This document shows positions 1 through 64,000 of a stretch of 64,000 nt of DNA, piece by piece. The notes under the pieces were generated by a model. That model saw only the letters and a list, made by a program, of their open reading frames with translations, did no database searches and had not been told where the DNA came from. Both the position numbers and the translations under genes were made by a program. How positions within the stretch are numbered: position 1 is the first letter of the stretch; every line of letters begins with the position of its first letter. Origin of the DNA: an uncultured Clostridia bacterium (GTDB taxonomy: Bacteria; Bacillota; Clostridia; TANB77; CAG-508); NCBI GenBank assembly GCA_947632745.1, contig CANRQH010000001.1, positions 17,386 to 81,385 on the forward strand, given 5' to 3'.

Positions 1-3000
1 TATATACAAATCCATTTGTCTTATTTCTTTCTTTTATATTATCACTTGCTACTGAGTAATTTACTTCACCTAATGATTTATACCACTCTAACATTTCTTG
101 TGCTGATTTATATGAATCATCTGTTATTTTTCCAGCATAATAATCTGTTAATGTGTTTATTGCGCTTTGTATTTCTTCATTATTTGGATTTTCGAATGCT
201 GTTTTCTTCATTGCATTTTTGGTAGCTTCTGATGTTACTATTGTAGATTTATAATCTTTTAAATTAATATCTACTTCGTTTCCACTAGAATCAACCATTT
301 TTTGTGTTCCATCTCCATAGGTGTATTTTAAGTAATAATATCCTGGCTCAACTCCTGGAATTTCATAATATCCATTTTGATCTGTATATACTCCCTCTTG
401 TGTTCCGGCTATATTTTTGTCTGGATATCTATATACTGGATTTCCTGTGCTATCTACTAACTCTACTTTTACAGCTTTTGCTCTATTTTGTTCATTATCA
501 TCTATTATACCATTTCCTAGATTTTCTTTTTCAGATTCAGCTGATTTTGTATCTTCATATACTGTTCCTGTTAACTTTCTTTCATCTCCTAAGGCCATTT
601 TTAAGTATAATGCATCATCATCATCTGTTTTTATAACTGATTTATGTGTATAGAATTTATTTTGAGCTGCCTCTTCTGCTGTTATATATCCTTTATTTAC
701 TGCTGTCTGTAATGCATTTTGGTCTTCATTCCATACATTGTCTATTCTTAAATAATCATGATAAGCTTTTGAATCTACTTTTGATGCTTCTTTATCATCT
801 TCTCCATTTTTTATAGATTCTCCACTTAAAATTCTTTCTAATGCTGGCTCTTTTACTTTAAATTGTATATATGAATTTATTGTATTTCCACCAATAATAC
901 CATTTTTATATACACTATTGTTGTCATTTACACTATAGTTTGCTGTTCCGTTTCCTAAATTTGACCATAATGCAAAATCTGTAGAGTCTTCATTATTTTC
1001 GTTATTACATAAATCATATCTGTTTGTATCATATAAGTTTGTTAATGAATTTAAGAATAATTTTTCTTCTCTATATACTTTTGGTATATTTAGAGTTGTT
1101 GTATTTGTTACACTTATTTTGTATACTACATATACTTGTAGTTTTCCTGCATTATTCCAGCTGTCTTTCATACTATATGCTATATCACTTGGATATATTG
1201 CATATCTGTTGTAACTATCTTTTGTATTTTGTATATTTACTCTTGGTACATATTTTGAATTAATGTCTGTTGCTTCTCCATATACATATGTATATGTGTA
1301 TCCATTTAATTTTGCTTTAATATAAGCTAATTCTTCTGATACCTCATATGTTGGATCTACTACATCTACTAATCCTAGGTTAATATATTTTACTATAAAG
1401 TCTCTTTCATCATAATATCCTGTTATTGGAGTTTCTTTTAAATCGCTTGATGTAGGTGGGTTTTGTGTATCACTACCATATATTTTATTTGCAATTTTTT
1501 TGTTATTTTCTAGAATTGTCTTAGCATCCCACTCACTTGATGTACGGTATGTTACTGCTTCTCCTCTTCCTGTTAACTGATTATCATCTAATTTAACATT
1601 TTCTTCTTGAGCTTTTGAGTTTACTTTAACATCTGTTCCTACAAATGGTGTTACTGTTATATATTCTTTATCATTGTATATGAATTTTACATATCCATTT
1701 GCTAAATCCCAATAATAGATTTCTTCTCCAGAGTCTTTTTTAGTAAATCTATAATGACCTTTGTTTGTTCCATCAGTACTATCTGTTACAGTTGTAGCTA
1801 TTTTTTGATTATTTCCATTATATAGTTCTACTGGTATTCCGCCTAATAATTCATCATAGCTTCCTTCTGTATATACTTCATCTGTTGTTGTGTTCTTTAA
1901 ATTTGATAAATCTTTCCATACAAATCCTTCTAATGCTGCTATTACCTTTTTATTTTTTATTGTTACTTCATATGGAGCATCTCTACCTTGGTCTTTACTT
2001 ATAGTTATTGTTAAATCTTTATTTGTATTATTTGGATCTTTTATTAATACCCAATTTGGATGTTCTGGATCCGCACCATATCCTATTTGTTTTGTTATAT
2101 CATATCCTGTAGGTGCAGCAGTTTCGTATATTTTATAGTCTGCAAAATGTAAGTTTTGTATTGTAACTGTTCCATCTTCTCCTGTTGTAACTTCCATAGC
2201 TTGGTCAGCTGTACTATTCTTATTATATTCACATTTTGTTCCATTAAATGTTACCCATGCTTTTTCTGTTATAGAATATAATTTGAATTTAGCTCCTGCA
2301 AGTGATACTTCATCTTTAACAGAATCCTTCTTTATCAATTTTAAGTCTCCAACAGATCTTTGGTTTTCAAAGTATCCCAATTCAGGTGCCAATGCTGGTT
2401 TGTCTTCAGTATTTTCTTCAGTTACTTCTATATTTCCAAGATATACCCAGTTATTTGCTGCACTTATTTCATCTGTTCTATATCTATCTTGCTCTTCTAA
2501 ATTATAGAATTCATCATCAGAAGATTTTATTTCATAAATTCTATAAGTACCAAAATGTAATCTATCTATTTGTACTTCACCATTACTGTCTGTTATATAT
2601 TGTGTTGCTTTTGTCCAATCATTTATATATTTTGGTAAACTATCTTTTACTTCAGAAACAAATCCTACTTTTCCACCTTTATATCTTGTATCTTGCATTC
2701 TGTATAATACTACTGTTGTTTCTGGTAAATTATCTAATTTCGTATAATCCTCTAAACTTGGACCTTTTTTAATTATTTTCATACTTCCAGTAGCAGTTTT
2801 TTGGTTTTCAAAATATCCTAATTCTGGCGCAATAGCTGGATTTTTCTCAGTATTTTCTTCTTTTACTTCTATATCTCCAAGATATACCCAGTTATTTGCT
2901 GCACTTATTTCATCTGCTCTATATTTATCTTGGTCTTCTAAATTATAGTTTATATCATCAGAAGATTTTATCTCATAAATTCTATAAGTACCTACGTACA

Positions 3001-5521
3001 ATCTATTTATTTGTACTTCACCATTACTGTCTGTTATATATTGTGTTGCTTTTGTCCAGTCATTTGCATAGTTTGGTAAACCATCTTTTACTTCAGTAAC
3101 AAATCCTGCTTTTTCACCATTAAATCTTGAATCTTTCATTCTGTATAATACTACTGTTGTTTCTGGTAAGTTAACTAATTTCTTATCATCCTCTACACTT
3201 GGACCTTTTTTAATTATTTTCATACTTCCAATAGGAGTTTTTTGGTTTTCAAAGTATCCTAATTCTGGCGCAATAGCCGGATTTTTTTCAATATTTTCTT
3301 CTTTTACTTCTATATCTCCAAGATATACCCAATTATTTTGTGCACTTATTTCATCTGCTCTATATCCATCTTGGTCCTCTAAATGATAGTATACATCATC
3401 AGAAGATTTTATCTCATAAATTCTATAAGTACCTAAATACAATCTATCTATTTGTACTTCACCTTTACTGTCTGTTATATATTGTGTTGCTTTTGTCCAG
3501 TCATTTGTATAGTTTGGTAAACCATCTTTTACTTCATTAACAAATCCTGCTTTTTCACCATTAAATCTTGAATCTTTCACTCTGTATAATAATACTGTTG
3601 TTTCTGGTAAGTTAACTAATTCCTCATCATCCTCTAAACTTGGACCTTTTTTAATTATTTTCATACTTCCAATAGGAGTTTTTTGGTTTTCAAAGTATCC
3701 TAATTCTGGCGCAATAGCCGGATTTTTTTCAATATTTTCTTCTTTTACTTCTATATCTCCAAGATATACCCAATTATTTTGTGCACTTATTTCATCTGCT
3801 CTATATCCATCTTGGTCCTCTAAATGATAGTATACATCATCAGAAGATTTTATCTCATAAATTCTATAAGTACCTACATACAATCTATCTATTTGTACTT
3901 GGCCTTTACTGTTTGTTATATATTGTGTTGCTTTTGTCCAGTCATTTGTATAGTTTGGTAAATTATCTTTTACTTCATTAACAAATCCTGATTTTTCACC
4001 ATTAAATCTTGAATCTTTCACTCTGTATAATAATACTGTTGTTTCTGGTAAGTTAACTAATTTCTCATTATCCTTTAAACTTGGACCTTTTTTAATTATT
4101 TTCATACTTCCAGTATTTGTTTCATCTACTATATATAAATTTACATCTGTAAAGTTAGTATTTAATCCAAGGCTTAAATTAGTAGAATTAGAAATCGTAA
4201 CTGTTCCATTATTTGTTGTTATTTCTGCTTTTATAATTCTTGATTTATATTCTCCATTTTCTCCTATTGATATTTCTGTTAATAAATAATTTCCTGGTTT
4301 TAAACCATATATTTTAATTTCTCCATTTTCATCTGTAGTTAATGGTTTAGGTTCTCCGTAATATTCTACAAATCCTTGATTATCAATACCTACATAAGGA
4401 CCATTTCCAAGTAATTTTAAATTAAATGTTACTCCTTCTAATTTAGATTTTTTCTCTACTACATTTCCACTGTCATCTTTTATTCCTCCAGCTTTTTTTA
4501 TAGTTAAGTTTACTTTATTATTGTCTTCTACTGGTATTTCACATGAAGCAGAATTATCTTCTGTTTTTTCTCCATGCTCGACCTTAATTAATCTCTGTTT
4601 TTCCCCACCAGCATTTAAGAAATATATTTTTGCAATATAAAGTTTTGATTGACCTTTAACATTTACTGTAAGTTTTGTAATTTGAGCATCGATATCTGAA
4701 CAATATATGTAGAATATTTCTCCACTTTTTACTTGATCTAAACTTATAGGTGTAGTTTTATCTTTTGCATATAATTTAAACATATCTGAATTCTTGTCTG
4801 ATTCAATACTATATGTGCTGTTAGTAATATTTCCATTTGCATCTCTTGTGTTATATTCTACATCTATACTTGAAAGTGTAGCATTAAAGTTTACAGAACA
4901 TTGAATATATCCTGAAGAAGACCTTATCGCTTTAGTAATATCTAACGATACAGTACTTTTTGATTTTTTCAAGTCTTCAGCATAGTTTTCAGCAGCAGTA
5001 ATTAATGCATTTGTTGTATTGCTATCCTCTTCACTTCTTTGTGGCCATTTGCTTGGATGTAACGAATGGGTTTTTCCGGAATTTTTTATTTCACTATATG
5101 ATGTATTAAGTGCTACAAAATTATTCCATATACTCCATACAGACTTTTGCCTAATTCCTGCATCTTTAGAAAATCCTTCATAACCATATTTATAATTTTC
5201 TGCACTTAGTATATATGCCATTTCAGCATACAATGGATTGCTTATTTTTTCGTCTTTGTTGCCATTTAACCAACCTGTGTCTCCTTCGATATCTATATAT
5301 CCTTTTACCACATATTCGATATCTCCCATGCTCTGGTACACGTGTCCATTGACATCAGTACAATAAAACTCTTTACTTAGGTCGTGTAGGTTTTTTGAGT
5401 TTACTATTATTTTATCACCTATATTATAAGCAGCATAAGCACTACAAATAGCCGTAATTATTGCAAAAAATGATATAATTAATGTTATTATTACTTTTAA
5501 TATTTTCTTTGAATTACTCAT
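1..5521 (-). CDS. Giant sortase-substrate surface adhesin, partial. The N-terminal ~1840 aa are in the window; the C-terminus lies beyond the window start. It is a paralog of the 10438..16572 gene.
   Basis: The minus-strand reading frame is open from the ATG at 5519-5521 to position 1. No minus-strand ORF with a stop is listed in the track, consistent with the gene running off the edge. An RBS (aaggaggg) lies 8 nt upstream of the ATG. The N-terminus translates as MSNSKKILKVIITLIISFFAIITA..., a signal peptide. Nucleotide similarity to 11.5-16.5 kb is high, and there are about 4 tandem ~441-444-bp repeats at 2455-4230. The antisense ORFs 2896/3340/3781 are near-identical, confirming the periodicity. 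Confidence 0.75.
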   Translation of the reverse strand, partial: MSNSKKILKVIITLIISFFAIITAICSAYAAYNIGDKIIVNSKNLHDLSKEFYCTDVNGHVYQSMGDIEYVVKGYIDIEGDTGWLNGNKDEKISNPLYAEMAYILSAENYKYGYEGFSKDAGIRQKSVWSIWNNFVALNTSYSEIKNSGKTHSLHPSKWPQRSEEDSNTTNALITAAENYAEDLKKSKSTVSLDITKAIRSSSGYIQCSVNFNATLSSIDVEYNTRDANGNITNSTYSIESDKNSDMFKLYAKDKTTPISLDQVKSGEIFYIYCSDIDAQITKLTVNVKGQSKLYIAKIYFLNAGGEKQRLIKVEHGEKTEDNSASCEIPVEDNNKVNLTIKKAGGIKDDSGNVVEKKSKLEGVTFNLKLLGNGPYVGIDNQGFVEYYGEPKPLTTDENGEIKIYGLKPGNYLLTEISIGENGEYKSRIIKAEITTNNGTVTISNSTNLSLGLNTNFTDVNLYIVDETNTGSMKIIKKGPSLKDNEKLVNLPETTVLLYRVKDSRFNGEKSGFVNEVKDNLPNYTNDWTKATQYITNSKGQVQIDRLYVGTYRIYEIKSSDDVYYHLEDQDGYRADEISAQNNWVYLGDIEVKEENIEKNPAIAPELGYFENQKTPIGSMKIIKKGPSLEDDEELVNLPETTVLLYRVKDSRFNGEKAGFVNEVKDGLPNYTNDWTKATQYITDSKGEVQIDRLYLGTYRIYEIKSSDDVYYHLEDQDGYRADEISAQNNWVYLGDIEVKEENIEKNPAIAPELGYFENQKTPIGSMKIIKKGPSVEDDKKLVNLPETTVVLYRMKDSRFNGEKAGFVTEVKDGLPNYANDWTKATQYITDSNGEVQINRLYVGTYRIYEIKSSDDINYNLEDQDKYRADEISAANNWVYLGDIEVKEENTEKNPAIAPELGYFENQKTATGSMKIIKKGPSLEDYTKLDNLPETTVVLYRMQDTRYKGGKVGFVSEVKDSLPKYINDWTKATQYITDSNGEVQIDRLHFGTYRIYEIKSSDDEFYNLEEQDRYRTDEISAANNWVYLGNIEVTEENTEDKPALAPELGYFENQRSVGDLKLIKKDSVKDEVSLAGAKFKLYSITEKAWVTFNGTKCEYNKNSTADQAMEVTTGEDGTVTIQNLHFADYKIYETAAPTGYDITKQIGYGADPEHPNWVLIKDPNNTNKDLTITISKDQGRDAPYEVTIKNKKVIAALEGFVWKDLSNLKNTTTDEVYTEGSYDELLGGIPVELYNGNNQKIATTVTDSTDGTNKGHYRFTKKDSGEEIYYWDLANGYVKFIYNDKEYITVTPFVGTDVKVNSKAQEENVKLDDNQLTGRGEAVTYRTSSEWDAKTILENNKKIANKIYGSDTQNPPTSSDLKETPITGYYDERDFIVKYINLGLVDVVDPTYEVSEELAYIKAKLNGYTYTYVYGEATDINSKYVPRVNIQNTKDSYNRYAIYPSDIAYSMKDSWNNAGKLQVYVVYKISVTNTTTLNIPKVYREEKLFLNSLTNLYDTNRYDLCNNENNEDSTDFALWSNLGNGTANYSVNDNNSVYKNGIIGGNTINSYIQFKVKEPALERILSGESIKNGEDDKEASKVDSKAYHDYLRIDNVWNEDQNALQTAVNKGYITAEEAAQNKFYTHKSVIKTDDDDALYLKMALGDERKLTGTVYEDTKSAESEKENLGNGIIDDNEQNRAKAVKVELVDSTGNPVYRYPDKNIAGTQEGVYTDQNGYYEIPGVEPGYYYLKYTYGDGTQKMVDSSGNEVDINLKDYKSTIVTSEATKNAMKKTAFENPNNEEIQSAINTLTDYYAGKITDDSYKSAQEMLEWYKSLGEVNYSVASDNIKERNKTNGFVY
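2455..4230 (-). repeat. Intragenic tandem repeats, about 4 × 441-444 bp, encoding Cna-B-like ~147-aa modules inside the partial adhesin gene.
   Basis: Near-identical spurious plus-strand ORFs at 2386, 2896, 3340 and 3781 are spaced 441-444 bp apart. Sequence blocks such as 'ttggttttcaaagtatcctaattctggcgcaatagc' recur. Confidence 0.7.
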
Positions 5522-5539
5522 TGTTATCCCTCCTTTCTT

Positions 5540-8500
5540 CTAAAATTTTATACTTTTCTTTAATATTTTTCTTCCAATTATATAAGCTCCAGCTGTTATA
5601 ATTGCCATTAATGATAATGTTATTGCAACAAAACTTATTGCTCCACCTGTTTTTACACTTATAATTAAATCGCTTGAACTCATATCATCTTCTGATTTTT
5701 GTTTATTTCCTGGTGTAGAATCTTTGTCTTTTACATTTAATGAGTTATAATCTTCAGCTATTTCTGAAGTGTTGTTTACTAGTCCTGTATTTGTTTCTGT
5801 CATTGTTTTTGTTAAAACTAATGTCAATTCTTTTGTTTCTCCTGGCTCTATTTTTGTATTTGATAAACTATTTGAGTATAGATATTCACCTGATTGATAC
5901 CAGTTTGAATTTAACTCAGAATTAAATGATAAATCTGTTGGTTTGTAGTCTACTATATTTCTTGCATATCCTGCAATTTCTCCATTGTTTTTTACACTTA
6001 TTTTATATTCTACTATTACTGTTGAACCACTTAATTCTTTTGCTTTAATGTCTACTTTTGCAAGTTTTACATTATCATAATTTGTAGCTTCAGTTCCTGC
6101 ATTATTTGTTACTGTAACTTTACTTATTGTTTTTGAAAGTTCTAAATCAAATACTTTTGCTTCTGCTAATCCTATATCTATATTTGTTAAACTTCCATCA
6201 TTTATAACTAATGTATCTGTTGAAGAAACATTTTGCTCTCTACCGTCTATATTCATTGTTACATTTTCAACATCTGAGTTTCTATTTTCTTGAATTCCAT
6301 CTGCTTTATATGTTGTTAAAATGTATTTTTCTGTATCATACTCGAATATTACTACATAATTGCCATTTGAAACTTTTGTTAGTGAATAAAATCCATTATC
6401 TAAAGTTTCTGTGCTATTTATTTTTTTATTATTTTTTAAGTCAAATAATGTTACTTTTATTCCACCTAAAGTTTGTTCATTTGAATCTCTTTGACCATTT
6501 CCATTTTCATCAAACCATGCTGTTCCTGATATTGCGTTTGTTCCTTGATTATCCGCATTTTCATTTGGATTGCGTTCGTCGTTTTCTCCATTGTTTCCCT
6601 CATTATTTTCTCCAGGATTTACTTCATTGTTTTCTCCAGGATTTACTTCATTATTTTTTCCAGGATTTACTTCATTGTTTTCTCCAGGCTCTACTTCATT
6701 ATTTACTTCATTTTTTTCTCCAGGATCTACTTCATTATTTACTTCATTTTTTTCTCCAGAACTTACTTCATTATTATCCACGTTATTTTCTTCAGTATTA
6801 TTTTCATCATCTTTATTGTCATTATCATCATTATTATCATCTGTTTCTTCGTCTGGTTCTTTACTTTCTTCTGGGTCTGCTTTTATTTCTGGATCTTGTA
6901 TATTATAATTATTTTGGTTATCTCCTAACAAAATGTGGTCTACTTCACTTGATGTTCCTATCCATTTTTCATTATCATATACTTTTGATATACTTTTTAA
7001 TTGTACATCATCAGCATTTATTAATTCTTTATTTGTTATAGTTGAAACTTGAATGTTTAGAGTTTTATTTGCTTGTATTGCATTATTAATATATATAGTA
7101 CAAGCATTTTCTATGTCTGTTCCACCTTGTTCTAATGAATATTCTGTATTGTTACCATCTATTGTAATATTTTTTACCTTTAATTGACTTGATAATTGTT
7201 GTTCAATTTTTAAGTTATTTATATCTTCATTTCCAACATTTTTTAACACAATATTATAGTCAACACCTTCTCCAGGTCTTATTGCATTTCCTTCATTGCT
7301 TGATGTCATTTCTATAGATACACTTTTATCTATAAATTTTTCAACCACTTGATTTGAACGATATTTGTTATTTGCAGTTACACTTAAATTTGCCTCAAAC
7401 CTTTCATCTAAATTTTCATATACATATAATCCCAATTTAGAAGTAGAATTAGCTGGTATGCTTTTTATTATAAAGCTATTATTTTCTACATTTTCATCTT
7501 TTATATTATTTGAGTCAAAATTTTCAAATCCTTCTATTTCAAATACTGTAAAGTTTCCTTTAGCATTTATTTGTACATTTTTTAGTTCTCTATTTGTTAA
7601 ATTGCTAATTTCCATTAAGTATTCATAGTCGGTGTTAGATTTTAAATACATAGAACTTCTATTTATTAGTGTTAATCTTACTTTTAAATCTGCATTTTCA
7701 ATCTTATGTTTTATTTCGGTATTAATTTGTTGTCCATTATAATTTACAGAAATATTATTTACAAGTTCTGCATTTCCTTCAACCTTATCATTTATCATAA
7801 CCTCATATGAAACTGTTTTTTGTTTGCCTGCTGGTAGATTTTCTACCACCTCTTGCATACTATTTTCTTCTAATATTGTGTATTTATCGTCAAATTCACC
7901 CTCAACCGCGTCTTCTTCTCCATCTGGGCCTTCACTAGCTTCAGGGGCTTTCTTGGTGTATTTTACATATTTTGTATTTTCTGGAATATTTCCTATTATA
8001 TCTACTCGATTAGCAGTTGCTCCTCCTTTATTTGCTACTGTTACTGCATATGTAACAACTTCTCCACTATGTATTGTTTCTCCCTCTGGTATTTGGACTC
8101 CACCTACATATGCTTTTACAGTTGTTTCTATTTTTGCTTCTCCTGTAACTTCTGTTTGTCCTTGTTCTGCTGTTTGGTTTTGCTCTGCTAAATTTCTTTC
8201 CTCTTCTTCTTTTTGTTTTAAAGTCTCTTCATCTATTCCATCTATTGTTATTGGTACTTGTACTTCTCCGTTATTTTCTATGCTTGTAGCTATTTCATTT
8301 GTATAATTTAATGTAATGTTTTCTTCTCCATCTAATGCTAATTCATCTAATTCCATATCTGCATATATTATTAATGTAGTTCCTTCTATTGCTTCAGCAT
8401 TATATTTTGTTTGTGTTCCTTTTAATGCTACATTCATTACATAATTTTCGTTTTCTTTTGATATTTTAGCACCATTTAATTCTAGTCCATTTTCATATAG

Positions 8501-10246
8501 TAATTTACATTTTGATGTTACTTTTTTTACTTCTTTTGGTAAAATTACTTTTACTGTTGGATTTTGATATAAGTCTTTACTTTCATCATTATTTTTTAAT
8601 GCTACTGTTATTTTCACATTTTTATTTTGTTCTATTGATGATAATTTTGTTACATTTACTTTTAAGTCTGCTTCTGATGATGTATTTTTTAATTCTATTC
8701 TTGATTCTTTTGTATTATTTTCTTTTGAATCATAACTTCCACTTATTGTTTCTTTTATATTTGTTAATATATTTATTTGTTCTCTTGTGTATCCACTATT
8801 TAATATTGCCTTTTTGTTTTCTATATTTAATGTTCCTATTTTTATTGGTTTACTTGTTATTATTTCTATTTTGCTTGTATTCTCTACTATTATTATGTTT
8901 CCATTTTCATCTGCCTGAGCTTCTTTTGTTATATTTGCTATTACATTTCCTGCTTCATCTTTTATTGTTATATATCCTTCTTCTCCAAATATTTTTATAA
9001 ATTCATCTTTGTTTATTTTTGTTTCTTTATAAATAATATTTGCTTCTACTTCATTATCTCCTGCTAAATATGTTGCTTTATTAGCCTTTAGAGATATTGT
9101 GTTTGCTGTATCTAAAAAGTCTACATTTATTTTATTTTTCTCTGTATATTCTCTTTCTTCTCCTGTATATATTTTTCCTTTATATATAGAATCTTCATTA
9201 TTTGCTAGTGAATATGATACTATTCCATCTTTCTCTTTATCTATATGAACATTAGCTGAGTTTGATAATTCTTTATTGTCATAAGTATTTATTTTGCTAT
9301 TTACTACTACTTCTTTATTTGCTATGCTTTCATCTTTGTCTAATATATATGTTACTACTATTTCGTCGCTAGCATTTTTACTCCAATTTATAGCTTTTTT
9401 GTCTTCATTTGACAATTTTATTTTTAGTGTTTTGTTTGCTTTATTATACACATAATTATCACTACCAAATTCTATATTTTTATTTGTTCCTGCTGTGCTT
9501 CTTGCATGTACTCTTACTTCTTGTACATTTTCTAATACATTTAAGTTTATTTCTGTATTTTTTGCAGGATAATTATTATTAGTAACATTACTATTTACTA
9601 ATATTTGTACTACTCTTTTTTCTTCTCCATTTACATTATATATAGAATTTGTAAGAAGCTCTGCATTTAACTCTGCAATTGCCTCTTCACTTGATTTCCA
9701 TTTCACTTCTACTTTTGATGTTCCTTTTATATCTACATATTTGTCTTTTTCAACATTTTTACTGTTTACATATTGTCCTTGTAACATTACTTCTGTTTTT
9801 GTATTTAGCATTTCTTCTGCTATTGTTTCATCTTTTACTGCTTCTATTTTTAATTTTATTGTTTCTGTACTTCCCGCATTTATTTGGTTTAATGTTACTT
9901 GGTTTCCAGAGATTGCAGATATAGCTGGACTTAATATTTCTTCACTTATTTTAAAGTTACTATTATTTAGAAGTATATTTCCATTAAAATATCCTTCATT
10001 TTTTACAGCTAAGTCTATATACAAGTATTCTTCCTTGTTTATATCCCTCTCTATAGCGTCGTATTTTTCTCCATTTTCATCCATAAAATATGCTGTAAAT
10101 TCAATATTTGAACTATTTGTTTTTACTATATCTATTGCATAAGATACTATCCCATTTCCGACAAGCAAAAAGTCCGAAATTGTAAGTGCCATGATTACTA
10201 TTATTGCACATATTTTAATAAATACTTTCTTTACTAAAATGTTCAT
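5540..10246 (-). CDS. Cell-wall-anchored surface protein, 1568 aa. It has a signal peptide, a DUF11-like repeat domain, a low-complexity acidic NEVNPGENNEV linker and an SdrD-B-like domain. The C-terminal sorting signal is SVKTGG followed by a TM segment and a KR tail.
   Basis: Full ORF with an RBS (aaaaggagga) upstream. The N-terminus is MNILVKKVFIKICAIIVIMALTISDFLLVG. The segment 'GEVVTYAVTVANKGGATANRVDIIGNIPENTKYV' fits the DUF11 conserved repeat. The segment 'SGTAWFDENGNGQRDSNEQTLGGIKVTLFD' fits an SdrD B-like domain. The C-terminal hydrophobic stretch and basic tail are typical of sortase substrates. Confidence 0.8.
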   Translation of the reverse strand: MNILVKKVFIKICAIIVIMALTISDFLLVGNGIVSYAIDIVKTNSSNIEFTAYFMDENGEKYDAIERDINKEEYLYIDLAVKNEGYFNGNILLNNSNFKISEEILSPAISAISGNQVTLNQINAGSTETIKLKIEAVKDETIAEEMLNTKTEVMLQGQYVNSKNVEKDKYVDIKGTSKVEVKWKSSEEAIAELNAELLTNSIYNVNGEEKRVVQILVNSNVTNNNYPAKNTEINLNVLENVQEVRVHARSTAGTNKNIEFGSDNYVYNKANKTLKIKLSNEDKKAINWSKNASDEIVVTYILDKDESIANKEVVVNSKINTYDNKELSNSANVHIDKEKDGIVSYSLANNEDSIYKGKIYTGEEREYTEKNKINVDFLDTANTISLKANKATYLAGDNEVEANIIYKETKINKDEFIKIFGEEGYITIKDEAGNVIANITKEAQADENGNIIIVENTSKIEIITSKPIKIGTLNIENKKAILNSGYTREQINILTNIKETISGSYDSKENNTKESRIELKNTSSEADLKVNVTKLSSIEQNKNVKITVALKNNDESKDLYQNPTVKVILPKEVKKVTSKCKLLYENGLELNGAKISKENENYVMNVALKGTQTKYNAEAIEGTTLIIYADMELDELALDGEENITLNYTNEIATSIENNGEVQVPITIDGIDEETLKQKEEEERNLAEQNQTAEQGQTEVTGEAKIETTVKAYVGGVQIPEGETIHSGEVVTYAVTVANKGGATANRVDIIGNIPENTKYVKYTKKAPEASEGPDGEEDAVEGEFDDKYTILEENSMQEVVENLPAGKQKTVSYEVMINDKVEGNAELVNNISVNYNGQQINTEIKHKIENADLKVRLTLINRSSMYLKSNTDYEYLMEISNLTNRELKNVQINAKGNFTVFEIEGFENFDSNNIKDENVENNSFIIKSIPANSTSKLGLYVYENLDERFEANLSVTANNKYRSNQVVEKFIDKSVSIEMTSSNEGNAIRPGEGVDYNIVLKNVGNEDINNLKIEQQLSSQLKVKNITIDGNNTEYSLEQGGTDIENACTIYINNAIQANKTLNIQVSTITNKELINADDVQLKSISKVYDNEKWIGTSSEVDHILLGDNQNNYNIQDPEIKADPEESKEPDEETDDNNDDNDNKDDENNTEENNVDNNEVSSGEKNEVNNEVDPGEKNEVNNEVEPGENNEVNPGKNNEVNPGENNEVNPGENNEGNNGENDERNPNENADNQGTNAISGTAWFDENGNGQRDSNEQTLGGIKVTLFDLKNNKKINSTETLDNGFYSLTKVSNGNYVVIFEYDTEKYILTTYKADGIQENRNSDVENVTMNIDGREQNVSSTDTLVINDGSLTNIDIGLAEAKVFDLELSKTISKVTVTNNAGTEATNYDNVKLAKVDIKAKELSGSTVIVEYKISVKNNGEIAGYARNIVDYKPTDLSFNSELNSNWYQSGEYLYSNSLSNTKIEPGETKELTLVLTKTMTETNTGLVNNTSEIAEDYNSLNVKDKDSTPGNKQKSEDDMSSSDLIISVKTGGAISFVAITLSLMAIITAGAYIIGRKILKKSIKF

Positions 10247-10303
10247 TTTAAATTCCTCCTTTTATACAATCATTGCATTTAGGCATAAACGCCCACTATA
10301 CTT

Positions 10304-10332
10304 ATTATATAACTTTTTGTCGTTTTTTGCAA
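10304..10332 (-). promoter_or_regulatory. Sigma-A-type promoter for the 1568-aa adhesin gene (and probably the partial gene downstream).
   Basis: The minus strand reads TTGCAA, a 17-nt spacer, then TATAAT. The -35 is at 10327-10332 and the -10 at 10304-10309. This is about 55 nt upstream of the RBS and ATG at 10246. Confidence 0.55.
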
Positions 10333-10391
10333 TAGATTTTACCAAATTTGTAACTTTTTATGTAATTATATACATTTTTTTATATAAAAAC

Positions 10392-10430
10392 AAAAAATCT
10401 AATTTATAAAAATTTAGATTTTTTGTTTTA
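10392..10430. terminator. Rho-independent terminator between the adhesin genes, potentially bidirectional.
   Basis: An 11-bp perfect stem (aaaaaatctaa / ttagatttttt) with an 11-nt loop, flanked by T-runs on both strands. It lies just downstream of the 2044-aa gene stop at 10438. Confidence 0.55.
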
Positions 10431-10437
10431 TAATAAT

Positions 10438-13400
10438 TTATTCATCTTCTTTTTTCTTAAGTACTATTTTCATTATTAATATAATACCTATTCCTAATGC
10501 AGATATTGCAATAGTTATTATTATTATATTTTTATTGCTTCTATCTTCACCAGTTGATGGCATTACTGTTAATGTTGTACTGCTATGGTAATCTGCGCCC
10601 CATGCCTTTTCCTTAGATAATGTTGTTAAATTATCTAAATTTAATTGAGTTATTCTTGCATCATTTATATATGAAGAATCATCCATTTCATTTCCATATA
10701 ATACTTTTGATACATAACTCATTGTTACACTTTCTCTTGTTGTAATACTATCCCATCCTGTTACTTTTACATGTACGTGTTTTGTTTGAGTTTTTTCATC
10801 ATATGTTTCTGTTACATTTTTTTCTGGAGTTACTGTTAATTTATTTTCTGTTACTATTCTACCTCCTGTGTTTGTAATTTTTGTTTCAGTAATTTTTTCT
10901 GGTAATTTATCATATTCATATTTTTCATCTAATTCATCTATTACTTCTTTTACTGTTATCTTTTTTAATTGTGATCCAGCTACTTTTTCTCCATATTTAA
11001 AGTACCATCCATAGTTTGGAGAGCTTTGCTCTTCTATATAATCTTCATATGAATTATTAGATATTGATACTTCATATGTTGTTTCTAATGAAGATCCATA
11101 TAATGATTCTTTTTCTATCTCTAATCTTGCATATTTACTTCCACCAGCTGTTTTACCATCTAGGTCTGATAAATAACGAGATATTCCTTGTTTAGGGTTT
11201 GAAGATACTAAAGAAGTACCTTGCGCATTTGCTAATTTTACGTTTGTTATTTTCTTCTCTACTTTTAAATCCTGAGGTGTCTCTTTTATTATTCCTAGGT
11301 TCATTTTATTATAGCTATTTTTATGAACATTTTCTGTTCTTTCTTTTTCACTACTTCCAAATATTTGTGTATCATTTTCTATTGATATACCTATCATTGG
11401 AGTATACGAATGGATTACCATTTTGTTTCCACTTCCATCTAGTATATATCCATCATCACTACTAACTTTTGTTCCTCCATTATATATACTTCCATCTTCA
11501 TTATATACAAATCCATTTGTCTTAGCTCTCTCCATTATATTGTCACTTGCTATTGAATAATCTCCTCCATCTGATGATTTATACCACTCTAACAATTCTT
11601 GTGCTGATTTATATGAATCATTTGTTATTCTTCCAGCATAATAATTTGTTAATGTAGTTATTGCATTTTGTATTTCTGCATTATTTTGCTTTTCAAATGA
11701 AGTCTTTTTCATTGCATTTTTTGCAACATTTGAAGTTACTATTGTAGATTTATAATCTCTTAAGTTAATGTCTACATTTCCCCCACTGCCTAAATCTACC
11801 ATTTTTTGTGTTCCATCTCCATAGGTATATTTTATGTAATAATATCCTGGCACAACTCCTACGAATTCATAATATCCACTATTATTTGTATATACTGCAT
11901 TTTGTGTTCCTGATGCATTTTTATCTGGATATCTATATACTGGATTTCCTGACCTATCTACTAACTCTACTTTTACAGCTTTTGCTCTATTTTTTTCATT
12001 ACCATCTATTACACCATTTCCTAGATTTTCGTTACCAGATCCAGGTGCTTTTGTATCTTCATATACTGTTCCGGTTAACTTTCTATCATCTCCTAATGAG
12101 ATTTTTAAGCATAATGCACTATCTTCTCCTGGTTTTATTACAGATTTGTGTGTATAGTATTTTTCGTTAACTGAGTTTGCATATCTTTTATTTACTGTTT
12201 CTTGTAACTTGTCTTTATTTTCCTTCCATACATTATCTTGTCTTATATAATCATGGTATCCCATTGATTTGGCAATTGATGGTTCTTTGTCATCTTCTTT
12301 AGTTCTTATAGATTCTCCACTTAAAATTCTTTCTAAAGCTGGTTCTTTAATTTTGAATTGTATATACGATCTTATTGTTTCCCCACCAGTTAAACCATTT
12401 TTATATACACTATTATTATTATTTATACTATAACTTGCTGTTCCATTTCCTGAATTTGACCATAATGCAAAGTCTGTACTATCTGTATTATTCTCGTTAT
12501 TACATAAGTCATATCTATTTGAATCATATTCGTTTGTTAATGAATTCAAGAACAATTTTTCTTCTCTGTATACTTTTGGTAAATTTAGTGCAGTTGTATT
12601 TGTTATATCTATTTTGTAAACTACATATACTTGCAACTTTCCTGAATTAGTCCATCTATCTTTCATACTATATGCTATATCACATGGATATATGGCATAT
12701 CTATTATAACTGTCTTTTGTATTTTGGACATTTACTTTTGGAACATAGTTTGAATTAATATCTGTTGCTTCTCCATATATATACGTATATGTATATCCAT
12801 TTAATTTTACTTTAATATAAGCTAATTCTTCTGATATAGTATATGTTGGATCTACTACATCTACCAATCCTAGGTTTATATTTTTTACTGTGTAATCTCT
12901 TTCATCATAATATCCTGTTATTGGAGTTTCTTTTAATTCATTTGATGTAGGTGGGTTTTTTGTATCATTACCATATATTTTGTTTGCAATTTTTTTATTG
13001 TTTTCTAGTATTGCATTAATATCCCACTTATTTGGTGTACGATATGTTACTGCTTCTCCTGTACCTGTTAATGCATTATCATCTAATTTTACATTTTCTT
13101 CTTGAGCTTTTGAGTTTATTTTAACATCTCTTCCTACAAATGGTGTTACTGTTATATATGCTTTATCATTATATATAAATTTTACATATCCATTTGCTAA
13201 ATCCCAATAGTAAATATCTCCTGAAGCATTTTTATTTTTCTTAGTAAATTTATAGTAACCTTTGTTATCTGTTGTAGTTGTAGCTATATTTGTACCATTT
13301 CCATCATATAATTCTACTGTTATTCCTTTTAATAATTTATCTTTACTTCCGTTTATATATAGCTCATCTGTCATTGCATTTTTTCCATTTGCTAAATCAT

Positions 13401-16400
13401 TCCATACATATCCCTCTAAAGAAGCTACTATTTTTTTATTTTCTATTGCTACTTCATAAGGAGCTTTTGCACCTTGATTTTTATTCAATGTTACAGTGCT
13501 TAATTTTACCCAATTTGGACATTTAGAGTCTGAACCATATCCTGTTTGTTTTGTTATATCATATCCTTTTGGAGCTTCTGTTTCATATATTGTATAATTT
13601 CCATAGCATAAGTTCTCTATTGTAACAGTTCCGTCACTCTTTGTTGTAAATTCATATCCCTTTTCTTTCGAGCTGATAGTACCTCCATCTTGTGTTACCC
13701 ATGCATTTTCTACATTAGAGTATAATTTAAATTTAGCACCTGCAAGTGTCATATCTATCTTAGAATCTTTTTTTATTATTTTTAAACTAGCAACTGTTAA
13801 CTCATTTTGAAAATATCCTCCACTTGGTAAAGCTGGTTTACTTTCGGTATTATCTGCTGAAACCTCTATTTCACCTAAATATACCCAACCATTTTGCTTA
13901 CTTATATTATCTTTTCCATATCCTGATTGTTCACTTAATTTATAAAATCTATTATCTGAAGATTTAATTTCATAAATTTTATACGTTCCTATATTTAGGT
14001 TATCTACTTGAAATTCACCATTATTGTTTGTTGTAAATGTTGTACTACCTTCTCCTGTTGTATTATTTTTGTAACTTATTGTTCCATCTTGAGCTTTTGT
14101 TACAAATCCATATTTTGTGCCATTATAATCTCTTTCATCTCTAAATAGCTTCATTTGTGTACCTGCTAGATTTACCTGTCCACTATGAGTAGATTTATCA
14201 GGTCCTTTTTTTACTATTTTGATACTTCCAACTGTCAGTTTATTTTCAAAATATCCTTTACTCGGTAAAGCTGGATTACTTTCGGTATTAGCTGTTGAAA
14301 CCTTTATTTCACCTAAATATACCCAACCATTTTGCTTACTTATATCATCTTTTCCATATCCTGGTTGTTCACTTAATTTATAAAATCCTTCATCTGAAGA
14401 TTTAATTTCATAAATTTTATATGTTCCTGTATCTAGGTTATCTACTTGAAATTCACCTTTAGCGTCTGTTGTAAATGTTGTACCACCATCTCCTGTTGTA
14501 TTATTTTTGTAACTTATTGTTCCATCTGAAGCTTTAACTACAAATCCATGGTTTGAATCACTTTCATTTCTAAATAACTTCATTTGTGTACCTGAAAGTC
14601 CAACTTGTTTGTTATGTGAAACTTTGTCAGGTCCTTTTTTTACTATTTTGATACTTCCAACTGTCAGTTTATTTTCAAAATATTCCTTACTCGGTAAAGC
14701 TGGATTACTTTTGGTATTTTCTGATGAAACCTCTATTTTACCTAAATATACCCAACCATTTTGCTTACTTATATCATCTTTTCCATATCCTGTTTGTCCA
14801 CTTAATTTATAAAAATGTTCATCTGGTGATTTAATCTCATAAATTCTATATGTTCCTGTATTTAATTTATCTACCTGGAACTCTCCATTACTATCTGTTG
14901 TAAATTTTGTTCCATTTACTCCTGTTGTATTATTTTGATAACTTATTGTTCCATCTTGAGCTCTAGTTACAAATCCATATTTCGTTTGATTAAAATCTTT
15001 TTCATCTCTAAATAACATCATTTGTGCATTCTCAAGATTTATTTGTTGATTATGATTATATATATAAGGTCCTTTCTTTATAACTTTTAAGCTTCCTGTA
15101 TTTGCATTATCTACTAAGTCTAAATCTACATTTACAAAGTCAGTATTTAATTCAAGAGTTAAGTAAGCAGGATTATTTTCATTAATTGTAACTGTTCCAT
15201 TATTTGATGTTATCGTTGCTTTTATAATTTCCGGTCTATATTCTTCATTTTCTCCTATTGATGTTTCTATTAGCATATATTTTCCTGTTTTTAAACCATA
15301 TATTTTAATTTCTCCATTTTCATTTGTAGTTAATGGTTGAGGATCTGTGTAATATTTTACAAAACCTTGATTATCAATACCTACATAAGAACCTCCTCCA
15401 AGTAATTTTAAATTAAATGTTACTCCTTTTAACGCATCTTTTGTTTTCATTACACTTCCATTATTAACTTTTGCTCCACCAGCTTTTTTTATTGTTAAAT
15501 TTATTTTATTACCATCTTCTACCGGTATTTCTATTTTTCCAGCTTTAAATTCTTCTTCATGTATTTCCGCATATACTAACCTTTGCTTAGTATTACCTGC
15601 AGATTTTAACATATATAAATTTGCCCAATATCTGTTTGCATATTTAGACGGAACTTCCATATTAATCTTAGTAATTTGATAATTAGAATATGGACAATAT
15701 ACATAAATTTTGTCAAAACGTTCTATGTCTTCTATATTATTTATTGGTGTCTTTTTATCTTCTTTGTATAATTTAAATATATCGCTATTGTTATTTGTAT
15801 CTTTTGTTATTTTAAAAGTATTATCACGTTTATTACCACTTGCATCTATAGTTGTATATGATATATTTATTTCTTTAATACAAGCAGTTCTACCAAAATA
15901 CACTGAAAATTCAATATATCCATCGCTATCTCTCTTAGCTGCATCCGCCTTTACACCATTAACATACCAGTCTGTATTTACTCCACTTTCATTCCACGTA
16001 TCAAGTATGAAATCTGTTAAATCATCATCTTTTTCTAGTTTTGACTCTTCAAGATCGTCTCTATTTACTTTTTGTTCCCAACAGTTATAACACATACACC
16101 AATTTGTGTTTTCATGTTTTATATCCAAAGAAATAGTATAGTCCGAATACATCCCATTCCAATACTTCCAAAGTGCCTTTTGTCTTTCAGAACCTCCTTC
16201 TTTTTGCCATCCCCATCCCCAATTTAAATTTTCTTTTGGTTCTGGAAAACAAAGGTATGCTAGCATGTTATTCGTATTCATATCCGGCCACGTATAATCT
16301 GTCGTTCTATCTTTCATATGTAGCCTTCTTTTATCAGAATGTATCTCCATTATTCCTTCTACTTTATAATTAGTATCTGTAGTCAAACTTCCAGCATGAT

Positions 16401-16572
16401 TAATACAATAAAGATTAGGTTGACCTTTTAAGTCATTCTCATTAATAATCAATTCTTGACCTATCCATGTAGGTATATCAAAAGCTTGTACTTTGCCTTT
16501 AGTTAGAAATAATAATAATATAGCTAATGTAAATGTAAATATTATTTTCATAAAATTTTTTGAATTTTTCAC
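10438..16572 (-). CDS. Giant sortase-anchored adhesin, 2044 aa. It has a signal peptide, an N-terminal putative thioester-like domain, about 4 tandem Cna-B-type repeats and SdrD-B-like domains. The C-terminal sorting signal is MPSTGE followed by a TM segment and a KKKEDE tail.
   Basis: GTG start with an RBS (aaaggag). Tandem repeats of the form 'VKKGPDK..TQMKLFR..GFVTKAQDGTISYKNNTTG..TTFTTD..GEFQVDNL.TGTYKIYEIKSSD' are present. The classic Cna-B signature 'GNYTIYETEAPKGYD' is present. 'LEGYVWNDLANGK...GITVELYDGNG...DNKGYYKF' fits an SdrD-B-like domain. The N-terminus contains 'LYCINHAGS' and 'SERQKALWKYW'. The C-terminus is 'VMPSTGEDRSNKNIIIITIAISALGIGIILIMKIVLKKKEDE'. Confidence 0.8.
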   Translation of the reverse strand: MKNSKNFMKIIFTFTLAILLLFLTKGKVQAFDIPTWIGQELIINENDLKGQPNLYCINHAGSLTTDTNYKVEGIMEIHSDKRRLHMKDRTTDYTWPDMNTNNMLAYLCFPEPKENLNWGWGWQKEGGSERQKALWKYWNGMYSDYTISLDIKHENTNWCMCYNCWEQKVNRDDLEESKLEKDDDLTDFILDTWNESGVNTDWYVNGVKADAAKRDSDGYIEFSVYFGRTACIKEINISYTTIDASGNKRDNTFKITKDTNNNSDIFKLYKEDKKTPINNIEDIERFDKIYVYCPYSNYQITKINMEVPSKYANRYWANLYMLKSAGNTKQRLVYAEIHEEEFKAGKIEIPVEDGNKINLTIKKAGGAKVNNGSVMKTKDALKGVTFNLKLLGGGSYVGIDNQGFVKYYTDPQPLTTNENGEIKIYGLKTGKYMLIETSIGENEEYRPEIIKATITSNNGTVTINENNPAYLTLELNTDFVNVDLDLVDNANTGSLKVIKKGPYIYNHNQQINLENAQMMLFRDEKDFNQTKYGFVTRAQDGTISYQNNTTGVNGTKFTTDSNGEFQVDKLNTGTYRIYEIKSPDEHFYKLSGQTGYGKDDISKQNGWVYLGKIEVSSENTKSNPALPSKEYFENKLTVGSIKIVKKGPDKVSHNKQVGLSGTQMKLFRNESDSNHGFVVKASDGTISYKNNTTGDGGTTFTTDAKGEFQVDNLDTGTYKIYEIKSSDEGFYKLSEQPGYGKDDISKQNGWVYLGEIKVSTANTESNPALPSKGYFENKLTVGSIKIVKKGPDKSTHSGQVNLAGTQMKLFRDERDYNGTKYGFVTKAQDGTISYKNNTTGEGSTTFTTNNNGEFQVDNLNIGTYKIYEIKSSDNRFYKLSEQSGYGKDNISKQNGWVYLGEIEVSADNTESKPALPSGGYFQNELTVASLKIIKKDSKIDMTLAGAKFKLYSNVENAWVTQDGGTISSKEKGYEFTTKSDGTVTIENLCYGNYTIYETEAPKGYDITKQTGYGSDSKCPNWVKLSTVTLNKNQGAKAPYEVAIENKKIVASLEGYVWNDLANGKNAMTDELYINGSKDKLLKGITVELYDGNGTNIATTTTDNKGYYKFTKKNKNASGDIYYWDLANGYVKFIYNDKAYITVTPFVGRDVKINSKAQEENVKLDDNALTGTGEAVTYRTPNKWDINAILENNKKIANKIYGNDTKNPPTSNELKETPITGYYDERDYTVKNINLGLVDVVDPTYTISEELAYIKVKLNGYTYTYIYGEATDINSNYVPKVNVQNTKDSYNRYAIYPCDIAYSMKDRWTNSGKLQVYVVYKIDITNTTALNLPKVYREEKLFLNSLTNEYDSNRYDLCNNENNTDSTDFALWSNSGNGTASYSINNNNSVYKNGLTGGETIRSYIQFKIKEPALERILSGESIRTKEDDKEPSIAKSMGYHDYIRQDNVWKENKDKLQETVNKRYANSVNEKYYTHKSVIKPGEDSALCLKISLGDDRKLTGTVYEDTKAPGSGNENLGNGVIDGNEKNRAKAVKVELVDRSGNPVYRYPDKNASGTQNAVYTNNSGYYEFVGVVPGYYYIKYTYGDGTQKMVDLGSGGNVDINLRDYKSTIVTSNVAKNAMKKTSFEKQNNAEIQNAITTLTNYYAGRITNDSYKSAQELLEWYKSSDGGDYSIASDNIMERAKTNGFVYNEDGSIYNGGTKVSSDDGYILDGSGNKMVIHSYTPMIGISIENDTQIFGSSEKERTENVHKNSYNKMNLGIIKETPQDLKVEKKITNVKLANAQGTSLVSSNPKQGISRYLSDLDGKTAGGSKYARLEIEKESLYGSSLETTYEVSISNNSYEDYIEEQSSPNYGWYFKYGEKVAGSQLKKITVKEVIDELDEKYEYDKLPEKITETKITNTGGRIVTENKLTVTPEKNVTETYDEKTQTKHVHVKVTGWDSITTRESVTMSYVSKVLYGNEMDDSSYINDARITQLNLDNLTTLSKEKAWGADYHSSTTLTVMPSTGEDRSNKNIIIITIAISALGIGIILIMKIVLKKKEDE
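13690..15100 (-). repeat. Intragenic tandem repeats, about 3-4 × ~430 bp, encoding the Cna-B-like modules of the 2044-aa adhesin.
   Basis: Recurring blocks such as 'tttactattttgatacttccaactgtcagtttattttcaaaatatcc...ctcggtaaagctggattactttcggtatt' occur at about 13.78, 14.21 and 14.64 kb. Confidence 0.65.
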
Positions 16573-16589
16573 CTTTATTTCTCCTTTCT

Positions 16590-19500
16590 TTAAAATTTTA
16601 TAAATGTATTTATTATCCTTTTTTTAATTAGATATGCCACTAATACTATTATTACTAACATTGATATCATTATGAAAATAAAGTTTATAACAGCACCTGT
16701 CTTTACACTTATAATTAAATCACATGACCCCATATCATCTTCTGATTTTTGTTTATTTCCTACAGTAGAGTCTATGTCTTTTACATTTAGTGAATTGTAA
16801 TCTTCTGTTATTTCTGCTGTGTTGTTTACTAATCCTGTATTTGTTTCTGTCATTGTTTTTGTTAATACTAATGTTACTTCTTTTGTCTCTCCTGGCTCTA
16901 TTTTTGTATTTGACAAAGCTTTTGAATATAGAGTATTTCCTGACTGATACCAATTTGAATTTAACTCAGAGTTAAATGCTAAATCCACTGGCTTATAATC
17001 TGCTATATTTTTTGCATATCCTGCTATTTCTCCTGTATTTGTTACTCTTATTTTATATTCTACAACTACTGTTGAACCACTTAAATTTTTTGCTTTTATA
17101 TCTACTTTTGCAAGTTTTACATTATCGTAATTTGTAACTGTTGTTCCTGCTGAATTAGCTACTGTTACTTTACTTATTGTTTTTGAAAGTTCTAAATCAA
17201 ATGTTTTTGCTTCTACTAAACCTATATCTATATTAGTTAAATTATTTCCACTTATAGTTAATGTATCTGTTGATGCAACATTTTGTTCTTGTCCATTTAT
17301 ATTTAGTGTAACATTTTCTACATCTGAGTTTCTACTATCCTGAACTCCATCTGCATGATATGAAGTTAATATATATTTTTCTTTATCATATTCAAATATT
17401 GCAATATATCTACCATTTTGAATTTGTGATAGTGAATATGTTCCATTACTAGAAGTTACTCCTGTTGTTATTTCATTATTTGTATCTATATCAATTAAAG
17501 AAACTTGTATTCCTTCCAAATTTTTTTCATTTGAATCTCTTTGTCCATCTTCATTTTCATCAAACCATGCTGTACCTGAAATTACATATGTATCTTGCTT
17601 TTCACCATTACCTCCATTTGGGTTATCTTTATCATCATTTCCATTATCCCCATTTGGGTTATCTTTATCATCATTTGGGTTATTATCATCACCTTGTCCT
17701 TCATTGCCGCTTCCGCCTTCATCTCCGCCGTCTCCTTCATCTCCGCCGTCTCCTGGATTTTCACTATCTCCTCCTGGAATTGTAGGTATTTCTGGATCAG
17801 GAACAAATGGCTCTCTTTCTTCACCAACTAATATATGTGTAACTTCATTTGATGTTCCTAATAACATATAATCATCATATATATTTGCTATATTTTTTAC
17901 TTGTTGCTTTTCTGCATAAATCATATCATCTGGTACAGATGCTTGTACATTAACATTTATTGTTGTTTCTATTGGTAATGGATACTCTACTTCTATAATC
18001 CAATTTTCATCTCTATCTAAATAACTTTCATATTCTACATCAGTTTCATCAACTGTAATTTTTTCTATATTTAGGACACCTGTCATTTGTTGTTCTATTT
18101 TAAAACGTTTTATATCATCATTTCCCTCATTTTTTATTACCATATTATAATTAACTTTGTCTCCAGCTCGTATTTCAGCCCCCTCATTTTCAGATGACAT
18201 AGTTATAGAAGCTCTTATGTCTTTTATATCTTCTACAATTTGATATGAGCGATATTTATTATTTGCAACTGCTTCAACATATGCTTTGCTTCCTTCTCCT
18301 TTATTAAGTTGCATTTGGAATGTAAATTTCTTAGTTTCATTTTTTTGTATTTCACTAATTACAAAATTACCATCATCTCCTATTGGTATTTCATCAAATG
18401 AATCATAAATTAGTAAATTGCTTCTAAGCTCTCCTTCTCCTATATTTATTGTTACATCATTTAAAGTATTATTACTTAAATTTTGTACTTCTAACATATA
18501 CATATAAAAGCTTTCAGCTTTACTTTTCATTTCTACTCTGTCCATCATTATTACACTTACTTTTAAATCTGCTTTTTCTATTTTATGGTTTATACTTTTT
18601 CTTTCTTCTAAATTGTCATACTGTACAGTTATATTATTTGTTAAATCTGTATCAGTTGCAATGTCTGAATTTAACATAATTTCATATTTATACTTTACAG
18701 TTTGTCCAACTTGAACATTTTCTAAAGTTGTAGATGGTGTTCTGTCGTTAATTTCTACAAATTTATCGTCTCTACCGCTTCCTACATATCCACCGCCTTC
18801 TTCATCTTCTTTTGGTGCTAATTTTGTAAATTCTACATATTTAGTATTTGCTGGCACACTTCCTGTTACTGTTAATGCATTTATTGTTTCTGCTCCTGTG
18901 TTTTCTACTGTTACTTCATATGTTACAACTTCTCCACTATATATTTTTCCTCCTTCTGGTATTTCATCTCCTCCGACATAAGCTTTTACAGTAGTTGCTA
19001 CTTGTTTTTGTCCTGGTACTGGATCTGAAATGGTTGGTATATTTTCTTTTTGTTGTAACTGTTGTTCTTCTACTTGAACTCCTCCTTCTACCTTAATTGG
19101 AACTTGAGTTGTTCCATTGTCTAAATATTCTGTTGCTATTTCATTTGTATAATTTAAAGTTATATTTTCATCGCTATCTACTGTTGATTTGTCTAATTCT
19201 AGGTTAGCATATATTATTAAAGTTGTTCCTTCTATTACTTCTGTGTTATATGAATTTTGAGTTCCAGAAAGAGACACATTCATTATATAATTTTCATTTT
19301 CTTTTGTTATTGTCGCCTGATTTAAACCTAATCCATTTCCATATAGTAATCTACATTTTGGTTCAATAACCTTTGTAACTTCTTTTGGCAATGTTACTCT
19401 TATTGTTGGATTTTGATATAAGTCTTTGCTTTCATCATTATTTTTTAATGCTACTGTTATTTTTACATTTTTATTTTGTTCTATTGATGATAATTTTGTT

Positions 19501-21095
19501 ACATTTACTTTTAAGTCTGCTTCTGATGATGTATTTTTTAATTCTATTCTTGATTCTTTTGTATTATTTTCTTTTGAATCATAACTTCCACTTATTGTTT
19601 CTTTTATATTTGTTAATATATTTATTTGTTCTCTTGTGTATCCACTATTTAATATAGCCTTTTTGTTTTCTACATTTAATGTTCCTATTTTTATTGGTTT
19701 ACTTGTTATTATTTCTATTTTACTTGTATTTTCAGTTATTATTATATTTCCATTTTCATCTGCTTGAGCTTCTTTTGTTATATTTGCTATTACATTTCCT
19801 GCTTCATCTTTTATTGTTATATATCCTTCTTCGCCAAATATTTTTATAAATTCATCTTTGTTTATTTTTGTTTCTTTATATATAGTATTTGCTTCAAATT
19901 CATTATCTCCTACTAAATATGTTGCTTTATTGGCTTTTAAAGATATTGTATTTGCTATATCTAAAAAGTCTACATTTATTTTATTTTTCTCTGTATATTC
20001 TCTTTCTTCTCCTGTATATATTCTTCCTTTATATATACCGTCTTCATTATTTGTTAATGAATATGATACTATTCCATCTTTCTCTTTATCTATATGAACA
20101 TTAGCTGAGTTTGATAATTCTTTATTGTCATAAGTATTTATTTTGCTATTTACTACTATTTCTTTATTTGTTATGTTTTCATTTTTGTCTAATATATATG
20201 TTACAACTATTTCGTCTACTGCATTTTTACTCCAATTTATACTATTTTTGTTTTCATTTAAAAGTTTTATTGTTAAATCTTGATTTTCTTTATTATATAT
20301 ATAATTTCCTTGACCAAATTCAATATTTTTATTTGTTCCTGCTGTACTTCTTGCATGTACTCTTACTTCTTGTACATTTTCTATTGTATTTAATTTTATT
20401 TCTGTATTTTTTATAGGATAATTATTGTTAGTAACTCTGCTTCCTATTAATATTTGTACTACTCTTTTTTCTTCTCCATTTATGTTATATATACAATTTG
20501 TTAAGATTCCTGAACTTATTTGAGCTTTTATTTCTTCATTTGATTTCCATTTTATTTCTACTACTGATGCACCCTTTATATCTATATATTTGTCTTTTTC
20601 TGCACTTTTACTATTTACATACTGTCCTTGTAACATTACTTCTGTTTTAGAATTTAACATTGTTTCTGTTATTGTTTCTTCTTTTATTGCTGATATTTTT
20701 AATTTTATTGTTTCTGTGCTTCCCGCATTTATTTGGTTTAATGTTACTTGGTTACCAGATATTGAAGATATTGTTGGACTTAATATTTCTTCACTTATTT
20801 TAAAGTTGCTATTATTTAGAAGTATACTTCCATTAAAATATCCCTCATTTTTTACAGACAAATCTACATACAAATATTCTTCTTTGTCTATATCCCTTTC
20901 TATTGTTTCAATTTTTTCTCCATTTTCATCCACAAAATATGCTGTGAACTCTATATTTGAACTATTTGTTTTTACCACGTCTATTGCATATGAAATTACA
21001 GATGCCCCAACAAATAAAACATCTGAGATTACAAGCATAAATATTATTAAAACTGCTGTGATTTTACTAACTAAATTATTTTTTAAAATGTTCAT
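16590..21095 (-). CDS. Cell-wall-anchored surface protein, 1501 aa, a paralog of the 5540..10246 gene with DUF11-like and SdrD-B-like domains. The acidic linker is of the GDGGDEG type. The sorting signal is SVKTGA followed by a TM segment and a KKR tail.
   Basis: Full ORF with an RBS (aagaggagga). Only 17 nt separate it from the downstream 2044-aa gene, suggesting translational coupling in one operon. The protein aligns along its whole length with the 1568-aa protein. This includes a ~300-aa block that is about 100% identical (NKELSNSANVHIDKEKDGIVSYSL ... KITVALKNNDESKDLYQNPT). Confidence 0.8.
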   Translation of the reverse strand: MNILKNNLVSKITAVLIIFMLVISDVLFVGASVISYAIDVVKTNSSNIEFTAYFVDENGEKIETIERDIDKEEYLYVDLSVKNEGYFNGSILLNNSNFKISEEILSPTISSISGNQVTLNQINAGSTETIKLKISAIKEETITETMLNSKTEVMLQGQYVNSKSAEKDKYIDIKGASVVEIKWKSNEEIKAQISSGILTNCIYNINGEEKRVVQILIGSRVTNNNYPIKNTEIKLNTIENVQEVRVHARSTAGTNKNIEFGQGNYIYNKENQDLTIKLLNENKNSINWSKNAVDEIVVTYILDKNENITNKEIVVNSKINTYDNKELSNSANVHIDKEKDGIVSYSLTNNEDGIYKGRIYTGEEREYTEKNKINVDFLDIANTISLKANKATYLVGDNEFEANTIYKETKINKDEFIKIFGEEGYITIKDEAGNVIANITKEAQADENGNIIITENTSKIEIITSKPIKIGTLNVENKKAILNSGYTREQINILTNIKETISGSYDSKENNTKESRIELKNTSSEADLKVNVTKLSSIEQNKNVKITVALKNNDESKDLYQNPTIRVTLPKEVTKVIEPKCRLLYGNGLGLNQATITKENENYIMNVSLSGTQNSYNTEVIEGTTLIIYANLELDKSTVDSDENITLNYTNEIATEYLDNGTTQVPIKVEGGVQVEEQQLQQKENIPTISDPVPGQKQVATTVKAYVGGDEIPEGGKIYSGEVVTYEVTVENTGAETINALTVTGSVPANTKYVEFTKLAPKEDEEGGGYVGSGRDDKFVEINDRTPSTTLENVQVGQTVKYKYEIMLNSDIATDTDLTNNITVQYDNLEERKSINHKIEKADLKVSVIMMDRVEMKSKAESFYMYMLEVQNLSNNTLNDVTINIGEGELRSNLLIYDSFDEIPIGDDGNFVISEIQKNETKKFTFQMQLNKGEGSKAYVEAVANNKYRSYQIVEDIKDIRASITMSSENEGAEIRAGDKVNYNMVIKNEGNDDIKRFKIEQQMTGVLNIEKITVDETDVEYESYLDRDENWIIEVEYPLPIETTINVNVQASVPDDMIYAEKQQVKNIANIYDDYMLLGTSNEVTHILVGEEREPFVPDPEIPTIPGGDSENPGDGGDEGDGGDEGGSGNEGQGDDNNPNDDKDNPNGDNGNDDKDNPNGGNGEKQDTYVISGTAWFDENEDGQRDSNEKNLEGIQVSLIDIDTNNEITTGVTSSNGTYSLSQIQNGRYIAIFEYDKEKYILTSYHADGVQDSRNSDVENVTLNINGQEQNVASTDTLTISGNNLTNIDIGLVEAKTFDLELSKTISKVTVANSAGTTVTNYDNVKLAKVDIKAKNLSGSTVVVEYKIRVTNTGEIAGYAKNIADYKPVDLAFNSELNSNWYQSGNTLYSKALSNTKIEPGETKEVTLVLTKTMTETNTGLVNNTAEITEDYNSLNVKDIDSTVGNKQKSEDDMGSCDLIISVKTGAVINFIFIMISMLVIIVLVAYLIKKRIINTFIKF

Positions 21096-21115
21096 ATAGA
21101 TTCCTCCTCTTTTCT

Positions 21116-21145
21116 ATTATAAGAAAATTTATTTTTTTAAGTCAA
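21116..21145 (-). promoter_or_regulatory. Strong sigma-A-type promoter for the adhesin operon (1501-aa and 2044-aa genes).
   Basis: The minus strand reads TTGACT (plus 21140-21145), a 17-18-nt spacer, then TATAAT (plus 21116-21121). About 20 nt further downstream is the RBS aagaggagga and the ATG at 21095. The 5' UTR is short, so there is no room for a riboswitch. Confidence 0.6.
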
Positions 21146-21372
21146 TACTATCTATTCTCTGTTATTTTTTATTTTACATTTTTTATTTCAAATATACTTA
21201 CGGAAGCTTTTTTTGAATCTCTTAGATTGAGATTTATTAATTTTTTATTACAATTTTATTACATTTTTCTTTTTTATTTTCGTAATCCTTAAGGATTGTA
21301 GACTTTGCTTTATTTTCTATTCACACATATTTTTTTTGTTAATATAATATACTACTAAGAGAGGTGAATTTT

Positions 21373-21531
21373 ATGAACAATAATGATATTTCTTATTTAA
21401 TGAATATGCTTGGTAAAATGGATAAAAATCAATTAAATAATGGTCTTAACAGAATCAACCAAATTTTGACTCCTGAAGAAAAGCAAAAAATTATTCAAGC
21501 TTTAAATTCTAAAAACAATGGTCAAAATTAG
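21373..21531 (+). CDS. Small hypothetical protein, 52 aa (MNNNDISYLMNMLGKMDKNQLNNGLNRINQILTPEEKQKIIQALNSKNNGQN). It is not in the ORF track because it is under 60 aa.
   Basis: The RBS agagagg lies 8 nt upstream of the ATG at 21373. The stop is TAG at 21529-21531. It shares the motif ...NMLxK..N... with the next ORF. Confidence 0.4.
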   Translation: MNNNDISYLMNMLGKMDKNQLNNGLNRINQILTPEEKQKIIQALNSKNNGQN

Positions 21532-21577
21532 CTATGAATAAGTATTATTTTAAAAAAATTAAGAAAGGATGATTTAT

Positions 21578-21973
21578 ATGGCAGAAAATGATTTAAATAA
21601 TAGTTCTTCTAATATAAACATTACTCCAGATATGATTAATAATATAGTTAATATGCTAAAAAATAACACTACCACTGCTAATAAAGCTTCCTTTAAAAAT
21701 GATTCATTTGAACATATAAGTTCAAATGATAGTGTAAATTCTGATAATAATTCCGAAAACTTTTCAAATAATATAGACTTTGAAACCATTTTAAAAATAA
21801 AGTCTATTATGGAGAATCTAAATAAAAAAGATGATCCAAGAAGCAATTTACTTTATTCTTTAAAACCTTATTTACGAGAAACTAGGCAAAAAAAATTGGA
21901 CCAATATGTTAATTTATTAAAGATTACACAAGTTACAAACTTATTTAAAAATGACAAAGGAGATGAAGGGTAA
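21578..21973 (+). CDS. Hypothetical protein with an Asn/Ser-rich low-complexity region. The likely start is the second ATG, preceded by the RBS aagga.
   Basis: ORF 21569..21973. The second Met at 21578 has better RBS spacing. No recognisable domain. Confidence 0.4.
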   Translation: MAENDLNNSSSNINITPDMINNIVNMLKNNTTTANKASFKNDSFEHISSNDSVNSDNNSENFSNNIDFETILKIKSIMENLNKKDDPRSNLLYSLKPYLRETRQKKLDQYVNLLKITQVTNLFKNDKGDEG

Positions 21974-22326
21974 TGCCTTTTTTTCGTTTTCCATTTTTTT
22001 ATAATACTAATTATTATAATTCATTGGGAAGTTACGGAATCAATAATTTCGCCCAAAAAAATAGTTTAAATTCTAATATAAATGATACTAGTAATTCGCA
22101 TAACAATATTACCATGCAAAATGCTAATTCTACATATAAAAATAATTTAGACTCACACAAAAAAAATAATTCAAAAAGTAATGTTGATAATTACTTTTTT
22201 GAATTATTTGGTTTAAAACTTTATTTTGATGATGTGTTATTAATTTGCCTTATATTTTTTTTATATGATGAAGGAGTAAGAGATAATGAATTATTTATAA
22301 GTTTAATTTTATTGCTTTTAAGTTAA
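21973..22326 (+). CDS. Hypothetical protein, 117 aa, with an Asn-rich N-terminus and a hydrophobic C-terminus.
   Basis: The ORF has its start overlapping the previous stop, consistent with coupling. The C-terminus 'LLICLIFFLYDEG...LILLLLS' is a candidate membrane anchor. Confidence 0.35.
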   Translation: MPFFRFPFFYNTNYYNSLGSYGINNFAQKNSLNSNINDTSNSHNNITMQNANSTYKNNLDSHKKNNSKSNVDNYFFELFGLKLYFDDVLLICLIFFLYDEGVRDNELFISLILLLLS

Positions 22327-22329
22327 ATT

Positions 22330-22954
22330 TTATTCAATAACAATTTCCTTTTTTTCTTTGTCAATATATATGTATGTTTCTTTATGAAGAGGTTCTTCAT
22401 CTCTATCTATTTCTTTTACTATATTTGCTATACGAAGTTGTACTGTATCTAGTTTTCCGGGTTGCAATTATTGCATTTACATTTCCCTTTGCTCCAGCAT
22501 GAGCTAAACCTCTAAGAGTTCCAAGTACTACAATATTATCTGCTGCAACTACTTCTGCTCCTGAATTTACATCTCCTAATATAACTATACTTCCTTCTTC
22601 TTCTATTTTTTGTCCAGACCTAAGTGAACCTCTATGAAATCTAGTCTCTGATATTGATATTTCTTGTATAAATGGCTTTTTAATATTGGAAAGTCCAAGT
22701 TCTTTTGGCATATCAAAATCAACGTCCACATCTATATATTCTTTTATTATTTCTTCAATTTCATCCATTTCTTTGTTTTTTAAGACTTTACCTGTTATCA
22801 TTATTGGTGTTTTTTCGTCTTTATATATTTTTTTTAACTGGATTACTTTTCTTCTAATTTGTACAATTATATCTTCAAATCTAGCTTCATTACTTATCTT
22901 TATCAATACAAGATTGTTTTTTTGGCTTACATTTATATAATTTTTCATCGTCAT
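22330..22954 (-). CDS. minC: Septum site-determining protein MinC. The frame is disrupted at an in-frame CGG (22457-22459) and a +1 shift is needed to complete it.
   Basis: The C-terminal beta-helix motifs 'GSLRSGQKIEEEGSIVILGDVNSGAEVVAADNIVVLGTLRGLAHAG' are present. After '...NAIIAT' the 0-frame ends within a few codons. The +1 frame gives 'GKLDTVQLRIANIVKEIDRDEEPLHKETYIYIDKEKKEIVIE*'. The junction on the coding strand is 'gca acc CGG Aaa'. Confidence 0.75.
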
Positions 22955-23020
22955 TTCTCCTATCCCAATAAATAATTATCTTTTGATATTTATTTATCCT
23001 AATATTTTATTTAATAGGCT

Positions 23021-25114
23021 ATCTAATATTTTCCATATAATTTATTGCCTGATTATTCTCTTGTATTTCATTTTCATTTAAATTCATTCCAAAGTATTCT
23101 GCTATAATTTCTTTTGCAACTTCTGCTGTGTAAAATCCATGTCCTCCATTTTCTACCATTACTACAACTGCTATTTCAGGGTCATTAAATGGTGCATATC
23201 CTGCAAACCATGCATTTACATCTTGCCCTGCTTCTGCTGAACCTGTTTTTCCTCCAACTTCTATATCAAAGTCTCTAAATACTGAACTTGCTGTTCCGGT
23301 CTTCTGTAACAGAACGCATTCCTTCTAATACTGCTTTAATATTTGCATCAGAAAATTTTAAATCTTCTGTTCCGTTATTTTCTAAATTTAATTTTGTTGT
23401 TACATATTGTTCTATTTCTTTTCTAGAAGATTCTGTTCCATCTGCATTTAGTATTCTTTTTATTATTGTTGGTTCTATTTTGCTTCCACCATTTGCAACC
23501 ATTGCAACATATTTTGCTATTTGTATAGGTGAAAAGTTATTATAACTTTGACCAATAGCAGTTGATAAAGTTTGTCCTGCCGACCATGTTTCGTTTAAAG
23601 CTTTTGCAGCTTCTGGTGATGCCAATGTTCCTGATGTTTCACTTGGTAATTCTATACCTGTCTTTTTGCCTAATCCAAAATATGTAGCATATTTATCTAT
23701 AGTTTCTATTCCTACTCTATTTCCTACTTCATAAAAGAAATAATTACATGAATTTTTTATTGCATCTGAAACATTTTGCCATCCATGTCCTCTATGATAA
23801 CTTGTATAGTACCAACAAACTGGTTGATAATCTCTATATTTTGTGTATCTTCCTGTGTCATTTATTTTTTCTGATGTTGAAATTGCCCCAGTCTCTAGCC
23901 CTGCTAATGCTGTTACCATTTTAAATATTGAACCTGGCGCATATGCACCTTGTATTGCTTTATTAAACAAAGCATTGTTTTCTTTGATTTTATTATATTC
24001 TGTTGTGCTTATCCCCCCTACCCATGAATTTGGGTTGTAATCTGGATTACTTGCCATTGCAATTATTTCGCCAGAATGTACATCTATTACAACAACTGTA
24101 CCACCTTTGGCATCATATCTATCAGAAAATCCTCCGCTTCTTATTTTATTTATATTATTTTTTAAGGCTGTTTCTGCTACTTGTTGAAGCTTAGAATCTA
24201 TTGAAAGTACAACTGTAGAACCTTGCTTTGCTTCTTGTGTTACAGTTTCTCCTGTAACAGTACCATCAACCGACATTTCTATTTCTTGTTTTCCGCTTTT
24301 GTCCTCTTAAATAATCTTCGAACAATGCTTCTATACCTGTTTTTCCAACATAGTCATCATTATTGTAAATTTCTTTTTGTTCATTATATTCTTTTTCACT
24401 AATTTTTCCTATATATCCTAATATGTGTGAGGCTAAATTGTCATAATTATATTTTCTTGTACTTTCAGTTGTAATTGTAACACCTGGAAATTCAGCATTT
24501 TTTTCACTTATTTGTGCTATTATTTCTCTTGGTACGTTTTCTGCAAGTCCTATGGATTTAGTACTACTGTAGCCTTTTGTAGTTATTTCATATCTTATAG
24601 ATATTATTTTTCTTGCTTGCTCTAAATTTTGACTACTTATATCATATTTGTCTATAAAAAAGTTTATTGCTTGCTCAGGAGTTGCATTTTCTTCTAATTT
24701 ATAGCGTTTTAACCATTTTGAAAGTTCTTCTCCTTCGATTGTATAAGCTGTGCATTCATTATTTATAGGAAAATTATTTGGGTAATTTATTTTATATTTT
24801 TCAAATAAATTTATTAAATTTAAAATGCAATTATTTAATGTTTCATCATCTGATTTTGTTTTATATAATTCTAAGTTAAAAGCACTTGTACTTGTTGCTA
24901 GCTCATTTCCTGACCTGTCTACAATTTGCCCTCTTGTTGCTTCTAATGTGCTTTCTCTCGAAAGTCTTGTGTTAGAAGTTTCTCTATATTCTGCACCTTT
25001 TACTATTTGTAATTCAAACAACTTTATTATTAATATTACACCAATAATGTAAACTAAAATTATTAAAATATTAAATCTTAAATTTGTATATTCTTTTTTT
25101 ATTCGTTTTTTCAA
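23021..25114 (-). CDS. mrdA: Penicillin-binding protein 2 (elongasome transpeptidase). It lies in three frame segments with two CGG-associated breaks, at 24293-24295 and 23295-23297.
   Basis: ORFs 24266..25114 (N-terminal TM and dimerisation domain) and 23275..24276 (transpeptidase region including 'KTGT'-like and SxN motifs) are continuous after removing one C before GGA ('aag CGG Aaa'). The C-terminus 'GTASSVFRDFDIEVGGKTGSAEAGQDVNAWFAGYAPFNDPEIAVVVMVENGGHG...' is in a third frame after 'gac CGG Aac'. Confidence 0.8.
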
Positions 25115-25145
25115 TATTTCACCTTCTTTTGGTTAAATGTAAAAG

Positions 25146-25680
25146 TTAAAAATATCTTGTTAAAATTTTGTTGTTTTTGTATTCTTCTTCTATTATATAA
25201 CCTGATTTTTGAATTAATGGATATAATATTATTGTAATTATTATATTGTAAACACTTTCTATTAAAAGTATTTTTATAAATTGAGTTATTTCAAAAGAAT
25301 AACTATATATAAAATAACCTAATATATATGACCCTATTTCATATATACATGTACTTATTACTACCATAAGCATTATTGAAATTCTACTCTCTTTTGAAAA
25401 GTTTTTATCAAAAATTCCTCCAATTAAACCAACCGTTCCCAACATTATTGCCGAAATTCCTACTTTTCTGCCTATAAATAAGTCTAGTAATAATCCGAAA
25501 TATAATTCCATAAGATACCCCGGCTATTTTGTTATAAAATAAGCCTATAAATAAAATAAATATTATAAACATATTTGGCATTACACCAGCTATTTTAAAC
25601 CAAGTAAACAGGTTCTGATGTAATAAGTATATTATTATAAATGCAATTATTAATAGTATGTTTATCAATACTTTTTTCAT
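25146..25680 (-). CDS. mreD: Rod shape-determining protein MreD, with the frame broken at the in-frame CGG at 25496-25498.
   Basis: Two overlapping ORFs (25408..25680 and 25146..25511) are both multi-TM. Removing the C in 'ttt CGG Att' gives the continuous '...AGVSYGIIFGLLLDLFIGRKVGISAIMLG...'. Its position between mreC and mrdA is as expected. Confidence 0.7.
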
Positions 25681-25711
25681 TTACTTTCTACTTTCCTTTC
25701 AAAAATTAGAA

Positions 25712-26527
25712 TTAATTTGTTATTACTAGCACTGTTTCTAGTTTATTAAAGTCAACTGCTGTTTCTACTAAGGCATATCTATCTTCTAAATTTGTAGTGT
25801 TTATTACTTTCGATACTTTACCTATATATATACCTTTTGGATATATGCCTCCCAAACCAGATGTTTCTACTGTATCGTCTTGTGCTATATTGGCTTCTGT
25901 AGGTATATATACACTTTTTAAAGTTTTATTTTCTTGAAGCATACCTTTGCAAACTACACTATCTCTTGAAGAGCTTAGCAAGCTACTTGTATTACTTGAT
26001 GAATCTATTATTGTTTGAACTTTTGATGTTGTATCTGTTGCTGAAATTACATATCCTACTAGTCCTTCCGAGGCTATTACTGTCATATTTTCATGTATTC
26101 CACTATTTGTTCCTGCATTTATTATTATTGTTTTTGAATAGTTGCTTATATCACGACTTATTACATCTGCTGCAACTGTTTGGTAATCTTTATATTTTTC
26201 TGATAAATTTAAATATTCTTTTAGTGTTTGATTTTCTGCTTTTATTGTTTCAAATTCTCTAAGTTTTTCTTCTAATTCATTATTCCTTGCTGTTAGTTCT
26301 TCATTTTGTGACTTTAAATCATTTATATTAGTAAAAAAAGATGAATTTCCATGTAGTTTGTTTTTTACGTATGTAAGTCCATTTTGAATTGGATTTACTA
26401 GTTTATTGGCAATATTTTCTATGTATGATAAATTACTATTTTCTGTATTTGTTAAAATTACAAGTAATATCAATATTATTATTGTTATTATTATTCCTAT
26501 AATCCCACTTTTTTTATTTTTGTACAT
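25712..26527 (-). CDS. mreC: Rod shape-determining protein MreC.
   Basis: It has an N-terminal TM segment, a coiled-coil, and beta-barrel repeats '...GLVGYVISATDTTSKVQTIIDSSS...GGIYPKGIYIGKV...'. Synteny is mreB-mreC-mreD. Confidence 0.85.
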   Translation of the reverse strand: MYKNKKSGIIGIIITIIILILLVILTNTENSNLSYIENIANKLVNPIQNGLTYVKNKLHGNSSFFTNINDLKSQNEELTARNNELEEKLREFETIKAENQTLKEYLNLSEKYKDYQTVAADVISRDISNYSKTIIINAGTNSGIHENMTVIASEGLVGYVISATDTTSKVQTIIDSSSNTSSLLSSSRDSVVCKGMLQENKTLKSVYIPTEANIAQDDTVETSGLGGIYPKGIYIGKVSKVINTTNLEDRYALVETAVDFNKLETVLVITN

Positions 26528-26616
26528 AATAATTTATCCTTTCTTTTTTTACTTTTTATATATATTTTTTATAGGTTACTTCGTATTCCCTTTATCTATA
26601 AACGTTTTTTCTGTAA

Positions 26617-27659
<1,043 letters not shown>

Positions 27660-27664
27660 TTATT

Positions 27665-28378
27665 TCATTCCTTTCCCAATTTTGATTTCCATTTTTCTAT
27701 AGTTTTTATACTGATGTATTCATTATTTCCTATTACAATATGGTCTAATAGTTCTATTCCAATAACTTTTGCAGCTTCTTCTAATCTTTTTGTAATTTCA
27801 TAATCTTGATTGCTAGGTGTTGCATTTCCGACTTGGATGATTATGCACAAGTATCATTTTGGGTGCATTAATTTTTACCGCTTCTGATAAAATATTTCTC
27901 ATTCCAATGTTTACAAAATTGTTTCCACCTACTGCTACGTTTTTAATTTTTAGTATATTTAGCCCATTATCTAATAATACTATTTTTGCTATTTCTATTT
28001 TTTCGTGTTGCATTTCATTCATTAGTATTTTAACTATATCATTTGGTTCTTTTATTTTAATTTTTCTATAATTTAATGGCGTATTCATTCTACATGCAAG
28101 TTCACATACTGCTTTTAGCTGTATTGCTTTTACACGTCCTAGACCTTTTATTTTAGTTAGCTCTTCTATACTTATTTCTCTTAAAAAACTTAAATCGTCT
28201 TTACCATACATTTCGTTTAAGTTTAGTATTTTTCTTGCTATATCTACACTTGTAAGTTCTTTAGTTCCTGTTTTTATTATTATAGCTAGTAATTCTGCAT
28301 TACTTAAACTTTTTTCTCCGAAGTAATTCTAACTTTTCATATGGTCTTTCACTTGTTGGTAATTCTTTTATTGTCAAT
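27665..28378 (-). CDS. radC: RadC-like JAMM/MPN protein (UPF0758), in three frame segments. The CGG-associated breaks are at 28318-28320 and 27828-27830. A TTG start is likely.
   Basis: The sequence 'LTIKELPTSERPYEKLELL' is followed after 'ctt CGG Aga' by 'GEKSLSNAELLAIIIKTGTKELTSVDIARKILNLNEMYGKDD...'. After 'agt CGG Aaa' the JAMM motif is restored as 'ILVHNHPSGNATPSNQD...ELLDHIVIG'. Confidence 0.8.
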
Positions 28379-28409
28379 TAATTTTCCTTTCCGCCCCTTA
28401 GTTGTTTTT

Positions 28410-28667
28410 TTAAACCTTTCTATATATGAAAATTGCTATTGCCATTCCTATTATGCTGGCAATATTTATCTTTATTGTAAATGCAAATGTAATACTTATT
28501 ATGCTTAAATTTAATACAAATGGATTTTCTAACCCAAATTGCTGTCCAAACGATAACCACCATAATCCGCTTACATTTCCTGCTAAATCTCCTAGTAATC
28601 CTCCTATTACTAATCCACTTAGTATAAATATTAATAGTATCCAAAAACTTTTATCTCTTACTGCCAT
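28410..28667 (-). CDS. DUF4321-like small membrane protein.
   Basis: The ORF has a strong RBS (aaggaggagc) before the internal Met (MAVRDKSFWILLIFILSGLVIGGLLGDLAGNVSGLWWLSFG...). It contains 'agc gga' read normally as Ser-Gly. Confidence 0.6.
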   Translation of the reverse strand: MAVRDKSFWILLIFILSGLVIGGLLGDLAGNVSGLWWLSFGQQFGLENPFVLNLSIISITFAFTIKINIASIIGMAIAIFIYRKV

Positions 28668-28981
28668 TTTTGCTCCTCCTTTGTTTTTTCTCCTCTTACG
28701 GATTTTCATGTTTATGTGACTTTTATATTATATATTGATTTTATAATTTTTTCAAGCAAATTGTAGATTTTTTTTATTTTTTATGATATTGTAATTATAA
28801 TTTACAAAATTTAATGGAAAAAATTGTGGCTTTAAATACAATCATTTTTATAGTATAATATTTTTAGCAGATATTTTTCTTATACATATAATGCTTGGGA
28901 GGATATTTTAGTTTGAAAGCAAGTAAACTTTCATATCTATGCATATTTTCCAAGTGAAGTGAGAAAAGAAAGGAATTTTAT

Positions 28982-29633
28982 ATGAAGATTGAAAAACTTA
29001 CAGATAATAAAATTAGAATAATAATTAACCTTGATGAACTTCCAGAAAAAGGTATGGATATACATAGTTTTGCAAAAAATCAAAATGCTACCCGGATCTC
29101 TTTTTCAAAATATTTTAAGTGAAGCAGAAAAACAAGTTGGTTTTAAAGTCCAAAATTGTAGATTACTTGTTGAAGCATTTTTTACCTCTGAAGGATATAT
29201 TGTGTTTACTTTAACAAGATATAAAAATGAAACAAATTCTATATCATCATCAACATCTGCGTTAGCTGGATCTAAAAAAGTAAAATTTAAAAGAAAAACT
29301 CCTGATGGTTCGTGTTCAAATGCAATATATAAATTTAATACTTTTGAAGAATTTTGCAACTTTTGTACATACTGCAATAGCTCAAAGCTAAGTGATTTAA
29401 AGAGCTTTGCAAAAAATATTTCCTTATATGAATATAACAATTTATATTATTTAGTATTTACAAATATTAATGTAGATTATAAAAATATAAAATTATTTTA
29501 CACATCTATTTCCGAGTTTTCAAACTTAGTTAGTAACTCTATTACATTAAAAAGTAAATTAGATGAATATGGAAAAATAATCTTTAAAACAAATGCTATA
29601 AAAAATGGAATAAAATATTTTTCAAATATTTAA
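28982..29633 (+). CDS. mecA: MecA-like adaptor protein (ClpC adaptor / competence regulator), with the frame broken at the in-frame CGG at 29093-29095.
   Basis: The N-terminus 'MKIEKLTDNKIRIIINLDELPEKGMDIHSFAKNQNAT' terminates in frame 0. Removing the C in 'acc CGG Atc' continues into 'GSLFQNILSEAEKQVGFKVQNCRLLVEAFFTSEGYIVFTLTRYK...' (ORF 29031..29633). Confidence 0.65.
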
Positions 29634-29703
29634 CTAAATTTATGGATTATTTTTTATAAATATGTTATTATAATAATATCTTTATAAAGAGGTGGTGAAT
29701 ATA

Positions 29704-30387
29704 ATGATTCCATATGATGATTCTGATGCTATAAGAACAGTAGATACTAATTCAATTTTAACAAATACATTTTTTAGAATGTTTTTAGGTTTGTTAGCTA
29801 GCGCCCTTACTGCTTTTTATGCATATTATTCAGGAATGTATTACAATATTATTGCTAATGGATATTACCTTATTTTAGCAGTGGTCGAAATAGTAGTTGT
29901 TTTAGTATTTTCACTTTTATTTAAAAAACTATCTCCAACTGCTGTTACAGTTCTGTATTTTGCTTATGCATTTTTGAATGGATTTACTTTGGCTGTAGTA
30001 TTTGCTGCATATGAAATGACTTCTGTTGCATATGCTTTTTTAGGAACAGCTGGTCTTTTTGGTGTATTATCTCTTATTGGATATAAGACTAAAAAGGATT
30101 TATCAAATTGGGGAACTATTCTTACAATTGCTTTACTTATAGGTATTGTTTTAACTCTTGTAAACTTTTTTATCGGAAGTACAATGTTAGATGTTGTTCT
30201 TGATTGGGCAATTTTGTTTATATTTTTCGGTATTACTGTTTACGATATGAATAAAATTAAGGCAATGCAAGAAATGGGATTTTGTGAAGACGAAAAATTG
30301 TATGTTTATGGAGCTATGGAATTGTACCTAGATTTCATTAACATTTTCTTAAGAATTTTGTCTTTATTTGGAAAACGTAGAGATTAG
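29704..30387 (+). CDS. Bax-inhibitor-1/YccA (TMBIM) family membrane protein.
   Basis: A seven-TM profile with the characteristic C-terminal 'LELYLDFINIFLRILSLFG'. The RBS agaggtgg lies 8 nt before the ATG at 29704. Confidence 0.7.
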   Translation: MIPYDDSDAIRTVDTNSILTNTFFRMFLGLLASALTAFYAYYSGMYYNIIANGYYLILAVVEIVVVLVFSLLFKKLSPTAVTVLYFAYAFLNGFTLAVVFAAYEMTSVAYAFLGTAGLFGVLSLIGYKTKKDLSNWGTILTIALLIGIVLTLVNFFIGSTMLDVVLDWAILFIFFGITVYDMNKIKAMQEMGFCEDEKLYVYGAMELYLDFINIFLRILSLFGKRRD

Positions 30388-30391
30388 ATAA

Positions 30392-30428
30392 AAAATCACT
30401 CTAATTTATGGAGTGATTTTTAGTTGTT
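30392..30428 (+). terminator. Rho-independent terminator.
   Basis: A 10-bp stem (aaaatcactc / gagtgatttt) followed by a T-rich tract, immediately after the BI-1 gene stop. Confidence 0.55.
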
Positions 30429-30449
30429 ACAATTCACCGTTTATAATCT

Positions 30450-30493
30450 AAAAATTAATAAAATTTTCATAAAAAGCTTTGTCCTTTACTTTT
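30450..30493. repeat. Conserved 44-nt block (copy 1) shared with 61774-61817.
   Basis: aaaaattaataaaattttcataaaaagctttgtcctttactttt matches aaaaattaataaaattttcataaaaggcttcgtcctttactttt with 2 mismatches in 44 positions. Confidence 0.5.
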
Positions 30494-30527
30494 AGTTTTA
30501 TTTCATTAAAAGACTTTTAAAAAAACT

Positions 30528-30558
30528 CTTGCAAAATACTAAAAATCAAAGTATAATA
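30528..30558 (+). promoter_or_regulatory. Sigma-A-type promoter of the tRNA-Arg gene.
   Basis: TTGCAA, a 17-nt spacer, then TATAAT. The -10 ends about 19 nt before the mature tRNA 5' end. Confidence 0.6.
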
Positions 30559-30576
30559 TATAGGTAGTTTTTATAT

Positions 30577-30653
<77 letters not shown>

Positions 30654-30692
30654 TATAAAAACTACAAAAGATACTATTGGAGTGTGATTTTA

Positions 30693-30983
30693 ATGAGTGA
30701 AAATAAAAAGCAAAACATTATTGATATTACCCATATTATAGATATACTTACATTAAAAGAAACCGAAACTTTAAAAGAATTTGCAGAGAAATTGCTCGAT
30801 ATGAAAGTATTAATGTTAGCTCCTGATGCCATTTTAGAAAATATGGATACAACAGAAAAGTTAATGTTAATTGATTATTATTCAAAAAGTGAAGAAGAAA
30901 GAAAAAAAAATGAAGATGAAGCAATCTCTTTTGAAGAATGTTTAAAGAAGGCAGGGTTGACTATTAATGACATACAAAATTGA
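30693..30983 (+). CDS. Putative antitoxin partner of the RelE/ParE toxin (96 aa, fold unassigned).
   Basis: The RBS ggag is followed by ATG at 30693 (MSENKKQNIIDIT...). It overlaps the toxin gene by 17 nt, the classic type II TA arrangement. The track ORF 30618.. begins inside the tRNA and is spurious upstream. Confidence 0.45.
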   Translation: MSENKKQNIIDITHIIDILTLKETETLKEFAEKLLDMKVLMLAPDAILENMDTTEKLMLIDYYSKSEEERKKNEDEAISFEECLKKAGLTINDIQN

Positions 30984-31221
30984 AATTGAAAAAAAAGCTC
31001 AAAAATTTATTGACAAACAAGATAAAACACAACAAACACGAATTTACAAATCTATTTATATGTTACCAAATGGTGATACTAAAAAATTGCAAACCAAACA
31101 AGAATTATATAGATTAAGAGTTGGTGAATTTCGTTTTGTATATAAAATAATTGATGATAAAATTTTAATTAAGATTATAGATGCTGATAATAGAGGCGAT
31201 ATTTATAAAAAATATAAATAA
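30967..31221 (+). CDS. RelE/ParE-family type II toxin.
   Basis: 84 aa containing 'YRLRVGEFRFVYKIIDDKILIKIIDADNRGDIY', which matches the RelE/ParE core. Confidence 0.7.
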   Translation: MTYKIEIEKKAQKFIDKQDKTQQTRIYKSIYMLPNGDTKKLQTKQELYRLRVGEFRFVYKIIDDKILIKIIDADNRGDIYKKYK

Positions 31222-31290
31222 TACTATATATAATTTATTATTTATTTGAATATATCAAAATGATTACAAGTTATTTAATAGGAGTCTTTT

Positions 31291-31707
31291 ATGAGTTGCA
31301 TATATGAAAGAAAAATAAATTATTATGAAACAGATAAAATGGGAATTGTACATCATTCAAATTATATTAGATTTTTAGAAGAATCAAGATGTTTTTGGTT
31401 AGAAAAAATCAATATGCCATTTTCTGTTTTAGAAGAAAATGGTATAACAATACCTGTTTTAGGTGTTAATTGCACATATAAACATCATGTTACTTTTGCA
31501 GATACAATACTAATTAGACCTTATGTAAAAGAATATTCTGGTGTTAGAATGACAATTGGTTATGATGTTACAAATAAAGAAACAGGAGAAACTGTTATCA
31601 TTGCAGAAACAAAGCATTGTTTTACAGATAAAAATTTAAAACCAATTAATTTAAAAAAATATAATATTGAATTTAGTAATAAATTTGAAAATTTAATAGA
31701 GAGATAG
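31291..31707 (+). CDS. Hotdog-fold acyl-CoA thioesterase (YbgC/4HBT family).
   Basis: 'YETDKMGIVHHSNYIRFLEESR' is the catalytic N-terminal motif of the 4HBT family. The protein is 138 aa. Confidence 0.7.
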   Translation: MSCIYERKINYYETDKMGIVHHSNYIRFLEESRCFWLEKINMPFSVLEENGITIPVLGVNCTYKHHVTFADTILIRPYVKEYSGVRMTIGYDVTNKETGETVIIAETKHCFTDKNLKPINLKKYNIEFSNKFENLIER

Positions 31708-31720
31708 TAAACTCTTGCAA

Positions 31721-31758
31721 AAGGCCCCAAAGTTTATATAAACCTTAGGGCTTTTTTA
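31721..31758. terminator. Bidirectional rho-independent terminator between convergent genes.
   Basis: An imperfect hairpin (ggcccc...aaagtttata/tataaacctt...agggc) followed by TTTTTTATT. It sits between the thioesterase (+) and ogt (-). Confidence 0.45.
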
Positions 31759-32268
31759 TTAATTAATGCACGCCTTTTGTTCTATTTCGAGTAATTTTCT
31801 CTTAGTTTCAATTCCACCTGCATATCCTGTCAAACTGCCATCTGCACCTACAACTCTGTGGCAAGGTATAATAATAGATATTGGGTTATGCCCAATCGCA
31901 CCACCAATAGCTTGTGCAGACATTTTTTCTATATTTTTTACTTTTGCTACTTTTTTTGATATTTCCCCATAAGTTGTAGTTTCTCCATATGGAATCTCAA
32001 GAAGAAATTTCCATACTAGCTTTCTAAATTCACTTCCCATTGACTTTAGCGGAAGTTCTGTATTCATAGTTTTTTCTCCTTTAAAATATCTATCTAACCA
32101 TTTTCTAGTTTCAATAAATATCTCTAAATCATTTTTTTCTTCTATTTCACCCGAAATCGTTTCTTTAAAATATTTTTGTTCTTCTATCCAAAGTCCTATA
32201 ATATTTACACCATCACTTGCTATAGTTAACTTTCCCACTGGAGAAAAATAATTTGTATAATAAACCAT
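31759..32268 (-). CDS. ogt: Methylated-DNA-protein-cysteine methyltransferase.
   Basis: The active site 'IPCHRVV' and the helix-turn-helix region are present. The likely start is the internal Met preceded by the RBS aggggta. Confidence 0.8.
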   Translation of the reverse strand: MVYYTNYFSPVGKLTIASDGVNIIGLWIEEQKYFKETISGEIEEKNDLEIFIETRKWLDRYFKGEKTMNTELPLKSMGSEFRKLVWKFLLEIPYGETTTYGEISKKVAKVKNIEKMSAQAIGGAIGHNPISIIIPCHRVVGADGSLTGYAGGIETKRKLLEIEQKACIN

Positions 32269-32326
32269 ATCTATACCCCTAATATTTTTTATTATACTAA
32301 CATAAAAACTTTGAATTATCAACTTT

Positions 32327-42728: not shown

Positions 42729-44912
42729 TTATATCTTCATACTTAAACTAACTTTATGCCTATCCATATCAATTTTAATTACTTTTACTTTAACAATATC
42801 CCCTACAGATACAACTTCAGATGGATTTTTTATATATTTATCACTCATTTCAGAAATATGAACTAATCCATCATATTTTACTCCAATATCTACAAATGCA
42901 CCAAAATCAATTACATTTCTAACTGTGCCTGTAAGCACCATACCCTCTTTTAAATCCTCAAATTTTAATACATCTTGCCTTAAAATTGGCTTTGGCATAT
43001 CTTCTCTTGGGTCTCTTCCTGGCTTTGAAAGTTCTTCAATAATATCTTTTAAAGTCATTTCTCCAACTTCAAGTTCTTTTGCAGATTTTTGTACATCAAC
43101 AGTTTTTAATTTTTCTCTTAAGTCCATAACCTTTTCTTTATCTCTTAAATCCTCTTTTTTAAAACCTAAGTTTTTAAGCAATTTTTCGGCTACTTCATAA
43201 CTTTCTGGGTGAACTGCTGTTGCCTCTATTGGATTTGATCCATCTAGTATTCTTAAGAAACCTGCGCATTGCTCAAAAGCAACCTTCCCTAGCTTTGGAA
43301 CCTTTAGCAATTCCTTTCTTGTTTTTAACTTTCCATTTTCATCTCTATATTTTACTATGTTTTTTGCAATTGTATTATTAATTCCAGAAACATAGCTTAA
43401 AAGTGATGGTGTTGCAGTATTTACATCTACTCCAACTTTGTTAACGCTATCTTCTACAACTCCTGTAAGAGTTTCTCCTAATCTTTTTTGATTAACATCA
43501 TGTTGGTATTGACCAACTCCTATTGCTTTAGGGTCAATTTTTACAAGTTCTGCCAAAGGGTCTTGTAATCTTCTGGCAATAGAGATTGCTCCTCTTATAG
43601 ATACATTTATGTCAGGATATTCTTCTGTGGCTAATTTTGAAGCTGAATATACAGATGCACCCGCTTCACTAACAATTACATAATTAACTTCGTTATCAGC
43701 TTTTTTTATCATATTTGCAACAAAGCTTTCAGATTCACGAGATGCTGTACCATTACCTATTGCTATCATATCAATATGGTCTTTTTTAATAAGCTTTAAC
43801 AATTCTTTTTCTGCACCTTCTACATCATTTTGTGGTTCAGTTGGATAAACTGTCGTATAATCTAAGAGTTTTCCTGTTTCATCAATAACAGCTATTTTGC
43901 AACCTGTTCTATATGCAGGGTCAAATCCCATAACAGTTTTTCCCTTAATTGGAGCACCTAACAATAATTGTTTAGAATTTTTACCAAATACTTTAATTGC
44001 CTGTTCTTCTGCTTTTTCCGTTAGGTCTGCACGAATTTCTCTATCTATGGATGGCTCAATTAACCTTTTAAAACTGTCTAAAATTGTGTCTTTTAGCATT
44101 GTAGTAAATTGCGTTTCACCTTTTATAATGCTTCTTTCTAATATATTTAAAATTTTATCTTCTTTTTTATCAATTTTAACTTTTAAAAATTCCTCTTTTT
44201 CTCCTCTATTAATTGCTAAAATTCTATGGCTTGGAATTCTAAATGCAAGCTCACTATAATCATAATACATTTCATAATTAGACTTTTCTTCAGGATTTAC
44301 AGCTTTTGTTGAAATAAGCCCTTCCCTATAGCAAATCTTTTTAATTTTCTTTCTAAAATCTGCGTTATCTGAAATATCTTCTGCAATTATATCTAATGCT
44401 CCTTGTATTGCCTCTTCTACAGAATTAACAACTTTATCTTTATTCTTTTTATCTTCTTCTGAAAGAGTATCAACATTTATATACTCTTTTGCAATTTCAT
44501 GAATATCTTTAGTCTCAGTTTGTTCAATAATAATATTTGCTAAAGGCTCTAATCCCTTCGCTTTTGCAACAGTTGCTCTTGTTTTCTTTTTTTGTTTATA
44601 CGGTCTATAAATATCTTCAACTTCAGCTAAAGTTTTAGCACCAGCAATTGCTTGTAAAATTTCATCTGTCATTTTTCCTTGTTCTTCAATAGATTTCACA
44701 ACTTCTTCTTTACGAGTTTCCAAGTTTCTTAAATATGAAAGTCTGTCAAACAAATTTCTTAAAACTTCATCACTTAACCCACCTGTTGCTTCTTTTCTAT
44801 ATCTCGCAATAAATGGTATTGTATTTCCTTCATCAATTAATTTAACAGCATTTTCAACTTGAGTGTCTTTAACATTTAATTCGCTTGCAATTGTACCAAT
44901 AATTTTATCCAT
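42729..44912 (-). CDS. tex: Transcription accessory protein Tex (YqgF/RuvC-like, HhH and C-terminal S1 domains).
   Basis: 727 aa with the N-terminus 'NTIPFIARYRKEATGGLSDEVLR' and a C-terminal S1 domain 'GMVLTGTVRNVIDFGAFVDIG'. No in-frame CGG was found by hand scan. Confidence 0.85.
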   Translation of the reverse strand: MDKIIGTIASELNVKDTQVENAVKLIDEGNTIPFIARYRKEATGGLSDEVLRNLFDRLSYLRNLETRKEEVVKSIEEQGKMTDEILQAIAGAKTLAEVEDIYRPYKQKKKTRATVAKAKGLEPLANIIIEQTETKDIHEIAKEYINVDTLSEEDKKNKDKVVNSVEEAIQGALDIIAEDISDNADFRKKIKKICYREGLISTKAVNPEEKSNYEMYYDYSELAFRIPSHRILAINRGEKEEFLKVKIDKKEDKILNILERSIIKGETQFTTMLKDTILDSFKRLIEPSIDREIRADLTEKAEEQAIKVFGKNSKQLLLGAPIKGKTVMGFDPAYRTGCKIAVIDETGKLLDYTTVYPTEPQNDVEGAEKELLKLIKKDHIDMIAIGNGTASRESESFVANMIKKADNEVNYVIVSEAGASVYSASKLATEEYPDINVSIRGAISIARRLQDPLAELVKIDPKAIGVGQYQHDVNQKRLGETLTGVVEDSVNKVGVDVNTATPSLLSYVSGINNTIAKNIVKYRDENGKLKTRKELLKVPKLGKVAFEQCAGFLRILDGSNPIEATAVHPESYEVAEKLLKNLGFKKEDLRDKEKVMDLREKLKTVDVQKSAKELEVGEMTLKDIIEELSKPGRDPREDMPKPILRQDVLKFEDLKEGMVLTGTVRNVIDFGAFVDIGVKYDGLVHISEMSDKYIKNPSEVVSVGDIVKVKVIKIDMDRHKVSLSMKI

Positions 44913-45071
44913 TTTTACATTCCCTTCTTTTTTATATATAATTTTTCGAGCAAATCAAAAACGAGTATTACAAGGCAAAATTTTATTTAAAAAGCGGAGT
45001 GTACAGATAGTACATGAGCATTTTTAAATAAAATTTTAACACAGTAAGACGAAGTTTTTCATTTGCTCATT

Positions 45072-46655
45072 TTACTCGATTCCTAAGTATTCATTGTATG
45101 TTATTTCTCTATCTACTAATTTTCCATCTTGTTTTAAATCAATTATTCTATTTGCAACAGTTTGAGTTAACTCATGGTCATGAGAAGTAAACAAAATATT
45201 ACCTTTAAACTTCTTCATGCCCTCATTTAGTGAAGTTATGCTTTCCATATCCAAATGGTTTGTTGGTTCATCAAAAATTAAGAAATTTGCTCCTGATAAC
45301 ATCATTTTAGATAAAACACATCTTACCTTTTCTCCACCAGAGATTACTTTTGCTTTTTTTAATGCTTCTTCACCTGAAAATAACATTCTTCCTAAAAAGC
45401 TTCTTACATATGTTTCGTCTGGATCTTTAGAATATTTTCTAAGCCAATCAGTTAAGTTTTCTTCTGTTTCAAATAAATAGTTGTTATCCTTAGGGAAATA
45501 GGTATGTGAGATAGTTTGTCCCCATATTATTTCTCCTTCATCTGGCTCAAGTTCTCCTTCTATTATTTGAAATAAAACTGTTTTTGCAAGTTCGTTGTCT
45601 GCTAAAAATGCAATTTTATCATCTTGCTTTACCGTAAATGAAACATTGTTTAATATTTTTTCTCCATTTACTGTTTTAGATATATTTTTTAATTGTAAAA
45701 TTTCTTTTCCAGGTTCTCTATCTGGCTTAAAATCTACATATGGATATTTTCTGTTTGATGGTTTTATTTCTTCTAGTTGAATTTTTTCTAAGGTCTTTTT
45801 CCTTGAGGTTGCTTGTTTTGATTTTGATGCATTTGCACTAAATCTTGCAATAAAGTCTTGTAATTCTTTTATTTTTTCTTCTTTCTTTTTATTTTGTTCT
45901 CTTGCTTGTCTTAATGCTAACTGACTAGATTCGTACCAGAAATCATAGTTTCCTGGATATACTGTTATTCTACCAAAGTCAACATCTGCAATATATGTGC
46001 ATACTTTATTTAAGAAATATCTATCGTGTGATACAACAATTACCGTATTTTCAAAATTTATTAAAAATTCTTGTAACCAATTTATGCTTTTTAAATCTAA
46101 GTCATTTGTTGGCTCGTCTAATAAAAGAATATCTGGATTTCCAAATAAACTTTGTGCTAAAAGCACTTTTACTTTTTCTTTTGCTTCTATTTCTTTCATT
46201 AATTTATAATGATTTTCTGGTGCTATTCCTAAATCATTTAAAAGCATTGCTGCGTCAGACTCAGCATTCCATCCATCAAGCTCTGCGAATCTTTCTTCTA
46301 ATTTTGCGGCTTTCATTCCGTCTTCTTCAGAAAAATCCGGTTTTGCATATATTTCTTCTTTTTCTTTCATAATGTCATATAATTCTTTGTTTCCCATTAT
46401 TACGGTATCTATTACTGTAAAATCCTCATATGCAAAGTGGTCTTGTTTTAATATAGATATTCTTTCTCCTTTGTCTAAAGTTACATCTCCTTTACTTGGT
46501 TCTATTTCTCCTGATAAAACCTTTAAAAATGTAGATTTTCCAGCTCCATTGGCTCCTATTATTCCGTAGCAATTTCCTTTACTAAAGTTGATATTTACAT
46601 CTTCAAATAAAACTCTTTTACCAAATCTAACTGTTACGCTATTGGCTGATAACAT
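45072..46655 (-). CDS. ABC-F family ATPase with two ABC domains and no TM domain.
   Basis: Two Walker A sites ('GANGAGKST' and a degenerate one), two LSGGE signatures, and an inter-domain linker. No in-frame CGG was found by hand scan. Confidence 0.8.
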   Translation of the reverse strand: MLSANSVTVRFGKRVLFEDVNINFSKGNCYGIIGANGAGKSTFLKVLSGEIEPSKGDVTLDKGERISILKQDHFAYEDFTVIDTVIMGNKELYDIMKEKEEIYAKPDFSEEDGMKAAKLEERFAELDGWNAESDAAMLLNDLGIAPENHYKLMKEIEAKEKVKVLLAQSLFGNPDILLLDEPTNDLDLKSINWLQEFLINFENTVIVVSHDRYFLNKVCTYIADVDFGRITVYPGNYDFWYESSQLALRQAREQNKKKEEKIKELQDFIARFSANASKSKQATSRKKTLEKIQLEEIKPSNRKYPYVDFKPDREPGKEILQLKNISKTVNGEKILNNVSFTVKQDDKIAFLADNELAKTVLFQIIEGELEPDEGEIIWGQTISHTYFPKDNNYLFETEENLTDWLRKYSKDPDETYVRSFLGRMLFSGEEALKKAKVISGGEKVRCVLSKMMLSGANFLIFDEPTNHLDMESITSLNEGMKKFKGNILFTSHDHELTQTVANRIIDLKQDGKLVDREITYNEYLGIE

Positions 46656-46768
46656 TTTCTTCGCTCCTCCTTATAAAAACAAATTTTAGAAAATGCAAAG
46701 CAGTTTTACTTTAAACATTTTCTAAAATTTATACATTTAAGATTCATTTTTTTATGTGCTTATTAAAT

Positions 46769-48808
46769 TTAATTATTATCCTCGTCATCAATAGGTCCAA
46801 ATAATTCATCAAATTTTGCTTCTAATTCTTTTTGTAAATCATATTCATCTTCTGGCTCACCTTCCATTGGAAGTATTGGTGCATCATTAATATCGTCATC
46901 TTGTATATCTAATTTGTTATTTTCACTATCATATTGACGATTTTGATTAACATTATTTGACTGAACTGCAACTGTTTGTTTATTTTCCTCATTTTCATCA
47001 TCATCAAATAAATCATCTAAAGATTCTACTTTTAAGTCTTTAACAGGCTCTTCGTTTTTATCTTCAACATATGGATTATATGGATTATATTTTCTCCATT
47101 TTCCTCTTTCAATTTCGCCTATATCATTATGGCTGATTTCGTATTTTGCAAGCTCTTTTGCCATAGGCTTTTGGAAATAATAAAATTTTCTAGCCTTAAC
47201 AGGTCTTACACCTTTTTCGAAAATTATACATAAGTCATTATCCATTCTTCTTAATTCATCAGGTGTCATTAATGCTCTTCCCATTATTTGGTCTGAATCA
47301 CTTGATCCAGTTTTAATATGGTCTCTATCTCTATTTGTAGATATACTTTCATGTGCAATTGTCTTTTCTCCTAATGCTTTTGAAAAATATTCAACTGTTT
47401 TTTGTGAGTTACTTCCTAAAAATACGTGCGTATCACAGTTACCAATAATTGTTTCGTAAGATTTTTCATATACTGCCTCTAATTGGTCTAAGTTTTGTAA
47501 TATAACACTAAATGAAATTCCTCTACTTCTTGATGTTGATATTTTCTTATCAAAATCTGGTATTTTTCCTATATTTGCAAACTCATCTAATATAAAATAT
47601 GTTCTTTCTTTTAATTTTCCACCATTATTGTCCGCAAAGTTATATAATTGTTGAATCATTTGTGAGAAAAATATTGTAAGCAAGAAATCGTATGCCCCAT
47701 GTGTATCTGATGAAATTACATATACTGCAGTCTTTTGAGAACCAATTTCTTCAAAATCAATTGTATCTGTTGATGTAAGTTCTGCAATTTCTTTTGAATC
47801 GAATTTTCCTAGTTTAGATTGTAATGTACTTAAAATTGAACTATATGTTTTTTCTGGTGCTATTTCTATAGATTTATAGTTCATTCTTGCTGGATGGTCA
47901 TATGGAAGTTGACTCATAAGTTCTGTTAATAAGTTACTTCCTCCATTTGAGTTAGCAGCTCTAACTAACTCTGCACAACTTGCTAAGTTTTGTTCTTCTT
48001 CTGGTCTTGTTGCTATTAAATAATATATTAAAGCTTTTAATAACATCTCAGCTGAATCATCCCAAAATGGATCAGAACCCCCACCTTCTGTTTTTTGCCC
48101 TTTAACTATTGTATTTGCTATAACGTCTACATCTATTTCAGAAGATATGTGCATTAATGGATTATATCCGTCACTATACTGCGGATTTACTAGATTGAAA
48201 ACTTTTATTTTATATCCATGTTGCTTTAAAAATCCGGCTGTTCTATCATATAATTCTCCCTTTGGATCTGTAAATACATATGACCCTAGCATTTGATATG
48301 CATTAGGAATAGAATATGCTGAAGATTTACCAGAACCTGAACCTCCGACGATTAAAGCATTGACATTTCCAAGTTTATCTAGTGGTAAATAATTGTTTTC
48401 TGCTAAAATTATACCTTTATTTCTACTTAATATTCTATATTGCTCTCCATGTAAGCTCCAATCACTAGAACCATGCTCTATATCATCATATCTATGTTTT
48501 GGCATTAATCTTATTATTCCTATTGATACAAATACTGTATAGAATAATGTAAATCCAAATAGATTTTTTAAAAATTTTGAAACTAGATGATATTGAAATA
48601 TTGATTTAATTCCTAAAATAGGATTGGATGCTGCTCTTGTAAATACTTTAAAATATGCATCAGAATTGAATCCACCTGATAGCTTAATTTGATAAGAACC
48701 ACAAGTTATTGGAATAATAAATACTATAGCTAATAAAAGCCATAGTATAACTGCAATTATTATTGATGTTCTACTTTTTCTAAAAGCTCCTTCAATTTTA
48801 TAATTCAT
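46769..48808 (-). CDS. Type IV secretion coupling protein (VirD4/TraG/TraD family ATPase) with an N-terminal TM segment and an acidic C-terminal tail.
   Basis: 'HGSSDWS', Walker A 'VGGSGSGKSS', 'DPKGEL', Walker B 'FILDEFANIG' and 'RSRGI' are present. The protein is 679 aa. No relaxase or integrase is adjacent. Confidence 0.7.
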   Translation of the reverse strand: MNYKIEGAFRKSRTSIIIAVILWLLLAIVFIIPITCGSYQIKLSGGFNSDAYFKVFTRAASNPILGIKSIFQYHLVSKFLKNLFGFTLFYTVFVSIGIIRLMPKHRYDDIEHGSSDWSLHGEQYRILSRNKGIILAENNYLPLDKLGNVNALIVGGSGSGKSSAYSIPNAYQMLGSYVFTDPKGELYDRTAGFLKQHGYKIKVFNLVNPQYSDGYNPLMHISSEIDVDVIANTIVKGQKTEGGGSDPFWDDSAEMLLKALIYYLIATRPEEEQNLASCAELVRAANSNGGSNLLTELMSQLPYDHPARMNYKSIEIAPEKTYSSILSTLQSKLGKFDSKEIAELTSTDTIDFEEIGSQKTAVYVISSDTHGAYDFLLTIFFSQMIQQLYNFADNNGGKLKERTYFILDEFANIGKIPDFDKKISTSRSRGISFSVILQNLDQLEAVYEKSYETIIGNCDTHVFLGSNSQKTVEYFSKALGEKTIAHESISTNRDRDHIKTGSSDSDQIMGRALMTPDELRRMDNDLCIIFEKGVRPVKARKFYYFQKPMAKELAKYEISHNDIGEIERGKWRKYNPYNPYVEDKNEEPVKDLKVESLDDLFDDDENEENKQTVAVQSNNVNQNRQYDSENNKLDIQDDDINDAPILPMEGEPEDEYDLQKELEAKFDELFGPIDDEDNN

Positions 48809-48860
48809 TTTAAATCACCCATCTCTTTTGTTTTATTATTCTCTTATATTTGCATTTTTA

Positions 48861-49142
48861 TTATCTGTCTACACCCCTGTCAGAAGCTGCTTCTATTGAC
48901 ATAGTTTCTGTTGAAGGTGATAATTCTGTTACAATATGTTCTTTGTTAAATGGTCTTTTTTCGTTTAATATCTTTAATGTATGTTCATCATGTTTTATAT
49001 TTTTATCTTTGTCAAATATTTCTACCATTTCCATAGTTGCTAATGGTATATTTTCACCTGTACTAGGAGTTCTATGTTTTTTTACTTTCTCAAGTTCTTT
49101 TATAAACTCTTCTATTTTAGCTTGCTTTTCCTTTTCTGTCAT
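48861..49142 (-). CDS. Hypothetical protein, 93 aa, immediately upstream of the coupling-protein gene on the same strand.
   Basis: The ORF has no recognisable domain. Confidence 0.35.
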   Translation of the reverse strand: MTEKEKQAKIEEFIKELEKVKKHRTPSTGENIPLATMEMVEIFDKDKNIKHDEHTLKILNEKRPFNKEHIVTELSPSTETMSIEAASDRGVDR

Positions 49143-49155
49143 TTAGGGTTCCTCC

Positions 49156-49692
49156 TTATTTTTTATCATCTCTTATTTCAAATGTAAAATAAGATTTATT
49201 TGGTTTTAATTTGCATTTTCCTTTAACTTCATCATCTCTTTCATCATAATAAAGATCAGGTTTTATTTCTTCCGTGGTTTCTGGGTCTATTATTGTAATA
49301 GCTCTCTTTAAATTTGGTGTATATCTGAAATCCTTAAATTCAGTTTTTTCTTCAGAATAAATTGTATTGAATTTAAATGGTATCGGTTTTTTTGAAATTT
49401 TTACTTCATCATTAATAAGCAATCCATTATTAATAATAACCTTTTCTTTTGCAAAAGAAAAAATTATTAATTGATTTCCACTTTCTTGAGGGTCTTCTAC
49501 GTAAAATGTCCTTTTCTTTAAATCCCCAACAAACTGCTCTGTTGAATTTAATCTTTCAACAGTATATTTAGGGTATTTGTGCAAATACTCTTTGTCTGTT
49601 TTGTAAACCTCATAAATAACTGTGTTTACCCCCTTAGGGTCAGTTATACTAAAGTGTTTTCCTTTCCATGATTCCATTTTAAATTCCTCCAC
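49156..49692 (-). CDS. Hypothetical protein, 178 aa, upstream of the 93-aa ORF on the same strand.
   Basis: The ORF is coupled to the next ORF with a 13-nt gap. No recognisable domain. Confidence 0.35.
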   Translation of the reverse strand: MEEFKMESWKGKHFSITDPKGVNTVIYEVYKTDKEYLHKYPKYTVERLNSTEQFVGDLKKRTFYVEDPQESGNQLIIFSFAKEKVIINNGLLINDEVKISKKPIPFKFNTIYSEEKTEFKDFRYTPNLKRAITIIDPETTEEIKPDLYYDERDDEVKGKCKLKPNKSYFTFEIRDDKK

Positions 49693-49787
49693 CTTCTATG
49701 ATTTATTATAACATAGCGTATTCATTTGTATAATCACTAAATATAATTATACCAATTTTTACGTTTTATGTCAATAGTATTTTATAT

Positions 49788-50702
49788 TTATTTATTTCTT
49801 GGGTTAAAAGTTGAAATACTACTTAACTTTTCGAATAACTTTTCTTCCTCTTCACTAAGTTTTTTGGGTACCATAATATTAATATTAACTATTAAATCGC
49901 CTCTGCCACCTTTTCCATCTTTATATCCTTTTCCTGAAATTTTAACTATTTCTCCTGTTTCTATACCTTTTGGGATATAAACTTCGGTTTGTTCATCTAT
50001 GGAATATACCTTTACTTTGGTTCCTAAAGCAGCTTCCCATGGTGTTAAATATAAATTTGTATATAAATCATTTCCTTGCAATTTAAATTTATTATTATCT
50101 TTTATATTAACTTTTATAAACAAATCTCCATTTTTGCCACCATCTTTGCCACTTTTTCCCTGTCCTATAAGTCTTATTTTTTCTCCATTATGAAGACCTG
50201 CAGGAATTGAAACCGTAAATACTTTCATTTTTCCATCAATAGTTCTAAGCGATATTTTTTTGTCTAATCCATAAAATACTTCTTCTATTTCAACATTTAT
50301 ACTTGTTTCTAAATTTTCACCTTTAATAGGTGTTTTTCCAGATTGATTTTTTGGCTTTCTTTTCTTATCTACATTTTCTTTTTTTTCAATATTTCCAAAA
50401 AACATACTAAATAAATCATCAAATGTTGAATTTGATTTTTTATTTTCTTCTTTATACTCTTTTTGTTTTACTTGTGCATTATTTCTGTTCCAAATTCTAT
50501 CATACTTCCTTTTTGAAGTACTATCTGAAAGAATTTTATATGCTTCATTTATATCTTTAATTTTCTCCTCAGCTAGCTTATCTTCTATATTTAAATCTGG
50601 ATGATTTTTTTTAACAGCTAGTCTATATGCATTTTTAATTTGTTCTGAAGATACTCTATTTGTCTTTAGTTCCAATATTTTGTAATAATCTTTAAATATC
50701 AT
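49788..50702 (-). CDS. DnaJ/CbpA-like J-domain protein without a zinc-finger region.
   Basis: A J-domain 'DYYKILELKTNRVSSEQIKNAYRLAVKKNHPDLN' and a DnaJ C-terminal beta-sandwich region. The likely start is the internal Met (MIFKDYYKIL). Confidence 0.7.
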   Translation of the reverse strand: MIFKDYYKILELKTNRVSSEQIKNAYRLAVKKNHPDLNIEDKLAEEKIKDINEAYKILSDSTSKRKYDRIWNRNNAQVKQKEYKEENKKSNSTFDDLFSMFFGNIEKKENVDKKRKPKNQSGKTPIKGENLETSINVEIEEVFYGLDKKISLRTIDGKMKVFTVSIPAGLHNGEKIRLIGQGKSGKDGGKNGDLFIKVNIKDNNKFKLQGNDLYTNLYLTPWEAALGTKVKVYSIDEQTEVYIPKGIETGEIVKISGKGYKDGKGGRGDLIVNINIMVPKKLSEEEEKLFEKLSSISTFNPRNK

Positions 50703-50858
50703 CTCTATCCTCTCCAAATTTAAATTACAAACATTATAGCAGTAAACAAAAAAAAAATCCATAGTTTTTATGGATTTTTTTTATTTTCTTAACCTTTTTT
50801 ATTTTACATATAAATATAGATTTTTATAGCCTATTTTAAACTTTAACTCTTCTATCTT

Positions 50859-51989
50859 TTAATCATCAATTAAGCCAAAACCGGTTGCAATAAATCTAGT
50901 TTTGTGAGCTCCTGTACTATCTATTGGGTCATTTATCAATTCATAATTTACAACTAATGCAGTTGAAGTTCCACCATCCAAATTAGCCGCATTATATGCT
51001 CCATAATTTTGCATTATTTCAATTAAATCATCCATATCTGCCCCTGGTCTTGTAATTGTTCTTCCATCTATTGCTAAAAATAATACAATTCCATCTTTTC
51101 TTTGACCTATAGCACTACGGGGTGCTGTTCCCCAGCCTCCATTTCCAACAACTTTTGATGCATTTCCATTTACTATTAAAAATGGCCCACATGTTACGCA
51201 ATCTCTAATTCCAAGAGATCTGGCAGTTTTTTCTGTACATTTAGATGCTAGTACAAGTTTATTGTCATTATCAAATCCAATTATTCCTCCTGCACCCGCA
51301 TAGTAAGTAGTTGTTAATACTTTTCCTTTTGATAATGTAACTCCTAATGGTTTAGCTCCATTACTACTATAATTTGGATCTTCAAATCCACCACCATTTA
51401 TTGCAACAACAGCCTTATTTGCTTTTGCCATAGTTGTTAAGTATTGCCCACTAACTCCCATTTTGGCAGTAACTAAAGTACGTACTTTTGATGGATCATA
51501 TATTACAGCTAAATATCCAGAATATCCTTTTCCTGAAATTTCTAATATTTTATATTTATCATCAGGGTTTTCTTTTTCTAAAACTTGTCGTTCGTATTCA
51601 TTTGCGTATTCTACTTTTTCTTCCATATTTACAACTATTGCATCTGTATCTGTTTCTTCTATTATTTCTTCTACTCTATTTGTACCCATTACCTCATCAA
51701 TTGTCTCTTGGCTGTAAAATAAATATGCAATCCATTGGTGACTCATAGTCGTCATTGCCGTAGTGATTAGCCAATCTCTAAAGCCATGATACGGTCCATA
51801 CAATAGAAATGCTAAAGAACTAATTCCAAGTATAATAAGTATTAAAAGAGTAATTAAAATTCTTTTCAATATACTTCCCTTTTTTTTCTTATGTGCGCTT
51901 TTCTTTTTATAGCTGTGCTCTTGATTTACATTATTTATTCTTTCTCCCATCTCTTTCACATTTTCTGTTTGTCCAATTATCTGATTCAT
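50859..51989 (-). CDS. Phosphodiester glycosidase family protein (DUF2233/NAGPA-like) with an N-terminal TM anchor.
   Basis: 'VVAINGGGFEDPNYSSNGAKPLGVTLSKGKVL' and '...AIDGRTITRPGADMDDLIEIMQNYGAYNAANLDGGTS' are present. Confidence 0.6.
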   Translation of the reverse strand: MNQIIGQTENVKEMGERINNVNQEHSYKKKSAHKKKKGSILKRILITLLILIILGISSLAFLLYGPYHGFRDWLITTAMTTMSHQWIAYLFYSQETIDEVMGTNRVEEIIEETDTDAIVVNMEEKVEYANEYERQVLEKENPDDKYKILEISGKGYSGYLAVIYDPSKVRTLVTAKMGVSGQYLTTMAKANKAVVAINGGGFEDPNYSSNGAKPLGVTLSKGKVLTTTYYAGAGGIIGFDNDNKLVLASKCTEKTARSLGIRDCVTCGPFLIVNGNASKVVGNGGWGTAPRSAIGQRKDGIVLFLAIDGRTITRPGADMDDLIEIMQNYGAYNAANLDGGTSTALVVNYELINDPIDSTGAHKTRFIATGFGLIDD

Positions 51990-52054
51990 TTACACTTCAT
52001 CCTTTTTTCTTTTATAGTTACCACATATTATTTTACTACATATATATAATAATT

Positions 52055-52990
52055 TCAACTGTTTAATTCAATATGTTTTTCTAATAAAATAATTTTTTTA
52101 TTTTTAGATGTATCTATTTTTGCTTTAATACCAATTGGTATAGTTATCTTTTTTGCAATATGTCCAAAATTATTTGATTTTATAATTGGAAAATTATATT
52201 CATCTTCTATAACATCTTTAACAATTTTTTCTAAAGAAATTTTGCTTTCATGTTCATAACTTCCTATCCATATGCCATTTATTTTAGAAAACACATCATT
52301 TTGTTTCATATAATATAAGAAACTACTTACAAATTTTGGATCAGATTCTTCTGCTAAGTCTTCAATAAACATAATTTTATTCTCAAAATCTAATGAATAT
52401 TTACCGCAAACCATACGGCTTAAGCAATTTAAGTTTCCACCAATTAATTCTCCTTCGCATACACCTTTTTGTATTATTGTAAACTTTTCACCTTGTTTTT
52501 GTAAAGTATTCTTCCCTTTCATTAGTTTGTCTATTATGTCTTCAAACACACTAGAATCATCCCAATCTGAGATTGCCTTAAATGTAGAAGCATGGAATGT
52601 TATTAAACCTGTTTTTTTATTTATCATATTAAGCAAAGATGTAGAATCGCTGAATCCGCAAAAGATTTTGGGATTTTTCTTTATTAATTCATAATCTATA
52701 TAATCAAATAATGTATTTGAATTTTCTCCACCTTTAGCACAAAATATAGCTTGTACATCTTTATTTAAAAATGCTAAATTTAAATCCACTGCTTTTTCCT
52801 TAGGCGTTGCACCATATCCTAATGTATTTGAATTTACGTATTTTCCATATATAACATTTATTCCTCTTGAATTAAAAAGTTTTTCTGTTTCTTTTAAAAA
52901 TTTAACGTCATCTTCTTGAACAGAGTTTGATGGTGCAATAACTTGTATTGTGTCTCCTTTTTTTAATTTATTTGGTATTATTTTTTTCAT
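52055..52990 (-). CDS. ldcA: LD-carboxypeptidase (peptidase S66, LdcA/MccF-like).
   Basis: The Ser nucleophile context 'IFCGFSDSTSLLNMI' is present and the overall length is 311 aa. Confidence 0.7.
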   Translation of the reverse strand: MKKIIPNKLKKGDTIQVIAPSNSVQEDDVKFLKETEKLFNSRGINVIYGKYVNSNTLGYGATPKEKAVDLNLAFLNKDVQAIFCAKGGENSNTLFDYIDYELIKKNPKIFCGFSDSTSLLNMINKKTGLITFHASTFKAISDWDDSSVFEDIIDKLMKGKNTLQKQGEKFTIIQKGVCEGELIGGNLNCLSRMVCGKYSLDFENKIMFIEDLAEESDPKFVSSFLYYMKQNDVFSKINGIWIGSYEHESKISLEKIVKDVIEDEYNFPIIKSNNFGHIAKKITIPIGIKAKIDTSKNKKIILLEKHIELNS

Positions 52991-53078
52991 TATTCATTCC
53001 TCCTCTAATATAATTAAAAAAAACAACTTATTCTTTCTATTTTTATACATTATTTTTCTTTATATTTCAAGCATATCT

Positions 53079-53903
53079 TTATTTTAAAGAAATTATTGCA
53101 GTAGCTAAACCATATTGCAATCCCTCTTTTCTATATGAATGAACCTTTTCGCTGTTACAAACTGAACATATTTTACTATCTTCAATATTCTCTTCTAAAA
53201 TTCCTTTTTGTTTTAAAATTATCTTATTTATTAGTACAGTATCTATATACCACTTTTCTTTTTTTTCATCTTTTACAATAAATTCATCAATTTCTTTTAA
53301 ATCTTTGAATTCATTATAAAACATTTCGTATACATCTTGGTCAACTTCGAAGTGACATTTCCTAATACTAGGGCAAACACAAACTATAATATCCCTAGGG
53401 TTTGAGCCAAATTCTTCTTTCATTTTATCTATTGCTTTTACCGAAATTCTTTGCAATGTTCCTCTCCAACCTGAATGAATATTTGCGATAACTTTTCTTT
53501 TGGGATCAAACATTAAAAATAAAATACAATCAGCATTTGTGGTAGCTAGAACTATTTTTCTTTTGTTTGTAATTAAGCCATCCGAATGGTTTGGAGTATC
53601 TATTCTGCTTTCATCAACATAATTAATTATGTCAATATTATCAGTATGAAATTGATTTGCTTTTACAATATTTTTATAATTTAACTCATTTGCATTACAT
53701 AAATCTTTATAATTTCCTAAATTTTTCTCATATTCTTCTACGGGTAAAGGCATTTTGTTTGCTTTGAAAGTTCTATAATTTCTGTCTATTCCAAGCGAAT
53801 ATGCATGAGAAATTAAATTAGAATATTTAAGCAATTTTTTAAATTGTAAAAATTCTTGATTATCTTTTCTTATATGTAAAACATTTTCATTTGATAAATT
53901 CAT
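53079..53903 (-). CDS. pgeF: Peptidoglycan editing factor PgeF (YfiH/DUF152 laccase-domain protein).
   Basis: 'HSDGLITNKRKIVLATTNADCILFLMFDPKRKVIANIHSGWRG' and 'CVCPSIRKCHFEV' are present. Confidence 0.7.
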   Translation of the reverse strand: MNLSNENVLHIRKDNQEFLQFKKLLKYSNLISHAYSLGIDRNYRTFKANKMPLPVEEYEKNLGNYKDLCNANELNYKNIVKANQFHTDNIDIINYVDESRIDTPNHSDGLITNKRKIVLATTNADCILFLMFDPKRKVIANIHSGWRGTLQRISVKAIDKMKEEFGSNPRDIIVCVCPSIRKCHFEVDQDVYEMFYNEFKDLKEIDEFIVKDEKKEKWYIDTVLINKIILKQKGILEENIEDSKICSVCNSEKVHSYRKEGLQYGLATAIISLK

Positions 53904-53949
53904 AATAAAGTCCTTTCTTTTTTTTAAATACACTTAGTAGTAAAAAAAA

Positions 53950-56900
53950 TTATATTTTTTCATCTACATAATTATAAATATCTTCTTTGGTTTTCTTATT
54001 AATATAATTATATTCTGTAGGAAATATTCCGGAATTAAAACCGCATATTTTTTTGTATATACAATATCTACATGGTGTTAACTTATTTTTATAATATGGT
54101 TTTAATTCTATATTACCATTTAATATTTCTTTTCCTATTTCTTTTATTGTATTATTTACATATTTTTGTAATTTTTCAAATTCTTCTACACTTGCAATAT
54201 TGCTTTTTTTACTGCTTAAATTTTCGTCTTTATCAAGATAAGCTGGAATAATCTGTGAGTATGATGAAGCCTTCATTGTATTATCTTGCATTTTTGCAAC
54301 ATTAACATCCGCAAGGATTAATCCTCTCATTTTAAAATTATTTTTTATTTTTTGTTCTATTTCTTCCTCAGTTATTTTTTTCTTAGCGTCATTCATCTGC
54401 TCTAATAGACTAAAATATAAGATTCCAGCAGGAACGAAGTCTTCTATTTTACATACAGCATCTAAATATGTAATTAATTGTAATTGAAGTCCAGCATAAA
54501 CATCCGAATAATTTATATTTTTTATAGATGATTTATAATCTATTATTCTAACATATCTATTATTTTCGTCTTTGGCAATATCTATTCTGTCTATTTTTCC
54601 AACTATTTCTATTATTTTGCCATCTTCTAGCTCAATTTTAATTGGCTTATATTCACCATCTTTTTCATTAAATGAAACTTCGGTTCCTTTTACATTAAAA
54701 TCACTTATTTTTAAACTTAAAATAATATATTTTAGGGCTTTTAAAATCATTCTTTTTAATCTTTTTACAAGAAATTTATATTTTTCAGTTGCAACAAATA
54801 TATAGTTACTATCATTTTGTAATTTTTCATCAATTATTTTATTAATTATTTCCTCTTGTTCTTTTTCTTCTATATTTTTTACACTTATTTTATTTTCATT
54901 TAATTCTTCAAAAAATGAATGTATAACATCATGCATAAATGAACCTGTATCAAGACTTCCTACCTTTAGTTCTTCTTTTTCTTTTAATTTCAAACTATAT
55001 CCTAAAAAATACTCATATGGACATGATTTAAAAGTTTCTAATCTGGAAATACTGGTATTTAATTTTTTTCCATATAATTTTTCAATATTTTCTTTTTTTA
55101 TTTTTTTAGGACTTTTTAAAAATTTAATATATTCTAAATTATTTTTTAATATTTTTTTATAATTTTTATTTTCTTTAAAATATTTATAAAATAAAATTAA
55201 ATTATTTATTTCATTAAAATTATTTTCATTTAAATTAATTTTATTTTCATAATTTATATTATTTTCATCTAAATTAATTTTATTATTTATATTATTTTCT
55301 TTTAAATTATTTTTATTTTCATTTAAATAATTTATATTAAAAATTAAATTTTCATAAATATTTTTTTCATTAATTAAAAAATATTTTTTCTCTAAAATAT
55401 CACTTTCTTCTTTTAAATTTAAAAATATTTTTTTCATTTTTAAAATTAAAGAAGAAGGTCGTAAAGAATTTCCACCTAAATCTGTCATACAATATGACAA
55501 AAATATTTTTTCCTCTGCAGTTGTAAATGCTTTATAAATATTAAAATTATCATCATATAAATTATCAATTGACCCTTTTGCAAGCTCAATTCCATTATCT
55601 TTCAAAAGTCCTCTATCCGTATCGTTAAAGTAACCTTCATCTCTATTTATGCTTGGAAAAACCCCATCATTTAACCCTACTATAAATATAGATTTTACTT
55701 TATGTGTTCTTGACCTTTCTGTATCTCCAACTATAATTCCATCTTGTTTACTTGGTATTTTTCCAAGGTCACTATTTTTTAATCCTATTTTTAAAATTTT
55801 ATAAACATTTTCTAATGTTATTTTTTCATTTTTAAAAATATTTACAATTTCATCAAAAATATTTATTATAATTTCATAACTAATTTTATATTCTGATGCT
55901 AATTCAAAAAAATTATTTTTTTCTAATTCTTTTATTCTTTTATTTATTTTATTTTCTATTTTTTGTTCATTTAAAAATAAATAAATTTCTTTAATTATAT
56001 TTTCTGCATTTTGTTTTTTATTTATTTTATTTTCTAAATTAATTATTGGTTCAATTATTTTTTTTCTTAATTTATTTAAATAATTAATTTCATTTTTTGT
56101 ATTTTCATTAATTCCATAAATAAAATCTTTTTTAAATTTATTATTTTTTATTCCATATTTAATACAATATTTTTCTAATTTAAAAATATCATCTTCATCA
56201 ATTTCTAAAAAATTAATTTTTAAATAATTAAATATTGATTCATATGAATAATTTTTTATTATAATTTCTATTATACTTAATATATATCTAACTATAATAT
56301 TTTGATTTAAATCTTTCTTTTCGTCTATAAATACTGGTATTTCATATTTCGAAAAAATTGATTTAAATAATGATGAATATGAATTTACATCTTTTGTAAT
56401 TATTGCTATTTCATTATATTTATAATTTTCTTTTTTTACTAAATTAATTATATTATTTGCAATATATTCTATTTCTGAATATTTATTTTTTGCTAAAAAT
56501 AATTTAATATTATTTATTTCATTTTCATATTTTTTTATTTTTTGATTATATAAATAATTTTCAATAAATATTAATTCATTATTTTTAAATCTATATAATT
56601 TATCTAAATTTATTATTTCTATTTTTTCATCATTTTTTAATAATTTTAATATTTTATTTAATGTAACTTTATTTGGATAAAAAATATCTGTATCTGGATT
56701 AGTATTTAATTCTAAATTATCTATGCAAAATGTTATGGTTACATTTTTTGAAATATTTAATAATTTTTTTATTATTTCTAATTCTTGCTTTGTATATCCT
56801 ACAAATTCATCTATATAAATATTGCAATTTTTAAATAAATCTACTTTATCTATATTTTCTGCTAAAATTGTTAATAAATCGGTTTCATCTATATATTTAT

Positions 56901-57396
56901 TTTGCAAATTTAAATTAAATTTATCATAAATTAAAATCATATCTTCTAATTTTAATTTTAATAAATCATCATTAATATTATTTAATTCATTTTTTAAATC
57001 TGAAATTGAAATATTATTTTTCTTAAATTCTGAAATAGTTCTCATTACAAGTTCTATATTTTCATCTGACTTATTTAATAATTTTAAATTCTTTTTTTCA
57101 TTTTGCAAAATTGAATAAATTAGCATCGCTTTTCCACATTTTGTTATATTATTGTGGATAGTTCCACCAATTTCATTTACGATTCTATGTGCCATTCTAT
57201 TAAATGTAATTACTTCTGCATTTATTATGGATTTTTTATTTTCCATTAGTTTTTTTTCTGCTGTATAAGAAAATTGTTCTGGTGTAATTATAAATATTTT
57301 ATTTTTTTCTTTTGATGTTATTCTTTCATTTATTTCTTTATATATAAATTCACTTTTTCCACTGCCAGCTTTTCCGTAAATTATTCTTAATCCCAT
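53950..57396 (-). CDS. addB: ATP-dependent helicase/nuclease subunit B (AddB/RexB), very AT-rich.
   Basis: The N-terminal Walker A 'YGKAGSGKSE', a C-terminal RecB-nuclease and Fe-S cluster region with 'CPYEYFLGY' and 'CRYCIYKKICGF', and a length of 1148 aa. No adjacent addA gene is present. Confidence 0.75.
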   Translation of the reverse strand: MGLRIIYGKAGSGKSEFIYKEINERITSKEKNKIFIITPEQFSYTAEKKLMENKKSIINAEVITFNRMAHRIVNEIGGTIHNNITKCGKAMLIYSILQNEKKNLKLLNKSDENIELVMRTISEFKKNNISISDLKNELNNINDDLLKLKLEDMILIYDKFNLNLQNKYIDETDLLTILAENIDKVDLFKNCNIYIDEFVGYTKQELEIIKKLLNISKNVTITFCIDNLELNTNPDTDIFYPNKVTLNKILKLLKNDEKIEIINLDKLYRFKNNELIFIENYLYNQKIKKYENEINNIKLFLAKNKYSEIEYIANNIINLVKKENYKYNEIAIITKDVNSYSSLFKSIFSKYEIPVFIDEKKDLNQNIIVRYILSIIEIIIKNYSYESIFNYLKINFLEIDEDDIFKLEKYCIKYGIKNNKFKKDFIYGINENTKNEINYLNKLRKKIIEPIINLENKINKKQNAENIIKEIYLFLNEQKIENKINKRIKELEKNNFFELASEYKISYEIIINIFDEIVNIFKNEKITLENVYKILKIGLKNSDLGKIPSKQDGIIVGDTERSRTHKVKSIFIVGLNDGVFPSINRDEGYFNDTDRGLLKDNGIELAKGSIDNLYDDNFNIYKAFTTAEEKIFLSYCMTDLGGNSLRPSSLILKMKKIFLNLKEESDILEKKYFLINEKNIYENLIFNINYLNENKNNLKENNINNKINLDENNINYENKINLNENNFNEINNLILFYKYFKENKNYKKILKNNLEYIKFLKSPKKIKKENIEKLYGKKLNTSISRLETFKSCPYEYFLGYSLKLKEKEELKVGSLDTGSFMHDVIHSFFEELNENKISVKNIEEKEQEEIINKIIDEKLQNDSNYIFVATEKYKFLVKRLKRMILKALKYIILSLKISDFNVKGTEVSFNEKDGEYKPIKIELEDGKIIEIVGKIDRIDIAKDENNRYVRIIDYKSSIKNINYSDVYAGLQLQLITYLDAVCKIEDFVPAGILYFSLLEQMNDAKKKITEEEIEQKIKNNFKMRGLILADVNVAKMQDNTMKASSYSQIIPAYLDKDENLSSKKSNIASVEEFEKLQKYVNNTIKEIGKEILNGNIELKPYYKNKLTPCRYCIYKKICGFNSGIFPTEYNYINKKTKEDIYNYVDEKI

Positions 57397-57483
57397 ACTA
57401 TAAGACCTCCTATGTGTAATTTATAATTATAAAAAATCAAAGAAATTAACACCTTATTGGCTAATTTCTTTGGTTTTTTGTTA

Positions 57484-58662
57484 TTAACGATTTCCTCTAT
57501 CAAATTTAATTATATTATTATTTTTTTCCTTTTTCTTTTCGATTGCACTTTTTGCTTCTTGAATGACTTCATCAGGTATGTTTTCACATTTTTTTACCTC
57601 ACCATATTCGTCAATTTCTATTCCTCCAATTATAATTGGGTTTTGTAATTCAACATCATTATTTAATTTTGATGCATCTTTTTTACATTTTTCTACATTG
57701 TACGTATTTACAATTTCCCCAAGCGTTAAGTTCAATCCGTCTAATTTATTGTTTAAAAAATATTGTATTAATTTTTTACCTTTTGTGTAAATTACTACAT
57801 TTTCATATATATATGGATTAATAAATTGTACAATATTATCTTTTTTTGTACTTTTGCTTTCACCTATTTGCATTGTTCCAATTTGTATATAATATTTACC
57901 GTTTTCTATAGCTATTGGAAGATCTGGCATATATTTCCAATATAGAGCTTCGTTGTTAATTCCCCCAAAACTAATATTCTTTCCAGGATTTATCCAGCAA
58001 TCTTGTTTTGCAACAACCATTCCTCCTCCCAAGTCTAATTCTACGGAATCTTCATCTCTCATTAATTTATTTCTTTCTTTATTTTTTCTATCTTTCTTTA
58101 AAATTTCTTCTATATCTTGTTGTATATTACTACTATATGAAAATTTTCCTTTATCGTCCTTTAATATTGTTCCTAATACAAAATCTGGTTTGCCAAAATA
58201 TGTTGAATGGTTGTCTAATGGTTTAGTAGGTTCGCCAATTTTTTGATAATATTCATGACACATTTTCATAGCATTTTCTTCAGAAATCATCTTCAAAAAC
58301 TCGATGTTTCCATATGGGCTAGCCACTATATCCCTAAGTGGGACATTACTTTCAATTACCCCCATAGCATTATTTGCCCCTGTAATCATTCCTTTATAGA
58401 CATATCTATTGTTTTCATTATCTTCTATTATAGTTTGTACATTAGTAAAATTGGCAGTACCTTGTAAATAATTATTTTGAACATAATAATTTATTCCACC
58501 ACCTGCTCCAATATGCTTTTGAATTGTACGTGTATCTTCTGGATCAATCTGTTTTTTTAATAATTTGGCAATTAATAAAGTAAAATCTCTTTTAAATTCT
58601 TCCTTCTTCTTTAGTCTTTCATAATTTCTTTCTTCCCTAGGGTTTCTTTTAATAATTTGCAT
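57484..58662 (-). CDS. Hypothetical protein, 392 aa.
   Basis: The ORF has a basic N-terminus. No confidently recognised domain. Confidence 0.35.
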   Translation of the reverse strand: MQIIKRNPREERNYERLKKKEEFKRDFTLLIAKLLKKQIDPEDTRTIQKHIGAGGGINYYVQNNYLQGTANFTNVQTIIEDNENNRYVYKGMITGANNAMGVIESNVPLRDIVASPYGNIEFLKMISEENAMKMCHEYYQKIGEPTKPLDNHSTYFGKPDFVLGTILKDDKGKFSYSSNIQQDIEEILKKDRKNKERNKLMRDEDSVELDLGGGMVVAKQDCWINPGKNISFGGINNEALYWKYMPDLPIAIENGKYYIQIGTMQIGESKSTKKDNIVQFINPYIYENVVIYTKGKKLIQYFLNNKLDGLNLTLGEIVNTYNVEKCKKDASKLNNDVELQNPIIIGGIEIDEYGEVKKCENIPDEVIQEAKSAIEKKKEKNNNIIKFDRGNR

Positions 58663-58803
58663 AACTTTTCTCCTTTTTATCTACTTCTATAATAATAACA
58701 CAAAAAAATATAAGTAGCAAGAATTATTACAAATTTGTTATTGATTTTATAAAATTATTATAGTATAATTTTTATAGGAAAAAATTTATAGGAGAAATAC
58801 AAA

Positions 58804-59748
58804 ATGAAAAAAGAAGTTTTTGATTTTTATGACAGAACCTCACTTAAGTCTTATAATTTAGATAAAAGTATGCAATATCAATTAAATGCATTAGATTCAC
58901 TAGATGTTTTTACCAGAAAACATTGTGAAAATGTTGCTGCAATTACTTGTAGATTATGTGAATATCTTCACTGCTCTAAGGGTTTTACAGAGTATTGTAC
59001 AATTTGTGCCTTTTTACATGATATTGGAAAATTATTTATTCCTCCAGAAATATTACAAAAACCTGGAAAATTAACTGATGAAGAATATGCTGTAATAAAA
59101 ACTCACACAACAATAGGATATGAAATGTGTATGAAAGATCTTAAGCTACGCCCATATGCAGCAGGAACCTTATACCATCATGAGGCTTTAAATGGCACAG
59201 GATATCCACAAGGCTTAACCAAAAAAGATATTCCGTATGAAGGTCAAATTATAAGAGTTGCAGATGAATATGATGCAATAGTAAGTAAACGCCAATACAA
59301 AACACACATTGGTATATCAGATACATTAAAAATACTTATAGAAAATGCTCATCCGAGTCAAACAAAGTCATCGGAAGCTTTAACTAAAGTAGTAGATAAT
59401 GCTCAAATGGGTAAAAATAATCCTGCTATTGTTAGAGTTTTAATAAAGGTTGTTTTAGATGATATATATTATGAAATTGCGTGTAGTCAAGATTATGTTG
59501 ATTATTTAGAGGATAATTTAAAAAGATTTCAAAAAATTGAAAAATATCACAATAAAATGTTACAAGCTAAAACCGAGGACAAAAAAAATTATTACTTAGA
59601 ATATATGAAATTATATTTTCAAGATAATGAAAATTTTGATAATTATTTAACAATTTATCAAGATTATAAATCAGCTTATGAACTAAGAAAACAAAAAATT
59701 GACACATTATATAATGAAATAAAAATAATAAAAAAATTAAAAGTATAA
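58804..59748 (+). CDS. Stand-alone HD-GYP domain protein (putative c-di-GMP phosphodiesterase).
   Basis: 'CAFLHDIGKLFIP', 'HHEALNGTGYPQGL' and 'RVADEYDAIVSKRQYK' are present. Confidence 0.75.
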   Translation: MKKEVFDFYDRTSLKSYNLDKSMQYQLNALDSLDVFTRKHCENVAAITCRLCEYLHCSKGFTEYCTICAFLHDIGKLFIPPEILQKPGKLTDEEYAVIKTHTTIGYEMCMKDLKLRPYAAGTLYHHEALNGTGYPQGLTKKDIPYEGQIIRVADEYDAIVSKRQYKTHIGISDTLKILIENAHPSQTKSSEALTKVVDNAQMGKNNPAIVRVLIKVVLDDIYYEIACSQDYVDYLEDNLKRFQKIEKYHNKMLQAKTEDKKNYYLEYMKLYFQDNENFDNYLTIYQDYKSAYELRKQKIDTLYNEIKIIKKLKV

Positions 59749-59826
59749 AATAATTTTCTTGAAAATAAAAAATAATTTACAAATTTAAAATCATTATATA
59801 AAATAATATTATTTTTAATTAATATA

Positions 59827-59866
59827 AAATCGATAATTAATATTTTAAATTAATTATCGATTTATT
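59827..59866. terminator. Bidirectional rho-independent terminator between the HD-GYP gene (+) and mazF (-).
   Basis: A perfect 15-bp stem aaatcgataattaat/attaattatcgattt with a 7-nt loop, and T-runs on both sides. Confidence 0.6.
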
Positions 59867-59867
59867 T

Positions 59868-60221
59868 TTATTCTTCTAATCCAAAACTTACCCCAAGTGC
59901 ATTATTTATTTTATTCATTACAAGTTCATCATCTATGTGCCCTATTTTTTCTTTTAATCTACTTTTATCTATAGTTCTAATTTGTTCTGCTAAAATTACA
60001 GAATTATTTTTTAACCCATGTGTTGCCTCTCCTCCAATTTCGATATGCGTGGGAAGTTTTGTTTTATTTGTTTGTGAGGTAATTGCTGCTGCAATTACTG
60101 TTGGACTGTATTTGTTTCCTAAGTCATTTTGTATTATTAAAACAGGGCGTATTCCACCTTGCTCTGAACCTACTACTGGACTTAAATCTGCATAAAACAT
60201 ATCTCCTCTTTTTATTGTCAT
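59868..60221 (-). CDS. mazF: MazF/PemK-family endoribonuclease toxin.
   Basis: '[50 protein letters not shown]' is typical of MazF/EndoA. No MazE-sized ORF is found on either flank; the gaps are about 100 nt. Confidence 0.75.
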
Positions 60222-60329
60222 AATATTCACTCCTACTATTAGCATATTTTTAAAGTCTATATATTCGTAGATAAATTTTGAAAATAGAAATAAATATTTA
60301 GCAGAAATTTTATTAAATAATACAAGTTG

Positions 60330-60938
60330 TTAATTTAATTCTATTTCATTATATTGTATGTTTATTGTTATATTTTTGTTATTATCTTCTATAATTAATT
60401 TAGTAGGCAATTTTGTTTCTTTATTTATGTATAATATTTTATTTTCTACATATTTATTTTCATTACTATTTTTTGTTTTCATTATTATTTCTGTATTATT
60501 TTCTTCAAAATTTGCCTTATCACAATTTTTGTAATTATCTATAAATGTGTATAAGTCTAATCCATTTTCTTCTAATCCCTGATAATTTTCAAAAATTGTT
60601 GATAAATTTAAAGAAGTATTTTCAATTTTTAAATTTCCATCTTTCCTAATTATTTTTACTCCTGCTATATTTAATGGTTCTATTACTTCTTGTACATATC
60701 CATTTTCCGTATTATATTCTTGATTTAAAATATATTTATTTTTGTTTTTATTGCTATTTACTTGTACTGTTACCTTTGTTTTATATGAATTAATATTCAA
60801 AATATAATCTACGATTTCTTGACTACTCATATTGTTTCCAATTTTAGAATTTTTAATCACATTTTTATAAATAATTATTCCTATAATTAAAATTAAAATA
60901 ATCATAAAAAAACAAAATAATTTTTTATTTATTTTCAT
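60330..60938 (-). CDS. Membrane-anchored hypothetical protein (LolA-like/DUF4367-like fold suspected).
   Basis: An N-terminal TM segment followed by a beta-rich, Asn/Lys-rich domain. The assignment is weak. Confidence 0.35.
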   Translation of the reverse strand: MKINKKLFCFFMIILILIIGIIIYKNVIKNSKIGNNMSSQEIVDYILNINSYKTKVTVQVNSNKNKNKYILNQEYNTENGYVQEVIEPLNIAGVKIIRKDGNLKIENTSLNLSTIFENYQGLEENGLDLYTFIDNYKNCDKANFEENNTEIIMKTKNSNENKYVENKILYINKETKLPTKLIIEDNNKNITINIQYNEIELN

Positions 60939-61054
60939 AAACTTAATTCTCCTTTTTTTATAAATTTAAAATTAATATTTTTATTAAATAATATATTTTA
61001 ATAAAAAATTAATTTTCTTTTACATTATTATTCAGGAAATTAAATTTATATACA

Positions 61055-61666
61055 TTAATTTTCTATTATTTCTATTCCTTGAATACATCTTCTATATTCA
61101 GGCTCATTTTCTACACATGTTATTAATGTTATTTTATTTTCATCAGATTTTTCTAAATAACTCCAATCTGAATTTTCAATAATTTCTATTTTATTTACTG
61201 TATAAATTTTTTTAAAGTCTTTGTATGTGTAAATAATTTTGTCATCCATTTTTAGTTTTTTTAAATCTTTAAAAAAATTTTTTTCATATCCTCTATTATG
61301 TGCAGCTAATCCTATGTTACCATCTTGTAAATTTGTATCTGTAAAATGACCTACTTTTGTGTTTAAAATATCTAAATTTGTCCCCTCTGCAATGGGTGCA
61401 ATTAAGTCAATAGCTGGAATCTCTATGTACCATTCCCCTAAGTCTTCGACCGATTTTTCTGCATCCTTTTCCTCGTTTTTATGGTCCTCTATAGTTGATA
61501 TTACTTCTTGAATTTTTTCTGTTGGATTTTTTTCTTTTTCGAAAAATAGAAAATTTAAAATTGAAAAAATTACAATTGTTATAATTAAACTAATAATGTT
61601 TATACTTTTATTTGTGTATAACATAATTTTAAAATATATTGAAATAAATCTATATAATAATATCAC
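61055..61666 (-). CDS. Sortase-family transpeptidase (small SrtA/SrtD-like class).
   Basis: An N-terminal TM segment, the active-site His context 'IGLAAHNRGY', the catalytic Cys 'ITLITCV', and the conserved Arg 'EPEYRR'. Confidence 0.75.
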   Translation of the reverse strand: MILLYRFISIYFKIMLYTNKSINIISLIITIVIFSILNFLFFEKEKNPTEKIQEVISTIEDHKNEEKDAEKSVEDLGEWYIEIPAIDLIAPIAEGTNLDILNTKVGHFTDTNLQDGNIGLAAHNRGYEKNFFKDLKKLKMDDKIIYTYKDFKKIYTVNKIEIIENSDWSYLEKSDENKITLITCVENEPEYRRCIQGIEIIEN

Positions 61667-61740
61667 ATTTTACATAATTTGTAAAGAAAAATATTTCGAC
61701 ATTTTTCTACATTTTTTTACAAATATAATTTTAAATAAAA

Positions 61741-61775
61741 AAATTTAATATTTAATATTTAATATTTAAAATTAA
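61741..61775. repeat. Heptamer AT-rich direct repeats (ttaatat ×3 and variants).
   Basis: aaatttaatatttaatatttaatatttaaaattaaaaatt, upstream of the sortase gene. Confidence 0.4.
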
Positions 61776-61817
61776 AAATTAATAAAATTTTCATAAAAGG
61801 CTTCGTCCTTTACTTTT
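61774..61817. repeat. Conserved 44-nt block (copy 2).
   Basis: See copy 1. It is followed by a long imperfect hairpin at 61826-61905. Confidence 0.5.
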
Positions 61818-61964
61818 TCGTAGAAATTCTATCACTTTTTTATGGCACCCTTCCAAGGCAAGCTTGAACTCTTTCCATAAAAAAGTGTAAGAATTTCTAT
61901 ACTCAAAGCACTCCAACGCTTTTTATTCAAATTTTATTAATTTTTAATCTTTAATCTTTAATTT

Positions 61965-62012
61965 TTTATTTATTATTTATTATTTATTATTTATTATTTT
62001 TTATTTTTTATT
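61965..62012. repeat. Pentanucleotide microsatellite (TTATT)n, about 7 units.
   Basis: ttttttatttattatttattatttattatttattattttttatttttt, between murF and the sortase region. Confidence 0.5.
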
Positions 62013-62035
62013 TGTGAATTGTAAAATTATTAATT

Positions 62036-63439
62036 TTAAAAATATTTTTTTAATTCATCTACTATTTCAAATAATTTCATGCCATTTGAAGCTTTAAATA
62101 AAACCACATCTCCACTCTCTATATATTGTTTTAATTTATTTAATAAATTATTTCTATCATCAAATATAAAAATATTATCTTTATTAAATCCAAGTTTTGA
62201 TGCCTCTTCAGAAATATATTTTGCTGCATCTCCTATTACAAATAATTTATCTATATTATTTTCATAAACAACTTTTCCTACGTCTCTATGTAATTTTTCA
62301 GAAAATTCGCCAAGCTCAAACATGTCACCTAAAACTGCAATTCTTCTTTTAGCTTTCATATTTTTTAAACTTAAAATTGATGCTTTTATTGATTCATAAC
62401 TTGCATTATAACTATCATTTACTAAAGTTATATTATTTTTTAAATAATTTACTTCCATTCTTTTTGCAGTTAATTTAAAATTTTTAATTCCATTAATTAT
62501 TTGTTCATTATTTAAATTTAATAATTTACCAACAGCAGTTGCACATAATGCATTTAGTATAAAATGCTCTCCACCAACTGGTACATCTATGTTTATTTTT
62601 TCATTTTTATTTTCACAAATAAAATTACTACTATTTTCATTTAATTTTATATTTGTTGCTTGAAATTCACTTTTTTCTTTTATTCCAAATGTATGTACTT
62701 CTATATTTTCATTATTTTCTTTGTTCCATTTATTTAGTAAATCATTGTCATTATTTATTACTAATAATTTTTTATCCATGCCATCTAAAATTTCTAATTT
62801 TGCTTTTAAAATATTTTCACGAGAGCCTAAATTTCCAATATGAGAAGTTCCAATATTTGTTATAACTGAAATATCTGGCTTTGCAATTTTGGTTAAATAA
62901 CTAATTTCTCCAAAATGATTCATTCCCATTTCTATAACTAAAACTTCTTCATCTTTCAACCTTAAAATCGTAAGTGGAAGACCAATTTTATTATTATTAT
63001 TTCCTTCTGTTTTAAGTGTTTTATATTTTTGAGAAATTACATTTGCAATAACATCTTTCGTGCTTGTTTTTCCTACGCTCCCTGTAACTCCAACAACTTT
63101 TATTTTATCTTTATATAACTCTCTTTTATATGTTGCCATTTGCCCTAAGGCGATAGTTGTATTTTCAACTTGAATTATATTTTTGTTTTGTTTTTTATAT
63201 TTTTCTATATCTTCTTGAGGTAAATCTATTTTACTTATTATAACTGTATCTGCACCTTTATCAAGAGCTTCTTTATAAAATAAATCTCCATCAAAATTTT
63301 CTCCTTTTATGGCAATATATGTATCTCCTTTTTCTATTTGTCTTGTGTCTTTAGAATATTTTTCACATACACTATTTTTATTACCAATTATTAATTTTCC
63401 ATTGGTACATTTTAATATATCTTCTATTTTTAAATCCAT
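62036..63439 (-). CDS. murF: UDP-N-acetylmuramoyl-tripeptide--D-alanyl-D-alanine ligase.
   Basis: The Mur-ligase P-loop 'VGVTGSVGKTSTKD' is present, with the three-domain Mur ligase organisation, in 467 aa. Confidence 0.8.
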   Translation of the reverse strand: MDLKIEDILKCTNGKLIIGNKNSVCEKYSKDTRQIEKGDTYIAIKGENFDGDLFYKEALDKGADTVIISKIDLPQEDIEKYKKQNKNIIQVENTTIALGQMATYKRELYKDKIKVVGVTGSVGKTSTKDVIANVISQKYKTLKTEGNNNNKIGLPLTILRLKDEEVLVIEMGMNHFGEISYLTKIAKPDISVITNIGTSHIGNLGSRENILKAKLEILDGMDKKLLVINNDNDLLNKWNKENNENIEVHTFGIKEKSEFQATNIKLNENSSNFICENKNEKINIDVPVGGEHFILNALCATAVGKLLNLNNEQIINGIKNFKLTAKRMEVNYLKNNITLVNDSYNASYESIKASILSLKNMKAKRRIAVLGDMFELGEFSEKLHRDVGKVVYENNIDKLFVIGDAAKYISEEASKLGFNKDNIFIFDDRNNLLNKLKQYIESGDVVLFKASNGMKLFEIVDELKKYF

Positions 63440-63562
63440 GCTCTTCCTCCTTGTATTTTTTTATATTATATTATTAAAATATTAAAAATACAAGGTTTTT
63501 ATACTAATTATAAAAAAGATATTAAGATTAATAATACATTTTATTATAATTCTAACTTTAAT

Positions 63563-63886
63563 TTATGCTACCTTTATTCCTGTATTTTTCACTTCTACTA
63601 CAAAAGGTGTTTCATCGTTTTCGTAGTCACTAATACTAATTATGTGTGGCTCTATTCTTAAATCTATGTCCCACCTTAATTGCATTAAATTAATTTCTTC
63701 ATCAAATATATCTGTTTTTATATCATCAGTAATTACTGCAATATCAATATCGCTATCTTCATGTTCTGTTCCTTTTGCATAAGAACCAAATAATATTATC
63801 GCTTTTATTTGGTATTTTTCACAAACTTTTTTTACATACTTTTGAACTATTTCCATTATTTTATTGTCAATAAATTCTTTAGCCAT
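63563..63886 (-). CDS. Minimal nucleotidyltransferase (MNT) domain protein, a likely antitoxin of an MNT-HEPN module.
   Basis: 'ILFGSYAKGTEHEDSDIDIAV' is present (GSx9-13DxD). Confidence 0.65.
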   Translation of the reverse strand: MAKEFIDNKIMEIVQKYVKKVCEKYQIKAIILFGSYAKGTEHEDSDIDIAVITDDIKTDIFDEEINLMQLRWDIDLRIEPHIISISDYENDETPFVVEVKNTGIKVA

Positions 63887-63900
63887 TTTCGTACCTCCTT

Positions 63901-64000: not shown

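Follow-up and report, generated by a model that had tools for sequence, protein, structure and literature searches.

Thioester/isopeptide/ester (TIE) proteins have a standard layout, with an N-terminal head followed by an isopeptide-type stalk and a sortase signal (PMC6194298, PMC8092201). In thioester domains (TEDs), the bonding Cys lies in a [YFL]C-Φ-ζ motif; the bonding Gln, located on a late strand, is surrounded by a weak motif, ΦQζΦΦ. These two residues are the only ones that are universal. The Gln of a further motif, TQxxΦW, sits on helix alpha-2 beside the bond in solved TEDs; it is not the bonding residue and is dispensable for bond formation. Class II TEDs carry a beta-sandwich inserted ahead of the Gln hairpin (all PMC6194298). 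In the class II TED of pLS20, the two bonding motifs read YCID and YQRLM, with Cys68 and Gln256 (PMC8092201). Other fibrillar adhesins are built from CLIPPER/DUF11 and SdrD-type stalk modules, which are typically isopeptide-bonded or Ca2+-binding (PMC12617251). As for anchoring, SrtB of Clostridioides difficile cleaves (S/P)PXTG signals, and the NVQTG signal of CbpA from the same organism is not cleaved by SrtB in vitro (PMC4155245).

Here we describe an array of adhesin genes in a 64,000-nt stretch of DNA, referred to in its entirety as the window, from an uncultured low-GC gut Clostridia bacterium. A reading of the sequence alone (the original prediction) had described four co-oriented genes for giant sortase-substrate adhesins. 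The four ORFs are confirmed, with the sizes given there and all on the minus strand:

16590-21095, minus strand: gene D, 1501 aa, D-type fibre protein
10438-16572, minus strand: gene C, 2044 aa, GTG start, C-type adhesin
5540-10246, minus strand: gene B, 1568 aa, paralogue of D
1-5521, minus strand: gene A, at least 1840 aa, paralogue of C, with its 3' end beyond the window edge

The proteins fall into two pairs. D and B are 62% identical overall, with 87-97% identity at aa 300-600 and 32-48% at aa 700-1250, and C and A are 26-38% identical in their heads and 44-86% in their bodies. The array is therefore not a row of four equivalent adhesins; a conserved bicistronic module occurs twice in tandem, as D-C and as B-A, and each copy specifies a D-type and then a C-type protein, both of them giant Sec-secreted fibre proteins of the cell surface. 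The more general view of the locus, as a tandem array of giant Gram-positive surface adhesins with isopeptide-type stalk domains, is supported. An alternative genetic code was also considered as the reason for broken neighbouring genes. It was rejected, because table 11 gives an uninterrupted ORF of 2044 aa and the neighbours are broken by changes of frame.

Several elements between the genes bear on how the array might be expressed:

16573-16589, minus strand: D-C spacer, 17 nt, ribosome-binding site AAAGGAG
5522-5539, minus strand: B-A spacer, 18 nt, ribosome-binding site AAGGAGGG
21116-21145, minus strand: promoter-like TTGACT-18-TATAAT upstream of D, 11/12 consensus matches in AT-rich DNA
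10304-10332, minus strand: promoter-like TTGCAA-17-TATAAT upstream of B, 10/12 consensus matches
About 10387-10429, minus strand: AT-rich hairpin and T-run directly after the C stop codon, dG -15.1 kcal/mol, z -5.4

The short gaps of 17-18 nt with ribosome-binding sites, previously ascribed to the array as a whole, are found at D-C and B-A, both with GGAG-type sites, but C and B are separated by 191 nt. Both proposed promoters have their hexamers exactly where these had been placed, although such sites are not enriched over shuffled versions of this AT-rich DNA (8 versus 4.9 expected, and 3 versus 2.8 expected). A terminator had been proposed as well. Consensus scanning found none, but the hairpin and T-run just 3' of C probably constitute the intrinsic terminator of the D-C unit. 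The array thus has the appearance of a D-C and a B-A bicistronic unit rather than of a single four-gene operon.

Pairing of the two gene types extends to related uncultured Clostridia. D-C pairs lie behind radC-mreBCD-PBP2-minC in three of the loci compared (L001, L026/L027 and L030), and the pair is present in other or unresolved contexts in L024, L028 and L032. In L031 it is fragmented by frameshifts, and in L029 and L033 the contig holds the D-type gene only. L001, a metagenome-assembled genome from rabbit gut and the closest relative, has one pair versus the two in the window.

D-type proteins begin with a signal peptide and an N-terminal region of ~660 aa, followed in D by DUF11/CLIPPER and DUF7507 domains, an acidic low-complexity spacer, SdrD_B and an anchor. 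In Pfam searches, D and B matched DUF11 (27.6-28.5 bits) and SdrD_B (44-50 bits), and D additionally matched DUF7507 (29.3 bits); D also matches a solved SdrD chain (10ps_A, E 3e-9). Both proteins thus resemble CLIPPER/DUF11 and SdrD-type fibrillar adhesins in their DUF11/CLIPPER and SdrD_B domains, and D also in DUF7507/CLIPPER_2. They differ from them in the conserved ~660-aa N-terminal region, which matched no Pfam family. Homologues of this region form 53 clusters, all from metagenome assemblies or metagenome-assembled genomes, and the two that carry a name are both Clostridia.

The C-type proteins are the adhesins proper, each with a long Ig-like stalk of SpaA/CnaB-type and SdrD_B domains and a distal head of ~320 aa. 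C consists of a signal peptide, the head (aa 31-353), six SpaA domains, SdrD_B, CarboxypepD_reg and a C-terminal MPSTGE sorting signal. SpaA scored 158 bits in 6 stretches of C and 140 bits in A, SdrD_B scored 68 bits in C (Pfam), and SpaA, SdrD_B and CarboxypepD_reg domains make up the stalks of C and A. Stalks of Cna-B and SdrD-B repeats had been predicted; SdrD_B, SpaA and DUF11 do match, but Pfam Cna_B itself does not. Tandem SpaA/SdrD_B/CLIPPER-type domains lie between head and anchor, as in fibrillar adhesins with isopeptide-type Ig-like stalks. The signal peptide, head, CnaB-SpaA-type stalk and anchor follow one another as in the class II TIE adhesins BaTIE (6FWV), SaTIE (6FX6), EfmTIE86 and TIE-pLS20. 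There are two differences of scale and context: the array proteins are 3-4 times larger than class II TIE proteins, and the C-type genes are chromosomal, always behind a D-type gene, rather than on conjugative plasmids.

Both protein types end in a motif, a hydrophobic stretch and a charged tail, and one sortase gene is encoded in the window:

10441-10563, minus strand: sorting signal of C, MPSTGE (nt 10549-10563), hydrophobic stretch, KKKEDE
16593-16709, minus strand: C-terminal anchor of D, SVKTGA (SVKTG at nt 16695-16709), hydrophobic stretch, KKR
5543-5659, minus strand: C-terminal anchor of B, SVKTGG (SVKTG at nt 5645-5659), hydrophobic stretch, basic tail
61055-61666, minus strand: sortase gene, 203 aa, TLITC active-site motif, 40 kb from the array

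Signal peptide, post-motif hydrophobic stretch and basic tail are present in D, C and B, as read directly from the translations. We looked for an LPXTG-like motif 17-45 residues from the C-terminus as the mark of a sorting signal. MPSTG of C lies 41 residues before the C-terminus; it scored just under the cutoff of TIGR01167 (14.9 versus 15.9 bits), and PF00746 gave 15.1 bits versus a cutoff of 20 for the orthologue P0006. Tails of C-type orthologues read MPSTGE, SPPTGE, TPNTGE, KPTGE, TPPTGS and TPSTGN. The description of all four proteins as sortase substrates is therefore borne out in part: a sortase-like motif, [MST]PxTG, is seen in C-type tails only; D and B end in SVKTG[AG], lack the proline and match no LPXTG or other anchor model. 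Across relatives, D-type tails keep a proline-less [SG][VIL]xTG motif before the hydrophobic anchor.

Among C. difficile proteins, the C-type tails ([MST]PxTGE-hydrophobic-KKK) resemble SPKTG, PPKTG and SPSTG of the SrtB substrates (CD2831, CD3392), and the D-type tails resemble the proline-less NVQTG of CbpA. Beyond generic stalk domains, the SrtB substrates have no sequence homology to the array proteins. Since NVQTG went uncleaved by SrtB in vitro, sortase anchoring of the D-type proteins is, by analogy, doubtful. For the C-type proteins, the tails suggest attachment to peptidoglycan through the [MST]PxTG signal and a sortase. The ORF at 61055-61666 (PF04203, E 7e-22; TIGR01076, 75 bits) is the only sortase seen within the window and is a candidate for the anchoring enzyme. 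Its nearest model is that of class C, yet the score is 71.5 bits versus a cutoff of 160, so that, in contrast to the C. difficile SrtB system, the window sortase is not assignable to a class.

The C-type head was searched for elsewhere. HMMER, run exhaustively with the C head on 1.84 billion representative proteins, returned 5 hits only: C, three relatives and a repeat protein that is a spurious match. Neither the C head nor an alignment of five heads found anything in a word-indexed homologue search, which missed C itself too. A scan of a genome collection gave a rabbit-gut MAG as its sole match, a metagenome scan found nothing, and looking up the exact sequence of C yielded no recorded contig. 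To judge from these searches, the C-type head is a near-orphan. Its main motifs, with their counterparts in A, are as follows:

15514-16482, minus strand: head of C, aa 31-353, candidate divergent class II-like thioester domain
16399-16413, minus strand: LYCIN of C, aa 54-58, with Cys56
16168-16185, minus strand: RQKALW of C, aa 130-135, with Gln131 and Trp135, counterpart of TQxxΦW
15574-15588, minus strand: KQRLV of C, aa 329-333, with Gln330 as candidate thioester-forming Gln
4523-5431, minus strand: head of A, aa 31-333, with FYCTD, RQKSVW and KQRLI
5354-5368, minus strand: FYCTD of A, aa 52-56, with Cys54
5135-5152, minus strand: RQKSVW of A, aa 124-129
4586-4600, minus strand: KQRLI of A, with Gln309

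Original prediction had it that C and A share a Cys motif and a TQxxΦW-like motif. Both are indeed present in both proteins, though the glutamine of C is Gln131, not Gln128. We aligned eight heads, those of C and A and six relatives, three of which (L026_C, L028_C and L032_C) are more divergent additions to a five-head set. At 12-31% identity, only Gly38, Cys56, Tyr69, Trp135, Tyr290 and Gln330 (C numbering) are invariant in 8/8. The Cys motif reads LYCIN, FYCTD, LYCTD, LYCIQ, LYCVN, LFCVE, IFCME and IYCID, and the late-Gln motif KQRLV, KQRLI, IQRLI, TQRLI, KQNLI, FQNLI, LQNML and QQTLL; the more divergent relatives retain both, with FCVE/FQNLI in L026_C and YCID/QQTLL in L028_C. In xQxxΦW, Trp is invariant, Gln is replaced by Asn in L032_C, and the T of TQxxΦW is never present, its place being taken by R, V, G or P. 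The invariant Cys, in a [YFL]C-Φ-ζ context, falls in a predicted strand (24-30 of the head), and at the level of sequence the invariant late Gln fits ΦQζΦΦ, in a predicted strand that ends a predicted beta-sandwich. No His is invariant among the eight heads, which argues against a Cys-His hydrolase, and a Cys protease or transglutaminase was rejected for want of an invariant His or Asp triad. The divergence of the two paralogue heads, with key residues kept, fits two ligand specificities.

The predicted secondary structure of the head comprises strands (one with the Cys), helices (one beginning at RQ), a beta-sandwich and a terminal hairpin with the Gln, and this order of elements matches that of class II TEDs. 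The order of motifs also matches that of class II TIE heads: [YF]C-Φ-ζ, a GY/GG patch, an xQxxΦW helix, the beta-sandwich and ΦQ[RNT]ΦΦ, so that KQRLV (Gln330) of C compares with YQRLM (Gln256) of the pLS20 TIE. Differences lie in the spacing and in the T of TQxxΦW. From Cys to late Gln there are 274 residues in C, 255 in A and 225-324 across the family, versus 171-204 in class II TEDs. From Cys to the Gln of xQxxΦW there are 75 residues in C and 71 in A.

We then asked how far these likenesses are reflected in profile comparisons. The expected match to a TED HMM was not obtained, which is one of the two outcomes that the original prediction had named as refuting it: at E up to 10, neither TED (PF08341), TED_2 (PF20610) nor any other thioester model matched any of the eight heads, and there was no NCBIfam match. 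The negative for TIGR03934 (TQXA_dom) assumes that this model is part of the NCBIfam library. As a positive control, the pLS20 TIE scored just above the cutoffs of the Pfam TED models (28.8 bits versus 27, and 23.6 versus 22). Because this known TIE barely passes, a miss by these models is weak negative evidence. Sequence searches of the PDB with heads and family profiles yielded no TED and nothing relevant. AlphaFold models of the head (pLDDT 41 from 2 sequences, 58 from 5) were too poor to judge Cys-Gln proximity, and with the best of them (pLDDT 58) Foldseek returned only generic Ig-like or Kir-channel beta-sandwich matches from the PDB.

Direct alignment of family profiles gave a weak, unstable signal. 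With hhalign, the heads aligned to 11 pLS20-type TEDs with a local P of 0.0016 over the FY...QRL region. Globally, 5 heads scored 27.4 against the pLS20-type TEDs (P 3.5e-5), with Cys/Cys and QRL/QRL aligned; the block-shuffle null was 8.2 +/- 4.9, and the real score was reached by 1/150 shuffles (z ~3.9). Against 20 class II TEDs the global P was 1.8e-4, with all three motifs aligned. The signal was weaker when the three more divergent heads were added (8 total; P 0.011 local, 0.0027 global), and there was none against SaTIE-like TEDs alone (P 0.69). The hhalign probability for heads versus TEDs was 4-45%. For comparison, two true class II TED subfamilies align to each other with P values of 1e-12 to 4e-16. 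The array heads therefore differ from class II TEDs in matching no TED model and in showing weak profile similarity (P 3.5e-5 to 1e-2). We regard the reference TED set as genuine because it matches solved SaTIE-TED 6fx6 at E 2e-5. HMMs built from this set scored -3 to 6 bits with the heads, near the top of a crude ORF-fragment background, and were not treated as significant. Matches of the same HMMs to L025 were discarded, being caused by the start of a SpaA domain included in the reference alignment, as were matches of NF038340 (SAR2788_fam) in the N/S/T-rich linker of two heads, which we judged to be noise (18-19 bits versus a cutoff of 50).

The interpretation we favour, at a probability of roughly 0.5, is that the array encodes giant fibre proteins in two modules and that the C-type head represents a class II-like thioester domain that has diverged very far. 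Motifs and profiles together are suggestive of such a domain, in which the partner of Cys56 would be Gln330 (Gln309 in A). An internal thioester would join Cys56, which belongs to LYCIN in a beta-strand of the head's N-terminal lobe, to Gln330, which belongs to KQRLV in the strand returning from the inserted beta-sandwich. The RQKALW helix would bring Trp135 and Gln131 up against this bond, like TQxxΦW in solved TEDs. A ligand amine could then attack the thioester, linking the bacterium covalently to its target. A serious competitor, although we would bet against it, is that C and A have as their heads an orphan domain that binds non-covalently and has no relation to TEDs, the likeness of motifs being coincidental. 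Cys, Trp and Gln would then serve folding, metal or ligand contacts, or other chemistry, in proteins that would still be wall- or membrane-anchored giant fibrillar adhesins. That no TED-family model matches any of the eight heads and that Foldseek with the head model yields no TED are what one would expect on these grounds. The same is true of hhalign probabilities that stay below 50% and fall as the family profile deepens, of motifs that are short and degenerate, and of five hits in 1.84 billion proteins, which leave no bridge sequence to canonical TEDs. Coincidence is harder to reconcile with the conservation pattern, as the sole invariant residues are those that a TED needs, in the same order and in matching predicted elements. 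A lone invariant extracellular Cys with neither a partner Cys nor a His makes a disulfide or a hydrolase hard to invoke, the global profile alignment pairs both the Cys and the Gln with their TED counterparts (z ~3.9 relative to block shuffles), and head, stalk and sortase signal follow the standard TIE layout (PMC6194298, PMC8092201).

The remaining readings concern the chemistry of the head and the assembly of the fibres. Original prediction had paired Cys56 with the Gln it numbered 128, that is, with a Gln ~72-75 residues downstream, in a compact thioester domain; we would now name that residue Gln131 of RQKALW (RQKSVW in A). We know of no TED with so short a Cys-Gln spacing. Although both motifs exist and are conserved among C, A and several relatives, we consider this bond highly improbable: the position of Gln131 is Asn in L032_C, whereas Gln330 is invariant, and the pairing contradicts solved TEDs, where the TQxxΦW Gln is non-bonding and dispensable (PMC6194298). 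Rather unlikely, in our estimate, is a third and unrecognised structural class of thioester or other Cys-based covalent adhesion domain, which would escape every present TED model, be restricted to one small group of uncultured Clostridia from the gut, and act within an obligate two-protein surface fibre together with the D-type protein that is always encoded directly upstream. Another reading is a sortase-assembled pilus with C-type tip adhesin and D-type shaft or base, the subunits not being independently anchored. Tight gene coupling and conserved pairing would fit a pilus, as would a low-scoring resemblance to the model for SpaH/EbpB major pilins (31.7 bits versus a cutoff of 95) and a window sortase that is nearest the class C model, though far under its cutoff. 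We give a pilus very little credence, because no sortase gene adjoins the pair in the window or in any syntenic locus examined, and the only sortase in the window is 40 kb off and not assignable to class C (71.5 bits versus 160). Moreover, proteins of 1500-2000 aa are several times the size of pilins, and the D-type tails have no PxTG motif.

Collectively, these data describe ordinary giant adhesins with a near-orphan head that is possibly TED-derived. Should the head not be a TED, the locus would simply add to the giant fibrillar adhesins of Gram-positive bacteria, its own having a tip of orphan type. Should it be a functional TED, HMM-based censuses of covalent adhesins would be missing whole lineages of uncultured gut anaerobes, and the sequence space of TEDs would be wider than recognised, admitting R, V or G at the first position of TQxxΦW as well as a beta-sandwich insert of greater size. 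As the TQxxΦW Gln is not the bonding residue, the spacing from Cys to TQ is unfit for judging TED candidates and should be ignored when sequences are scanned for TEDs. Finally, the conserved D-type/C-type pair lies next to the cell-shape operon and is duplicated here, its heads having diverged strongly; as a candidate factor in colonisation by this clade, it is tractable.

The left third of the window is occupied by four large minus-strand ORFs, listed here with a sortase gene from the same window:

16590-21095, minus strand: gene D, ORF of 1501 aa
10438-16572, minus strand: gene C, ORF of 2044 aa with a GTG start
5540-10246, minus strand: gene B, ORF of 1568 aa
1-5521, minus strand: gene A, incomplete ORF of at least 1840 aa that runs into the edge of the window
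61055-61666, minus strand: sortase gene, 203 aa

D and B are 62% identical, and C and A are 60% identical over the body. Because these are separate pairs of paralogues, the array is a two-gene module (D-type then C-type) in two copies, not a set of four equivalent genes. The four ORFs of the original prediction are real. The intra-module spacers are 17 or 18 nt, each with a GGAG ribosome-binding site, and the inter-module spacer is 191 nt and contains an AT-rich hairpin (dG -15.1 kcal/mol, z -5.4) with a T-run and a promoter-like site. Promoter-like hexamers stand at the coordinates given in the original prediction; matches of this kind are no more frequent here than in shuffled AT-rich sequence. 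Divergence between D and B is mosaic (87-97% identity at aa 300-600, 32-48% at aa 700-1250, 76-85% near the C-terminus), a pattern that would fit gene conversion, or recombination of one tandem copy (5540-10246) with the other (16590-21095). The acidic low-complexity spacer of these two proteins differs in length and repeat unit.

C and A contain six SpaA (prealbumin-like, CnaB-type) stretches together with SdrD_B and CarboxypepD_reg, while D and B contain DUF11 and SdrD_B, with DUF7507 in D as well. DUF11 and DUF7507, lately renamed CLIPPER and CLIPPER_2, belong to the stalks of fibrillar adhesins and have been shown to contain isopeptide bonds (PMC12617251). All of these stalk modules are standard ones, and A-D are Gram-positive fibrillar adhesins. 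We are confident that they are duplicated giant surface fibre proteins, and that the C-type is an adhesin whose head is distal.

The locus is chromosomal; immediately upstream of it are radC-mreB-mreC-mreD-PBP2-minC and two small ORFs in divergent orientation. These ORFs (134 and 117 aa; 21569-22326, plus strand, between minC and the D-type gene) have no Pfam match, and most of the syntenic relatives have ORFs of similar size there. A D-type/C-type pair also follows the mre operon in L001, L026/L027 and L030 (contigs of relatives), and in L031, where it is fragmented by frameshifts. In L029 and L033 the D-type gene alone falls within the contig, and in L024, L028 and L032 the surroundings of the pair are different or unresolved. 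A scan of 185,579 species-representative genomes gave a single relative, 'uncultured Clostridia bacterium Lapin-022__bin12', with one D-C pair versus two in the window. For the D-type proteins, homologues of the conserved N-terminal region (660 aa) fall into 53 clusters. Metagenome assemblies and metagenome-assembled genomes are the source of them all, and both named ones are Clostridia. A third giant gene follows the pair in L026 (19204-23312), L030 (19939-21152) and L032 (10051-12310), encoding more than 1872, 2919 and 3023 aa, respectively. That of L026 starts with a D-type N-terminus, and those of L030 and L032 have both CLIPPER and SpaA domains, possibly representing a fused D+C protein.

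The 21-kb adhesin region is free of frame breaks, unlike the neighbouring genes at 23275-27656 (minus strand), where frame changes split mreB, mreD and the PBP2 gene. The closest relative, L001, has the same 282 + 333 aa PBP split; L029, L031 and L033 also have broken copies of the mre/PBP2 genes, but those of L026 and L030 are intact. Either homopolymer indel errors in the assemblies or real decay could account for the splits. Elsewhere in the window, 35035-41323 (plus strand) encodes a single-module NRPS of 1407 aa with a terminal reductase (condensation, AMP-binding, NAD_binding_4), followed by a 675-aa histidine kinase. A type IV coupling protein of the VirD4/TraG type (679 aa; 46769-48808, minus strand) has housekeeping genes as neighbours (ABC-F protein, Tex, DnaJ-like) and is perhaps left over from an integrated conjugative element.

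The idea that all four proteins are sortase substrates is borne out in part. The C-terminus of C consists of MPSTGE followed by a hydrophobic segment and KKKEDE, and scores 14.9 bits with TIGR01167, just missing the cutoff of 15.9; the C-terminus of A lies beyond the window. Tail motifs of the C orthologues are MPSTGE, SPPTGE, TPNTGE, KPTGE, TPPTGS and TPSTGN. The C-type tails fit the (S/P)PXTG class of signals cut by C. difficile SrtB (PMC4155245). D-type tails read [SG][VIL]xTG[AGSP], after which come a hydrophobic segment and basic residues, with no proline in the motif and no match to anchor models; the comparable NVQTG of CbpA is uncut by SrtB in vitro (PMC4155245). Given these tail motifs, model scores and the CbpA precedent, the label is reasonable for the C-type proteins other than the truncated A and doubtful for the D-type. 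The sortase, of unassigned class, is encoded within 59868-61666 (minus strand) near two other genes, one for a MazF/PemK toxin (59868-60245) and one a 202-aa ORF whose sole match, DUF4834, is weak.

A profile of the C/A head (N-terminal domain, aa 31-353 in C), run exhaustively with HMMER against 1.84 billion representative proteins, gave five matches: C, a spurious one to a repeat protein, and three relatives. Three further heads were found among genes downstream of D-type homologues. The eight heads are 12-31% identical to C, and their sole invariant residues are Gly38, Cys56, Tyr69, Trp135, Tyr290 and Gln330. In all heads, Cys56 lies in [YF]C-x-ζ (e.g. LYCIN, FCVE, YCID), Trp135 in xQxxΦW (with Asn for Gln in L032_C, the C-type protein of L032) and Gln330 in ΦQ[RNT]ΦΦ (e.g. 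KQRLV, TQRLI, FQNLI). No His is invariant across the eight, an argument against a Cys-His hydrolase. Between the paralogues C and A, divergence is greatest in the head (26-38% identity versus 81-86% at aa 1300-1600). At the syntenic position in L030 (14957-19714) and L031 (14962-19734), the C-type genes have a different N-terminal head lacking the [YF]C, xQxxΦW and ΦQxΦΦ motifs, which suggests head swapping on a conserved stalk. Divergence between paralogues and the different head in a relative both fit diversification of ligand specificity.

Miller et al. defined three motifs for thioester domains (TEDs): [YFL]C-Φ-ζ, which lies on strand C and provides the bonding Cys; TQxxΦW on helix alpha-2, whose Gln and Trp pack beside the bond without being required for it; and a weak ΦQζΦΦ with the bonding Gln, on a late strand (PMC6194298). 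Only the two bonding residues are universal, and in class II TEDs an inserted beta-sandwich precedes the hairpin bringing Gln back to the N-terminal lobe (PMC6194298). By these definitions, RQKALW/RQKSVW would be the counterpart of TQxxΦW rather than the bonding site. The original prediction had placed the bond there, pairing Cys with the Gln of that motif (Gln131 in C); since that Gln is dispensable for the bond in TEDs and is Asn in L032_C, we regard this pairing as very improbable. The worry over short Cys-Gln spacing likewise falls away, having been measured to the wrong Gln. In the experimentally supported class II TED of pLS20, the motif is YQRLM with Gln256 (PMC8092201), comparable to KQRLV, TQRLI and FQNLI of the heads; its TIE protein also has the YCID seen among their Cys motifs. 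The head is predicted to begin with strands, one of them bearing Cys, and to continue with helices, of which one begins at RQ, then a beta-sandwich and lastly a hairpin that contains the invariant Gln; this order matches that of class II TEDs.

The original prediction would have counted against itself the lack of a TED profile match together with a structural model placing Cys and Gln far apart. The former is what we found: Pfam TED (PF08341) and TED_2 (PF20610) have no match in C, A or the six relatives at E up to 10, nor does any NCBIfam model, TIGR03934 presumably among them. Profile searches of PDB sequences with the head family found no TED. AlphaFold models reached pLDDT of only 41 and 58, too low to judge the position of Cys and Gln, and Foldseek with the latter gave generic Ig-like matches only. 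Because the pLS20 TIE protein itself barely passes the Pfam models, a miss by them is weak negative evidence; the positive evidence is not decisive either. For profile-profile comparison, we aligned 11 pLS20-type and 9 SaTIE-type class II TEDs from plasmid records. The former match the solved SaTIE-TED 6fx6 (E 2e-5), and the two sets match each other (P 1e-12 to 4e-16). A five-head profile matched the pLS20-type set locally (P 0.0016, FY...QRL region) and globally (score 27.4, P 3.5e-5), the global alignment pairing Cys with Cys and QRL with QRL; under a block-shuffle null (8.2 +/- 4.9), this score was reached by 1/150 shuffles. Against all 20 TEDs, the global P value was 1.8e-4 with all three motifs aligned. 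SaTIE-type TEDs alone gave no signal, and using eight heads weakened the match (P 0.011 local, 0.0027 global).

The empty model searches would suit an unrelated orphan binding domain, which we consider possible, if less than probable, next to the shared motif order and invariant Cys and Gln. The best single mechanistic reading, to which we assign a probability of about 0.5, sees in the head a very divergent TED resembling class II, in which Cys56 would bond with Gln330 in C, and Cys54 with Gln309 in A. Neither the array nor the head is new in kind; what makes them of interest is a possible TED lineage invisible to existing models, and the conserved pairing of D-type and C-type genes.
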